Made by a program: the position numbers and the translations under genes
Part shown: one piece after another, positions 1 through 64,000 of the stretch
How the letters are laid out: every line of letters begins with the position of its first letter
How positions within the stretch are numbered: position 1 is the first letter of the stretch
The notes under the pieces: model-generated
Seen by the model: only the letters and a program-made list of their open reading frames with translations
What the model was told of the DNA's origin: nothing
Databases searched by the model: none
Source of the DNA: Heterodontus francisci
Taxonomy: Eukaryota
Direction of reading: 5' to 3'
Length of the DNA stretch: 64,000 nt
NCBI RefSeq assembly: GCF_036365525.1
Contig: NC_090382.1
Location: 101,924,595-101,988,594, forward strand

Positions 1-360
1 GACAGGTCTTGGAGGAGGATGGTGTGGTCAACCATGTCAAAGGCTGCAGCCAGTCGAGAAGGATGAGGAGGGAAAGTTTACCTTTGTAAGAGTCAGTCAC
101 ATAGGATGTCATTTGTGGCTTTGATAAGGGCTGTTTTGGTCCTGAGGCAGGGGCACAAACCTCATTGGAGGAATTCAAAAATGGAGGTCCTGGAAAGATG
201 GCAATGGATTCGGGAGGCGACAACACAGTCAAAGACTTTGGAGAGGAAAAGGAGGATGGAAATGGGACAGCTTGAAAGGGCATTGGTGTTAAGTGTTAGT
301 TTTGTGAGGAGAGGGGTGATGATGGCAGATATAAAGGAGAGAGGGACAACACCTGAAGAG
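1..360 (-). mobile_element. L2-clade LINE reverse transcriptase fragment
   Basis: Minus strand gives degenerate TALIKATNDILCD...KGKLSLLILLD...AFDMVDHTILL. Confidence 0.7.
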
Positions 361-494
361 AAAGAAACATTTATAGTATCGATGATTTTTAAATGTGAAA
401 TTACAAATCACACATATCATACCAACTCTGGAACACAAAATACATTTTTTGTTTTCAGATCTTAAGTTTTGCACAAAATCATCATGAATTTCTT

Positions 495-690
495 TAACTG
501 GTCCCGACTTTGGTCACATGACTAACCGATTGCAGTAGATGTTTATCTTATGGTCACAGTTTTAGATGAACCACATCTACATCCTTCCACCATCCGCCCA
601 AGGCCAAAATGTGGTTCACCTAAAACTGTGACCATAAGATAAACATCTACTGCTTTGGGTTACTAACAAGACCAAAGTCAAAAGCAGTTA
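495..690. repeat. Fold-back inverted repeat, MITE-like
   Basis: 532-576 and 609-653 are reverse complements at 44/45; 32-nt loop; weaker outer arms end TAACTG...CAGTTA. Confidence 0.8.
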
Positions 691-1159
691 GGCAAACCTA
701 TGACAATGCTATTATTTTCCAACACTTTTAGTCCTGATTTTTCTGCAAGAAAATTTTAATTAAATTAAGCATCACTTATTAGTGAAACAACTGAATTGCC
801 AACAGAACTTTGAAGGACAATGAAAACCTCAAACAGAACCAGAGCATCACTTGGGAAACCAGAAAAACCAAATTGAGTTCAAGATGAATCATTTTATATT
901 GACCAGGCAACCAGCAAGAAATCTTAAAATATGTAAAATAGCAGATGGCAGTCATTGAATTGTAAAAATCCTTCTTTTGGAGTTTTATGAAAAAGATGAA
1001 AACTTGTTTTGTCTAAAGAGGAACAGGGTGCAGCAGAAGAACTGATTTGAAAGAGTAAAAGATCAGAAAGTACAAGATCTTTCAGCAATGTGTTCAGTAA
1101 CTCAAACCACATTTAAACAAATCCTTTAAAAAGAGTATGATTGCAGTAAGATTGCCCAC

Positions 1160-1249
1160 CTTGTCGGAAGAGACTGGTGAAGAAGTCCAGAGACGAATCA
1201 GCAAAGCTCCCAACACAGAGATACACAACAAACTGAGGTTCTCTGTCAT
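1160..1249 (-). CDS. Candidate signal-peptide (first coding) exon of a second gene running off the left edge
   Basis: ATG...AAG|gtgggc; MTENLSLLCISVLGALLIRLWTSSPVSSDK with a hydrophobic core and small residues before a plausible cleavage site; GGAAGAGGAAG ETS-like sites about 55 nt upstream. Confidence 0.6.
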
Positions 1250-1986
1250 TAAGTCGCACAAAGTCATTGACGTAGTCTCTTGTGAAACTAGAAGACAGGC
1301 GAGCTTCCTCTTCCTATTCAGCTCAGGGTTCAGACATCATTAACGTTGTGCATGTTCAAGCTGAGATAGAAAATGGCTCAAAATAGAAACCATAGGGTAG
1401 CTCAAAATGGCAACTTAACAGGAACAAAAAAACTGTTGTCTTGGGCAAACGATTCAGTTTTGGGATAAGTTATTTGACATTTCCTGGAGCATCTCAAATG
1501 CCAGAGCCTGGAGTTAATCAGAGAATCTATTGTTTTATACTAAAAGGATTGTTAAACCATGAAGTACCAGGGTCAATATACTGGAGCTCCAGCTCCACTG
1601 CAGAATTGAGGCATCGTGGGACTCCTTGCTGCCTCTGATCATGAATGCTGGCACAATCCCAAATCCCAGGGATGGGTTGATGTTTGGGCGATTGCTTCAC
1701 AGCCGTAAGATAATCAGTGATGCCCCTGATCCACTCCAGGAGCAACATTTGGGAGACGACCAATCCAGAGAACCAATGATGAGAGCAAACCAGGAATAAT
1801 ATAGCCACATTCTGAAGTACTTAAATCTTATAGCCACAAATTTATAAAACACAGGGTGGAATCCTTTCTGCGCTATTGAGCACAGATTCACAGAAGATTT
1901 TATTTAGAACATAGAACATAGAACATTACAGCGCAGTACAGGCCCTTCAGCCCTCGATGTTGCGCCGACCTGTGAAACCATCTGAC

Positions 1987-4831
1987 CTACACTATTCCAT
2001 TTTCATCCATATGTCTATCCAATGACCACTTAAATGCCCTTAAAGTTGGCGAGTCTACTACTGTTGCAGGCAGGGCGTTCCACGCCCCTACTACTCTCTG
2101 TGTAAAGAAACTACCTCTGACATCTGTCCTATATCTATCACCCCTCAACTTAAAGCTATGTCCCCTCGTGTTTGCCATCACCATCCGAGGAAAAAGGCTC
2201 TCACTATCCACCCTGTCCAGCCCTCTGATTATCTTATCTGTCTCTATTAAGTCACCTCTTCTCCTCCTTCTCTCTAACGAAAACAACCTCAAGTCCCTCA
2301 GCCTTTCCTCGTAAGACCTTCCCTCCATACCAGGCAACATCCTAGTAAATCTCCTCTGCACCTTTTCCAAAGCTTCCACATCCTTCCTATAATGCGGTGA
2401 CCAGAACTGCACGCAATACTCCAGGTGCGGCCGCACCAGAGTTTTGTACAGCTGCAGCATGACCTCGTGGCTCCTAAACTCGATCCCCCTACTAATAAAA
2501 GCTAACACACCATATGCCTTCTTAACAGCTCTATTAACCTGGGTAGCAACTTTCAGGGATTTATGTACCTGGACACCAAGATCTCTCTGCTCATCTACAC
2601 TACCAAGAATCTTCCCATTAGCCCAGTATTCTGCAATCCTGTTACTCCTTCCGAAGTGAATCACCTCACACTTTTCCGCATTAAACTCCATTTGCCATAT
2701 CTCAGCCCAGCTCTGCAGCCTATCTATGTCCCTCTGTAACCTACAACATCCTTCGGCACTATCCACAACTCCACCGACCTTCGTGTCATCCGCAAATTTA
2801 CTAACCCACCCTTCTACACCCTCATCCAGGTCATTTATAAAAATGACAAACAGCAGTGGTCCCAAAACAGATCCTTGCGGTACACCACTAGAAACTATAC
2901 TCCAGGATGAACATTTACCATCAACCAGCACCCTCTGTCTTCCTTCAGCTAGCCAATTTCTGATCCAAAGCACTAATTCACCTTCAATCCCATACTTCTG
3001 TATTTTCTGCAATAGCCTACTGTGGGGAACTTTATCAAACGCCTTACTGAAATCCATATAGACCACATCCACGGCTTTACCCTCATCCACCTGTTTGGTC
3101 ACCTTGTCAAAAAACTCAACAAGGTTTGTGAGGCACGACCTACCCTTCACAAAACCGTGCTGACTATCTCTAATGAACTTATTCTTTTCAAGATGATTAT
3201 AAATCCTATCTCTTATAACCTTTTCCAACATTTTACCCACAACCGAAGTAAGGCTCACAGGTCTATAATTACCAGGGCTGTCTCTACTCCCCTTCTTGAA
3301 CAAGGGGACAACATTTGCTATCCTCCAGTCTTCCGGCACTATTCCTGTCGACAATGACGACATAAAAATCAAGGACAAAGGCTCTGCAATCTCCTCCCTG
3401 GCTTCCCAGAGAATCCTAGGATAAATCCCATCTGGCCCAGGGGACTTATCTATTTTCACACTTTCCAAAATTGCTAACACCTCCTCCTTGTGAACCTCAA
3501 TCCCATCTAGCCTAGTAGTCTGTATCTCAGTATTCTCCTCGACAACATTTTCTTTCTCCACTGTAAATACTGACAAAAAATATTCATTTAACACTTCCCC
3601 TATCTCCTCCGATTCCACACACAACTTCCCACTACTATCCTTGATTGGCCCTAACCTATCTCTAGTCATTCTTTTATTCCTGATATACCTATAGAAAGCC
3701 TTAGGGTTTTCTTTGATCCTATCCACCAATGACTTCTCGTGTCCTCTCCTTGCACTTCTTATCTCTCCCTTTAGATCCTTCCTGGCTAGCTTGTAACTCT
3801 CAAGCACCCTAACTGAGCCTTCACGTCTCATCCTAACATAAGCCTTCTTCTTCCTCTTGACAAACTCTTCAACTTCTTTAGTAAACTACGGCTCCCTCGC
3901 TCGACAACTTCCTCCCTGCCTGACAGGTACATACTTATCAAGGACACGCAGTAGCTGCTCCTTGAATAAGCTCCACATTTCGATTGTGCCCATCCCCTGC
4001 AGTTTCCTTCCCCATCCTACGCATCCTAAATCTTGCCTAATCGCATCATAATTTCCTTTCCCCCAGCTATAATTCTTGCCCTGCTGTATATGCCTGTCCC
4101 TGCCCATCGCTAAGGTAAACCTAACCGAATTGTGATCACTATCACCAAAGTGCTCACCAACTTCTAAATCTAACACCTGGCCGGGTTCTTTACCCAGTAC
4201 CAAATCCAATGTGGCATCGCCCCTGGTTGGCCTGTCTACATACTGTGTCAGAAAACCCTCCTGCACACACTGGACAAAAACAGACCCATCTAAAGTACTC
4301 GAACTATAGTATTTCCAGTCAATATTTGGAAAGTTAAAGTCCCCCATAACCACTACCCTGTTACTCTCGCTCCTGTCAAGAATCATCTTTGCTATCCTTT
4401 CCTCTACATCTCTGGAACTATTTGGAGGTCTATAGAAAACTCCCAACAGGGTGACCTCTCCTCTCCTGTTTCTAACCTCGGCCCAGACTACCTCAGTAGA
4501 CGAGTCCTCAAACGTCCTTTCTGCCGCTGTAATAGTTTCCTTGATTAACAATGCCACACCCCCCCCCTCTTTTACCATCTTCTCTGTTCTTAGTGAAACA
4601 TCTAAATCCCGGAACCCGCAGCATCCATTCCTGTCCCTGCTCTACCCATGTCTCTGAAATGGCCACAACATCGAGATCCCAGGTACCAACCCATGCTGCA
4701 AGCTGACCCACCTTATTCCGGATGCTCCTGGCGTTGAAGTAGACACATTTTAAACCAAGCTCTTGCTTGCCAGCGCCCTCTTGTGTCCTTATAACCTTAT
4801 CTCTGCCCTCACTACTCTCAACATCCTGCAC
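1987..4831 (-). pseudogene. CR1 ORF2 (endonuclease and RT) with one frameshift and one nonsense codon
   Basis: YFNARS, SETW, GDFN and SDH endonuclease motifs; QHGF, GVPQGSVLGP and FADD RT motifs; frameshift in the C-run near 4560 and in-frame stop at 3886. Confidence 0.9.
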
Positions 4832-4869
4832 ACTGGAACTACAATTTAGGTTCCCATCCCCCTGCTGAA

Positions 4870-5811
4870 TTAGTTTAAACCCCCCCGAAGAGCACTAGCA
4901 AATCTCCCCCCCAGGATATTGGTACCCCTCTGGTTCAGGTGAAGACCATCCTGTTTGTAGAGGTCCCACCTACCCCAGAAAGAGCCCCAATTATCCAGGA
5001 AACCAAAACCCTCCCTCCTACACCATCCCTGCAGCCACGTGTTCAACTCCTCTCTCTCCCTATTCCTCACTTCGCTAGCACGTGGCACGGGCAACAACCC
5101 AGAGATAACAACTCTGTTTGTTCTCGCTCTAAGCTTCCACCCTAGCTCCCTGAATTTCTGCCTTAAATCCCCATCTGTCTTCCTACCTATGTCGTTGGTG
5201 CCTATGTGTACCACAACTTGGGGCTGCTCCCCCTCCCCCTTGAGGATCCCAAAAACACGATCCGAGACATCACGTACCCTGGCACCTGGGAGGCAACACA
5301 CCAACCGTGAGTCTCTCTCATTCCCACAAAACCTCCTATCTGTTCCCCTAACTATGGAGTCCCCAATGACTAATGCTCTGCTCCTCTTCCCCCTTCCTTT
5401 CTGAGCAACAGGGACAGACTCTGCGCCAGAGACCTGTATCCCATTGCCTTCCCCTGGTAAGTCGGCTCCCCCAACAGTATCCAAAACGGTATACCTGTTG
5501 TTGAGGGAAACGGCCACAGGGGATCCCTGCACTGCCTGCTGGTTCCCTCTCCTTCCCCTGACGGTAACCCATCTACCTTCTTCTTTTACCTGAGGTGTGA
5601 CTGCCTCCCGATAACGCCTCTCAATAATCCCCTCCGCCTCCCGAATGATCCGAAGTTCCTCCAGCTCCAGCTCCAGTTCCCTAACGCGGTCCTCGAGGAG
5701 CTGGAGCTGGGTGCACTTCCCGCAGATGCAGTCAGCAGGGACACCCTTGGCGACCCTTACCTCCCACATTCTGCAGGAGGAACATTCAACTGCCTTAACC
5801 TCCATTCCCAC
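4870..5811 (-). CDS. CR1 ORF1p: zinc finger, coiled coil and SGNH esterase
   Basis: CSSC...CGKC; LEDRVRELELELEELR; GDS, GTND and DGLH esterase motifs; intact 313 aa. Confidence 0.9.
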   Translation of the reverse strand: MGMEVKAVECSSCRMWEVRVAKGVPADCICGKCTQLQLLEDRVRELELELEELRIIREAEGIIERRYREAVTPQVKEEGRWVTVRGRRGNQQAVQGSPVAVSLNNRYTVLDTVGGADLPGEGNGIQVSGAESVPVAQKGRGKRSRALVIGDSIVRGTDRRFCGNERDSRLVCCLPGARVRDVSDRVFGILKGEGEQPQVVVHIGTNDIGRKTDGDLRQKFRELGWKLRARTNRVVISGLLPVPRASEVRNREREELNTWLQGWCRREGFGFLDNWGSFWGRWDLYKQDGLHLNQRGTNILGGRFASALRGGLN

Positions 5812-5968
5812 TATTCTAAATTCCCAAGTTTTTAACCAATCACACGATAAAACAAGAAGAGAAATAGAAAAAGCCTTACCTTACCTACACACAACCGAGT
5901 CCTTTTTTTTAGGTAAGAGGAGGAGGGCGGGTGGGAGACACTACAAGAGTAGTGTCTCGGGTTCGGAA

Positions 5969-6216
5969 ACAGCCCAAATATATAGGTTTCTACTTACCCA
6001 GCAGTCCCTGCTCCACCGAAACTCCCGATGAAATTGACTTCCCAGCTGTTCACTCCTCGCTCGCAATGCCTGTGCTCCTGGAAAAGCTGCACAACGAAAA
6101 GGTAAGAGAATTTACACAGCCCAAATATATAGGTTTCTACTTACCCAGCAGTCCCTGCTCCACCGAAACTCCCGATGAAATTGACTTCCCAGCTGTTCAC
6201 TCCTCGCTCGCAATGC
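5969..6216. repeat. Tandem 101-bp direct repeat (period 147) in the CR1 5' UTR
   Basis: 5969-6069 appears identical to 6116-6216. Confidence 0.9.
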
Positions 6217-6665
6217 AGTGTAAGATTACAGAGATGAACAACAAAGATAATTCTGGAGATCCAGGATGTGAATTTGGTTTTGTAGCGCTCCTGGAGATGG
6301 CACTGTGGATGGAGAGTGACCTTATTCTGGTGCACACTGCGCCACCAGCTATTTCAGGCATGGCCCACTTGGAACACCATCTTTTGAAGGGTGATTGCAC
6401 AGGTGTCCCCTGCATACACTGGAAGCAACTGATTCAGCACTATCCTGATGTCACACAGATTAACTGAGTGATATGACGCACTCTATCAAAATTGGACCTC
6501 GCAGGTCCATTGAATGAAATTGCGCAATACTCCACAAAGATCAAGTGTTTCGCTGAAAAGATGGGCCCTGCACCAATGCTATTTAAAAACAAGTTGCATG
6601 AGGTGCTTTTGATTTACTTTTGCTCAGCCTGAGTTTGTGGAAGCACTGTGCTGTGTTTTTGTAGT

Positions 6666-8238
6666 TCACAGAATCACAGAATTGTTACAGCACAGAAGGA
6701 GGCCATTCGACCCATCGTGTCAGCACTGGTTCTCCGAATGAGCAATTCATTAGTGTCATACCCTGACCTCCTCCATGTAACCCTGCACATTCCTCCTTTT
6801 CATAGAACTGTCTAATTCCCTTTTGAATGCTTCAATTGAACCTGCCTCCATCACATTCTCCGGCAGCACATTCCAGACCTTAAACACTTGTTGCATGAAA
6901 AACATTTTCCTCATGTCGCTTTTGCTTCTTTTACCTATTACTTTAAATCTGTGCCCTCTCGTTCTCAATCATTCCACAAGTGGGAATACTTTCTCCATAT
7001 CTATTCTGTCCAGACCCCTCATGATCTTGAATACCTCTATCTCAGCCTTCATTAGTCGAAGAGAAACAGTCCTAATTTCTCTAATGTACATAATTGAAGT
7101 TCCTCATCACTGGAACCATTCTCGTGAATCTTTTCTGTACTCTATCCATGCTTTCACATCTTTCCGAAAGTGTGGCACACATAACTGGATGCAATACTGC
7201 AGCTGAGGCCACATTCATGTCTTATACAAGTTCAACATAACTTCCTTGCTCTTGAACTCTTTGCCCCATTAATAAATCCCAGGATACTGTATGCTTTATT
7301 AACTGAGCTCTCAACCTTCAATAACTTATGTACATATACACCCAGGTCCCTCTGCTCCTGCACCCCTTTTAGAATCACACCCTTTATTTTATATTGTCTA
7401 TCTTTTTCCTACCAAAATGAATCACTTCACATTTCTCTGCATTGAACTTCATCTGCCACCTGGCCGCCCATTCCACAAACTTGTCTATATCCTTTTGAAG
7501 TTCTACACTATCCTCCTCACAGTTCACAATGCTTCCAAGTTTTGTATCAACCGCAAACTTTGAAATTGTGCCCTGTATATCAAGGTCTAGATTATTAATA
7601 TATAACAGGAAAAGCAAGAGTCCCAACACTGACCCCTGGAGAACTCCACTGCAAGCCTTCCTCCAGCCTGAAAAATATACGTTAATCACTACCCTTCTTA
7701 AACAATGGAACAACATTGGCTATTCTCCAGTCCTCTGGGACCTCACCTGTAGCCAATGAGGATGCAATGATTTCTGTCAAGGCCCCAGCAATTTCTTCCC
7801 TTGCCTCCCTCAGTATTCTGGGGTAGATCCCATCAGGCCCTGGGAACTTATCTAACTTAATGCTTTGCAAGACACCCAACACCTCCTCCTTTTTGATCAT
7901 GAGATGACTGAGACTATCTACACTCCCTTCCCTCTGCTCATCATCCACCAAGTCCTTCTCTTTGGAGAATACTGATGCAAAGTACTCATTTAGTACCTCA
8001 CCCATTTCCTCTGGCTCCCCACATAGATTCCCTTCTCTGTCCTTGAGTGGGCCAACCCTTTCGCTGGTTACCCTCTTGCTCTTTATATACGTATAAAAAG
8101 CCTTGGGATTTTCCTTAATCCTGTTTGCCAATGACTTCTCATAACCCCTTTTAGCCCTCCTGACTCCTTGCTTAAGTTCCTTCCTACTGTCTTTATATTC
8201 CTCAAGGGATTCGTCTGTTACCTAGCCTTCCAGCCCTT
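6666..8238 (-). mobile_element. Two abutting degenerate CR1 fragments (about 6666-7684 and 7685-8238)
   Basis: ORF remnants GVLQGSVLG, KFNAEKCEVIHFG and IKENPKAFY...PEDWRIANVVPLFKKG. Confidence 0.85.
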
Positions 8239-8239
8239 A

Positions 8240-8440
8240 GTACACAAGATTTAGTTTATGAATAAATAGTTAATTTGTTGTTGTTGAAAGATACCTGGTT
8301 TGGTGTATTTGATTCTGAGGGTTAATAAAGTGTTTAATTTGGCTGTTTTCTGGTCGGTGAGAAAACTTTAATAATATGCTGTGACCTGTGGAGTGATGGG
8401 ACTGAATTGACAGTGCATTGCTCCTGCCTTGGTCATAACA
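8240..8440 (+). mobile_element. 3' part of an LTR, same family as 56100-57067
   Basis: Ends CCTTGGTCATAACA; similar to the reverse complement of 56100-56295. Confidence 0.6.
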
Positions 8441-9610
8441 AAACGATGACAATCTAATATTGAAGGAACAATCCCAATCTCAGTCTAGCTCATTACTCAC
8501 TATTAAATCCAGTATAGCCTGGCATCTTGTTGGTTCTAGAACATATTGCTGCAAAAAACGATACAAATGCATATAAGAAATTCACTCCCTTTCTAACTTG
8601 AACTACTCTGCTCTTAACAACTTATATGAAAATTAAAGTCTCCAATTAAAGCAGCTCTGCTTTGGCTACAAACCCCTCTGATTTAATATAATCTGCTACT
8701 AAATGACCGCGATCAGGAGATGTGTGGACAGTGCTCATTACAGTTTTAACTCATCTTTTATTGCTCAATTCAAAACAGAGAATAACCGCTGATTGTTTTC
8801 GCTTAACTATAACCTATCCTACTAATATTGCAATAGTATCTTTCATCAGTAAGCCTCCCCCACCTCCTCTTCCAGTTTCCCTGTCTTTTCTAGAGATGGA
8901 TATTGCACAATGAAGTTATAAGAAATGATTTACAATGTAATCGGACGTTGCAGGTTTTATTTTCAAACAGTCTGTGTGATAATGAAAGTGCAACTGGTTA
9001 AAAACAATAACTTCTGCACAGAAACAGGAAGGATCAAAAACACATTGAATGTTCCCTTGTGGTTATGTCAAAGTCTAGTAAGTGACAGATGGAGGTATTT
9101 TCACTGGAGAAGATTGAGGGGGACACGTGGCATAACCCAAGTCTTTAAAATGATGGGAGTGACGGACAATTTAGGTGTGAGCAGATAGTTTAATTTGAAT
9201 TATAAATATAAAACTAGAGGATCTGGGTAAAAATATGAAACCTGAGATGAAAAGGAACTTTATTTCCCTGCAGAATGCAGGTGGTGTGGAGGAAATTCCC
9301 AGAAAATACATCATTAAAAAGGATCCTTTTTAAATTTCTTCTCAGGATGGGGGCAACACTGACCCCTGAGGTGGTGATGGTCCGTCCCCCTCCCAATTAC
9401 CTTCCCTTCTCACAGAGACTGATATTTAGCCACTCATCTCCCACAGACTCTCCTCAGCCTGGAACAGACAATGGATGAGAAGGGACTCTCAGAACTTGGA
9501 TTAAGAGATGTCAACTCAGCAACTAGATTGTAATGAGTTCTGTTCATGTTATCTTATGCAACATAAATGAGATGAGTGGAATCCAGTTGGTTGAATATCT
9601 CAAAAAGGTT

Positions 9611-12600
9611 TCTTTTCTTTTGGGCCTCCTTATCTCGAGAGACAATGGATACGCGCCTGGAGGTGGTCAGTGGTTTGTGAAGCAGCGCCTGGAGTGGCTA
9701 TAAAGGCCAATTCTGGAGTGACAGGCTCTTCCACAGGTGCTGCAGAGAAATTTGTTTGTTGGGGCTGTTGCACAGTTGGCTCTCCCCTTGCGCCTCTGTC
9801 TTTTTTCCTGCCAACTACTAAGTCTCTTCGACTCGCCACAATTTAGCCCTGTCTTTATGGCTGCCCGCCAGCTCTGGCGAATGCTGGCAACTGACTCCCA
9901 CGACTTGTGATCAATGTCACACGATTTCATGTCGCGTTTGCAGACGTCTTTATAACGGAGACATGGACGGCCGGTGGGTCTGATACCAGTGGCGAGCTCG
10001 CTGTACAATGTGTCTTTGGGGATCCTGCCATCTTCCATGCGGCTCACATGGCCAAGCCATCTCAAGCGCCGCTGACTCAGTAGTGTGTATAAGCTGGGGG
10101 TGTTGGCCGCTTCAAGGACTTCTGTGTTGGAGATATAGTCCTGCCACCTGATGCCAAGTATTCTCCGAAGGCAGCGAAGATGGAATGAATTGAGACGTCG
10201 CTCTTGGCTGGCATACGTTGTCCAGGTCTCGCTGCCGTAGAGCAAGGTACTGAGGACACAGGCCTGATACACTCGGACTTTTGTGTTCCGTGTCAGTGCG
10301 CCATTTTCCCACACTCTCTTGGCCAGTCTGGACATAGCAGTGGAAGCCTTACCCATGCGCTTGTTGATTTCTGCATCTAGAGACAGGTTACTGGTGATAG
10401 TTGAGCCTAGGTAGGTGAACTCTTGAACCACTTCCAGAGCGTGGTCGCCAATATTGATGGATGGAGCATTTCTGACATCCTGCCCCATGATGTTCGTTTT
10501 CTTGAGGCTGATGGTTAGGCCAAATTCATTGCAGGCAGACGCAAACCTGTCGATGAGACTCTGCAGGCATTCTTCAGTGTGAGATGTTAAAGCAGCATCG
10601 TCAGCAAAGAGGAGTTCTCTGATGAGGACTTTCCGTACTTTGGACTTCGCTCTTAGACGGGCAAGGTTGAACAACCTGCCCCCTGATCTTGTGTGGAGGA
10701 AAATTCCTTCTTCAGAGGATTTGAACGCATGTGAAAGCAGCAGGGAGAAGAAAATCCCAAAAAGTGTGGGTGCGAGAACACAGCCCTGTTTCACACCACT
10801 CAGGATAGGAAAGGGCTCTGATGAGGAGCCACCATGTTGAATTGTGCCTTTCATATTGTCATGGAATGAGGTGATGATACTTAGTAGCTTTGGTGGATAT
10901 CCGATCTTTTCTAGTAGTCTGAAGAGACCACGTCTGCTGACGAGGTCAAAGGCTTTGGTGAGATCAATGAAAGCAATGTAGAGGGGCATCTGTTGTTCAC
11001 GGCATTTCTCCTGTATCTGACGAAGGGAGAACAGCATGTCAATAGTCGATCTCTCTGCACGAAAGCCACACTGTGCCTCAGGGTAGACGCGCTCGGCCAG
11101 CTTCTGGAGCCTGTTCAGAGCGACTCGAGCAAAGACTTTCCCCACTATGCTGAGCAGGGAGATTCCACGGTAGTTGTTGCAGTCACCGCGGTCACCTTTG
11201 TTTTTATAGAGGGTGATGATGTTGGCATCGCGCATGTCCTGGGGTACTGCTCCCTCGTCCCAGCACAGGCATAGCAGTTCATGTAGTGCTGAGAGTATAG
11301 CAGGCTTGGCACTCTTGATTATTTCAGGGGTAATGCTGTCCTTCCCAGGGGCTTTTCCGCTGGCTAGGGAATCAATGGCATCACTGAGTTCCGATTTGGT
11401 TGGCTGTATGTCCAGCTCATCCATGACTGGTAGAGGCTGGGCTGCATTGAGGGCAGTCTCAGTGACAGCATTCTCCCTGGAGTACAGTTCTAGGTAGTGC
11501 TCAACCCAGCGGTCCATCTGTTTGCGTTGGTCAGTGATTATGTCCCCCGATTTAGATTTGAGGGGGGTGATCTTCTTGATGGTTGGCCCAAGAGCTCTCT
11601 TCATGCCATCATACATTCCTCTGATGTTTCCGGTGTCTGAGGCCAGCTGAATATGACTGCATAGGTGTTGCCAGTAGTCGTTTGCGCAACGCCTAGCTGT
11701 TCTTTGTGCAGTACTTCTGGCTGCTTTAAGTGCTGCGGATGTTAAATCGCTGGGGGCTTTCTTGTAGTTCAAAAGTGCAATGCGCTTAGCGGCTATGACA
11801 GGTTCCAGCTCTTCATTATGAGATTGAAACCAGTCTGCATTTCTCTTCGCACTTTTGCCGTAGGTGGTCAAAGCTGACTCATAGATGGCGTCTCTGATGT
11901 GGGCCCACTTGGTCTCAGCATCCCCTGTGGGAGTGTTTTGAAGGGCTGTTACAAGTGAATTTAGAAATTTTTGTAACAGCTGTGGGTGAGAAATTCTGCT
12001 CGTGTTGATGCGCGGGTGGCCCTTCTGCTTGGAATGATGCAACTTCTTTGGTCTGAGTCTAACCTTGCTGCACACCAGGGAGTGGTCGGTGTCGCAGTCC
12101 GCACTGTGGAAGCTGCGTGTGATTTGAACACTGTTTAAGGCGGCTCGCCTTGTGACAATGAGGTCTAGCTGGTGCCAACGACGTGATCTTGGGTGCCTCC
12201 ATGAAACCTGGTGACAGGGTTTAGTGTGAAAGAACGAGTTGGTGATGCAGAGGTTATGATAGGTACACAACTCAAGCAGTCTCTGCCCGTTCTCATTCAT
12301 CCTTCCAACGCCATAGCGCCCAAGGCAGGAGGGCCATGAGTCATGGTCGGCCCCAACCCTGGCATTAAAGTCCCCCAGCAGGAATAGGTGTTCGGTGTTG
12401 GGGATGCTGCTAATGATGTTATGGAGTTGTTCATAGAACTGGTCTTTAGCTTCAGGTGCGGAACAGAGTGTTGGAGCATAGATGCTGAGTAGGTGTACTG
12501 GACCAGAGGTGGTGAGCAGTCGGATGGACAGTATGCGTTCCGAGCCATTTGAGGGAGGCTCTATCATGCTGAGCAAGGAGTTTCTGATGGCGAAGCCCAC

Positions 12601-14335
12601 TCCATGCTGTCTTGGTTCTTCAGGATCCCTGCCCTGCCAGAAGAAGGTGTAGTCTTGCTCTGCTAGAGAGCCACTCGCGGGGAGGCGAGTCTCCTGAAGT
12701 GCTGCAATGTCCACATTGAGTCTACTGAGCTCGTTGTTAATGATGGCGGTCTTCCGAGAATCGTTGATTTGTGTAAGGTCTTCCGACAGGCCAGGACACA
12801 TAGTTCTGACGTTCCAGCTTGCAAAGCGAAGGGCTGGTACCTTCTTTCCTTTTTTCATGTTGTTTGGTGCGGTGTATCAGTCCACCTTTCGGGCAATGAC
12901 CCTGAGCTCCAAGCACCCATTGAAGCAGGCAGACTGTGGCGGGACAGAACCTTATTGACCGGGGGCTGCCCGGTTTGAGGCGGGCGGTAGCTGTCCAGTG
13001 AGGTGCAATGACCTCTCCCACCGACAAAGGCAACCCGTGGCGCCCAGTTTCTACGCCAATTTATCTGGACTTATAACCCGTAACTGCTGCCTTCCGTGTT
13101 GTTTCAGTCGCTGTGAGGCAACTATGGAGTGACCTCTCCATGGCGCATGCCTGGGCAAATTTATGGAGGTTGAGAGTTGCCCAGTTGTCAAAGCCCCCCT
13201 CTCGGCCTTTCTGGTGGGGTCCAAAGGAGTGCAGGACACGACGTTTGGCACCAGTATGGCTGCAGGAACTGCCGGAAACATGCCAAAGGTGACACATGAC
13301 CGCCTACGGGGTTCCGCTCCGGATTTTCTGTTAGGCCATCTGCTCCCATCCCTAACGTTTTCTCCCCCAATCTGCCCTCTTAAACTGTTTAAATTCCCCT
13401 GGCTCTTTAAATCAGTTCATTTTAGCCCTATCTAAAAGTTAACAGTTAGTTTAGTGTATGTTACCTGGGCCCACTGCCCTCCCCCAGCCACACCTGCTCT
13501 TTGTTTTCTCAATGAAATTGATCCGGATGAAACTGACGAGAACAGCTGCCGATACTTTAATCTCCGATCCTGCTGTCTTCACAGTCCAGAGTGTCTGCAG
13601 CCACGGCATGCGGTAAGTCCATTGAGGTGAAGAAGGAGCTGCGGGACCCGAGAGAAGTTCTGTGAAAAGGTGCCCCGAACACCCAAAACATCCACGAACG
13701 GCCCCCCCGGCCGCAACTTCAAAGCGCCCGCGGGAGATGGCTCGGAGAGCATCTGCAGCGCACTGTCGGCAATGCTGCATGCCTTTATTTAAACCACTGC
13801 AAAAAAAAACCCTTAGCAAATGTAATCACCTCTAAGTCTGCCAAATGATGCTTCACCTCCCGAAGGACGTGGATGAGCTTTCCGGACGTCGATGGTGGGC
13901 ACTGAGGAAATGGCTTATTACCTGCACCAGATTCCACCCCCCCTCCCCCCCCCCCCTTTACCCCCCTTCCACCCCCACCCCACCCCCGTCCCCTTCCCTG
14001 CTCCACCCTCTCAGCTCACCCCCTCACAACCCCGTCCCAGCCCGCCCCCCCCTCGCACCATCTTCACCCCGCACCCCCTTCCCCTGCACCCCCCCCACCC
14101 CCTCCCTCTACCCCTCCCCCTTGCATCCCCTCCTCCCACCGGCACCATCCTACACCTGTGTAGGGGCCCCAACAACCCCACTGCCTTGTGGGCGTCTCGG
14201 GAGAGACCAAGGCTAAGGGAGTAAACCCTAACAGAAAATCCGGAGCGGAACCCCGTAGGCGGTCATGTGTCACCTTTGGCATGTTTCCGGCAGTTCCTGC
14301 AGCCATACTGGTGCCAAACGTCGTGTCCTGCACTC
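9611..14335 (-). mobile_element. Full-length RTE-clade (BovB-like) LINE with inverted 5' segment
   Basis: 12-bp TSD CTCAAAAAGGTT at 9599-9610 and 14336-14347; body on minus strand to 13335; 5' part inverted at 13336-14335. Confidence 0.92.
9667..12858 (-). CDS. RTE single ORF: APE endonuclease, RT and C-terminal zinc finger, intact 1063 aa
   Basis: SWNVRT, LQETR, YAPT, GDFNA, DTDH; QCGFR, GVKQGCVLAP, FADD; CSTCGRACHSRIGLYSHSRRC. Confidence 0.95.
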   Translation of the reverse strand: MKKGKKVPALRFASWNVRTMCPGLSEDLTQINDSRKTAIINNELSRLNVDIAALQETRLPASGSLAEQDYTFFWQGRDPEEPRQHGVGFAIRNSLLSMIEPPSNGSERILSIRLLTTSGPVHLLSIYAPTLCSAPEAKDQFYEQLHNIISSIPNTEHLFLLGDFNARVGADHDSWPSCLGRYGVGRMNENGQRLLELCTYHNLCITNSFFHTKPCHQVSWRHPRSRRWHQLDLIVTRRAALNSVQITRSFHSADCDTDHSLVCSKVRLRPKKLHHSKQKGHPRINTSRISHPQLLQKFLNSLVTALQNTPTGDAETKWAHIRDAIYESALTTYGKSAKRNADWFQSHNEELEPVIAAKRIALLNYKKAPSDLTSAALKAARSTAQRTARRCANDYWQHLCSHIQLASDTGNIRGMYDGMKRALGPTIKKITPLKSKSGDIITDQRKQMDRWVEHYLELYSRENAVTETALNAAQPLPVMDELDIQPTKSELSDAIDSLASGKAPGKDSITPEIIKSAKPAILSALHELLCLCWDEGAVPQDMRDANIITLYKNKGDRGDCNNYRGISLLSIVGKVFARVALNRLQKLAERVYPEAQCGFRAERSTIDMLFSLRQIQEKCREQQMPLYIAFIDLTKAFDLVSRRGLFRLLEKIGYPPKLLSIITSFHDNMKGTIQHGGSSSEPFPILSGVKQGCVLAPTLFGIFFSLLLSHAFKSSEEGIFLHTRSGGRLFNLARLRAKSKVRKVLIRELLFADDAALTSHTEECLQSLIDRFASACNEFGLTISLKKTNIMGQDVRNAPSINIGDHALEVVQEFTYLGSTITSNLSLDAEINKRMGKASTAMSRLAKRVWENGALTRNTKVRVYQACVLSTLLYGSETWTTYASQERRLNSFHLRCLRRILGIRWQDYISNTEVLEAANTPSLYTLLSQRRLRWLGHVSRMEDGRIPKDTLYSELATGIRPTGRPCLRYKDVCKRDMKSCDIDHKSWESVASIRQSWRAAIKTGLNCGESKRLSSWQEKRQRRKGRANCATAPTNKFLCSTCGRACHSRIGLYSHSRRCFTNH

Positions 14336-14721
14336 CTCAAAAAGGTTAATTACAGCTAAACTATTACACAGTACAGAACTATTTACAAAACCTTACTGTG
14401 GGTGTTACAGTTGCAGAGTGAATCTGGCTTGTAGTCACATGACTACATCCTGCTACTTGGCTCATTAGCATACTAATATCTTAAAGGGACATCACTCTTA
14501 AAGGCAATCATGCAACACAGATCACATGTCACTTCGGCTGAGGGAATCTCTCTTGATCTCATTTCCATTCACTGTTATACCTCTCTAAATATTGATGAAC
14601 TATTTGTGATCCCGAAAGTAGGGAGCGGATCCAGGTTTATAAGAAAGAGGAGCAGATCACAGGTCTGAAAGTTTCACACAGAACAATATCAGGATTTTGC
14701 TCGGCCATCTTGTCATGTACA

Positions 14722-14848
14722 AGGTTCTGAAGAAGAGTCATTTTCAACTCGAAACGTCAACTCTGTTTCTCTCTCCACAGATGCTGCCAGACCTGCTGAG
14801 TATTTCCAACACTTACTGTTTTAATGTCAGATTTCCAGTATTTGCTTT
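14722..14848 (-). mobile_element. Short interspersed repeat, Penelope-like terminus
   Basis: Same motif (AAATGCTGGAA..ACTCAGCAGGTCTGGCAGCATCTGTGGAGAGAGAAACAGAGTT) recurs near 15010-15110 and 33976-34070; flanked by direct repeat TCTTGTCATGTACA at 14708-14721 and 14849-14862. Confidence 0.55.
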
Positions 14849-15146
14849 TCTTGTCATGTACAGAACTGGAGCTGTGCTGGATTCAAAGGGGTTTATCATC
14901 TACACAGATCCATTACCTTGGATGCATTCCAATGAATGTTTAACAGAGTGGATTTAAAAGGAATGGGAAATGTACTCACCCCATTATTGCAACATGGTTA
15001 AGGAGAAATAAAAATAGAAAATGCTAGAAAACACTCAGCAGATCAGGCAGCATCTGTGGAGAGGGAAATACACTTAATGTTTCAGGTTGATGACCTTTAA
15101 TCAGAACTGGAAGATGTTCTAGGTTTAACAGATTTTAAGCAAGTAT

Positions 15147-16764
15147 CCTTCCTTTTCTCCTTTTGGGCCTCCTTATCTCGAGAGACAATGGATACGCGCC
15201 TGGAGGTGGTCAGTGGTTTGTGAAGCAGCGCCTGGAGTGGCTATAAAGGCCAATTCTGGAGTGACAGGCTCTTCCACAGGTGCTGCAGAGAAATTTGTTT
15301 GTTGGGGCTGTTGCACAGTAGGCTCTCCCCTTGCGCCTCTGTCTTTTTTCCTGCCAACTACTAAGTCTCTTCGACTCGCCACAATTTAGCCCTGTCTTTA
15401 TGGCTGCCCGCCAGCTCTGGCGAATGCTGGCAACTGACTCCCACGACTTGTGATCAATGTCACACGATTTCATGTCGCGTTTGCAGACGTCTTTATAACG
15501 GAGACATGGACGGCCGGTGGGTCTGATACCAGTGGCGAGCTCGCTGTACAATGTGTCTTTGGGGATCCTGCCATCTTCCATGCGGCTCACATGGCCAAGC
15601 CATCTCAAGCGCCGCTGACTCAGTAGTGTGTATAAGCTGGGGGTGTTGGCCGCTTCAAGGACTTCTGTGTTGGAGATATAGTCCTGCCACCTGATGCCAA
15701 GTATTCTCCGAAGGCAGCGAAGATGGAATGAATTGAGACGTCGCTCTTGGCTGGCATACGTTGTCCAGGCCTCGCTGCCGTAGAGCAAGGTACTGAGGAC
15801 ACAGGCCTGATACACTCGGACTTTTGTGTTCCGTGTCAGTGCGCCATTTTCCCACACTCTCTTGGCCAGTCTGGACATAGCAGTGGAAGCCTTACCCATG
15901 CGCTTGTTGATTTCTGCATCTAGAGACAGGTTACTGGTGATAGTTGAGCCTAGGTAGGTGAACTCTTGAACCACTTCCAGAGCGTGGTCGCCAATATTGA
16001 TGGATGGAGCATTTCTGACATCCTGCCCCATGATGTTCGTTTTCTTGAGGCTGATGGTTAGGCCAAATTCATTGCAGGCAGACGCAAACCTGTCGATGAG
16101 ACTCTGCAGGCATTCTTCAGTGTGAGATGTTAAAGCAGCATCGTCAGCAAAGAGGAGTTCTCTGATGAGGACTTTCCGTACTTTGGACTTCGCTCTTAGA
16201 CGGGCAAGGTTGAACAACCTGCCCCCTGATCTTGTGTGGAGGAAAATTCCTTCTTCAGAGGATTTGAACGCATGTGAAAGCAGCAGGGAGAAGAAAATCC
16301 CAAAAAGTGTGGGTGCGAGAACACAGCCCTGTTTCACACCACTCAGGATAGGAAAGGGCTCTGATGAGGAGCCACCATGTTGAATTGTGCCTTTCATATT
16401 GTCATGGAATGAGGTGATGATACTTAGTAGCTTTGGTGGATATCCGATCTTTTCTAGTAGTCTGAAGAGACCACGTCTGCTGACGAGGTCAAAGGCTTTG
16501 GTGAGATCAATGAAAGCAATGTAGAGGGGCATCTGTTGTTCACGGCATTTCTCCTGTATCTGACGAAGGGAGAACAGCATGTCAATAGTCGATCTCTCTG
16601 CACGAAAGCCACACTGTGCCTCAGGGTAGACGCGCTCGGCCAGCTTCTGGAGCCTGTTCAGAGCGACTCGAGCAAAGACTTTCCCCACTATGCTGAGCAG
16701 GGAGATTCCACGGTAGTTGTTGCAGTCACCGCGGTCACCTTTGTTTTTATAGAGGGTGATGATG
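15147..16764 (-). mobile_element. 5'-truncated RTE copy, nearly identical to the element at 9611
   Basis: ORF 15210-16688 matches the C-terminal part of the 1063-aa ORF apart from two internal residues. Confidence 0.95.
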
Positions 16765-17058
16765 ATATAGAGCCAGGGAAAAGGGGGCAGGAAAGAACAA
16801 AGGGGAAGGTCTGTGATCGGGCGGAGGGCAAGAGTGATTCAATGAGAAAAGGAAATACTTTCCCATTCCATTCTGAATCAATCTCTTTATCACAATCGAT
16901 CAGTACAATCAGCAAACGCTTGATTATCAGAGTTTTTAAATGATTGTTAAGGATAAATTAATAAAACATTCCCAAAGCTGTGATCATTCCCATTGAATTT
17001 GCATATTGTCTTTTCTACAACTTTTATTATGATGAGTATTTTGCTGTTAATCTTGTAG

Positions 17059-17115
17059 TCGTGTTCTGCTGCAAACCATTCCCTGTATGAGAGCGTGGAG
17101 ACAACCTTCTCCTGA
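17059..17115 (+). CDS. Candidate orphan terminal exon with a consensus ITIM (SLYESV)
   Basis: ttttgctgttaatcttgtag|TCG TGT...TGA = SCSAANHSLYESVETTFS*; AATAAA hexamers downstream near 17533 and 17563; no upstream exons found. Confidence 0.3.
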   Translation, partial: SCSAANHSLYESVETTFS

Positions 17116-18224
17116 GATTCCACTATCTCGTTGTGTGAACAGGTGCTGGGAGGTGAATGGGTGACACCCATATTTACTGAGCCGAGTTTCATTCCTGCTC
17201 ATTTATCGCAGCTCAGCTCCATTCAGCTCCTCTGCAGAGAGAGTCCAGCTGACTGGGACCACACAGTTACAAATCCACATCCCAACATTACAAACAACAC
17301 ACAGGCTGCTTCACTATGTCACCGCCAATCCCTACAGTTATAAAACTGTGAGCCCAGAGTGCAGCCTCACCAACCACGAGTGGAGATCAGGAATTCAGCC
17401 CAACGTCTGCATGCATTTCCATCCATTGCAATTTCATAGTGACCTGGAAAGTTAGCACTTGTAAAGTAAAATAACAGATACTGAAACTGGGAATTATTGA
17501 AACACACTTTGGGAGATAAACTAATCCAGCTCAATAAAAATATTACCAGAAAATAAATCCAGAATAAAACCACAAATCATTCCTAAAGTTTCTGAGTTGG
17601 ATTGATCTGGTTTATAAAGACTGCAGATCTCCATGGGCACAGAGATTCTGGGCTGAATGGCCTCTTTCTGTGCTGTATCATCCATTCTATGATCTCAGAT
17701 CAGTATCAGAGTTCAGGGTCTGCAATGCAACAGCTTCTTGTGAATCATCTGTTTTATTTCCTGTTGCACCGTGTGGATTCCCACTCTTCAATATCTGACA
17801 AAAGGCAAGAAATGTGCTTTAAATAAAGAGCTTTTCCTTCAATAATAAAGTGATGGATAGAAAGGAAGTTGAATTGAGGAGTAATTTTACTGAATGGGAA
17901 ATAGAGCAGAACACAACCCATACATCATTGGCTCAATATTAATGAAATAATTTCAACAGTTAAAGATTTCGGTAATTGGAAGGAACAGAGCTCTTTAAAA
18001 TTACAAACTCACTCCAGTTCCTGATAGAAATGATTGTGGAAGACTTTTCCCACAATGAAAATAGGAATGTAAAGTAGATTCACGCCAATCAGGCCAAAGG
18101 TCATGGTCAGAGTGTGACCACATTTCTAAAGAGTTCTCCCTGTGGTTCACTGACCTCACCAGTAAAGTTACCTCCTTGAACTTATGACTCAGCTTCTGAC
18201 TGAACAAGATAAGGCTGAAGCATT

Positions 18225-19880
18225 TGCAACAATCTTCAGCCAGAAGTGCCGAGTTGATGATCCATCTTGGCCTCTTCCTGAAGTCCCCAGCATCACAAAT
18301 GCCAGACTTCAGCCTATTTGATTCACTCCGCGTGATATCAAGAAACGACTGAAGGCACAGGATACTGCAAAAGCTATGGGCCCTGACAATATTCCGGCAG
18401 TAGTACTGAAGACCTGTGCTCCAGAACTTGCCACGCCCCTAGCCAAGCTGTTCCAGTACAGCTACAACACTGGCATCTGCCCTGCAAGGTGGAAAATTGC
18501 CCGGGTATAGCCTTTACACAAAAAGCAGGACAAATCCAACACGGCCAATTACCACTCCATCAGCCTACTCTCTATCACCGGTAAAGTGATAGAAGGTGTC
18601 ATCAACAGTGCCATCAAGCAGCACTTGCTTAGCAATAACCCGCTCAGTGACGCTCAGTTTGGGTTCTGCCAGGGCCACTCAGCTCCTGATCTCATTATAG
18701 CCTTGGTTCAAAAATGGACAAAAGGGCTGAACTCAAGAGGCGAGGTGAGAGTGACTGCCCTTGACATCAAGGCAGCATTTGACCAAGTATGGCATCAAGC
18801 AGCCCGAGCAAAACTGAGGTCAATGGGAATCAGGGGGAAAACCCTCCGCTGGCTGGAGTCATACCTAGTGCAAAGGAAGATGGCTGTGCTTGTTGGAGGT
18901 CAATCAGGGTAGTGGCCTAGGCCCAACCATCTTCAGCTGCTTCATCAATGACCTTCCTTCAATCATAAGGTCAGAAGTGGGGATGTTCGATGATGATTGC
19001 ACAATGTTCAGCACCATTCACCACTCCTCAGATATTGAAGCAGTCCGTGTAGAAATGCAGCAAGAACTGAACAATATCCAGGCTTGGGCTGATAAGTGGC
19101 AAGTAGCATTCGCACCACACAAGTGCCAGGCAATGACCATCTCCAACAAGAGAGAATCTAACTATCTCCCCTTGACATTCAAAAGCATTACCATCGCTGA
19201 ATCCCCCACTATCAACATCCTAGGGTTACCATTAACCAGAAACTGAATTGGACTAGCCATATAAATACCGTGGCTACAAGAGCAGGTCAGAGGCTAGGAA
19301 TCCTGCGGCGAGTAACTCACCTCCTGACTACCCAAAGCCTGTCCACCATCTGCAAGGCACAAATCAGGAGTGTGATGGAATACTCTCCACTTGCCTGGAT
19401 GGGTGCAGCTCCAACAACACTCAAGAAACTCGACACCATCCAGGACAAAGCAGCCCACTTGATTGGCACCCCATCTACAAACATTCACTCCCTTCACCAC
19501 CGACGCACAGTGGCAGCAATGTGTACCATCTACAAGATGCACTGCAGCAATGCACCAAGGCTCCTTAGACCTTCCAAACCCACGACCTCTGCCAATTAGA
19601 AGGACAAGGGCAGCAAATACATGGGAACATCACCACCTGCAAGTTCCCCTCCAAGTCACACACCATCCTGACTTGGAACTATATCGCCGTTCCTTCACTG
19701 TCGCTGGGTCAAATTTCTGGAACTCCCTTCCTAACAGCACTGTGGGTATACCTACCCCAAATGGACTGCAGCGGTTCAAGAAGGCAGCTCACCACCACCT
19801 TCTCAAGGGCAATTAGGGATGGGCAGTAAATACTGGCCAGGCCAGTGTCACCCACATCCCATGAATGAATAAAAAAAAAT
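18225..19880 (+). mobile_element. Degenerate CR1-group (Crack/Daphne-like) LINE, 3' part
   Basis: QFGF, ALDIKAAFDQVWH and FDDD RT remnants; ATGAATGAATAAAAAAAA tail. Confidence 0.8.
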
Positions 19881-20592
19881 GCTCTCCTACTAAATCTACT
19901 AATCCTGTTCGTTACCTGCCTAAACTGTGATCTGCTGTGAAGTTTATCATAATCATTAATTTTCACTAAATACTTTGACACTGTTCATCATTTTTACAGG
20001 TCACGCTGTTCAACCATTTAAATAATATTTGTTTCTGACGACATGCAAGTTACAAATCTACAAATTATAAGAAGAATATTTGTGATAGTAAATTCACTGA
20101 AAGAATATTGGGCTCCACGTGTGAGCATTGTTCATTAATTTTCTTTTTTCATTTCATTCATTGATTAGGTCTGATGATCAGAGATCTCCCTGGTTCCTTC
20201 CTCGCTGGAACTCACAGCCACCTGGTGCGGTCGAGGTGAAGAATACAGATTCAGTTCAAGGGAAGCTGGATAAGTACATGAGGGATTAATGAACAGAAGG
20301 CTTTGTCCATAGGGTGAGATGAAGTAGGATGGGAGGAGACTCACGGGGCACATAAATACTGACAAGGAGCAGCTGGGCTGAATGGCCTGTTTCTGTGCTG
20401 TAAATGTTATGTAATTCTATATAAACATCCAGAACAATATAGATTACCTCACACCCTTCATGTAAATTCAATCTTTCCACTAGTTACCACACTTCTGTAC
20501 CTCTTCCCCTATTAGTTCCCATTCTATATCTCCTCATTTCACCCAAAAGCACACAGCCTTGAAACACTCCTTCCTCGAACACAATCTGGACA

Positions 20593-20683
20593 GGGTTCCC
20601 CGAAAGTGAAACTTTCCTTTTGAATTGACCGAGATTTGACCATGAGTAAATTAGGTAAACACAAACCTGTCACAGAGGAAGTG
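20593..20683. promoter_or_regulatory. Candidate immune enhancer/promoter: kB-like site, ISRE and PU.1/ETS box
   Basis: GGGTTCCCC (20593-20601) abuts GAAAGTGAAACT (20602-20613); AGAGGAAGTG at 20674-20683; non-repetitive context. Confidence 0.45.
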
Positions 20684-21633
20684 GTTTCCAAAGGAACAAG
20701 TTTATTTCTGAGCCGCAACTCTACTCTAGCTCTCTACTGCCACCAGGCTACCGCAGTAAGAATAACAGCATCAAAAAATATACTCAAATTGTCACAAATT
20801 ATTGTGCGATTTTCAGTTCATCGTAATTTTTACAGGTCATGCTTTCACTGTTCGAATATTATGTGATCTCAAACGGTATCTTAAACCTTCATTTAAATAT
20901 TGCACATTACACTTAAATGAATCATCAATTGATGCATTTAAATAAATCAGTTGCTCCAAAGTGGATGAAATCTTAGAGCTTTGAATATTTTTCCTGATTT
21001 TAATATCAGAAACTTCCCTGCTCCCACTTTCCATCAGGCTCAAGGAAGAAACCAGAGAAAACTTAGAGCATCATATGTCTTTATCAATGAATGGAAAATG
21101 TTCAAATTAGGAACTCAACCTTTTAATATTTTTCACAAATATTACTCTTGAAAAGTATTATCAAGAAAATTGTCAGAAAGCAATATCTGTTCAAGGAACA
21201 TCAGTTTTCTCAGTGTCAAGTGACAGTTCAGCTATAATTGCTGATTTGCTGAAAAGTTTAAAGAAATTCTTACTCTGTTCATCCTCTTCAAGCAGCAAAT
21301 TAATCCAACAGCAAGGCCCAGTTTCACAAACAAGTATGTGTCACAAACTTCCAAATGTCTGGAAGTAGTCTCACTCTCACTGTGAAGGATAAAGTTCAGA
21401 TTTGCAGTTTCACTCTCTGTCTTGTTTGATATTGAAAATTCAAGAAAAGATGTGGAAAGTGAAAACATTCTGCTTTGAACACTGGGAGTCTTAATGTCAA
21501 ATATTTGTGTCAAGACTATGTTCCAATTGATTTTTTTTTGTCGGTTTATGTGTCTGGATTTGAGTAATTTTATCAGATTCTTGTGGGTGCAACAGTTTTG
21601 AATTAAAGTGAGCAGCTCCAAGTGAATGGCAAA

Positions 21634-22090
21634 ACAAGACTTGCATTTATATAGCGCTGTACACAATCACCGGATGCTTCAAATCATTTACAACCAATGA
21701 AATACTTTTGAAGTGTAGCACTGTTGTAATGTTGGAAATGCAGCAGCTAATTTGCACACAGCAAAGTCCCACAAACACCATTGTGATAATGACAAGATAA
21801 TCCATTTTTGTGATGTTAATAGAGGGTTAGATATTGGCCAGGACACGAGAGATAACTCCCCTGCTCTTCTTCAAAACAGTACCATGGAAATTTTCCCATT
21901 TACCCAGAGGTGCAGCCTCTGTTTAATATCACATCAAAAAAATGGCACCTCCAACTGTGCAGCACTGCCTCAGTACTGCACTGGAATGTCAGCCTTGATT
22001 TTTGTGCTCAGATCCTGAAATGGGATTTTAACCCTGAACCATCTGACTCAGAGGAAGAAGTGCTACAAACTGAGCCATTGCTGAGACTAA
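21634..22090 (-). mobile_element. SacSINE1-like DeuSINE
   Basis: Homologous to 28863-29290 and 58565-58945; L2-type tail TATATAAATGCAAGTCTT. Confidence 0.7.
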
Positions 22091-22681
22091 CACTAGCACT
22101 GAAAAGGAAGTGAATAAACACAAAATAAGGTCACTCATTATCTCAACTGGCCCAAACGGGATCAAAAAGTGTTGTCGTGCCCAGACTGACGGATGCAGAT
22201 TCCCACTTGAGATTACCCAGATGGTGAGTTCCCAGTCTTGGCTGTGCTCTCCGGGGAGACATTAACCATCCAGGTGTGAAACAGCCACAGGTCTGAAACT
22301 AGCATTAACTAAAAAAGACATCAACGTGCAATTTTGTTGAAATTATTAATATCTAACAGTGCTGCCAAACAAGTTCCATGTGTTCTTGAAATGTTTATCT
22401 AACATACTATTAATTAAGTATTTTCTTACAAGATATGAATTAAAGATATTATTTTAACAATATATGAGTTAACTACATGATATGGCTGGACAATTCCATC
22501 CGTAGACATGCTCCCAGTATAATTCTGCTTGACTGGGTCATCTTCCATGGCATTGGTCATGGTGAGGATTATCAAGCCCAATGTTAAACTATTAAAGAGA
22601 ACATTGAATGTAATCCAGCAAGTTATTCCCTCATCATTTATCTTTATTTTACTCTCCAGATCAATGTAGTTACATTCCTCA

Positions 22682-25600
22682 TGTTATAGGCAGTTGTTGC
22701 ATCCGACCGCTCCTGCCAAAGCCCCCCATCCAAATATACGATTCTGATTGTGGTGGGAGAGACGTACTGATAATTCAATCCCGTCGCTCCACAGATCGCC
22801 TAACATCTCAATTTAAAAAACTTTCCAAATTAAAGAAAGGCCCAAGCAAACTGTACCATCTATTAACCCCCGAATGAGGCTAAACAAACCAGGTGTCTTT
22901 AAATCAACAAATTAAATCTTTAATTAAAAGAACTAAATTCTTAAACACTATGAAGATTTAAAAAAAACATTTAAAATAGAAAAAAATAACAGTCCTTGCA
23001 AATTTACAGTCCAATGTTGCTTGAAGTTCTTCACAGGATGTTGCTTGAAGTCCTCACAGGATGTTGCTTTCCTTCTCCAGCGAATTTCAACAATTAACGA
23101 TTTGCAAACACATTCAACAGAATCAATCTGACTTTAGAGTTTTTAAGGGATAAATGGTTGTCACAGTCTAACTTCCCTTTCTTCAATTTAAATTACCAGA
23201 GATCTCTGTTTTGGCTTGAGTTTTTCTTAGAATTTTGAGAGATAATAATAAAACAGACTAAAATCCTATTCCTTCAGTTTAAATGCTTGATAGCTTTTTT
23301 TACGAGGCTCTGACCCCACAGCTCCACAGCTGTGTCCTCTGTGTCTGTCAGTGTGTGTCTGTTAGGACAAACTGTCTCCACTAAAAGCCAGTTCAAAATT
23401 GAATTTTATCAAATGTATCGCATCAGATTCACTCCCAGTGGCTATATCTATGGTAACAAGAATGCACCCTTTGAATCGCAGTCGTCAAACAGCTGTTTCC
23501 AACGGCAACTGAAAATGCACCTTTCTATAATTCCTGAGGCTTGCCGGTTCTTAAAGCAATACTGATCCTTAGCAAACCTTGAAGGCAAACCGCATATTCC
23601 GAAAAAAACTACAGGACCGTGACACCTCCACCCCTAGCGGAATGAAACGCCATTCCTGAAATACGTTTCATTACAATGGGTAAAAAAAATACGAATTGAA
23701 AAAAATGCTAACTTTTTTTCACGCATTTACAGATATACACGTTCCTAAAGAAAAATGTTTAGACTACAGCAACAAGTTCCACCAGAACATTTTGCCTTTA
23801 AATTTTCAAAAGGTTGTTCCAATTAATCCATTTTAAATTTCCAAGCATAGTCTTCCAATTGTTCTGTGTTTTTCTTCCAAGTGTCCCGATTGTCCATCAC
23901 CTCAGCCAGGTGAGCTGCACGGCTAGGAGCACTGACCACTACTGGGTTCACTATTCTCCGAGACATTCCTCGAGTACTCCTTAACCTAGGTAGCATCACT
24001 TGACACTGGAAAACTCTGTCCGGTGTAACAGAAGCTGATTTTTCTTACCCTGAGGTGTCAAAGGAATTTGACAGTATCCTTCCAACACATCTGTCTCTTT
24101 AAGACACATCGTGTTGCCCACTCTGTCCATACAGTCCTTTAAATGAGAATTTGGTTAGGAGTTTGCCTTCTTTACCACTGTGACTTTTCTAGAGTCTATG
24201 CAAGTTTGAGTTGACCCACCAGGTTTAGTCATCAAGGCCATCTGCGAATTCCAGCTGTCCTGACTATGTTCAACTAAGCTGCCCTTCAGCATGCATTGTA
24301 CCTCTGTTTCCACTTGGGCCTGTCTGTCTGGACCGAAGCGACAAGGATGTCATTTTAAAGGAATGGCTTCCCCTGTACCCACATCATGTGTGGCTAAGGT
24401 TGTACATCCTGGCTTATCCCTACAAACGTTTTGAAACATTGTGAAAACCCTGTTTAGGACGTCACGCTGTTTTGCCTCTAAGTGTAAAAGCCTATTGTTT
24501 AATGTTCCTAGTCATTCTGCATTCGCTAAGGAGATAGATGGAGGTTCAGTCTGAGAATTTCCTGGGCCTGCTTCTGCCTCATCCTCATTATCCTTTTCCT
24601 TCTCCACAGTTCCGATTACCTGATATACCTGTCCTGGCTTATCCTCCTCTCTGCAGTAATATGGTTTGAGCAAATTAACGTGACACAACCAGTTCTTTAT
24701 CCGGCGATCAGGCGTGTCAAACAAGTAATCTACCTTACTCTCTCTTTCGATCACTCTATATGGCCCACTGAACCATGCATTCACTGGTTCTCCCTGTGAC
24801 AGTAACAACACTAATACCTCATCCCCTGGTTTTATGGTAGGTTGTGGTTTTCCCACCGTTTGACAGGTTTGGCATGCCCTACAAAATTGTCTCACATCCT
24901 TTGTAAGACCTGGCCAGTAATAATGTTTGCTTATGTGTGATTTAATCTTCTGAATTCCGCTGTGTCCTGAAAAGGGAATGTCATGTGCGAACCTTGATAA
25001 TCCTTGTCGATATTTAAGGTGGTACAACTATCTGTTCAACAACTGTCCAGTCTTTATTGGCAGGTCTATGAGGCAGTCTCCATTTCCTCCTCAAAACCCC
25101 ATTTGCCTTCCTGAACTCCTTTCACCTCTGCTTCTGACAGAGCCGTCCTATTTGGTAGATTTCTGGATCAGCTTGATGTGCTGCAATGATAGATGATCTG
25201 TTAAATATCTCATTTGGATTATCTAAATTCCCAAATAAAGTTTCAGATGCCTGATTATCTAATTGTGGTGCCCCTTTTACCTCCAACAATGGATCCTGTT
25301 TAGCTATTGCTCGGGTAACTACACACGCAGGAAATATTCCCAGAACTTGCTCCTGTAATTGCTCCATTTCTTTAATTTCACTTGGTTCCCCTGTAACTAA
25401 TCGTTTCCTCAGAGTAGATCAATTCCCTTTACTGGTAAACACCTACAGTTACCATCCCAGATATTAAGTCACCCTCTCGGCATACTTTATATAAAGTATG
25501 GGTATATACACCCCGCCAATTCCATTTACTAAAACCTGAGCGTTCAAGGTGCTTTATATATCTTTCCCCAGCAAGAGTGTTTGGGTCACTCCTGTATCCC

Positions 25601-25810
25601 TGAGAAGAATGATAGGTTTTCCCGCCTCACTTACAGGATACAGAGTTACTCTCTGCTTTGCCAAGAAATCATTATAACTCTCAGTTATTTTATTCTTAAC
25701 CTCTACACTCCTCTTAGTTTTAGTATCTGGTTTCACATTCACAGCTCTCGTTAAAGCTATAGCTTTGTCTGCTATACTCTCAGTCAGAGTCTTTTCCTCT
25801 GCATGAACTT
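22682..25810 (-). mobile_element. Gmr1-like Gypsy LTR retrotransposon relic: 3' LTR 22682-23624, PPT and internal PR-IN-RT remnants
   Basis: TG...CA LTR ends; GGGGTGGAGG PPT at 23625-23634; LRDTG protease near 25600; H..H..C..C and GPY integrase remnants at 24512-25027; RT N-terminus near 24400. Confidence 0.8.
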
Positions 25811-26479
25811 AGGCCTCAGTGTATCTGATATGATGCTGCTCACAGTAGGTTGGTGAGAGACTGGTTTATAAGGGTAGGACCATTCTACCATTTCACACAC
25901 ACTGGGCTGAAGTTTGTTGATTTCCCGACGTCGGGCTCCATGACGAGGGGGCCTGGAAGATCGGAGCGACAGCGGCCCACCACAGAGCCCGACACCAGGA
26001 ATGCCGGGCCTGATCTTCCCGGTGAATCACTTTATTCATTGACGTCCAGCTCGGAAGTGCTCGGAAAAGTGAGCGAAGAGAACATTGATTTTTGAAAAAC
26101 TCTGGGCGATCCAACCCATGTAACTCGGAGGAGTTTGGGACTTTCAACTGCAAAGGATTTTGCCAGCAAAAAGGACTGTGGAATGTATAGGTGTGGGGTG
26201 AGGTTTTCAACTATTTTAATAAGTAAAGAAAATACCTTTCGTTGTCATTTGGGCAGCAGCTACTTGTAAAGTACTATTTAATTAATTGGGGTTTTCTTTT
26301 AGTTTAGATGTTACGATGGAATCTTAAATTGTAAAATCTTGAGTAATTCTTGAAATTTGTCTGCGGGTTCATTTTTCACATCAATGATCTCATTGAGGTC
26401 ATATCACCATCAATATCATTGGGGTTACCATTGACCAGAGGTTTAACTGGACCAGCCCTATAGATACTGCGGCTACAAG

Positions 26480-28085
26480 ATAGCATTGAAAAGGAGGAGG
26501 TATTAGCGGTTTTAGCGGAGTTAAAAGTGCATAAACCACCAGGCCCAGATGAGATGTATCCCAGGCTTTTAAGTAAGGCAAGGGAGGAGATAGCAGGGGC
26601 TCTGACACAAATTTTCAAATCCTCTCTGGCCACAGGAGAGGTGCCAGAGGATTGGAGGACAGCAAATGTGGTACCATTATTCAAAAAGGATAGCAGGGAT
26701 AAACCAGGTAATTACAGGCCGGTGAGTCTAACATCAGTGGTAAGGAAACTATGGGAAAAAATTCTGAGGGACAGGATTACTCTCCACTTGGAGAGGCAGG
26801 GATTAATCAAGGATAGTCAGCATGGCTTTGTCAGGGGGAAGTCATGTCTAACAAACCTAACTGAACTTTTCAAGGAGGTGACTAGATGTGTAGATGAGGG
26901 TAAAGCAGTTGATGTATTCTACATGGACTTCAGTAAGGTTTTTGATAAGGTTCCGCATGGGAGATTGGTAAGAAGGTAAGAGCCCATGGGATCCAGGGCA
27001 ATTTGGCAAAATGGATCCAAAATTGGCGTAGTGGCAGGAGGCAGAGAGTGATGATCAAGGGTTGTTTTTGTGATTGGAAGCCTGTGACCAGTGGTGTACC
27101 TTAGGGATCAGTGCTGGGACCCTTGCTGTTTGTAGTGTACATTAATGATTTAGACGTGAATATAGAAGGTATGATCAGTAAGTTTGCAGGTGACATGAAA
27201 ATTGGTGGTGTTGTAAATAGTGAGGAGGAAAGCCTTAGATTACAGGACGATATAGATGGACTGGTAAGATGGGCAGAGCAGTGGCAAATGGAATTTAATC
27301 CTGAGAAGTGTGAGTTGATGCAATTTGGGAGGACTAACAAGGCAAGGTGGTAAGACCCTAGGAAGTACAGAGGCTCAGAGGGACCTTGGCCTACTTGTCC
27401 ATAGATCACTGAAGGCAGCAGCATAGGTAGCTAAGGTGGTTAGGAAGGCATATGGGATACTTGCCTTTATTAGCCGAGGCATAGAATATAAGAGCAGGAA
27501 GATTATGATAGAGCTCTATAAAACGCTAGTTAGGCCACAGCTTGAGTACTGCGTACAGTTCTGGTCGCCATACTATAGGAAGGATGTGATTGCACTGGAG
27601 AGGGCGCAGAGGAGATTCACCAGGATGTTGCCTGGGCTGGAGCATTTCAGCTATGAAGAGAGACTGAAAAGGCTAGGGCTATTTTCCTTGGAGCAGAGAA
27701 GGCTGAGGGGAGACCTGATAGAAGTATACAAAATTATGAGAGGCATAGATAGGGTAGATAGGAAGAAACTTTTCCCCTTAGCCAAGGTAGCGATAACCCG
27801 GGGGCATAGATTTAAGTTAAGGGGCAGGAGGTTTAGAGGGGATTAAATGAAAAATCTTTTCACCCAGAGGGTGGTTGGAATCTGGAACACACTGCCTAAA
27901 GGGGTGGTAGAGGCAAGAAGCCTCACAACATTTAAGAAGTATTTAGATCAGCACTTGAAATGCCATAGCATACAAGGTCATGGGCCAAGTGCTGGAAAAT
28001 GGGATTAGAATAGATAGGTACTTGATGGCCGGAATGGTCACAATGGGCCGAAGGGCATGTTTCTGTGCTGTAGAACTCTGTGACT
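26480..28085 (+). mobile_element. Degenerate CR1 LINE, 3' half
   Basis: RT remnant ORFs 26527-26979, 27111-27353 and 27436-27846; CR1 3' stem GGGCCGAAGGGC. Confidence 0.9.
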
Positions 28086-28862
28086 CCAATGGCAGGTCAG
28101 AGACTGACTCATTTTACCTCTTACCCACATCCTCAAGATGTTGAAGTCACATACATGGTAACTGACAAAAAGTTGACCAACAGCTTTAAAAAAAGCTGAC
28201 ATACAATCAGAAAGGCCTACAACTCCAAAACCACCCTGAATGAGTTTGCGATATATGAGAACTTGTACTTGTGGAAATCAGGAGCAAGTCACTTGCTGCT
28301 GAATGGGGCTGATATGGTATAAGGTTCAATGTGATTCAGCTAGAACCTATTAAAACAAGGATTTTCTAATTATGCTTGGAACAAACATTATTATTTCCTT
28401 GACTGTGAAATAGCCATTTAACATTTTTCTTCAAGTATTTTCTTTCTTAATTGTTTCTTATGTATATTCAAATTGTAAAATCTGAGGTTAAAATTTATTT
28501 TATTAGCCTAATCTTATTTTCCATTGTGTATTCACATTCATTCTTAGCAACCTAAAGGTTAAAATGAGTTTAGCAATATAGTATCAGTGGCTAGTAATGA
28601 TGCAAATGCATTCCTAAATATATTTATTCATTGTTGGGAATCAGGATCTATAATTTTCTTACTATTTTTTCTCGAATTTTATTTTATATTGAGGAAAAAG
28701 TTTTTACAGAATTGCACATAGAATCATAGAATAGTACAGCACAGAAGGAGGCCATTTGACCCATCGAGTCTGCACCAGCTCCTTTGAAGAGCAATCCAGT
28801 TAGTCCCATTCCCTTGCTTTTTCCCCAATTCTTGCAAGTATTTTTTCACCTTCAAAATGTAT

Positions 28863-29290
28863 GAGCTGTGGCTTAATCGATAGCACTCTCTTCTGTAAAT
28901 CTTTGGGTTCAAGTCCCACTCCAGGACTTAAGCTCAAAACTCGAGGCTGACACTCCACTGCTGCACTGTTGGAGATGCTATCTTTTGGATGAGATGTAAA
29001 ACCGAGGTCCAGTCTGCCCTCACAAGTGGATGTAAAAGATTCTACTGTGTATGTCAAAGCAAAGCAGGGGAGATATTGCCGGTGTCCTGGCAAATATTTA
29101 TCCCTCAATCACCAGCACAAAAACAGATTATCTGGTCATTATCACATTGCTGTTTGTGGGAGCTTGCTGTGTGCAAATTGGCTGCCACATTTCCTACATT
29201 ACACAATGACTACACTTCCAAATTACTTCATTAGCTGTAAAGTGTTTTGAGATGTTCGGTGGTTGTGAATGGTGCTAAATAAATGTAAGT
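28863..29290 (+). mobile_element. SacSINE1-like DeuSINE
   Basis: B-box GGTTCAAGTCC; Deu-domain-like GATGTAAAAGAT; L2-type tail. Confidence 0.7.
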
Positions 29291-30490
29291 CTTTAAGTCT
29301 TTCATTTTTACTTCATGCTGCAAAGTGTACCCAAAATTATTACTCATCTTGAAGAAAAAAAATCAAAAAGGTTATGAAAGTTTAGGAGAGTACGGGTTTA
29401 CAGACACAAGGTTTAACTTTTTTTACCCTATTTTTGGTACATTTCCTACATGTTAGAATCTAGTGTGACAATGGACAGTAATTTTTTCCTTACATTTAAA
29501 AATGGAGAAATCTGAGGATTATTTTGAGAAAAGAAATCCTTGGCTATAGGGGCTAGCACCCTGAGAGAGTGGTAAGGTGCCCCTCCAATTCTTCCAGCCA
29601 CCCTCTCGGGTGGATGCACATGAGCTGCAAATAGCACAGGCCTTTGAGACAGGGACATCGCTGGGCAATACTGACTATCAGAAATCCCGCCCCCTGTGCT
29701 TCCATTATGTGTAAGAGCCTCCAAGATTTTCAATCCAGGTAACACATGGTAAGCTCTTTAAGGCTTGTTAATTAGCAAGAGTTTCACATCATATTCATGG
29801 GATTATGATGCATCCAACCTCCATAATCCCATTTTCTGGGAGGAAATGAGACAATGAAGGATGGAAAAGTCATGGGCACTGTGGTTTTTCCGCATAATAA
29901 CTTGGAGTTGAAGCCCTTCAGGGCTGCATGGCTCTGGGTAGTAGAGGGCATTCTAGGAGAAGTTTCATTTTTGGGATGCCTCTCCACAGTCACCATTGAT
30001 GAATTTGTTTGGCTGCAACCCCACTTGAGCATAAGTGTTTTGCAGTAGCTGACACCAGTTCTAATGCAATTGACACACAGCCAATTAGGCTTTCGTCGAC
30101 TCCTGAGGGGATGGATTCCTCTGGGTCATTGGACAACTCGTGTGCCTTTGTCTGTAGATGTGTTGACTAATCAGCAAGGTGGTAGCTGTAGGGGTTACAA
30201 TCTAGGGGCTGGATAGTATGTAAGATGCTGGCCCTCGACTTGAGCCTCTTTGTTGCAGGCTCCTTCTGAACAAGGGGATGACGAGTGCTACTGGGGCACA
30301 GAAGGAGTTTGCACTTCGCGGTCCCTGTCAGGCTTTGTCGAGTCTGTGAATCCTTCTAAACGCTACACCTACCCTTTAGCTCCCATCAGGAGCCAACAAA
30401 AGTGCTACATTGCATAATTGAATCATCATTGTTGGACATTACACGTCTGAGATCTTAATTGAGTGGGCAGCAAACTTATGTGAAACATTA

Positions 30491-30496
30491 TTTATT
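30491..30496 (-). terminator. Candidate polyadenylation signal of the Ig receptor gene
   Basis: AATAAA on the minus strand about 270 nt after the terminal-exon stop. Confidence 0.4.
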
Positions 30497-30759
30497 TTTC
30501 ATAAAGAAGTTGCTGTTTAACATAGATGTACAGAAGCTGTGAAAGGATTGTTGAAAGTTCATTGAGAACCACTTCTGTTGTAAGTTTTTTTCAAACATGA
30601 ACATAACTCATGAATAATAAGTATTGCAATGATTGTGTTAAATCAGAGAAATTACATAGGAAGGAAGGTCCATTTCTGTTCTCAGATAAAAATATCAGTA
30701 CCAAAAATATTATTTTCCACATATCTAACTCCAAGCTCTTCCTGCATCTCCGGTTCAGA

Positions 30760-30831
30760 TTATTTCTGATTTACTTGTGCAATTTGTGCAGAGATGACAG
30801 ATGAATCATCTTCCTTTGAATGAGCCGGGTT
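30760..30831 (-). CDS. Ig receptor terminal coding exon with degenerate ITIM (VISAQI)
   Basis: tttctctcttgtag|AAC CCG..., phase 0; NPAHSKEDDSSVISAQIAQVNQK*. Confidence 0.68.
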   Translation of the reverse strand, partial: NPAHSKEDDSSVISAQIAQVNQK

Positions 30832-33800
30832 CTACAAGAGAGAAATTAACCATTTATAATAATGTGAACTATTAATGCATCTCTTTACATCAAATACATC
30901 AGATCATGCAGCATGATCTGGACAACATTCAGGCTTGGGCTAAAAAGTGGCAAGTAACATTTGGGCAACACAAGTGCTAGGCAATGACCATCACCAAAAA
31001 AGAGAATCTAACCAGGTCCCCTTATCTTTCAATGGCATTATCTGGACCAGTCATATTAATACTGTGGCTACAAGAGCAGGTCAGAAGTTGGGAATTCTGC
31101 AGTGAGTAACTCACCTGCTGAGTCCCAAAATCCTGTCGACCATCTATCTACCAGGCACAAGTCAACAGTGTGCTGGAATACTCTCCACTTGCCTGGATGA
31201 GTACAGCTTAAACAACACTCAAGAAGCTCAACAGAATCCAAGACAAAGCAGCCTGTTTGTTTGGCACCCCATCCACCATCTTAAACATTCATTCCCTCCA
31301 CCTCTGGCGCACAGTGGCAGCAGTGTGTACTATCTAGAAGATGCACTGCAGCAACTCGCCAAGCCTCCTTCGACCACACCTTCCAAACCTGTGACCTCTA
31401 TCACCTAGAAGTACAAGGGCAACAGATGCATGGGAACACCACCACCTGCAAGTTTCCTCCAAGTCACACATCATCCTGACTTGGAACTATATTGCAGTTC
31501 CTTCACGGTCACTGGGTCAAAATCCTGGAACTCCCTTCCTAACAGCACTGTGCGTGTATCTACACCACATGGACTGCAGCTGTTCAAGAGGAAGCTCACC
31601 ACTACCTTCTCAAGGGCAATTATGAATGGGCAATATATATGGGCCTTGCCAGTGATGCTCACAAGTCATGAACGAGTAAAAAAAAACAACTTTACAAATT
31701 TGTTGCAGATATTAATATTGTATGGCGTGTGATTTCATCAGCTGGAATTGATGTACTTACAGTATCTGAAGATTGTTTATTGCGTTGAATACCATGTCTA
31801 TGCCCTGTAATAATTGCAAATATTACAATTAAAAGATAATATTGATAGATCAGACTGACAAAAAGTGACATGTAAATGTCCTCAGCTTACTGCATTTCAA
31901 ACAGAGAATGGATCGGCAAGACTTGGCAAGTCAGTGAACCAAGTTGTCCTCTGTAAGACTCAGATCCAAACGAAGCACTGCATTTACAGTGAACCATAGG
32001 GCTGGTCATAAATGAACTAAGCTCCCTGTAATACTCTGAGAGTGTGAGACTGTCATTGTCACTACAGTGTCAGAAAGCAAAGAAATTATAAACAGCAAGA
32101 GGCCATTTCATCCATTGCAGCTCGGCTGGGGTGAGTTGGTCATCTGCAGCTATCATTCTAACCCAATTTCCTGCCTTATCTCACTGACATTTTATCATAT
32201 TTATTTACTCTTTATCCTATATTACATGTTGGGCTTGACTCTCCTGGTCCTTCCAGGTGAAGCCGTGTCAAAGTGGAATCCGCCTATCCAGGCTTCAGAG
32301 TGTCTTAATACGTTTGGCCAGGCCATTAGCACGGTTTGAGTGAACGATTGTTGCAGGACTCTGGGAAACAAGCAGAGTATCAATCACATCACAGGGTTGA
32401 GAGGACTGGCAACAATGGGAAGGGCCACAGGTCTTGAGGCTTTCTGGCTGTTGACCAGCAGTCAGAGGCTTAGCTCAGGATTCCATGATTGTTGAGAGAT
32501 GACAGGACCCACTACTAGCTCACTCAGGTGCTTTTGGAAGTGGGTGCTCTTCAGATGAAAATACAGGAAAGTGAGGTTGGACCAAGCAGGAACTGCTTCT
32601 TCAGTCTTATTTTCATTGAAGCTTGGAAACAATTTTAAAGGAATGGAGGTCCTATGTCACAGATCACCATCCTTTTTTACCAAATGCTGCTCAAGCCATA
32701 GTCCCCAAAGGACCATAGGCATTTCTCCTCATTAGAGAGAGACAGATGGCAATGTACAGGTAGAGGGTCACCACTCCTCAAGCATGGGGCATGGTGAGGA
32801 GGTAGGCCTCCATGAACTACCACAGCCAGTACAGGGATTTAACCCACACTGTTGTTTTTTCTTTCTGCATCACGCTATAGCCATCTAGCCAACTGAGCTA
32901 ACCAACTTATTTTGGACTGCGAAAACCCGGCGAATACGTATTTCCTGGCTACTGTTGAAAAATTAGCTTTATTTATATCAATTCGAGAAGAATTTTCATA
33001 GTGTTTTTCACCTCCTCAGGTTCTCCCAAAGCAACTGAAACACATTGATCGTTTCGTCAACTGTTCCAGGGAATTAATGTCCATAAATGCAACATTCCCT
33101 CTGCAGCAAGCAGAGGTAAGCCTGAGCCAAGCTGGCAGTCTGAAGGCTGAAACATGTTTCCTTCGACATTACATGTGCAATATTTGATGTGATATGATTT
33201 AAGAATGTCAGAAGTTTTCCTTTTATTGTGGTTCCATATTGCTAATAACTTCAACATTAAGTTCAAAAATTGTCACAATAAATGCTCATCTTTCACGTCA
33301 CATTTTTTCCAGAAAAAAAGTTCCAATTGGAAAGATACTACCAATTCCATTAATAAAAATGCAATGTCACCAAGATTTATTGTCTGTGCAGGAGAATGCA
33401 CTTGTCATAAGGGCCCTAAATCATCCTACAATGTTTTTTACATTTGTTCTGAGGATGTGGATGATCCTGGTTCAGTCACATTTATTACCATCTCTGGTTA
33501 CCCTAAGAAGGCAATGGATATTCTTCTTGAAGCAATTATACACTTCAGAGAACAGTTAACCACAAAGTGTGGATTTCATTAATATTTGAATAAAGCTGAG
33601 GTGCCTCTTCTGTATTTTCCCCTCGTTGCAGAGGTTTCTGTCTTTGATTCCCTGAACCTATTCAGACAGAAATCGCCCATTAACACGTGTTCAGCTTTCC
33701 TTATAAGGAATGCAGTGTAGAATGATGCCTGGACTTCAAGGGTTAAATTACAAGGAGTGATCACACAGACTAGTGTTGTATTCCTTGGAATTTAGAAGGT

Positions 33801-36800
33801 TAAGGGGTGATTTGATAATTTGAGTGTAGTTTTAAAGATTTTAATGGGAATTGATTGGATAGAGAGAAACTATTCGCTGTGGTTGGGGAGTCTCAGACTC
33901 GGGGCATAGCCTAAAATTTAGAGTTTAAAATTTATATTAAGCTTTTGGCCGCCAGTCCAAATATCTCCATATAATATAAAAACAAGAAATGCTGGAACCA
34001 CTCAGCAGGTCTGGCAGATTCTGTGGAAAGAGAAGCAGAGTTAACGTTTCAGGTCAGTGATCCTTCTTCGGTCAGATTTGGGAATCATGTGCCACATTCA
34101 CATTTTATTACATGTATCAGACTTGAAATTGAACGCAGCAATTTACATATCTTACCTGCAACCTTGCACTTTCTTAGACTCAGTACCAGTGCCAGGATAA
34201 TGATGAGGAGAAGAGCCAGACTTCTAAAAATAGCAACATTGGTATGTTTGAAAGTGGAACGACCTGTCAGAAGAATAAGCACAGATTTCACATTTAGTTA
34301 ATAGATTAAGGGCTAGAAATTGGTTCGCTCTGAGTTGCGGGCAGAGGGGCCATGATGCATAACCTGCTGCAGTTGTTGGAAACGAGGTGGGCAGCATGTA
34401 AAATTTGTGCACTAAATCCCCCAATTTCCCTGACTGTAGCAAAGCCATGAGCAGCTCCCGTGCTGAACTGGTCTCCGTTGCACTGCCTGGACCATCTACG
34501 CACCGCAGGGAGACGAGTAGCATTCTGAAGAAACCACATGCTCCAGGCAGCCTTCCTTTTTTAAAAGCGCAGTCCCTATAAAAGGGAAGTCGCAGAAATG
34601 CACTGCAGGCTCCTGGATAACTACTCTGAAGCACTCAGAGAGAAGGAAAATGGTGCACGACATCAAAGAAGGGGCTCCTTGCTTTAGTGACGCCACTCTG
34701 GATGCACTGGTTAGAAAGGTGAAGGCCAGGAAGGAAGCTGTGTTTCCACTGAGAGGCAGGCAGCTTTCACAATTGACCTTCGGTAGGGAATGGGATTATG
34801 TGACAATGGCAGTTAATGCCCAGAGTGTGACGCCCAGGACATGGCAACAGTGACGAAAGAAGTTTAATAACCTCATTTGGATAGTTAAGGTGCGTGAATG
34901 CATCTGCACGTCTGAGTTCACACCCACCACACTACCCACAACACAATCCACATCTCACGGTGATCAACACACCCCACCCCCAATACTCCTGCAGCAACAC
35001 GCCCTGACACTGAGAACGCACCGCTCTCATCCTTACACTAACCTCACCCACACATGTCTTCCAATCATGCCAGCCACATACACACCTGTACAAGCCTCCA
35101 CAAACCTACAGCTATTCAGCTATAGCAGGCAGCTCACCCAAACACAGTGACACACAGTCACTGACATTCTACCCTCTCTTTTGTAGGAGAAGGTCACCAA
35201 CAACAGGTAGGAGACTCACAGGACTGGCAGATGACCAGCACAGAATTATTGGGACCAATGCCATGAAGCCAGTGACACTCAGCGCTGCCAAGGCCATTGA
35301 TGATGATGATGATGCTGCCTTATGCACCTTTTCCGCTGACTCCTGCTATGAAATGGAAATTGCAAACTGTGAACCTCCTGCTTTCCTCCCAACCCTCCCC
35401 TCCCCTTCTGCTTTTGTGCTTTGAGATTATCAAGAATTACCACCTGGTCAGTCAATGCAGCCTCATGAGGAAGGGCCAGAGCAACAGCTGACCTCTGAAG
35501 AAGAAGCAACATCACTTGAGGATGTAACTAGTGGGATGGATAAGGGGGAAGCAATGTGTATTTGGATTTCAGTTTCTCCCTATTTACTCTGTCCAGACCA
35601 CTCATAATTTTGAATACCTCTGTCAAATCTACTCTCAACCTTCTCTTCTCTAAGGAGAACAGTCCCATCTTTGCCAATCTATCCAAATAACTGAAGTTTC
35701 TCATCCCTGGAACTATTCCTATAAACCTGTCCTGCACCCTCTCCAAGGCCTTCACATGCTTCTTACAGTGTGGTGCCCAGAATTGGACACAATACTCCAT
35801 TTGCAGCTGAACCAGTGATTTATAAATGTTCACCATAACTTCCTTGCTTTTGTGCTGGTGTTGACCAAGATTGTGTCATCGCATCAACATTCTTCTCCAT
35901 CTTCCTCACTGCAATTTTGCACCTCACCTCCAGCAAGCCCGCCACAGGAGCAGTGATAACTTACAGGATGGACAGGAAATTATTCAACCTCCGTCACCTC
36001 CACTCCAAAATCAAAGCTCACACTAAGCTCAGTCATTGAGCTTCAGTATGCGGACGATGTTTGTGTATGTGCTCACTCAGAGACTGAGCTGCAAGTCATC
36101 ATTGACTCCTTCACTGAAGCATACGAGAGGATGGGTCGTACTTTAAACATCCAGAAGACTGAGGTCCTCTTCCAACCCACTCCCACAGTACAGCATCATC
36201 CCCCACCAACTAGGATCCACAGTGAAACCCAGTAAATGTGGACCAATTTCTCCAGAGTCTCCCCTCAACGAAGGCAGACATAGATGAGGAAGTCCACCAG
36301 CACCTTTAGTGTGCCAGCTCTGCTATTGGCTGACTGAGGAAGAAAGTATTTGAGACCTCAAACCCAGGACGAAGGTCGTGACATATTGGGTAGCAGCGAT
36401 CCCTGTGCTCCTATATGTTTCTGATACAATCTATAGCAGCTATCTCCAGGCACTGGAGAAATCTCATCAACGCTGTCTCCACAAGATCCTTCACATGCGT
36501 TGGTAGGAGAGGCGGTCTAATGTCAGTACCCTCTCCCAAGACAACATTCCCAGCATCGAGGTGCTCATCACCCAAAACCTGCTTCGCTGGGCGGGTCACG
36601 TCACTCACATGTCTAACACCAGGTTCCCAAAGCAACTGTTCGACTCTGAGCTTTGCCGCAGCAAAAGACTCCCAGGAGAACAGTGGAAACACTTTAGGGA
36701 CGTTCTCAAAGCATTCCTGAAGAAATCCAACATACCCACCAAATCACAGGTGTCCCTGCCCCTCAACTGGATGGCACAGTGGCGCAGTGGTTAGCACCGC

Positions 36801-39800
36801 AGCCTCACAGCTCCAGCAACCCGGGTTCAGTTCTGGGTACTGCCTGTGTAGAGTTTGCAAATTCTCCCTGTGACCGCGTGGGTTTCTGCCGGGTGCTCCG
36901 GTTTCCTCCCACAGTCAAAGACTTCCAGGTTGAGAGGTAAATTGCCCCTAGTGTAGGTAGGTGGTAGGAGAATTGTGGGGATGTGGTAGGGAATGTAGGA
37001 TTAATGTAGTATAAATGGGTGGTTGTTGGTTGACACAGACTCGGTGGGCCGAAGGGCCTGTTTTAGAGCTGTATCTCTCTATGACTCTAATTGCACTAAG
37101 TGGAGACGGTTTATTCGGAAAGGTACTGAGCACCTCGTGAGATTTCGACATGAGCACACAGAGGCCAAGTCCAGGCAGTGGAAGGAGCATACAGTCCCCC
37201 AAGTAACTCGCTTCTCCAACTCTTCAAACACCACATGCCCCACATGTGGTAGAGTCTGCAGTTCACCCATCGGACCCATTAGCCATGTCAGAGCGCATGG
37301 AACCGGAGTGGAAGCAAGTCATCCTCGGTCCTGAAGGACGGCCTAAGAAGGAGACGGATCTATGACTCTATTTATAAAACCCAGGATGCTGTATGTCTTA
37401 TTAACTGTTTTTCAACCTGCCCTGCCACCTTCAACGGTGGGATCCTGGGCTTTATAAATCGAGGCATAGAGTACAAAAGCAAGAAAGTAATGATGAACCT
37501 TTATAAAACATTGGTTTGGCTTCAAATGGAGTATTGTGTCTAATTCTTGGCACCACACTTTAAAAAGAATGTGAAGGCTTCAGATGGGGCAAGAGAAAAG
37601 ATTTAGGAGAATGGTTCCAGAGTTTACAGACTTCAATTACAAGCATAGATTGGAGAAACTGGGGCTGTTCTCCTTAGAGAAGAGAAGTTTGAGAGGAGAT
37701 TTGATAGAGGTGATCAAATTCATGTGGGGTCTAGACAGAGTAGATTGAGAGAAACTGTCCTCTTTGGCAGAGGAGTGGAGACCCAGAGGACACCAATTCA
37801 AGGTCATTGGCAAAAGAACCAGAGGCCACATGAGAAATCATTTTCTTTACATGGTGAGTGGTTAGGATCTGGAATGCACTGCCTGAGATGGTGGTGAAGG
37901 CAGATTCAATCATGGTTTCAAAAGGGAATTGGATAAGCAATGAAGTTTAGAAATTTTCAGGGTTACAAGGAAAAGGGTGTGTGGGATTAGCTGAATTGCT
38001 CTTGCAGAGAGTCACCATAGACTCGACAGGCCAAATGGCCTCCTTCTGTGCTGGAACCGTTCTGATTGGCATCCTTCCCTCGATGAAAGATGATGGACAG
38101 GCAGCAAACAATCCATTTAGGTGGGGTGTCTTCTCTTGGTGCACCTTCGCTGGCTCTGATGATGTGAAGGCCAATCCTTGAGAGGCATGTTCTGCCACAA
38201 ATGCTGCACATGAGGCTGCCAAGTGTCATTGTGAGCTGTTGTTTTCAATGTTGGCGCCTGTTGCCAAGCTGCTGTAATAATTGGTCATCATGGTAGTGCA
38301 CACTAGTCCACAGAATGTGTCGCCATTTCCCTCTTTCACCAGTTAGTGACTCCCAGGTGTGATAGTCAACACTTAGGAACTTCATGTCATATTAACAGCC
38401 ATCCATGAGGCGGAGCTTTGGGTGCTCCACTGGTCATCTGGCCCCTGCTACCTCACCATACAGAAGGTCCTTGGGTATGCGACTGACTGAAATAGTGGCT
38501 GAAAATGGGCACTACACACAGGAATGATGGATGCAAATCCTTTCTTCTGTTTTGCACCTGAATAGTACTACATCTGAATTTCCTCTGTGGCTTTTCAGAT
38601 GGCTGGCCTTCAAGTTAGTTGACCAATGTAAATTGCATGGAACTCAGTGTCGGAGTCCTGTACACCCAGATCCCCGACTGTATTGCTGGCCGAAATTCAG
38701 AAACAGGTTTACTTCAAAACAAGAAACCTGGAATTATAGCTTCCAGAGCTATAAAGTTCCATTTACTCAAGTAAATTGCAAGCAAGTAATTCTGACTGCT
38801 TCAGGTGATGTCCCCCAAGGGGTCAGTATTAGGATCACTGTGCTTTTTGATATAAGTTATTGATCTGGACTTGGGTAGAAAGGGTGTAATTTCAAAGATG
38901 CTAAATGACACAAAACTCTGAAATGTAGCAAACAGTAAGAAGGATGGTAACAAACTTGAGGAGGACATAGACTGATGAAATGAGCAGTGTGACAGAAACC
39001 ACACATGCCAAATGGAAACATACTAATTTTGTCATATGGAACACTTTTTCAACTTTTACTGGACACTGAACATAACTTGTTTAAAATAAAACACAGAGCT
39101 GAATGGCTGAAAACATGGCTGCACATTTGCATTCTGAGAGACAATGGGAGTGCTCCCTGATTCAATTAGTCAGATGGGTTTTGTCAATAATGATGATCAA
39201 CAGGCATTGAGAGCCATTGGTTGTGTAAGAGCCAGCACTCCACAGACAATCACCCTCCACACCCCCACCGAGTGTGTCTAGTAAGCTTTGAAGAATCAAC
39301 AACCCTCACAGACGATGCCTTTGCAAACAAAGCTGGTCACATGACTAACTTGCTGGCCAACCTGGCAATTGATTGAATTGTGCCTCACAGAAAAGTTCAG
39401 GGAGACTGAAATTATGAAGACCAAAGAGAAGCAAAGTCTCTCTCTCTGTTTCTCTCTCCAGCAAAGTTCCAGGGACCCATGGAAGCAACGCAAGCCTCAA
39501 GAGAGAAGACCCATGCAGCCTTCTGATACCAACGAAACAAGTTGACAGTCTGCATTGGGCCCCAATGAGAACTGCAAGACTTAACTGCAATCAAAGACTT
39601 AACAGCAAAACTACAACCAATAACTGAATTCCATTTACTACTCCAAACCCGTCCCCTTTAATTCTTTCTCCTCCTCTGTATCTATTTGTGTGTGTGTTTA
39701 TCGCGTTTGCATGCTCGCGTGGTTGCGTTGCGTATTTTTAGTAATTTTAACTGTGTTGGAGTGTTAAGGTTAATAAACTTACAGCTTTCTTGTTTAAACC

Positions 39801-42800
39801 TGAGAAAGCCTGTCTGATTGGTTCCTTTACAATTACAATTAGACAGCATGAGCAAGGACTCACTGAGGTGAAGCTAAAGACACTGTTTTTTTTAAAGTTA
39901 AACCCTGTTACAGCCAAAACAGAAAAGGGGCCAGAGGGGCGCTTGAGACCCCTTCCTCACCTGGTCATAACAGCAGACACATGTAGTATGAAATTTAATG
40001 CAGAGAAATGAGAAGTGATTTGGTGGGAAGAAGGAGGAGAGGCAATTTCAACAAAATGGAATAATTTTAATGGGCGCAGGAACAGCAAGGCCTCGGAGTT
40101 CACAAACCTAAATCTTTGAATGTGACAGAAAAAGTTGATGAGGCTGGGATTAATCAGTAGAAGGGCATAGTACAAAAGCAAGAAAATTTCACGAAAATTA
40201 GGCACCACACTTTGGGAATGATGTTAAGACCTTGGAGTGGGGGCATGGGAGATTTGCCAGATATGAGGAACTTCAGTTTTGTGGCGAGACATGAGAAGCT
40301 GAGATTGTTCTCCACAGAGCAGAGAAGGTAAACGGGAAATTTAATAGAGGTGTTCAAAATGATGAAGGATTTTGATAATGTGGGAAAGTGTGAGGTAATC
40401 CACTTTGGTATGTAGAATCAAAAGGCAGATTATTATTTAGATGGAGAAAGACAACAAAATACTGCAGTACAGAGGGATCTGGGTGTTCTTGTGCATGAAA
40501 CACAAAAGGTTAGCATGCAGGTGCAGCAAGTAATTAGGAAGGAATGGAATTTTGGTCTTTATTGCTTGAGCGTTAGAGTTGAAAAATAGGGAAGTCCTGT
40601 TACAACTGTACAGGGTGTTGGTGAGGCCACACCTGGAGTACTGTGTACAGTTTTGGTCCCCGTATTTAAAGAAGGATATACTAGCATTGGAGGCAGTTCA
40701 GAAAAGGTTCACGAGGCTGATTCCTGGGATGAAGAGACTGTCTTATCAAGAGCGACTAAACAGGTTAGGCCTTTATTTATTGGAGTTTAGAAGAATGAGA
40801 GATAATCCGATAGAAACATATAAGATTTTAAGGGGGATCGACAGGGTAGATGTTGAGAAGATGTTTCCACTCGTGGGGGAATCTCAAACTCGGGGACATA
40901 ATTACAGAATAAGGGGGCACACGTATAAAACTGAGATGTGAAGGAATTTTTTCTCTCAGAGGGTGGTGAATCTCTGGAATTCTCTGCCTCAGAGAGTTGT
41001 GGAGGCTAGGTCACTAAATGTATTTAAGGAGGAGGTAGATAGATTTTTGAAATCTCGGGGAGTCGAGGGTTAGGCAGAGCAGGCCAGAAAGAGAGGTTGA
41101 GGACTGGGACAGATCAGCCATGATCTTATTGAATGGCGGGGCAGGCTTGAGGAGCTGAATGGCCTACTCCTGCTCCTACTTCTTATGTTCTTATTTAAGA
41201 TAATTAGCAAAAGAACCAGAGCAAAGATAAAGCGAATTATTTTATGCAGTGAGTTATTATAACCTGGAATGCACTGCCTGAAAGGGCGGTGGAAACAGAT
41301 TCAATCATAACTTTCAAAAGGAAATTGGATAAATATTTGAAGAGTAAATATTTGCAGGATGATGGAAGACGAGGGAAGTGAAGCTAATTGGACAGTTCTT
41401 TTTAAAGAATCGCACAGTCCTAAGTGGCCAAAATTACTTCTTTCTGTGCTGAAAGATTCTGTGATTTCCAGTTGATTCCAGGCTGATGTCATTCCCCAGC
41501 CAATTAGTCCCAGTCCATTAATTCCCCAGCAAATTGTTCCCCGAGGAACATTCTCAGACCCATAATTCCCTGGCCAATCAATCATTTCCCCCCAATCATT
41601 CCACACCGAACATTCCACCCAATCATTCCCTGACCAGTCATTTTCTACCCAATTGTGATCACTTTCCTGATTGTCTGACAGAAGTCATGTCAGTAAAGCA
41701 TGAGGAACCATATTCAAATGTGTATAGTCACAGAGTGAAAGGAAGCAAGTTATTTCTGCTCCTTTCCTGAGTTGATTTCACATGAATCTAAGCCAGTACG
41801 CTAACCATTCAATCAATCATTTCACAACCAATCATTGGCTAATTAACTATTCTTTCCCCAACCAATCATTCAGCAGCCAATGGTTTCCACTTCCAGGATT
41901 TCCTGCCAGAAGTGATATTGGATGAGTATGGGTCATATCCAAATGACTGGGATTGACAGAGTGACATTAAGGGCTGAATTTTCACTTTGGGGGTGGGAAA
42001 AAAGATCCAAGCCCATTTCCAGGTCCTGAAGCCATCCCCGGGGGGATTGCTGAACTTTGACCTGGGCGCCTCCTTCGTTGGCATGGAAACAGGTATCCTC
42101 TTCAATTAAGGGAAGCAAGCACCCTCTCGAAGCTGCAGGATCAACCAGTGGGCTTCCAGATTCAGAGCAGCACCTGGCTACAGTAATAGGTGGGTAACTG
42201 AGAGGGTGCTTCAACAAGAAGCCACTTTAAAAAGAAATTTAAACCAAAAATACAGAAAACAGCCAGGCCACCGCTATCTGGAGGGGAACCCCCCTACAGG
42301 CTGGACCTCCACTCAGGCAGACCAGCAGTGCCTATAGGCCTGCCTGCAGTGCCAGTACGCAGCATGAAACTGGATGCCTCCCTCCAAACAGTTAAACTGC
42401 ACTACCCACACCCCCACCCTACCACCCAACTCCCCCGTTGCATCAGAAACTGGAAGCTGATTGGAAAATCACAGCTCACCTCCAGTATATACCCTCAACA
42501 AGGCTCTTAATGAGCTGAATTGCTTGTCCCCTTCATAGGGGCAGCCTTGCCAGGGCCCAAACCCGCGTTGACCAAAATGCCGATGCTGGGAATGGGGTCA
42601 GGAAACTGGCATGCTGGGAGGCCTCTTAATTATCCAACCCCATTCGCTTACATTCTCAAACTCAGTGGAGCATGAAAATTCAACGCCTATGTGTCACATT
42701 TTCCACCATTACTCACTAGCACAACACGAGATGCAAGGAAAACTGCAATGTGACCAGCATCTAGTCTTATTACAGTGGGCAAGGGGGGAATTTAGCATTT

Positions 42801-45800
42801 CAAAGATTCCTTACGGAAGTATAATGGACCTAAAAGACTTTTTTTTGCATTTATTCATTTTCAATCCTCTCCGTAGCTTCGAGCTGTTTCGTTTGACTTT
42901 TTGATGTTTATATATGCAGACCTATCCTGTGAACTCTTAATAATGTGGAGTGCAACAGAATAAGAAGTTATCATAATTAAAGAGTATTAAGTGACCAGAA
43001 TTGTCTTTGAAAATGACAAGCAAAATCTGAGAGACTTACTGTTAAACTTCAGATAATATGGAATTAAAACCTTGGGTGTGTTTTGATGAAATAAAACACA
43101 GGTCCAGTTCTCTCTGTCTCTATCGGTTTTCTGAATAATCAGCTGTAAAACATCCTCTTCCTGTTTTTGTTCCTTCAATGTTTTCTCTGCAACAGTTTTG
43201 CCATCACTACTGATCCAAACAAGTCTCATTGATTCAGTGACATCAGAGACAGAGCAGGTCAGGGTAACAGTGTCTCCCTCAGTCACTGCATCAGGTGGTT
43301 CAGTTGTGACTGTGGAAACAAGAAAATCATTTAGATTTTAAACAATAACATGATCATTTAAAACCATGGGAACATTCTGTCTCCTACCTTTAACTGTGAT
43401 TAGTTTGATGGTCACAAAATTATATGATCCCAGAGAACATGTGTAAATTCCTGAATCTTCAAACAATACAGGGACAATCTGCACATTGAAGTTGTTGCCA
43501 TTAAAGTTTGTTTCGGTGGGCACCAGTCGACTCCCAAAGTAGGTCCTGTTTATATTGATAGGCTCAGATCTGTAAGTAGAAGCTATTTCTTCTTTTTGAT
43601 TCTGAAAATAACGTGATGACCAGGTCCATTTAGTTTCAGTGTAATCAGATTGAACTTCACAACTTAGGTAGAGTTCACTGTGATCCGTGACTGACCGATA
43701 AAGTGTGTATATTTTGTTGTGTAACTCTGCAATAGACAGACAGGAAACAAGATGTTAGATTTTTATAGTTCCTGAGATACAGATGTTGTAAATTTCCACA
43801 GGACCAAACAGCGTCCTCCTGGTATGTCAGCTGGGAGTGCAGCATTAGGACAGGGAAATCGGCTGGGACCTGGATACACTGGCTGCTGGCCCAGGCTGAT
43901 AGTTCTTTAAATGTCAGGTTGCAAGTCCATCTGCCTTAAATATGGCTCAGTCAAAGTGATATTTCTCCATGGACAGTAGATTTGTTAAACTGTCTCAGCA
44001 ATTAATTATCAACAAATGCCTCATTCCCATTGTATTGGTACATCTGGTCCCATTGTGAATAGGAGGTCAAATAGAGACGGAATCATTGATGGCCTGAATG
44101 GTCTCCTTCTATGCTATTATGACTCGATGACTCTATGACATCGGCAGGTCCATCAAAGAGTGCAATGTCAGTCTAGCTTGATAGAGAAAGGAGCAAGGGG
44201 AAGCTTTGACTAATTTCTGAACTCCAGCAGGTCGGAGGTTCATTCGGAGTTAATTTGTTTAGGTTAATTAGTTGACCCACTGGTTTGGAACAGTGAGGCA
44301 TGTTCATTATTTTGAACTTATGCACAAATACAGGTAATACTGATTAAACTAAGTGAATCCGATCATAACTGTTATTCTGTATGTTCCCTTGCTGTGAAAT
44401 AAAGCACTTAAACTGACTTTGTCTCACCAAGGATTTTTTAGGCTGTCTTCAAAAAATACTAAAGATGCATGTGCGATAGACACAAATATCCAGTTTAGAT
44501 CACAGGGGAATCTTATTCTTACACCCCAGGCTGTGCCATCACATAATCAGTCATTGGGCAGTATGAGATTAACCCTGAATGTAAGATGCTCAGACCATTT
44601 TAGTGAGTGACCAGCACCACTGTACCCAAGAGAATGTTTCAGGAATGACCCTAATCTTTTAACATCAGTGTTGGGTGCCTTTAATTTGTTTGTATTTCTC
44701 TATTCCAATGTCGACTGGAAAGGCATTTCCTTTATTCAATTGATGGATTTTATTCTTTTTGATTCACAAACATGAATTGAAATGAATCCATTGAATTCAC
44801 CTGATTGGTTACATCAGTTCTTAATGTCCCCATTTTATATTTACACCCATGTTCCAGGGTAAAAACAAGGACCACATTCTGCAGTAAATCCCACAGTGGT
44901 TTCTGTGCTCACTGTACTTTGTGTGTAACAGTTTTATATTAGTTATTATTTAATACTGCAAGGTAGCTCTGGACTTACCCAGATCCACATCAACATTTGT
45001 GTTTCCACTGAGAACAATGGAGTCATTTTCATGCACTTCCCATGTATATAAATTCTGATTCTCTGCTCCAACTTGTCTGACTATCAGATAGACTGTGTTA
45101 TTCAGATGGATCTCATCAGTGTTGTTCCTCCTGTTCTGCTGAGATGAGTCTCTTGGTTTCCAGTGAAGACTGACTGTATCTGAGAGTTTGGAGATGGTAC
45201 AGCTGAGGGTGATGTCACTGCCTATTCCAGGCCTCTGTGAATCTGTCTCAACTGTAAAAAACAGATAAATGAAGCTTAGAATTCTCAATAAGTGTTCTGA
45301 ACTATTGCATTCAGAACTTTCTTTTTTTTACAAAGACACAGTGGTGGGAATTTTATTTCAATGTGAGGGTGGGAACGGGGCGGATGGTCATTTAACCCAC
45401 CCCCCGTATGGGCATGCTGTCTTCCCGACACAAAACCAACACACTCAATGTTTAAAAAGCTCCACCAAGAGCCGGAGGAGACAATCCGCCCGAGATCGAT
45501 GATTGGTCACTTAGACCTCTTAGCGAGCTTGTTGTTTGTTGTTTGTTGACCATTTTGAATTTTCTTTGTAGGCTCAGGATCCACACAGGGTCTCAAACCA
45601 CAACAGGGAGGAGAAGTTGCAAACACAATGGAGAGACAACAGCAAGAGGCACCATTAAAGAGAGAAGGCTCAGAAAAGGCCCTCATTCACAGGCAGTCAG
45701 TTTTATAGAGACAGGAGAATTATCTGTCCTGTTACTTCGCTCTTGACAAGGACATTGGGTGGGAGGCGATTGCTTTAGAGGGTGTGGACGGTCCCTTCTG

Positions 45801-48800
45801 CTTAGAGGCCTCACGGATTCATGAGTGAGGTGTTCCTGAAGACTACACATTCCAACTGAAAAGAAGGAAGGACATAACAGGAAATGGGATCAAGCGATTC
45901 TGAGATTGGATCAACTTGCAATGAGGAGCAGCATCCGCTGGAGCAGAGGCAAACCCCTGGGCACCAGGAGCGAGGAAGGAGGGGCAGGAAGGCAACAAAG
46001 ACAATACCCTCAACAGAGCATCGACCACCAAAGGAGAAACTACCTGGACATGTAGGAGTGTCAGTGCTGCAGAAGGCTGTACCTGTCCAATTAGATTGTT
46101 GCTGACATGTGTACCCTTGTTCAGGGCCTTCTGAGGGTTTGTGGAAACCATCACTATAGCCTTCCCATGACTGTAAATGTCACAGTGGCCTTGCATTATT
46201 TTGTAACTGGGTCCTTCCAGGGAATGGCAACAGTCATTGGTGGCATCTTGCAGGCAGCAGCACATCATTGCATCACAGAGGTAACGGACACCGAGAGGTC
46301 AGGGGATTCCACTGAATTCCAAATGGATAGTGGCACTCAAGCTCAAAGAGCAGTGATATTTGTCTCCATCACTGAATTCCCTCAGGTGCAGGGAATCTTT
46401 GATTGCTTGCATGCACCAACTGGGAGATTCCTCAACAGGAAGGGATTCCATTCCCGAAACATTCAGCTGGTATGCAACCACAACAAGTGCTTTATACAGG
46501 TGCGTGAACGCTATCCTGGAAGCTGCCATGAAGCCTTCATCCTTTGTTAATTTCAGGTCCTGAAGCTCTTCATGGTGCAATGGGAAATCTGTGGATGGCT
46601 GTTAGCAGATAAACCTTTTCCAATGAGGAGATGGCTGATGGTTCCAGTGCATAATCCTGCCTTGGAGGCTGAGAGACACTACAACAGATGCCACCTGAGC
46701 ACAAGGGTTATTACTGAGCAGGTCATCGGCCTCATGAAGATGATGTTCAGGTGCCTTGGCCGGTCACGTGGCTCCTTTCAGTACACTCCCTCAAGGGTCT
46801 CACGCATTGTGGTGGCCTGTTGCACAGTTCATAGCATGTCCTTGACAAGGGAGAAGGGCTAGAACAGCACAGCTCCTGAGAGGAGGAAGATGATGAGGAA
46901 GAGGAGGATGAAAATGAGGAGGAGGCTGAAGAAGAACTGGAGAATGGTGCCTATGCTTTGCAGGGTTGCTGCCACGGTAAACTCAGGGGGTGGAACGTTT
47001 ATCAGAATGGCAGGGACGCTCGGGACACTCAGATCCAGACACGTTTCACCTGAGTGATATTCAGTCTGCAGGACATTTGGAGAGGAGATTCTCCTTCATC
47101 CGAGTGAGAGCAAACAGCTGTTAAGAACAAAAATCAGCAACTTTCCAATGACACAAACACTGCAATGCTCCAGAGTCTCCATCTGACGTACTGCTCCCCA
47201 ACACAATCCTGTGCTTTGCTCACCCTTATTTTTCATTCTCCAGCCCTTCGCCCTGATGAAATGAAAATACACAAGTCTGCCTCAGTGCAACAACATGCCG
47301 AGCGATTTATCACACAGCAGTTTGATGTCATGTACAACAAAAACACCCAAGAGACCCACAAAGTGATATTACAAACACAGAGGCCTCTGCTCATAACCAC
47401 TTCTACAACTTGCTCCCCCTGTAGCTGAGGATGAGGCAGCAACAGACTGCTCACTCATGCCTTTCTGGGACTGAGATGCCCGTGGCAGTCGCCCTCATCA
47501 TGGAAGTGCCAGGGGACACCTCCAAAGGCAGTTGAACCAGCAACACTGCAGGGCCAGTCACTGTCACAGGGTGCGACTCTACAGATATTTCATCCATTGG
47601 AGGGGCCATGGAGATGGATGATGATGTTGCAACCATGAGGGATGGCCCTCTCATCACTATCTGTCGTCACCTCAGACCTTTCATGGCACCCTAGATGGCT
47701 CGCGGGGACCACCAGCTGGGAGACAGTTGGCATCCACTCTATGCTTCTTTGAGCCATTTTCACCATTGACCGGTCAATACTACAGACTGTGGCATGCTTT
47801 CTGTGCATGTCAGTGCGCTGTTCCTGCATCCACTCTGAGTGATGCTGCATATGGCTCTCCATGAAGTTAGCCACTCGCTCAATGGAGAAGCTCATGTGCT
47901 CAAAGCACTGAGACATTGTGGAGCACACGAGATGAATGGATTCCTCCATTGTCATCCCATGACTCCACAGTGCCTCAGGTAAATTGACACGTGGGCACAC
48001 ATCTCATGCTGGTTCTCATGATTCACTAGGCTCTGTATCTCCGCCCTGTTGAGCAGGGCTGCGCCTGTGCCCCGTCTTCCGAGGGGAATTGGCCACAGCT
48101 GAATCTGCCTTCCCCGTCACCTCCTGCTCTGATGTGATGTGCATTTCACCCTGTGCCACTGTATCTAATAACGAGGAGACACCGAGGTGCGAGGATCTGC
48201 GCTGGTGGAGGATGCACTATAAAGATGTGACAGTGCAGGCTCTGAGATGTCTTCCCCCTCTGATTCCTACAGAACAGGTTGGCAGTGTCTTAACTCCTCC
48301 CCCTCTGCAGCTGTCCCCGGGGGAGATGTAAAAGAAGGTCGTCATGAGAAATCAGCACAATCATCAGATGCTTCTGCTGTTTGAAGCAATCAGATGACAG
48401 GTTATGAATTGACAGTTCATTTCACGGGGAGGATTGCCATGCATCCTCTGAACCTGGGCTGTTCAGATCTTTTCACCTTGTCCATGTTTGACTCCCATTT
48501 CTCCATCTGCAATATCCTGGTGGGTTGCCACTCTGGCCAGATCAAGGACCAGCTCCTTGAAATGCATCTCATCCAGGCGGACCCTCTTGCTCTCCCTGTG
48601 TTGTTCTCCTATTTGGCCTGTGAGGTGAACAAAGATGTCATTAAGACTCTCTCCCTCACCACTTGCAGCATTTCATGCGCATAGGATTGTAGATTTCCCC
48701 ATAACCTACGGTCCAATAGCGCTCAGATAATGAACTACGCTGATGGGTCATCGATGATACTGTGCTCACACCTCTCCTATGGTCAGGATGTTCCATGTGG

Positions 48801-51800
48801 TGCATAAAATGGCAAAGCCAAAAGCCTTTATTTGCATACAATGTCATCAGCGATCAGATATGTGTGGCAAGCCAAAGTGCACAAAGGTATCTATCTAAAT
48901 GTCTCCCCTTTCATTGAAGAAATTGCAAATTAATGCACATACATGAGAGTTACTTCATTTGAAAGTTACATTTTGTAATTTCCTGTAGCAATTGAAGAGT
49001 TGCATCTCATTGTGTAGTTTGTTTGATCTGAGCAAGATGCTTGTCTGTCAAATTCAATGTCTCTACCGGGTTGATAACTTCCAGAGCATGTTGTTCTGTT
49101 GCTTCTTGTTGAATCTGGAAGATTTCACACTCTGTACTGGCATTATCAACTTCCTTCAATGGGAGTGCAGCTCTCGACAGCATGTCAGTGATGGACATCT
49201 GCTCCCCTTGCTCGTACTTCACTTCCAAGTGATATCTCCGCAAATGAAGTAACATCCTTTGCAAATACTTAGGAGCAAATAGAAGCTGTTTGAGAAAGAT
49301 GCTTTGAAGTGGTTTGTGGTCAGACTCTATCATCACTTTCTCTCTCCCAAACAGGTGCTTGTTGAAATGCTCAAAAGTAAAGACAATATTCAGGCAGTCT
49401 CCCTCGATTTGTGCACAGCATCATTCACTTTGCGTTAACCCTCTAGATGCAAATGCAACTGTTGTCCTTGCTGCATGAGGGTTGCTCCAAATCCTGTTTC
49501 ACTGCATCACACTGTAGGGTGACTTCCGCATTGACGTCATAGTACCTCAGCATTGGCATTGTCGTCACTGGTTGTTTGATGTGATGGAAAACTGCTTCTT
49601 GTTTTGTGCCCCAATACCACTAAATATCCTTTGCAGTGAACTTGCGTAGAGATTCACACTCTGATGACAAATTGGGTAAGAACTTGACTCGGTAGTTCAC
49701 AAATCCAACAAATCATTGAACTGCCTTCACATCTGTTGGTTGCTGCATCTCTGCTACTGCTTGCGCCTTATCTGGATCAGGGCAAAGTCCTTTAGCTGTC
49801 AGTACATGACCGATGTACTTGAGTTCAGTCAACACCAGCTGCAACATTTTCTTGTTCAGCTTTCGGTTCATCTGGCGACCTCTGTCAAGCAGTTTCACTC
49901 CATTCCAATCATGGTCCACGATGGCATCTTCCATTGGATCCGGACATCGCGGACATCCATAAACCAGAAGATCATCCACTATCGCTTCCACTACTGGTAA
50001 ACCATTGACTATCTCATGCTGTCTGCGTTGGTCTTCTGCCGGAGCAGTAAAATTGCCAAATGGCACATGCAACCATCTGTACCTCCCAAATGGCATCAGA
50101 AAGTAGTCAGAAAGATATTGCTTTCACTGAAATTCACTTACCAGTATCCACCTTTAGCATGTCAGGTAGCAAAGACCTTTACCTTGGCAAGTTGAGGCAA
50201 AATCTCTTTGATGGTTGATCTTGGGTAGTGCGATCTCTTTAAAGCTTTATTGAGGTCATTGGGATCAGAACACACTCTCAATTTTAAAGTTTTTTTTCAC
50301 TGTTACCATACTGCTAATCCAGTCGACAGCAGTTGTCATTTTCTTGATTGCTCCCATCTTTTCAAGTTCCTCTATCTTGTCTTTCAAGCTAGGCTTGAGG
50401 GCAATTGGAACTCGCCTCGGAAGATGTTGAGTTGGGCTCACAGTCTCATCTACTTCAAGATGATATTCACCAGAAAGCCATCCAAGAACTGTGAAAATGT
50501 CTTTGTAATCTGTCAAGATTTGTTCAGCAGTCAATGACTTGGTGTCATGCAAAACACTGATACAGGGAGGGTTACCAGTCCAAGCTTTTGATTTGTTTCA
50601 GACAAGATGAGGGGAATTTGCTCAGTGTTCACTATCTGGAACTGAAGTTTTTCTTCTTTCCTGTTGGACTCTCAGCTTGGTTTGTCCTCTGGAGTGAGCA
50701 TCATTCCATCATAGAGTCTCAACTTTACCTTTGACATCTTTGTAATCGAGTCACCATCTTGAGCTCTTTCACACAAGTCTGCAAAGCTCATGCTGTTGCA
50801 CGTGGAACCCGTGTCTATCTGACTCTTCATATCAGTCTTGATGGTCTACTTCTGCAGTCATCAATCCAATAATCACAAACCACTTCCTACCTCGAGACTT
50901 GATGCTGCCCAACACGTTCTAGAGTGATTTGTCTGAATCATCATCAGACATCTCTCCAGCAACCATCTTTGCAGGCTTGTTTATCTTTGTTTCGCAAAAT
51001 ATTTATGTGCAAAGTGGTTCATCTTCTTGCAGTTAGAGCACTGCTTTCCCCACACTGGACATGCTTCCTTTTCCTTCTTGTGGTATCCTCCTGTATTCAT
51101 ATCCACTCCTCTGGCCTTAATCTTTCTGCTGCTCCTTCTGAACGTTGTCCTTCCTTTACATCATTGACTTGTGCTTGGAAGACTTGGACTGCCTCTTAGC
51201 ATAGTGCACAGCCTCATCGGTTCTCCCATCAATACTCTTCAGCTATTGATTAGCCACCTCAGAGCTTCTGCACATGTCATTAGCTTTCCTGAGAGTAAGC
51301 TTTTCTCCTCTCAGCAGACGTGCTCTCACAGCGGGATCTCTTGTTCCTCAAACAATCCTATCTCTGCTGAGATCATCCTTCAGTTGCCAAAATCACAAAA
51401 TTCAGCTGAAAATCTCAGTACAGGCATAGAATGATCAATATTCACCCTCTCTTCCTGAGCTCTCGCGTTATTCACATATTTTTCATAAATTATGTTAATA
51501 GAGGGTTCAAAGTGGGTCTTCAAGTCCTCCAAAATCTCACAGGACTTGCATATAATGACACCAGAGGTCACAAGTGTACAGCAAGCCAAAGTGTAAGAAG
51601 GTGTTTATCCAAACACAGGAGAACTCTATTCTCCCTCGGGATGCCCCTCTCTTTTGCATTCTGGTGACTGCTGACCTGGGGGAATGTCATCTGGGTCTAT
51701 CTTTGAACTCACCTTGCCAGACCCAAGCAGATCATTGAAACATTTCCTGCACTGGACCCAGTTCCTTCTCACCACTCCTCTGCTGCTGACCTCATGAGCC

Positions 51801-54800
51801 ACCTCCAGACAGGCCTTCTCAGTCATCCTTGTCGGCTTCTTCTGGTGCAGACATGGAATGCGATGCTTCTCTGGGCCGTCACCAGCACCAGAAGTACCTC
51901 AAGTAAGGCACGCGAAAAACAGAGGGTTACCCTGGCACGCGGGCCCTCCCTACACACTGCCCTCTGCTCAGCTTCTCCTTGCAACATGGAGATGAACAGT
52001 GACCACATCAATGGCTGCCGCTCATCGTTTAAATCAGGCCTGCTCATCCCTGTGTCCCGCCTCATTCCTGCGTCCGCCGCTGCTAATTTGGTGGCGAATG
52101 TGATGCCAGGCTAATTAACTGGCTTTCCAGTTAAAACTGCAACATGTGCACATTGCCAATGCGGTGCAGGGTCGGGACCCGGAAATAAACGCGATGTTGA
52201 GGTCCTGACCCCGGAATTGAAATCCCACAAAGTCAGAGAAATACTGAGCAGCTGTGCTTAGTGCTGACAATTAACATTTCCCAGATAATGTTCACTTGTT
52301 GCCATTAGCCCCCTCCTGTTAATTCTGTATCTATTGTTTAGTGTTATGCAGGTGGAGGGTGTTAACTGGGGTCTTACTTCAACGCTTCTGAGGAGAGTCT
52401 TACTGAGACAAGTGAAGGAGTTGAGTGAGGAGCGACATGTTTGTACTCCTTTTACTCTGTACGATAAATGTGAAACTGAGTAAAGATTGGCTCTCGCATT
52501 ATCCTTCAACAACAACCTCCTCCCTCCTCTTCCTCCTGTACATCTGATCCATGGCAGTATCATTCAAAGACGTATATTCACATGCAAATTCCTGACACCC
52601 AAATCTATCTCTACACTATCTCTCTCACACCTTCCATTGCCTCTGTGTTGTCTGATTGCTTATCCAACATCATGTCTTGGATGAGCCACAATTTCCTCCA
52701 GTTCAAGATCTGGAAGACTAAAGTCATCATCTTCGGCTCTTACCAGCAACTCCATACTGTCACCATCAGCTCCATCACCCTCCATGGCCATTGTCTCAGG
52801 AATTTTACGAGAATGGACAAAAGATTGGGAAAAAATACAAATGTTACCAATCAAAACTACTCACCCTTTGTGCATCCACTAATTCTAATGCACAGAGGAT
52901 TTTCACTGATCTGTCTGTTTCCAGTGAGAGATTCATTCTGGGCTGGGTGATAGAACTGAAGGATCATGACATGATCCCAACATTCTGTTAGGAATATTAG
53001 TGGAATTGCTCACAGAAAATCATATTATTGAACCCTTTCTAGTCCTTGTCCTACTTACCTTTGATCCCAAATACTTCAAACTGTTTCAGGATTTTTTTAC
53101 TGGGTTGTGTCTGAGTCCAGGTGAACAAGCCCGCAAGTTCAAAGGTGGGCTTTCTGATTCTCAGATTAAGGGTACCCCAGTCCTCACGTATCCTCTGAGA
53201 AATGCCTGGTATATTATTGTACTTATCGCTCCATTGTACAGCCCATCGCTGATCTTCGCTGTGAAAGGTACCCAATTGATATGTAGTTTGTTGCCCTGAG
53301 TGTGGTCTCCATTCCAACACAATGGGACCATTTCCAGGATTTTCTGGTCCTTTCAATACAAAGTTCCCTTCCTGATGTAAAAAATAAATATAACTTGGGA
53401 ATCCTGCAAGGAAAGAATAACAAACATTTTAGAATCAGACAGCAAATTTTTAATCTGACCTGTGTAATTATTCATCCTGTAGACAATTTGTTTTCAGTAA
53501 ATTGTTATTGATGATACAGTTCAGACATGCTACAGCACATACACACCAGAGTAAAATGCTGTATAGCTGAAAGAGCAAAGGTCACCTTCCTAAAGATACA
53601 CTTATTAGAATGGATTGTGATTTCTCCCAGCTCCCAAAGTTTAAAAAAAAAGAATTCCCCCACATTTATATAGCAATTTTAATAGAAAATAACTTTACAA
53701 CACTTTACAAACTGTGGAAAAATATAAAAGGATTTAGAGAGAATAAACACAACAACTTGAAATGTACCGCATCATTAACATGTTAAAATGCCTCATGCTG
53801 CTTCCCAGGAGTGTTATCACTCAAAACCTGAAACCGAGTGACATCGAGAGATATTAGCGCAGACGAACTAAAGCTGATCAAAGAAGTCGGTTTTACAGAG
53901 GGTCTTAAAGGGCAAAAACTAGGTAAAGAGGCAGAGAAGTTTAGAGAGGGAATTCTAGAGCTCAGGGTTTCGGCAGCTGAAAGCACAGCCACCAATGGTG
54001 GAGCAATTTAAATCGGGGCAGTTCAAGAGGCCGGAATTAGATGTGAGCAGATCAAGCGGACGGTTGTGGGGCAGGTGGAGATTAATTAGAAAGGGAGCAG
54101 CAAAGCTATGGAGACATTTGAAAACTTTAATATCAAGGTGCTGCTTAACCTGTAGCCAGATCAATGAGCACAGGGGTGATTGGATGAACGGCATTTGTTG
54201 TGAGTTAGGACACAGGCAGCAGAGTTTGGATGGCCTGAAGTTTACAAAGGGAAGAATGTGGAAGGCCGATCAGGAGTGCATTGGAATAGACAAGTCTATG
54301 AGGTAGCAAAGGCTTTCATGAGGGTTTCAGCAGCAGATGAGATGAGGCAAGGACAGCGTCAGGTGATGTTCCGGAAGATGAAAAGACCATCTTAGTGATG
54401 GTGTGGATGTGTAGGCGGCAGCTCAGCTCAGGGTCAAATATGAAACCAAAGTTGCAAAGAGTCTGCTTCAGCGTCAGACAGTTGCCAGGGAGATAGATGG
54501 AGTTGGTACCTATGGAATGGAGTTTGTTGCGGGACCAAAGACAATGACCAGTACTGGATGTTGGACAAGAAGTCTGATAACTTAACAACCATGAAGGAGT
54601 CAAGATTTATAGTCGTAAGATAGAGCTGGGTGAAAAACTGAGTTTTCGGATAATGGCGCCAAAGGGCTGTACGTTGATGAGAAATAGAAGGGGGGGGGGG
54701 GGTCAAGGATAAATCCTTTGGGGACACAGGAGGTAAAGGTACGGGAGTGGGATAGGAAGCCACTGCTGATGATACCCAGGCTCTGATTAGATCAATAAGA

Positions 54801-57800
54801 ATGGAACCAGCTGAGAACAGGCCAACCCAGCTGGATGACTGTGAAGTGACACTAGAAGAGGATAGAGTAGTCAATGGTGTCAATGGCTCCAGACCAATTG
54901 AGAAGGATCAGGACGGATAGTTTTCCTTTATCACAAACACAGAGGATACCATTCCATTTCAGTGTTGTGGCAGGGGCGGAAACCTGATAGGAGGGATTCA
55001 AACACAGAGTTTCAGGAAAGATGGGCACGGATTCAAGGACTTTAAAGAGGAAAGGGAGGTTGGTGATTGGGCAGTAGTTTACAGGGACAGAAGGGTCAAG
55101 GGGTAGATTTTGAGGAGAAGGGTGATCCCGGCAGTTTTGAAGGAGAAAAGAACCTGAAGGAGGAGAATGATTAACAGTATCAGCGAACATGGGGGCCAGG
55201 ATGTGAAGTTGGGTGGTCAGCAGTTTAGTGAGAATAGGGTCAAGGGAGCAGGAGGTGGGTCTCAGGGACAAGATAAGCTTGGAGAAGGCATGTGGGGAGA
55301 TAGGGGAGAAATTATAGGAAGATGCAAGTTCAGGGCTAGGGCAGGTTGGAGCCTTAGAGCATGTTTGTCCAGATGGGCTAATATATGGGAGGGACGCATC
55401 AGATTGTCTTAATCTTAGTGACAAAGGAGTCCATGAGCTTCTCGCACTTATTGTTGGAGATGAGGTTGGAGGAGACTGTAGGGGAGTCGAAGAAGATGGC
55501 TTGCAGTTGAGAAAAGTAGCTGGTGTTATTTCAGGATGATCCTGGAATAGTGAGCAGTTTCAACAGACAAGAGCTGGATCTGATCATGCTTTATGTGTTG
55601 CTGCCAGATTTGGCGGTGAATGGCTCAACCAGTTGTCCACCACATCCTTTCAAGTCTGCTTCTCTTGGACTTAAGTTAGCGGAGATGAGAGCTGTACCAG
55701 GGGAATGGCCAGGGTGAGAGAGAGTAATGGTTTTATTGGGGACTAGAGCATCAAAGGTGGAAGTGATGTGTGGTTGTGCAAATCCGTAGCTGCAGAAATG
55801 CGCTGGTGATTGGAGAGCAAAAGGCTAGAAAGTTGGAATTTTGCAAGTGCAATTGCAAGGGAATTGGGAAGATTTTTTTCCCGGGGTGAACACAGAAGGA
55901 GGTAGGGTAAGGGTATAGAAGGGGGATCTGGATGGTAAGTGGTACAAGGAAGTGATCAGAGATCACTTATCTGTAATTGATACAAAAGGGTATCGAGGCC
56001 ACATGAGATGGGAAGGTCAACAGGGTGACTGCGAATATGGGTTGGGGAGTTTACATGGAGGGAGAAATTAAGGGAGCACAGTGATCGCAGAGAACAGAGT
56101 TCTACGACCAAGGCGGGAATAATGCACTGTTAAGTCAGTCCCACTTCTCTGCAGGTCACAGCATATTAGTAAAATTTCTAACCAACCAGAAAATAGCCAA
56201 ATTAAATACTTTATTTATGCCACAGAATAAAGGACACCAAACTAGGTTTCTTTAAACAACAACAAAATTAACTAGTTATTAATAAACTAAATCTAAAACA
56301 ATAATGAGATGTATCTATATATGAAAAGATTTTATAACTTCTTATTCTTCCTAACCCTCATGCACACACACATACATTCAAAAACTGGTTAACTGGGGTA
56401 AATGGGATGTTTTGATTTCGAACGGTTTTTTTGGAATAATAAAATAATTGGTTGTTACGGTCTGGTATGATATTGCCAGATCTGTGAGGTGTCCCAGAGT
56501 CGTCTAGTCAGATGCCACTGAAAGACTCTCCAGGTGAGATTGATGAGCAGTCTGTGATGGGTAGGCATTCAAGGCAATTTGTCTGCAGCAGGCGTCACAC
56601 AAGGTCTTCCATCAGGGTTGCAGCAAAAGGTGTCCGTTCTCTCACTCAATGCAAAGGCCCCATTTTAAAAAATGAAAGATTTCTGCCAATTCAGGACTTC
56701 TTCAAACACAGGAGGCAGTTTGAAATATAGATTCTTCAGAGACCTGAGGCAACAGTAATCTGCCACACCCAAAATACAAGACTTCCTCTCTCCAGGAAGA
56801 CACACCCACAAGGGTGTGGCTCCCATACATTTGACTTGCAAATCCTTCAAAGTTCATTTAACGTCTTGAGAAAATTGGAAATTACACTTGATGCAAAAAT
56901 TCTTTTCAAGAGAAAGAAATCTTCGGCTGTCTTTCTGACAGGTCTAGCAGCAACTGACTTTTCAACTCAAAAGTGAAACTAACTTTTTAACAGTCAAGTC
57001 ACATGACAGTCATAAATCTTACTGGTTGCTTGGAAACAGGTGCCTTGCAGTGTGCACATTTCAAACACCGAGAGTTGAATTTTACCAGCCCCTCGATGTC
57101 AGTGGTCGTGGTGGGGAGGGGCCAGTAAAATGCTTGCGGGAATGGCCCGCCATGACCCCCAATGCTGAGAAGGTCCCCCCGCCACATTTTACCAGCGGTG
57201 GTGAAGCCTCAGTGCGGCCTTTGGAATTATGTATAGAGTTACGAGGCGAGACACTGGAGGGGACGGCAGGGGGAGGAGTGAAATCATTAGAGGGGGGAGC
57301 GGGAAAAATCCTTTCTATTGATTGTGGGGACGGTGAGAAGGGGTTGCGTGTCAAAGGTCATTAAGTTTGGGGGTAAAGTTTAGAAGCTGAAGAAAACGTT
57401 TTTTGTGAGGGGGGGAGAATTAGACTTTTATTACTCATTGCAGGTGTGGGATAGGGAATTGAAAATGTGAATAAATGTATATCTGCATTTTTAACCATTC
57501 TGCTACTTTAAAACGTTTAATGAGGCCCAAGTGCCTGAAGCCCTTTAAAAATGGCGCTGGTGCCTGCGCGGTGGCACCAAATGGCATTGCCAGAGATGGA
57601 GCGGCCGCCTCTCTACGTCATTGGGGGCGGCCACTGCACCCCCTCCATTTAAATGAATCCCCGCGCGAAATATCATGGGGGCTCAGCGACTGCACTTCCG
57701 GGTCTGAAGGCCGCCATTTTAAATGTGTGCTGCCGCGATGTGCAGTGAGCCTACAAAATTCAGCCCCAAGTTTCAGCATTCAATGTTCACAGAAAATCCT

Positions 57801-60800
57801 TTTCTCAGTTTCTAAAAGTACACAGAATTCTTAGCTTTCATCTTCAGACCTCTCGTCTCACTGTCTTCATTGTGATCTTTGATAACAAATGCAAACCCTA
57901 ACCCAAAATCAAGGCAGCCTCTGCCTCCTGTGCTCACTCACGTCCCCCATCTTACACGCTTCTTTGTAATCCAAGGAGTAGATGAGGAAGACATTTGTTG
58001 ATCTCCAAAGGGTTACTAAGGTAAGTGGGTTCACACTTTGCCTTCATTTACAATCTTAACCTTCGAATGTGGATGATCAGCCTTCACTGCAAACTTGATG
58101 GAGCATCAAGGTGGGAAAATCAGACAACTTTTCACACACTTTCCAAATGCATATTAACATTGTAAAATCTAGCAGACTGTCAGCACAAGATATTCTGTAG
58201 ACTGCTTGTTCACACATTCATGTAAGCAGGATGCTTGGCTTGGCTCTAGAGTAATATTGTCTCTGCTTCTCCCAATTCTAACTGATGTGGCTTTTATAAC
58301 TGCTTACAGGAGGCTGCACGTGCGAACAGATTTGTATCTGAAGGGGACCTCCCAACCACTGCTCACTGACTCTGAGTAAATTCAGCAATTCTGTGCTTCC
58401 AGTAACAGCATAACGGGAAGAAGGAAAATCATTTGATCTGAAACCCCGTGAACATTTTTATCCTTCCCATGATCTGCCTGTGGATTTCCCAAGTGAGCTA
58501 ATTTACAGATATTATAATGAGTGCTCATGGCTCTGCAGCCTCGCGTTCCCTGCTTTTGTAAAAAAAGAAAGATTTGCATTTATATCGCACCTTTCATTAC
58601 CACTGGATGTCTCAATGCACTTTACAGTCAACAAAGCACAAATGAAGTTTAGTACTGTAGGAAACGTGGCAGCCAAATTGCGCACAGCAAGCTCCCACAG
58701 ATGACAATGTGATAATGACCAGATGATCTGTTTTTGTGATGTTGATTGTTTGATAAATACTGGCCGGAATACTGTGGATAGCCCACTTGCTCTTCTTCGA
58801 AATAGTGCTATGGGATCTTTTACGTCCACCTGAGAGGGCAGACTGGGCCTTGGTTTGACATCTCATCTGAAAGACAGCGCCTCTGACAGTGCAGCTCTCC
58901 CTCAGTATTGGACTGGGGTGTCAGCCTTGATTTTTGTGCTCAAGTTGTAGTGTGTGTTACACTCACAATACACGAGCCTTCAGTTAGAATGAGAGTTATG
59001 AGGTACAGATGTTTCTGTTGGGTTGTTGGGTTTGTATTAGTCATGATGTAGAGCATTCTAGAGAAAGTCTTAGACTCAGGTAAACGTTCACTGACAATTC
59101 TTTATCATTTACAGTTACTATATATATTCACCATAAGCCACATAAGATAACATCTTTCGTGCTGCTATACCTTCTTCTTCTCAAGCTTATCTCCTGTGAA
59201 TTACATCATCACTCGAACAATGGGAAGGATCTCTCTCACTGTCTTTGGTATTAACCCTTTACATCCTTATACTACAGTGTCCAGGATCAGCTGAGGCAGA
59301 CAGAGAGGTTTCTCAGAATGAAGAATGGAGACTTCCAATTCCAATGTTTGCAGCTGGCAATTATTTTTTACTGTGGTTATTTTGGGCATTTTGTCTTGGA
59401 ATTCTGATTTTATTTTTATTTGTTTCATGTGATGTGGGTGTCGCTGGCTAGCGCAGCATTCATTGCCCATCCCTAATTGCCCTTGAGAAGGTGGTGCTGA
59501 GCTGCCTTCTTGAACTGCTGCAGTCCTTGTAGTTACACCAACAGTGCTGTTAAGAAGGGAGTTCAGGATTTTGACCCAGCGATAGTGAAGAATGGAGATA
59601 TAGTTCCAAGTCAGGATAATGCAGGTGCTGGTGTTCCCATGCATCTGCTGCCCTTGACCTCTTAGGTGGTAGAGGTCGCGGGTTTGGAAGGTGCTGTCGA
59701 AGGAGCTTTGGTGAGTAGCTGCAGTGCACCTTGCAGATGGTACACACTACTGCCACTGTGCGTTGGTGGTGGAGCTCATGAAGGTTGAAGATGATGGATC
59801 TGGTGCCAATCAAGGGAGCTGCTTTGTCCTGGATGGTGTTGAGCTTCTTGAGTGTTGTTGGAGCTGCAGCCTTCCAGGCAAGTGGAGAGTATTCCATCAC
59901 ACTCCTGACTTGTGCCTTGTAGCTGGTGGACAGGCTTTGGGGAGTCAGGAGGTGAGTTACTCACCACAGGATTTCTAGCATCTGACCTGCTCTTGTCGCC
60001 AGAGTATTTATGCAGCTGGTCCAGTTCAGCTTCTGGCCAATGGAACTCCCAGGAAGTTGATAGTGGGGGATTCAGCAGTGATAATCAAGGGGACATGGTT
60101 TTCTCTTGTTTGAGACAGTCATCGCTTCGCTTGGCACTTGTGTGGTGCAAATGTTACTTGCCATTTATTAGCCCAAGCGTGGAGGTTGTCCAGGTATTGC
60201 TGCATATGGACATGGGCTGTTTCAGCATCTGAGGACTTGTGAATGGTGCTGAACATTGTGCAATCATAAGTGAACATCCCTACTCCTGACCTTATGATGA
60301 AGGGAAGGTGATTTATGAAGCAGTTGAAGATGGTTGGACCTCGGACACTGCCCTGAGGAATTCCTGCAATGATGTCCTGCAATGGAGATGATTGACGTCC
60401 AAAAACCACAACCATCTTCCTTTGTGCTAGGTATGATTCCAACCAGCAGCATGTTTTCCCTCGGATTCCCATTTCCTCCATTTTTATGGTCAGAAAAGAA
60501 TGGAACTGGTTCCATTTTTCTGTCAAACATAAATGCTTGCTCTGTCTCAGTGAGTTTACCAACAGTCCAGTTGAGAAATACAGACCAGGAATTTCATAGC
60601 TCGCTCCAGGCTGCGCTGAATTATCTCAGGGTCAATTTTCTGAGGCTCTTTCCCACTGTAGAACCTCACACACAGGATATAAAGGAAGGCCTTAACTCCG
60701 GCAACAGGAATAATCAATGGTGACAGAACATAAAGAGCAAACCCTGAGGCACTTACCACTCGGCTCCTGATAATATGGGACTAAAACCTGGGGCCTGTTT

Positions 60801-63454
60801 TGATATAACAAAGCACATATCCAGTTCTCTTTGCCTCTGTCAGCTTTCTGAATAATCAGTCTCAATGATTTCTCTTCCCCATTCCATCCATTCAATGGTT
60901 TTTCTTCAACAGTTTTGCCATCACTGTTAATCCAAACAAGTCTCATTGATTCAGTGACATCAGAGACAGAGCAGGTCAGGGTAACAGTGTCTCCCTCAGT
61001 CACTGCATCAGGTGGTTCAGCTGTGACTGTGGAAACAAGAAAATCATTTAGATTTTAAACAATAACATGATCATTGAAAACCATGGAAACATTCTGTCTC
61101 CTACCTTTAACTGTGATTAGTTTAATGGTCACATATTTATTTGATCCCAGAGAACATGTGTAAATTCCTGAATCTTCAAACAATACAGGGACAATCCTCA
61201 CATTGAAGTTCTTGCCATTAAAATTTGCCATTGTGAGAACCAGTCGACTCCTGAAGTAAGTCCTGTTTATATTGATGAGCTGAGATTTCCCTGCATTTGC
61301 TATTTGATTCTCCTGATTTTGACGATGATGTGACCTCCAGCTCCATGCAGCAGAGTTGTAAGAGTAAACAGAATAAAAATAACAAATCAGGTTGAGTTCA
61401 CTGTGATCTGTGCCTGACCGATAAATTGTGTAACTCTTCCCATATAAATCTGTGGCAGAAAGACAGAGAACAATGTGTTAGAATTTTACAATAACTGACG
61501 TGAAGAGAAAAGCCAGAATAATGAATGGCCTTAACTATATGACATTATTTTGTGCTTTGATCATCATAACTTCGTTTCATCAAGTTTTTGTCAAAGCTAT
61601 GAATTGTTTAAACATTGAAAACTTCATTGAATTCAATACCCAAAAGCAACAACATTTTGTGAAAATAAAATCTTTTTGTGTTTTAATTTGACATTGTCTT
61701 TGAGCCAGGAATGACACCATGACATCACATACCCAATATTGTGAGGCTCGGTCAGTAACATGGAGCCCTGCTGCTGGTGGCGGCGACTGCAGCTTTGCCC
61801 ATACACAGTTTCCCTCAGCCAAGTGCAATCCATATTTATATCTCACCCATGTAAAATGGGTATATGCCTGCTCCATGGGCCTGACCCACTTTCACACAAT
61901 CCATAAAACATGGTCGCTGCTGTTTGAGTTGGGGAAACTTGTAGGTTTTTTCACACTTGACACGGTCGCCTCTTACATCTAATATTTTGTACAGTCTTTA
62001 TACCTCTGCACTTTCTACATGTTATTTCTTTATCTCTATTTCTACTAAGGCTTCTGAATCTCCTCAGCCAGACTAACCCAGAGTCAGTTTAATTGCTGCT
62101 GAAATACAACTTCACAGCTGACAAAATTGGAAGGTTGGAAATCTTTCCTTATTGTCCAGGGAACAATCATGATGCTTTCTGACAGAAACATGGGGTAATT
62201 TGTCTTTGTGCGATAGTGTAAATGGGTAATAATAAATTGGCAGCACATTTCACAGAGATGACTCACTATTGCACATGGTTAAAGTTTCCTGTCTGCTATT
62301 CTCCAGAAAGCCTGCTGTTGAAGGATGATGCTGGAGCCCATCTTTACTCAGTCTTGCATTAATTTTACAAAGAAAAATGATTACAAACATGCAGCTCCTC
62401 ACTCAAACCTTCACCCAGTTTCAGTCAGTATCTCCTTATATATACACTCAGGTAAGGCCCTAATTAACACCCTCCACATGCATATGATTAAACACAATTA
62501 ACACACATTCAGTCCCACACTAAATCCGACTCGCCCAACCTCAATGACATACACAGGCTCTCTGACCCTCACAATCAAATTTAAAATCCTCATCATCATT
62601 GACAAATCACTCCACAGCCTCACGCCAATTTATCCCAGCAACTTCCTGCAAGATAATCTCCTTTCACATTCACTGTCTTCCTCTCACTGTCCCCTCTCTC
62701 TATTCAACCATTGATGGCAAAAAACCTTCTGTTTCCTCAGCCTGAACCTCTGGTACTCCCTCCCTAAACCCCCTCCACTCAGTTTTTCCCCCTCTTCCTC
62801 ATCCAAAGCCCCACTCCCAGCCTCTGTCATTTCCCACTGCCACCATCTCTCCTCTACATTCCCATTATTTTCATCCTCCCCTCTCCCATCCATGGACATT
62901 GATTCCCTGCCCTTCCCTCTTCCCTTAGTCCTGCTCCCAGCTCTGTGCTAATTTGAAGGTGAGAGTGTGCAGCAGCTGGAATCACTTCAAATAACAGCAG
63001 AACTCGGTTGGATGTGGCATTGAGGGGAGAGAGGCAAGTTATTTGTTCAATGTTGATATGTGCACCAGATCATCACATGTTGACTCAAAGCATGAAGTGC
63101 TGATAATTGACTGTAACCCACTCTATACATAACAGTTTTATATTAGTAACACTTTAATATTCACTGTTAGGAAACTTAACTTACATTGAGTCACAGAAAA
63201 ATCTGCTTTTCCTGTGAAAATAATAGAACCATTTTCCTGCACTTCACAAACATACGACTTCTCATCCTTAACTGCAACATGTTTGATTATCAGATAGACT
63301 GTGTTATTTAGTTGGATCTGATCAGTTTTCCTCCTGTTCTGCTCAGATGTGTCTCTCTGTTTCCAATGAAGACTGACTGTATCTGAGAGTTTGGAGATGG
63401 TACAGCTGAGAGTAACATCACTGCCCACCTCAGGCTGCTGTGAACTTGACTCAA
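30760..63454 (-). CDS. Multi-exon gene, 5' incomplete: type I membrane receptor with at least 7 alternating C2/V Ig-like domains (CD4/LAG-3-like WxC motifs), TM segment with Arg, and cytoplasmic Tyr motifs
   Basis: Eight exons (63185-63454, 61105-61449, 60757-61026, 53059-53403, 44979-45251, 43388-43726, 43040-43309, 34156-34263) have canonical AG/GT sites, lengths divisible by 3 and phase 1-1 boundaries, and join into one stop-free frame of 2220 nt. Tail exons lie at 33545-33657, 31761-31804 and 30760-30831. Confidence 0.88.
30900..31690 (+). mobile_element. LINE 3' fragment, same family as 18225-19880, in the last intron of the Ig receptor gene
   Basis: Direct similarity to 19050-19880. 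Confidence 0.8.
31761..31804 (-). CDS. Ig receptor penultimate cytoplasmic exon
   Basis: tattacag|GGCAT...TACT|gtaagt, 44 nt, phase 1 to 0; (G)HRHGIQRNKQSSDT; phase fits the terminal exon. Confidence 0.65.
33545..33657 (-). CDS. Ig receptor cytoplasmic exon 1 with Tyr motif QLYSNI; reads through to a stop
   Basis: gtctgaatag|GTTCAGG in phase with the TM exon; GSGNQRQKPLQRGENTEEAPQLYSNINEIHTLWLTVL*; no phase-1 GT donor seen; minus-strand AATAAA at 33481-33486. Confidence 0.7.
34156..34263 (-). CDS. Ig receptor transmembrane exon
   Basis: ttctgacag|GTCG...GCAG|gtaaga, 108 nt; SRSTFKHTNVAIFRSLALLLIIILALVLSLRKCKVA, a hydrophobic helix followed by basic RKCK; Arg codon at 34223-34225. Confidence 0.88.
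34310..35520 (+). mobile_element. PIF/Harbinger-derived fragment with Myb/SANT-like pseudo-exon
   Basis: TAA|GGGCTAGAAATT end; APCFSDATLDALVRKVKARKEAVF...W..V..AVNAQSVTPRTWQQ*RKKFNNL at 34650-34889. Confidence 0.7.
35858..37352 (+). mobile_element. Old degenerate RTE LINE fragment interrupted by a SINE
   Basis: YADD, LRWAGHV and CPTCGRVCSSPIGPISHVRAH remnants. Confidence 0.75.
36769..37089 (+). mobile_element. HE1-like tRNA-derived V-SINE
   Basis: A-box TGGCGCAGTGG, B-box GGTTCAGTTC, V-domain GGGTGCTCCGGTTTCCTCCCACA and CR1-type tail. Confidence 0.85.
37438..38060 (+). mobile_element. CR1 3' fragment
   Basis: Degenerate EYCV.FWAP...LGLFSLEKR; CR1 3' end. Confidence 0.8.
38988..39972 (+). 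mobile_element. Solo LTR (985 bp) inserted in a CR1 fragment
   Basis: TGTGAC...ATAACA ends; 4-bp TSD GCAG at 38984-38987 and 39973-39976; internal AATAAA near 39772. Confidence 0.85.
40378..41190 (+). mobile_element. CR1 3' fragment nested in an older CR1
   Basis: ORF 40579-40941 LVRPHLEYCVQFWSP; TTCTTATG tail. Confidence 0.85.
41971..42687. mobile_element. Non-autonomous Harbinger-like MITE
   Basis: TIRs GGGCTGAATTTTCA / TGAAAATTCAACGCC; TAA/TAT flanks. Confidence 0.6.
43040..43309 (-). CDS. Ig receptor exon C2, membrane-proximal C2 domain with WxC, paralog of C1
   Basis: ttccacag|TCACA...AACA|gtaagt, 270 nt; VTTEPPDAVTEGDTVTLTCSVSDVTESMRLVWISSDGK...ENWTCVLFHQNTPKVLIPYYLKFN. Confidence 0.92.
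43388..43726 (-). CDS. Ig receptor exon B2, V-set domain, paralog of B1
   Basis: ctattgcag|AGTTA...AAAG|gtagga, 339 nt; ELHNKIYTLYRSVTDHSELYLSCEVQSDYTETKWTWSSRY...FEDSGIYTCSLGSYNFVTIKLITVK. Confidence 0.92.
44979..45251 (-). CDS. Ig receptor exon A2, paralog of A1 with F-strand Cys replaced by Trp
   Basis: ttttttacag|TTGAG...CTGG|gtaagt, 273 nt; VETDSQRPGIGSDITLSCTISKLSDTVSLHWKPRDSS...NLYTWEVHENDSIVLSGNTNVDVDL. Confidence 0.9.
46087..46862 (+). pseudogene. Harbinger DDE transposase (HARBI1-like) pseudogene
   Basis: FPQVQGIFDCLH, FLNRKGFHSRNIQLVC, YPGSCHEAFIL, WLLADKPFP, HLSTRVITEQVIGLMKMMFRCL; stops and frameshifts. Confidence 0.85.
48990..51635 (-). mobile_element. Gypsy LTR retrotransposon internal relic (gag-PR-RT-RH)
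   Basis: Zn knuckle CSNCKKMNHF, IDTGS protease, PFGRYRWLHVPFG and VDDLL RT, SDHKPL RNase H. Confidence 0.85.
53059..53403 (-). CDS. Ig receptor exon D, cysteine-less V-like domain
   Basis: ttccttgcag|GATTC...AAAG|gtaagt, 345 nt, in frame between C1 and A2; GFPSYIYFLHQEGNFVLKGPENPGNGPIVLEWRPHSG...LNLRIRKPTFELAGLFTWTQTQPSKKILKQFEVFGIK. Confidence 0.82.
53780..56070 (-). mobile_element. Degenerate L2 LINE
   Basis: PTSCSLDPI, NYCPITNLPFLFKVLE, DKGKLSVLILL; SDHFLV endonuclease remnant. Confidence 0.8.
56100..57067 (-). mobile_element. Solo LTR
   Basis: Reverse-complement similarity to 8240-8440; boundaries approximate. Confidence 0.55.
57072..57766. mobile_element. Non-autonomous Harbinger-like MITE
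   Basis: TIRs GAGTTGAATTTT / AAAATTCAGCCC; 3-bp flanks CGA/CAA. Confidence 0.65.
58565..58945 (-). mobile_element. SacSINE1-like DeuSINE
   Basis: Homologous to 21634-22090 and 28863-29290. Confidence 0.7.
58946..59276. mobile_element. Probable short solo LTR
   Basis: TGTAGT...ACTACA inverted termini; no clean TSD. Confidence 0.4.
59410..60475 (-). mobile_element. LINE 3' fragment, same family as 18225-19880
   Basis: GIPQGSVRGP, FTYD and MEYSPLAW remnants. Confidence 0.8.
60757..61026 (-). CDS. Ig receptor exon C1, C2 domain with WxC
   Basis: tttccacag|TCACAG...AGTG|gtaagt, 270 nt; VTAEPPDAVTEGDTVTLTCSVSDVTESMRLVWINSDGK...ENWICALLYQNRPQVLVPYYQEPS. Confidence 0.92.
61105..61449 (-). CDS. 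Ig receptor exon B1, V-set domain (not in ORF track)
   Basis: ctgccacag|ATTTA...AAAG|gtagga, 345 nt; YLYGKSYTIYRSGTDHSELNLICYFYSVYSYNSAAWSWRSHH...YFRSRLVLTMANFNGKNFNVRIVPVLFEDSGIYTCSLGSNKYVTIKLITVK with DSGxYxC. Confidence 0.92.
63185..63454 (-). CDS. Ig receptor exon A1, C2-like domain
   Basis: ttttccacag|TTGAG...CAAT|gtaagt, 270 nt; VESSSQQPEVGSDVTLSCTISKLSDTVSLHWKQ...KSYVCEVQENGSIIFTGKADFSVTQ with B-strand Cys, C-strand Trp and YxC. Confidence 0.9.
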
Positions 63455-64000
63455 CTGTGGAAAACAGATCAATGAGATTTAGCGTAAGTCGTGACATGTA
63501 CAATCTAATGATTAGGTTCAAACTGACCTGAGGATGTGCCCATCATCAACACTTGTACCTCGCTGCAGTAAAGACTCCCGTCAGATTATACACAACTGCA
63601 TCTTATCAGTAAAATAGCACAGTGGAGATAAAAAAAAATTCTCCATTCTCCTCCACCTGCTGGAGTGTCAAGGGTCAAGTCAAGCTTACATAGATTGGAT
63701 GGTATTTGTGGATGCCTGTACAACAATGGACAGGTGGTAGAAACTCACTGGAAGTGGGTGTGATGAAAATGAAAATGCAGTCCCCGTGTTATCTGACATG
63801 GGGAAGGCTCCAGTCCTACCCTGTACTCAATCGGAATAGAACATTTCTGTAGGACCACCCAAAACATGCACTGGGAGCCTGTGCAGAAAATCGAGAGCAA
63901 ACGTCTTCACAGCCTGAGGAGTTATTTAAATTAGTAGGTTTCTAAAATGCTCTTGAGCAGGTCTCCAACCATTGAGCTTCCATGAGGAATGGCACTTCAG

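What the first reader, a model, noticed from the sequence alone, without database searches (positions are those of the whole stretch)
30760..63454. Shark multi-Ig receptor with CD4/LAG-3-like domain signatures and at least 7 domains
Seen: seven phase-1 Ig exons plus a TM exon splice into one open frame across about 30 kb of transposon debris, alternating C2 and V domains. Two C2 domains have WxC in the F strand (ENWIC, ENWTC). The run B1-C1-D-A2 reads V with disulfide, C2 with WxC, V without Cys, C2. Established: V-C2-V-C2 order and WxC in the C2 domains characterise the CD4/LAG-3 family, and human CD4 D3 lacks the disulfide. However, CD4 and LAG-3 have four domains and a D1 split by an intron, and CD4 has a Cx(C/H) Lck-binding motif; none of those three traits is seen here. 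Inference: a distinct, expanded, possibly uncharacterised chondrichthyan receptor family related to CD4/LAG-3.
Basis: partly seen in the sequence, partly recalled or inferred. Interest (0 to 1): 0.9.

Follow-up and report, generated by a model that had tools for sequence, protein, structure and literature searches.

The report
Shark eight-Ig CD4/LAG-3-like receptor gene
This is a real shark gene for a long surface receptor made of a doubled four-domain unit shaped like CD4 and LAG-3; it belongs to a large, old family of paired inhibitory and activating fish receptors that databases list only as "uncharacterized".

Summary
On the minus strand, seven immunoglobulin exons (A1-B1-C1-D-A2-B2-C2) have AG/GT borders and are all phase 1. 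They are followed by a transmembrane exon and tail exons ending at 30760. A horn-shark protein model (P0160) follows the same exon order and is 91-100% identical exon by exon. Spliced RNA contigs show the A1-B1, B1-C1 and C1-D joins, plus a D-type exon spliced in front of A1. That exon lies outside the window, so the gene has eight domains.

It is not CD4 or LAG-3. It belongs to a tandem multigene family found in sharks, rays, chimaera, sturgeon, eels and tarpon. The family unit is D-A-B-C: a Cys-less V, a C2, a V, and a C2 with WxC. Members come as ITIM-tailed forms or as short-tailed forms with a transmembrane lysine.

The CD4/LAG-3 likeness passes several tests. LAG-3 is the best PDB match to the family profile, and CD4 is the best structural match (Z 18). 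No CD4 or LAG-3 tail motif is present.

This copy's tail looks decayed, and its own expression is not shown.

The scan had already found this family on neighbouring DNA (s1-872036).

The parts
63185..63454 (-). Exon A1: short C2/I-type Ig domain (YVC), phase 1/1. Not the first exon of the gene.
   Evidence: Read directly. Pfam Ig_3, ig and I-set. 91% identical to P0160 residues 144-232. RNA contigs cover it and join it to B1; loose ends at 63455 are 3' ends of D-type exons.
61105..61449 (-). Exon B1: V-set domain with the canonical disulfide (…DSGIYTC), phase 1/1.
   Evidence: 99% identical to P0160 residues 234-347. RNA joints at 61449 and 61105.
60757..61026 (-). Exon C1: C2 domain with WxC (ENWIC), phase 1/1, preceded by a 78-nt intron.
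   Evidence: 100% identical to P0160 residues 349-437. The 78-nt intron is skipped in all four RNA runs. The loose end at 60756 reads the start of exon D.
53059..53403 (-). Exon D: Cys-less V-type domain, which starts the second four-domain unit; phase 1/1.
   Evidence: No Pfam or PDB sequence hit. V-set-like in the ESM Atlas. 99% identical to P0160 residues 439-552 and 80-86% to the internal D of 8-domain orthologues. The equivalent domain folds as a 9-strand V domain in the model.
44979..45251 (-). Exon A2: C2/I-type domain whose F-strand Cys is replaced by Trp (LYTWEV), phase 1/1.
   Evidence: 97% identical to P0160 residues 554-643. The YxW state is shared by 8-domain orthologues in lamniform, hexanchiform and carcharhiniform sharks and a sawfish.
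43388..43726 (-). Exon B2: V-set domain, phase 1/1.
   Evidence: 99% identical to P0160 residues 645-756.
43040..43309 (-). Exon C2: C2 domain with WxC (ENWTC), phase 1/1, preceded by a 78-nt intron.
   Evidence: 99% identical to P0160 residues 758-846.
34156..34263 (-). Stalk and transmembrane exon (…TFKHTNVAIFRSLALLLIIILALVLSLRKCKVA) of the inhibitory-type lineage. It has Arg where relatives have Gly.
   Evidence: Matches the TM of P0160, P0070 and P0096. P0160 reads …YLKFN-S-RSTFKHTN across the C2-to-TM junction, as predicted.
33545..33657 (-). First tail exon (NQRQKPLQRGENTEEAPQLYSNINEI…). TT stands where orthologues have the GT donor, and read-through reaches a stop at 33545-33547.
   Evidence: 62-69% identical to the orthologue tails.
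31761..31885 (-). Degenerate remnant of the ITIM exon (EDIYMSLFV, about 31850-31885), followed by the intact small exon GHRHGIQRNKQSSDT (31761-31804).
   Evidence: the 15-residue exon is 100% identical to P0160.
30760..30831 (-). Last coding exon (NPAHSKEDDSSVISAQIAQVNQK, then stop). The family's terminal ITIM SVIYAQI has Ser in place of Tyr.

Best explanation
The window holds most of one gene for a type I membrane receptor. Its ectodomain is two tandem copies of a four-domain unit D-A-B-C: a Cys-less V, a C2, a V, and a C2 with WxC. The leader and the first D exon lie beyond the window's end. The gene belongs to the eight-domain, inhibitory-type lineage of a large, unnamed, tandemly clustered family found in cartilaginous fish and basal ray-finned fish. 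Among characterised proteins, the unit's closest relatives are LAG-3 and CD4, so the unit probably forms two stiff V-C2 rods, as in CD4. Intact members would signal through tail ITIMs that recruit SH2 phosphatases. Sister members with a transmembrane lysine and a short tail would signal through a DAP12- or FcR-gamma-type adaptor. Both signalling steps are inferred from motifs, and the ligand is unknown. This copy is 99% identical in most exons to the gene model P0160 but has a decayed tail, so it is either a recent duplicate or a divergent allele that has lost inhibitory signalling. Shown here: the exon structure, splicing of this gene type, family membership, and the ranking of LAG-3 and CD4 as nearest solved proteins. 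Inferred: the signalling, common descent with CD4/LAG-3, and the functional state of this copy.
For: Exons and phases were read directly.

P0160 is colinear with all the exons at 91-100% identity.

RNA coverage is exon-only. It shows joints A1>B1 and B1>C1, a loose end C1>D and loose ends D0>A1.

Family: 67 representatives by HMMER and about 200 proteins in all, in sharks, rays, skates, Callorhinchus, sturgeon, eels and tarpon, all unnamed. Architectures are DABC, DABCDABC and longer. Inhibitory forms have a TM such as 'HTNVVIFGSLALLLIIIL' with ITIMs IHYGSI and VIYAQI. Activating forms have a TM such as 'GYLLVKLAVALGL'.

WxC is present in 207 of 214 C domains. No Cys is present in 131 of 182 D domains. 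A domains read YxC (116) or YxW (53).

The four-domain profile hits LAG-3 first (E 3e-13), in two stretches that align to D1end-D2 and D3end-D4 with WxC matched. CD4 ranks 8th. With the B-C-only profile the top four hits are all LAG-3.

The AF2 model of P0070 has ectodomain pLDDT of about 85-95 and continuous strands D>A (123-138) and B>C (329-344). By Foldseek, LAG-3 and CD4 take ranks 2-8. By VIA-align, four-domain CD4 scores Z 15.8-18.0 over 312-330 residues and the next entry scores 14.2. Rat CD4 D3D4 scores Z 13.4 at 2.5 A over 170 of 177 residues.
Against: The sequence signal to LAG-3 and CD4 sits only in the B-C half. The D-A profile finds only generic light-chain hits. Structurally, D resembles the Cys-less V domains of SLAM/CD2-family proteins (NTB-A Z 13.6, CD48 Z 12.0).

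At the two-domain level CAR and JAML score about as well as CD4, and CEA nearly ties LAG-3 in summed profile score.

WxC is absent from the D2-equivalent domain. No Cx(C/H) or (F/Y)xxL(D/E) tail motif is present. Pfam gives only generic Ig families. Synteny with CD4/LAG3 was not tested.

At every site that tells this copy from P0160, the RNA contigs carry the P0160 letters, so transcription of this copy is not shown. Its tail is damaged.
Confidence: 0.78

Rival explanations
1. The family is an ordinary IgSF paired-receptor family, closer to CEACAM, CD2/SLAM or CAR/JAM-type molecules. Its likeness to CD4/LAG-3 would then be architectural or convergent (V-C2-V-C2 order plus a chance WxC), with no special common descent.
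For: CEA scores E 2e-12, next to LAG-3. NCBI's pipeline named single members 'CEACAM5-like', 'VCAM1-like', 'CD276 homolog' and 'obscurin-like'. The D domain is best matched by SLAM/CD2-family V domains, which also lack the disulfide. CAR and JAML reach Z 13-14 on B-C. The tails carry classical ITIMs as in CEACAM1, not the CD4 or LAG-3 motifs.
Against: The CEA score is a sum of six weak domain matches, the best at 17 bits. LAG-3 has two 21-27-bit matches that run across the V-to-C2 junction with WxC aligned. All four top hits of the B-C profile are LAG-3. Only CD4 and LAG-3 align over all four domains, and CD4 stands 2-4 Z units above the rest. WxC is 97% conserved in the family, and PMC10768021 calls it 'very unusual' and typical of CD4/LAG-3.
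Confidence: 0.3
2. This particular copy is a pseudogene, or a non-signalling remnant of a recent duplication. The Ig exons are still open only because the duplication is young.
For: Compared with P0160, which is 99% identical in B1-C2, the copy differs in several ways: TM G>R; the first tail exon has TT in place of the GT donor and then a stop; one tail exon is not found; the ITIM exon is degenerate; the terminal ITIM has Y>S. No RNA contig carries this copy's own letters at the discriminating sites.
Against: All seven Ig exons, the TM exon and all their splice sites are intact. A contig spanning C1 and 157 nt of the adjacent intron matches the window without a mismatch. Contigs drop rare variants, so absence proves nothing. 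A tail-less or Arg-TM form could be a working decoy or an adaptor-coupled receptor.
Confidence: 0.4
3. The exons belong to two or more tandem genes, for example …A1-B1-C1 and D-A2-B2-C2-TM, rather than one long gene.
For: About 7 kb of transposon-filled sequence separates C1 from D and D from A2. Four-domain D-A-B-C genes are common in the family.
Against: RNA contigs run from the C1 donor at 60757 straight into the first 30 letters of exon D. P0160 and the orthologues P0090, P0092, P0095 and P0098 are continuous across C-D-A'. No leader, TM or tail exon lies between C1 and D. D begins in phase 1 and so needs an upstream coding exon.
Confidence: 0.03

Closest known systems
LAG-3 (CD223)
   Same: It is the best sequence match of the family profile in the whole PDB. 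The end of B plus C aligns to both D1end-D2 and D3end-D4 with WxC matched. It shares the V-C2-V-C2 unit and an inhibitory role of the tail in intact family members. Shark LAG-3 also has an unsplit D1 exon (PMC10768021).
   Different: LAG-3 is a single-copy gene with four domains, WxC in both D2 and D4, and an (F/Y)xxL(D/E) tail motif. Here there is a tandem multigene family with 4 to about 16 domains, WxC only in the fourth domain of each unit, classical ITIMs, and activating TM-lysine partners. Identity is only about 17%.
CD4
   Same: It is the best structural match. All four domains are colinear (Z 15.8-18.0). B-C superposes on rat CD4 D3D4 at 2.5 A. V G-strands run on into C2 A-strands. One V domain lacks the disulfide.
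   Different: There is no Cx(C/H) LCK motif. The Cys-less V is the first domain of the unit, not the third. The D2-equivalent has YxC or YxW. The unit is doubled in this gene. The genes are many and clustered, not one.
Paired Ig receptor families (KIR, LILR, CEACAM, fish LITR/NITR)
   Same: The logic is the same: near-identical ectodomains joined either to ITIM tails or to a TM with a basic residue and a short tail, in tandem clusters with fast copy turnover and decaying copies.
   Different: The domain types differ. Those families use C2/I or single V domains, not a CD4-like V-C2-V-C2 rod. No specific sequence kinship was found.
Lamprey 'CD4-like' and teleost CD4-2
   Same: These are V-C2 modules with WxC in the C2 domain. 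Zebrafish CD4-2.2 also duplicated a V-C2 pair (PMC10768021).
   Different: I did not compare them here, because no sequences were at hand. They are single genes without ITIM/TM-lysine pairing.

Membership tests
CD4/LAG-3 family | Ectodomain of four Ig-like domains in V-C2-V-C2 order | tested here: met
   The family unit D-A-B-C folds as V (9 strands), C2, V, C2 in the AF2 model. It aligns over all four CD4 domains. This gene carries the unit twice, which no CD4 or LAG-3 does.
CD4/LAG-3 family | [quoted passage not shown] | tested here: met
   ENWIC and ENWTC are in the window. WxC is present in 207 of 214 C domains. It aligns to the LAG-3 D2 and D4 WxC.
CD4/LAG-3 family | [quoted passage not shown] | tested here: not met
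   The A domains read YxC (116) or YxW (53), never WxC. A1 reads YVC and A2 reads YTW.
CD4/LAG-3 family | Continuous beta-strand from the V domain G strand into the C2 domain A strand | tested here: met
   Single strands span residues 123-138 (D>A) and 329-344 (B>C) in the model of P0070. This rests on a prediction, not on a solved structure.
CD4/LAG-3 family | Specific sequence similarity to CD4 or LAG-3 above other IgSF proteins | tested here: inconclusive
   LAG-3 is the top PDB hit (E 3e-13 and 4e-12) and CD4 ranks 8-9. The margins over CEA and MXRA8 are modest, and the D-A half gives no such signal.
CD4/LAG-3 family | Tail motif: Cx(C/H) for CD4 or (F/Y)xxL(D/E) for LAG-3 | tested here: not met
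   The window tail starts RKCKVA and has neither motif. In 197 family proteins, Cx(C/H) occurs in 3 and the LAG-3-type motif in 6, while 118 have classical ITIMs.
CD4/LAG-3 family | Location in the conserved CD4-LAG3 gene neighbourhood, with one gene each | not testable with these tools
Many tandem copies exist (adjacent LOC numbers; neighbouring notes), which already differs from the one-gene rule.
CD4/LAG-3 family | Intron inside the D1 exon | tested here: not met
   The D and B exons are unsplit. However, shark CD4 and LAG-3 also lack this intron (PMC10768021), so it does not discriminate in sharks.
Unnamed D-A-B-C fish receptor family (e.g. XP_038652085, XP_067852155) | Colinear D-A-B-C domain order with high identity to members | tested here: met
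   Per-exon identity is 91-100% to P0160 and 70-89% to orthologues in other shark orders.
Paired inhibitory/activating Ig receptors (functional kind) | Cytoplasmic ITIM(s) in the inhibitory form | tested here: not met
   The ITIMs are present in the sister P0160 and in orthologues (IHYGSV, VIYAQI). In this copy the motifs read DIYMSL and VISAQI, and the first tail exon has lost its donor.
Paired inhibitory/activating Ig receptors (functional kind) | Sister genes with a charged TM residue and a short tail | tested here: met
   Many members have TM '…GYLLVKLAVALGL…' and tails of 10-45 residues. Pairing with an adaptor was not tested.

The most novel reading that the evidence does not exclude
The D-A-B-C family is the surviving polygenic sister or ancestor lineage of CD4 and LAG-3. 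It would be a paired inhibitory/activating receptor system of fishes that reads MHC class II or MHC-like ligands with CD4-type rods. The two single-copy T-cell molecules of all jawed vertebrates would be specialised offshoots of it.
Probability: 0.15. Interest if true: 0.9.

Novelty: new variant of a known kind. Interest (0 to 1): 0.62.

Why it matters
CD4 and LAG-3 have been treated as an isolated pair whose origin is obscure; the only proposed outside relative is a disputed lamprey V-C2 molecule. A large, old family with the same four-domain rod, the rare WxC motif and LAG-3 as its nearest characterised relative changes that picture. Because it is organised as paired ITIM and TM-lysine receptors, it gives an outgroup for tracing how the co-receptor and the checkpoint arose. 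It also points to an unstudied innate-type receptor system in sharks, rays and basal ray-finned fish. For genome annotation, about 200 'uncharacterized' models can now be read as one family with a defined unit. For this locus, the comparison with its 99%-identical sister shows receptor turnover in progress: loss of both ITIMs and gain of a TM arginine.

Tried and rejected
1. Single-exon searches of the PDB sequences gave only generic or weak hits: B found MXRA8 and pIgR, A found lambda light chains, C1 found PD-1 and KIT with LAG-3 at E 0.07, and D found nothing. They could not classify the gene, and family profiles were needed.

2. Pfam gave only generic Ig families for the exons and for 36 family members. 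There were no CD4-specific models beyond one weak C2-set hit.

3. I first took the hydrophobic frame at 31.8 kb for a possible TM exon. Comparison with orthologue tails showed it is a degenerate ITIM-exon remnant plus a small cytoplasmic exon. The real TM exon is at 34.2 kb.

4. The reading as two genes was rejected (see rivals).

5. The D-A-only profile gave no CD4/LAG-3 signal.

6. Literature searches for a description of the family found none. The nurse-shark entry 'obscurin-like protein' V9NJF3 is a member, but no open paper on it turned up.

So the locus of P0160, the allele-versus-paralogue question and synteny could not be examined.

Full report
**Observation**

The Ig exons lie on the minus strand. 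Stop-to-stop frames and tblastn within the window show a three-exon module present twice. A1/A2 are 54-60% identical, B1/B2 66% and C1/C2 71%. A single further exon, D, lies between the two modules.

Reading the DNA gives AG acceptors and GT donors with phase 1 at both ends of every exon:

| Exon | Coordinates | Note |
|---|---|---|
| A1 | 63454-63185 | YVC |
| B1 | 61449-61105 | V-set, DSGIYTC |
| C1 | 61026-60757 | ENWIC; 78-nt intron before it |
| D | 53403-53059 | no Cys |
| A2 | 45251-44979 | YTW in place of YVC |
| B2 | 43726-43388 | V-set |
| C2 | 43309-43040 | ENWTC; 78-nt intron before it |

Pfam calls A, B and C Ig domains, with B as V-set. D has no Pfam or PDB sequence match, but a language-model search places it next to V-set clusters.

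A phase-1 exon at 34263-34156 encodes a stalk and a transmembrane helix. The last coding exon ends with a stop at 30760.

**Independent support for the gene model**

An HMMER search of 1.8 billion representatives with the B1+B2 profile found 67 proteins. Word-based searches with two of them brought the total to about 200.

One of these, P0160, is an NCBI model from Heterodontus francisci of 965 aa. It runs through A1, B1, C1, D, A2, B2, C2 and the TM exon in exactly this order. It carries the residue predicted by each split codon at every junction. Identity per exon is 91, 99, 100, 99, 97, 99 and 99%.

Four runs of one sample behave as RNA when laid on 60600-63600:
- Depth is confined to the exons.
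- The 78-nt intron is skipped (61105>61026).
- B1 is joined at 61449 to the end of A1.
- A loose end after 60757 reads the first 30 letters of exon D, with one mismatch.
- Loose ends in front of 63454 read the 3' ends of D-type exons (…LKWYEIFGLN, …LKLYDIFGIK).

So the gene continues upstream of the window with at least a D exon and a leader. By homology it has eight domains, D-A-B-C-D'-A'-B'-C'.

One caveat applies. At every site that tells the window from P0160, the contigs carry the P0160 letters. These sites are 61359-61360, nine sites in A1 and the first codons of D. The RNA therefore proves the splice pattern of this gene type, not transcription of this very copy. The junctions D>A2, A2>B2, B2>C2 and C2>TM rest on P0160 and on orthologues, not on RNA laid here.

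**What family it is**

All relatives are named 'uncharacterized' or 'hypothetical'. A few carry automatic labels such as CEACAM5-like, VCAM1-like, CD276 homolog or obscurin-like.

They occur in sharks of several orders, rays, skates, sawfish and the chimaera Callorhinchus. More distant members occur in sturgeons, eels and tarpon. In several species the gene numbers (LOC) are consecutive, and neighbouring windows of this genome hold further copies, so the genes sit in tandem clusters.

Mapping the four exon types onto each protein gives one unit, D-A-B-C, directly after the signal peptide. The unit is present once (about 430-590 aa), twice (about 850-1030 aa) or more often. Scyliorhinus canicula XP_038652085 has 15 domains.

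Two tail types recur:
- A TM like HTNVVIFGSLALLLIIIL with a tail of about 120 residues and two or three ITIMs (IHYGSI, VIYAQI).
- A TM with a central lysine (GYLLVKLAVALGL) and a short tail.

This is the signature of paired inhibitory and activating receptors.

Across the retrieved proteins:
- WxC occurs in 207 of 214 C domains.
- D has no Cys in 131 of 182 cases.
- A reads YxC (116) or YxW (53).

The YxW state of A2 and the sequence of the internal D are shared with eight-domain orthologues in Heptranchias, Cetorhinus, Carcharodon and the sawfish Pristis, at 80-89% identity. A1 and A2 within the window are only 54-60% alike. The doubling of the unit therefore predates the shark-ray split.

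**Relation to CD4 and LAG-3**

- **Sequence profile, four-domain members.** A profile of 36 four-domain members was searched against all 177,635 distinct PDB sequences. LAG-3 came first (E 3e-13). There are two separate matches, in which the F-G part of B plus all of C aligns to D1end-D2 and to D3end-D4. The family's WxC falls on LAG-3's WxC, and the alignment runs through the V-to-C2 junction without a linker. CD4 is eighth.
- **Sequence profile, B-C-only members.** LAG-3 takes the first four places.
- **Fold prediction.** An AlphaFold2 model of the Heptranchias member P0070, made without templates, has ectodomain pLDDT of about 85-95. It shows V, C2, V, C2 folds and two long strands that pass from the V domain into the following C2 domain. 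PMC10768021 describes this as typical of CD4 and LAG-3.
- **Foldseek.** LAG-3 and CD4 take ranks 2-8 of 350,542 chains.
- **VIA-align.** The four-domain CD4 structures lead with Z 15.8-18.0 over 312-330 residues, and the next entry scores 14.2. B-C superposes on rat CD4 D3D4 at 2.5 A over 170 of 177 residues.

Several points weigh against a simple filing:
- The D-A half has no CD4/LAG-3 sequence signal.
- D looks structurally like the Cys-less V domains of SLAM/CD2-family proteins.
- CAR and JAML score like CD4 at the two-domain level.
- CEA nearly ties in summed score.
- WxC is missing from the D2-equivalent domain.
- The tails carry classical ITIMs rather than Cx(C/H) or (F/Y)xxL(D/E).
- Synteny could not be tested.

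According to PMC10768021, shark CD4 and LAG-3 also lack that intron.

My reading is that this is a distinct family whose nearest characterised relatives are LAG-3 and CD4. I put special common descent at about 55-60%. It is certainly not an orthologue of either.

**State of this copy**

Set beside P0160 and other orthologues, this copy differs as follows:
- The TM has Gly>Arg and Val>Ala.
- The first tail exon (from 33657) has TT where the others have the GT donor, and runs into a stop at 33545-33547.
- One tail exon (EDNETLV…KAKE) is not found.
- The ITIM exon survives as a degenerate remnant (EDIYMSLFV).
- The small exon 31804-31761 is intact.
- The terminal ITIM reads SVISAQI instead of SVIYAQI.

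With 99-100% identity in B1-C2 but 91% in A1, the copy is either a very recent duplicate with a converted or diverged A1, or a divergent allele. A low-depth contig that covers C1 plus 157 nt of intron matches the window perfectly. That fits either reading.

**Limits**

The joined protein was not built or submitted, and relatives returned by the tools stood in for it.

The species name (horn shark) rests on the near-identity to H. francisci models and on another agent's note. The run names were coded.

The scan had already met this family in the adjacent windows (s1-872036, followed up; also s1-872561 and s1-872338). I reached the same reading independently before seeing that note.

Noticed in passing
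window 30760-34263 (minus strand): Compared with the 99%-identical sister protein P0160, this copy's signalling end looks decayed. The changes are TM Gly>Arg, loss of the GT donor of the first tail exon (TT at 33559-33558, stop at 33545-33547), one tail exon missing, the ITIM exon degenerate (about 31850-31885), and the terminal ITIM Tyr>Ser (30760-30831).
   Followed up: partly
window 61359-61360, 63185-63379 and exon D start (about 53385): RNA contigs of the only holder sample carry the P0160-type letters, not the window's, at every discriminating site. A1 differs by 9 of about 266 nt, B1 by 2 of 345 and C1 by 0 of 270. This uneven divergence could mean gene conversion or a mosaic allele.
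   Followed up: partly
window 63455 (RNA loose ends): At least three different D-exon 3' ends (LKWYEIFGLN, LKLYDIFGIK, LKLYEIFGIK) are spliced onto A-type exon starts. Several family members that share the first letters of exon A are therefore expressed in the same sample.
   Followed up: no
window 33566-33600; family tails: A conserved membrane-proximal tyrosine motif LYSN(I/V/A) (a Grb2-type YxN) is kept in this copy and in 36 of 197 family tails, upstream of the ITIMs.
   Followed up: no
window 9670-12876 (minus strand): There is an open 1069-aa LINE ORF2 with endonuclease and reverse-transcriptase domains. It looks intact and so possibly young.
   Followed up: partly
window 46572-46859 (+), 49010-49420 (-), 60122-60625 (-): The introns hold a Harbinger-type DDE transposase fragment, an LTR-element RNase H fragment and a LINE RT fragment. 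A small piece at about 62320-62420 also draws RNA contigs and is probably an expressed repeat.
   Followed up: partly
protein P0182 (UniProt V9NJF3, nurse shark 'obscurin-like protein'): An eight-domain member of this family was deposited years ago under a misleading name. Its tail ends differently (…RKCMGARKQGKFMFGKSKIEALATRGKCRRYISALFKY) and resembles the alternative frame of the window's first tail exon region (33582-33791: …ATRGKYRRGTSALFKY).
   Followed up: no

What the first reader, a model, noticed from the sequence alone, without database searches (positions are those of the whole stretch)
30760..34263. Signs of an inhibitory-to-activating switch: TM arginine plus a Tyr-to-Ser ITIM
Seen: the TM reads VAIFRSLALLLIIILALVLSL, with Arg near the outer end (AGA, 34223-34225, one change from GGA Gly). 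The terminal exon encodes DDSSVISAQI, where TCT (30790-30792) is one substitution from TAT, which would give the consensus ITIM VIYAQI. Established: activating members of paired receptor families use a charged TM residue to recruit ITAM adaptors and lack functional ITIMs; LILRA/PIR-A and GPVI use an N-proximal TM Arg with FcR-gamma, and activating KIR and Ly49 derive from inhibitory ancestors. Inference: this gene is an activating derivative of an inhibitory paralog, which implies a paired-receptor system in a shark.
Basis: partly seen in the sequence, partly recalled or inferred. Interest (0 to 1): 0.88.

Follow-up and report, generated by a model that had tools for sequence, protein, structure and literature searches.

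The report
Shark receptor copy without inhibitory tail
A horn-shark immune-type receptor gene is a very young copy of a neighbouring inhibitory receptor that has lost every inhibitory tyrosine motif and gained a membrane arginine. By sequence it looks like an "off" receptor turning into a non-inhibitory, possibly activating one, but nothing yet shows that it signals.

Summary
On the minus strand, AGA (34223-34225) gives Arg in VAIFRSLALLLIIILALVLSL, and TCT (30790-30792) gives SSVISAQI.

The window is Heterodontus francisci. The gene is already in RefSeq as an "uncharacterized protein" (XP_067900062-66), an eight-Ig-domain receptor. A second gene on the same chromosome (XP_067900054-60) is 99-100% identical over most of the ectodomain.

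- **Homologs:** in 44 of 46 collected proteins with this end motif the residue is Tyr. The TM position is G, V, A or T everywhere else.
- **Further loss:** the window copy also lacks two tyrosine-motif tail exons and the splice donor of its first tail exon.
- **Direction:** all four TM/tail substitutions are derived and nonsynonymous.

Derivation from an inhibitory paralog and loss of the inhibitory motifs are therefore well supported. "Activating" is not shown:
- The Arg codon has no support outside the assembly. RNA-like contigs show only the paralog's Gly.
- No adaptor could be tested.
- The family's evident activating members use a different, Lys-bearing TM exon. A frameshifted relic of one lies 9 kb downstream.

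The scan had already noted this eight-Ig family on neighbouring DNA.

The parts
34156..34263 (-). TM exon (108 nt, phase 1 to phase 1): SRSTFKHTNVAIFRSLALLLIIILALVLSLRKCKVA
   Evidence: Canonical acceptor and donor. RNA-like contigs join it to Z2 (43040) and to 33657 or 31804. Identical to P0172.
34223..34225 (-). AGA, Arg, fifth residue of the 21-residue hydrophobic stretch. The paralog and RNA contigs read GGA (Gly).
   Evidence: 34225 T>C in all four runs at full depth. R occurs only in this gene.
34232..34234 (-). GCT, Ala. The paralog reads GTT (Val).
   Evidence: 34233 G>A.
33570..33657 (-). First tail exon (GSGNQRQKPLQRGENTEEAPQLYSNINEI) without a splice donor. Read-through adds HTLWLTVL and stops at 33545-33547, as in RefSeq isoform X2 (P0175).
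   Evidence: Acceptor used. Donor reads AATCCA|cactttgt. P0175 tail. The paralog's exon runs on as ..IQQIQ.
31761..31804 (-). 44-nt tail exon (G)HRHGIQRNKQSSDT, which sets phase 0 for the last exon
   Evidence: Joints 31803/4-34155/6 and 30831-31761; canonical sites.
30760..30831 (-). Coding part of the last exon: NPAHSKEDDSSVISAQIAQVNQK plus stop. The 3' UTR runs on to about 30470 (AATAAA at 30491-30496).
30790..30792 (-). TCT, Ser, in place of the ITIM Tyr. The paralog reads TAT.
   Evidence: 30791 G>T; the window-type letter keeps about 426 of 1283 depth in run X1. Y in 44 of 46.
30769..30771 (-). AAT, Asn. The paralog reads AAA (Lys).
   Evidence: 30769 A>T.
43040..43309 (-). Ig exon Z2 (C2-like, with WTC in strand F), spliced to the TM exon
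   Evidence: The loose end at 34263 is the reverse complement of the Z2 end.
43388..43726 (-). Ig exon Y2 (V-set)
44979..45251 (-). Ig exon X2
53060..53407 (-). Ig-like exon W2 (no Cys pair); bounds approximate
60755..61447 (-). Ig exons Y1 and Z1 with a short intron between them; bounds approximate
63186..63494 (-). Ig exon X1; bounds approximate. The leader and W1 exons lie beyond the window's end.
21274..21379 (-). Relic of the family's Lys-type TM exon (..YLFVKLGLAVGLICCLKRMNR). It is 106 nt where the phases require 2 mod 3, so it is frameshifted against its homologs.
17687..17794 (-). Intact tail exon of the Lys-type form (ILKSGNPHGATGNKTDDSQEAVALQTLNSDTDLRS, then stop)

Best explanation
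The window holds the 3' three-quarters of a horn-shark gene for an eight-Ig-domain type I membrane receptor (RefSeq XP_067900062-66). It is a very young tandem duplicate, or a converted copy, of an inhibitory receptor gene on the same chromosome (XP_067900054-60).

After the split, this copy's signalling end was remodelled:
- A deletion removed the end and donor of the first tail exon, together with two exons carrying the DYAEV and IHYGSV motifs.
- The last ITIM changed from VIYAQI to VISAQI.
- The TM changed from VVIFG to VAIFR.
- The main in-frame product (TM exon, 44-nt exon, last exon) has a 44-residue tail with no tyrosine at all.

Shown: it can no longer offer phosphotyrosine sites to SHP-type phosphatases.

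Inferred: it still binds what its paralog binds through seven near-identical domains, while the outermost domain differs, and it acts as a non-inhibitory counterpart. Whether the Arg, four residues inside the outer end of the helix, recruits an acidic-TM ITAM adaptor is open. I put about 0.35 on that, and about 0.45 on a signalling-null or decaying copy.
For: - **Paralog:** it has the predicted ancestral residues and a full four-tyrosine tail.
- **Identity between the two genes**: 99-100% from Y1 to Z2, 93% in X1, about 60% in W1.
- **Polarity:** all four TM/tail differences are derived in this copy, because Heptranchias reads NVVIFGSL ... VIYAQIAQAK. Tyr is present in 44 of 46 end motifs and G/V/A/T at the TM position elsewhere.
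- **Missing exons and donor:**, and the RefSeq read-through isoform P0175. In one search, paralog-type intron contigs align from 32810 or 33353 up to 33575 and then carry 330 letters that fit nowhere in the stretch laid. This is what a deletion in the window copy would give.
- **Enrichment:** amino-acid differences are 5 times denser in the TM and tail (4/74) than in Y1-Z2 (7/640), Fisher P = 0.02. The joint chance of a TM charge plus Tyr loss is about 0.004.
- **Transcription:** window-type letters in the last exon and a perfect-match intron contig appear in run X1.
- **Membrane position:** only 16 hydrophobic residues follow the Arg before RKCK, so it must sit within the bilayer span (sequence).
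Against: - The Arg codon rests on the assembly alone. All four RNA-like runs show only GGA at 34225.
- The duplication is so young (about 0.5-1.7% in introns) that an intact ectodomain frame says little about constraint.
- Four of four nonsynonymous changes is not significant by itself (P = 0.32).
- The donor loss and the frameshifted Lys-type exon downstream look like decay.
- The family's own charged-TM members use another exon with a mid-membrane Lys.
- Mobula members combine a TM Arg with an intact ITIM.
- A 2014 survey found no FcR-gamma chain in shark data (PMC4016189).
- The two 'genes' could be divergent haplotypes placed in tandem by the assembler.
Confidence: 0.6

Rival explanations
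1. Activating receptor in the strict sense. The outer-leaflet Arg pairs with the TM Asp of an FcR-gamma-, DAP12- or CD3-zeta-like ITAM adaptor, as in LILRA, PIR-A, GPVI, OSCAR, NKp46 and Fc-alpha-RI. The ITIM-less tail leaves that signal unopposed.
For: - Gain of a TM charge coincides with loss of every tyrosine motif.
- The depth of the Arg (N-V-A-I-F-R) resembles N-L-V-R/N-L-I-R in FcR-gamma-coupled receptors (recalled knowledge).
- The family has 19 collected Lys-TM short-tail members, so cells using this family probably express an acidic-TM adaptor (inference).
- The ectodomain frame is intact.
Against: - No adaptor was tested or even retrieved.
- The Arg exon was not seen in RNA contigs.
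- An Arg four residues from the interface can snorkel and be tolerated without a partner.
- The finding was chosen for exactly these features, which weakens the chance argument.
- FcR-gamma was reported absent from shark data in 2014.
Confidence: 0.35
2. Decaying duplicate. After the deletion broke the tail, the TM and tail evolved without constraint. Arg and Ser are two of four neutral hits in a gene on its way to becoming a pseudogene or a signalling-null decoy.
For: - The donor is lost and one isoform reads through into intron.
- There are 4 changes in 74 residues against 7 in 640.
- A frameshifted Lys-type exon lies nearby.
- The window-type TM exon is undetected in RNA contigs.
- Skipping of the first tail exon, also seen in the paralog's isoform X4, keeps the frame. 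The gene therefore looks intact without any selection acting on it.
Against: - Under neutrality, hitting both the ITIM Tyr and a TM position with a charge-creating change is unlikely (P about 0.004, post hoc).
- No stop or frameshift occurs in seven Ig exons.
- The last exon appears transcribed in run X1.
Confidence: 0.4
3. The two forms are alleles or haplotypes of one locus that the assembly placed as two genes, in the manner of KIR3DL1/S1. Alternatively, the two codons are assembly errors.
For: - Divergence of 0.5-1.7% in introns is in the range of divergent immune haplotypes.
- Both forms appear in one sample.
Against: - RefSeq annotates two genes with different leaders and about 60% identity in the first domain.
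- Scan notes place related genes 62-123 kb away on the same piece (unchecked).
- At least eleven amino-acid differences plus a structural deletion separate the copies, which is far too many for base errors.
- The Ser letter is seen in RNA-like contigs.
Confidence: 0.1

Closest known systems
Activating KIR and Ly49 derived from inhibitory ancestors; LILRA/PIR-A, GPVI, OSCAR, NKp46, Fc-alpha-RI (outer-TM Arg with FcR-gamma)
   Same: A near-identical ectodomain paired with an inhibitory relative. One base change creates a basic TM residue. ITIMs are lost through tail shortening and point change. The Arg lies near the outer end of the helix.
   Different: No sequence relationship to the LRC families. 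Eight Ig domains. The outermost domain is only about 60% identical between the partners. Adaptor pairing is untested. This comparison rests on recalled knowledge.
Siglec-5/14 and Siglec-11/16 pairs kept alike by gene conversion (PMC5701461 listed; title and abstract only)
   Same: Tandem partners with almost identical ectodomain exons but opposite-type TM and tail ends.
   Different: Those activating partners have a proven DAP12 link. Here identity covers the membrane-proximal seven domains rather than the ligand-binding tip.
Bifunctional receptors with a TM Arg plus an ITIM tail (chicken CHIR-AB, KIR2DL4)
   Same: Mobula members of this family carry a mid-TM Arg and an intact terminal ITIM. 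A TM Arg in this TM exon type is therefore not unique to the window gene.
   Different: The window gene has lost the ITIM, and its Arg lies seven residues nearer the outer end of the TM.
CD4/LAG-3 family, B7 family (PD-L1, CD276)
   Same: The ectodomain unit is a four-domain cassette whose Y-Z pair is V plus C2. The C2-like Z domains carry the W-x-C motif in strand F, which PMC10768021 calls typical of CD4/LAG-3 D2 and D4. The best matches among solved structures are PD-L1 and LAG-3.
   Different: The matches are marginal (E 5e-8 to 1e-3). The cassette is doubled to eight domains. The tails carry ITIMs of the VxYxxI kind, not Cx(C/H) or FxxL(D/E).

Membership tests
Activating member of a paired receptor family (adaptor-coupled) | Ectodomain closely similar to that of an inhibitory partner | tested here: met
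   P0172 against P0174: 99-100% from Y1 to Z2, 93% in X1, but only about 60% in the N-terminal W1 domain.
Activating member of a paired receptor family (adaptor-coupled) | Basic residue within the TM helix | tested here: met
   Arg is at position 5 of 21 and only 16 hydrophobic residues follow it. It is present only in the assembly and the RefSeq models built on it; RNA contigs do not confirm it.
Activating member of a paired receptor family (adaptor-coupled) | Short cytoplasmic tail without ITIM or ITSM | tested here: met
   The isoform X1 tail has 44 residues and no Tyr. The read-through isoform X2 keeps only LYSNI, which is not an ITIM.
Activating member of a paired receptor family (adaptor-coupled) | Physical and functional association with an ITAM adaptor that has an acidic TM residue | not testable with these tools
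Activating member of a paired receptor family (adaptor-coupled) | Expressed as mRNA and protein | tested here: inconclusive
   Window-type last exon and intron contigs appear in run X1. The window-type TM exon appears in none of the four runs.
ITIM-bearing inhibitory receptor | At least one (I/V/L/S)xYxx(I/V/L) motif in the tail | tested here: not met
   VISAQI replaces VIYAQI. The exons with DYAEV and IHYGSV are absent from the window.
Unnamed chondrichthyan multi-Ig receptor family (RefSeq 'uncharacterized protein') | W-X-Y-Z Ig cassette, phase-1 exons, and either an ..RKCK-type or a GYLxVKL-type TM exon | tested here: met
   57 library hits to the Y exon. 116 proteins from sharks, rays, skates and chimaera. 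Exon phases. TM types.
CD4/LAG-3 family | V-C2-V-C2 ectodomain with WxC in strand F of the C2 domains, and a Cx(C/H) or (F/Y)xxL(D/E) tail motif | tested here: inconclusive
   WxC is present in the Z domains (WTC, WIC). LAG-3 matches are marginal. The tail motifs are absent. No tree or synteny test was done.

The most novel reading that the evidence does not exclude
The locus catches an inhibitory-to-activating conversion in progress in a cartilaginous fish. A copy no more than a few million years old has shed three tyrosine motifs and gained an adaptor-recruiting Arg. It sits inside an undescribed, chondrichthyan-wide CD4/LAG-3-like receptor family that also holds dedicated Lys-TM activating members. 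If so, paired receptors with adaptor coupling, and their repeated re-invention, date back to the base of jawed vertebrates.
Probability: 0.25. Interest if true: 0.7.

Novelty: new member of a known kind. Interest (0 to 1): 0.5.

Why it matters
Paired activating and inhibitory receptors are thought to arise again and again under pathogen pressure. Most documented cases are in mammals, birds, frogs and bony fish. They are also old enough that the order of the steps has been lost.

This pair differs by only about 1%, so each step can be read: a deletion of exons, Tyr to Ser, and Gly to Arg. Each step can also be reverted one at a time in an assay. The pair also points to a large receptor family in sharks and rays that no paper in my searches describes. 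If the Arg has no partner, the locus is simply a young duplicate losing its tail, which is ordinary.

Tried and rejected
1. **RNA letters as alleles or assembly errors.** I first read the Gly/Tyr letters in the RNA-like contigs this way. I rejected it once RefSeq showed a second gene with exactly those residues.
2. **Non-canonical joint 33570/31806 (CA..AC).** This is not real splicing of this copy. The contigs come from the paralog, whose first tail exon is 99 nt (..IQQIQ) and ends in AG. The aligner placed that AG on the window's acceptor.
3. **Hybrid origin.** I tested whether the gene has the 5' end of a Lys-type gene. Its leader and W1 are about 60-65% identical to members of both TM types alike, so there is no support.
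4. **Membership in CD4/LAG-3.** There is only marginal sequence similarity plus the WxC motif, so I did not file the gene there.
5. **Transcript-derived protein fragments carrying the Arg.** The search by the 68-residue frame around the TM exon was blank. A blank says little.
6. **Literature**. No paper on this family and no shark ITAM-adaptor report turned up. One 2014 survey found no FcR-gamma in shark data.
I could not fetch the paralog's DNA, so there is no dN/dS, no breakpoint sequence and no check of the tandem layout.
8. **Spliced model.** The only joined translation was a local frame check, and it reproduces the C-terminus of P0172.


Full report
**1. The observation**

The gene lies on the minus strand.
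- One search shows gtt gct att ttt AGA agt ctg ..., that is VAIFRSLALLLIIILALVLSL followed by RKCK. AGA is at 34225-34223.
- One search shows gat gat tca tct gtc atc TCT gca caa att ..., that is DDSSVISAQI. TCT is at 30792-30790 and a TAA stop is at 30762-30760.

**2. Gene model**

Open frames and Pfam scans show Ig exons at 63.5, 61.4-60.7, 45.3, 43.7 and 43.3 kb. tblastn with relatives adds one at 53.4-53.1 kb. All have phase-1 borders with canonical sites.

Laying the contigs of four runs from one sample on 29000-34999 gave these spliced joints:
- A loose end at 34263 that is the reverse complement of the Z2 exon end (43040).
- 34156 to 33657.
- 34156 to 31804.
- 31761 to 30831.

One 778-nt contig spans the last exon, a 44-nt exon (31761-31804), the first tail exon and the TM exon. 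The runs are labelled only as probable RNA. The spliced joints and depths far above intron level show that they contain mRNA.

The TM exon ends in phase 1. Spliced directly, TM to last exon would hit a stop after eight codons.

**3. Identity of the gene**

A library-wide HMMER search with the Y2 exon found only 57 relatives. A word-based search with one of them found 116 proteins from sharks, rays, skates and a chimaera. Nearly all are named "uncharacterized protein".

One cluster from Heterodontus francisci holds two genes on one 122-Mb chromosome: XP_067900054-60 and XP_067900062-66.
- The second gene matches the window exactly. It ends ..KHTNVAIFRSLALLLIIILALVLSLRKCKVAGHRHGIQRNKQSSDTNPAHSKEDDSSVISAQIAQVNQK (P0172).
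- The first gene has ..NVVIFGSL.. and a long tail: GSGNQ..LYSNINEIQQIQ, EDNETLVPETSSFADYAEVNQKAK, EDNTEREDIHYGSVIFQEKAQ, GHRHG..SSVIYAQIAQVKQK (P0174).

**4. What the RNA-like contigs show**

In one search the high-depth contigs differ from the window at four exonic places:

| Place (+ strand) | Change | Effect, window to contig |
|---|---|---|
| 34225 | T>C | Arg to Gly |
| 34233 | G>A | Ala to Val |
| 30791 | G>T | Ser to Tyr |
| 30769 | A>T | Asn to Lys |

These are exactly the paralog's residues. The contigs are therefore the paralog's mRNA, laid here because it is more than 95% alike.

This also explains the odd CA..AC joint between 33570 and 31806. The paralog's first tail exon is 99 nt and ends in ..AG, and the aligner put that AG on the window's acceptor.

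Is the window's own copy transcribed?
- In run X1, window-type letters at 30791 and 30769 keep about 426 of 1283 depth.
- In the same run, a perfect-match intron contig (33229-33382, depth 11.2) sits beside a paralog-type one (depth 20.8).
- At the TM exon, only the paralog's letters appear in all four runs.

The Ser codon is therefore seen outside the assembly and the Arg codon is not. I could not resolve this with the one read-laying run allowed.

**5.
- The two middle tail exons of the paralog, with DYAEV and IHYGSV, have no counterpart anywhere in the window.
- The first tail exon has no donor: AATCCA|cactttgt. This agrees with the scan note s1-872441 and with RefSeq isoform X2, which reads through to ..NEIHTLWLTVL, then stop.
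- Paralog-type intron contigs align from 32810 or 33353 up to 33575. They then carry 330 letters that fit nowhere in the stretch laid.

Together these fit one deletion in the window copy, running from inside the first tail exon to a point upstream of 33575.

Skipping that exon keeps the frame. The resulting product, isoform X1, has a 44-residue tail without any tyrosine.

**6. Direction and weight of the changes**

Across the collected family, the end motif has Tyr in 44 of 46 proteins. The two exceptions are isoforms of this gene. The residue aligned with the Arg is G (15), V (3), A (2) or T (1) everywhere else. Heptranchias reads NVVIFGSL and VIYAQIAQAK. All four changes therefore happened in this copy.

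The two genes compare as follows:

| Region | Identity or differences |
|---|---|
| W1 (outermost domain) | about 60% identical |
| X1 | 93% identical |
| Y1 to Z2 | 99-100% identical; 7 differences in about 640 residues |
| TM and tail | 4 differences in 74 residues |

The contrast between the last two rows gives an odds ratio of 5.2, P = 0.02.

Enumerating all single-base changes of the ancestral 222 coding bases gives these figures:
- 3.4% create a charged residue in the TM core.
- 0.9% remove the Tyr.
- With four hits, both happen with P about 0.004.
- Four of four nonsynonymous has P = 0.32.

The first P value is post hoc, and the finding was chosen for these features. I treat it as suggestive only.

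**7. The family already has charged-TM members**

Nineteen collected proteins end in ..GYL(L/F)VKL.. with a short tail. Twenty have the ..RKCK-type TM, most with ITIM tails. A split into ITIM-tailed members and charged-TM, short-tailed members therefore exists across elasmobranchs, independent of this gene.

The window itself holds a Lys-type TM exon at 21274-21379 and its tail exon at 17687-17794. They lie 9.4 kb downstream of the last exon, with no Ig exon between. The TM exon is 106 nt where the phases need 2 mod 3, so it is frameshifted against its homologs. Its use was not tested.

Mobula members carry a mid-TM Arg together with an intact VIYVQI. A TM Arg therefore does not by itself mark an activating member in this family.

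**8. Reading**

Shown by sequence:
- This is a separate, very young copy.
- It has derived changes in the TM and tail.
- It has no tyrosine motif left in the main in-frame product.

Inferred:
- It can no longer recruit SHP-type phosphatases.
- It likely still binds through seven near-identical domains.
- Its Arg lies inside the bilayer span, since only 16 hydrophobic residues follow it. That is the depth typical of FcR-gamma-coupled receptors (recalled knowledge).

Not shown: any adaptor, any signalling, or transcription of the Arg exon. A 2014 survey found no FcR-gamma in shark data (PMC4016189). That survey used older and sparser data.

My odds:

| Reading | Probability |
|---|---|
| Adaptor-coupled activating receptor | about 0.35 |
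| Signalling-null or decaying copy | about 0.45 |
| Artefact or allelic | about 0.1 |

**9. Relation to known families**

By sequence the ectodomain is nearest to the V-C2 pairs of PD-L1 and LAG-3, at marginal E-values. The Z domains carry the W-x-C motif that PMC10768021 describes as typical of CD4/LAG-3 D2 and D4.

Scan notes on neighbouring DNA (s1-872036, s1-872338) reached the same family-level reading and place related genes 62-123 kb away. These are unchecked AI notes. I verified only that the family exists and that a four-tyrosine paralog exists.

I found no paper on the family.

**10. Limits**
- Exons were searched singly by reference. No joined model went to a search tool.
- The local joined translation served only to check the frame.

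Noticed in passing
window 21274-21379 and 17687-17794 (minus strand): A Lys-type TM exon (..YLFVKLGLAVGLICCLKRMNR) and its intact tail exon lie 9.4 kb downstream of the ITIM-type last exon, with no Ig exon between. The TM exon is 106 nt and frameshifted against its homologs. A cryptic acceptor (..tttggaag|tt) would restore the frame. This could be the relic of an activating gene or of an alternative 3' end.
   Followed up: partly
proteins P0003, P0058, P0059, P0103 (Mobula): These members have an Arg in the middle of the ..RKCK-type TM (VVALRLIIIL). P0003, P0058 and P0103 also keep an intact terminal ITIM (VIYVQI), a layout like chicken CHIR-AB or KIR2DL4. P0059 ends earlier and lacks that motif.
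   Followed up: no
P0172 against P0174 (window gene against its paralog): Identity is a mosaic: about 60% in the leader and W1, 93% in X1, and 99-100% from Y1 to Z2. This suggests either gene conversion over most of the gene or fast divergence of the outermost, probably ligand-binding, domain.
   Followed up: partly
window 43040-43309 and 60755-61050 (Z exons): The C2-like Z domains carry W-x-C in strand F (WTC, WIC), the motif described for CD4/LAG-3 D2 and D4. The X domains have Y-x-C, or Y-x-W in X2, which lacks the second Cys (LYTWEV).
   Followed up: partly
P0167 and P0170 (RefSeq isoforms of both genes): In these RefSeq isoforms the TM-exon sequence is read out of frame, so the protein ends ..NTPKVVPLSNIPMLLFLEVWLFSSSLSWHWY with no normal TM or tail. 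This is predicted for both paralogs.
   Followed up: no
window 31000-31800 and 33800-34200: Contig depth is 10,000 to 200,000 in all four runs, with many loose ends at 33976. These are transposon fragments inside the introns, with copies elsewhere in the window, transcribed from many loci. They are not part of the gene's mRNA.
   Followed up: no
window 34225 against 30791, run X1: Window-type letters are present in the last exon at about one third of the depth but are absent at the TM exon in the same run. This is unexplained. Possible causes are transcripts without the TM exon or covering only the 3' end, contig filtering, or the Ser/Asn letters also occurring in an allele of the paralog.
   Followed up: partly
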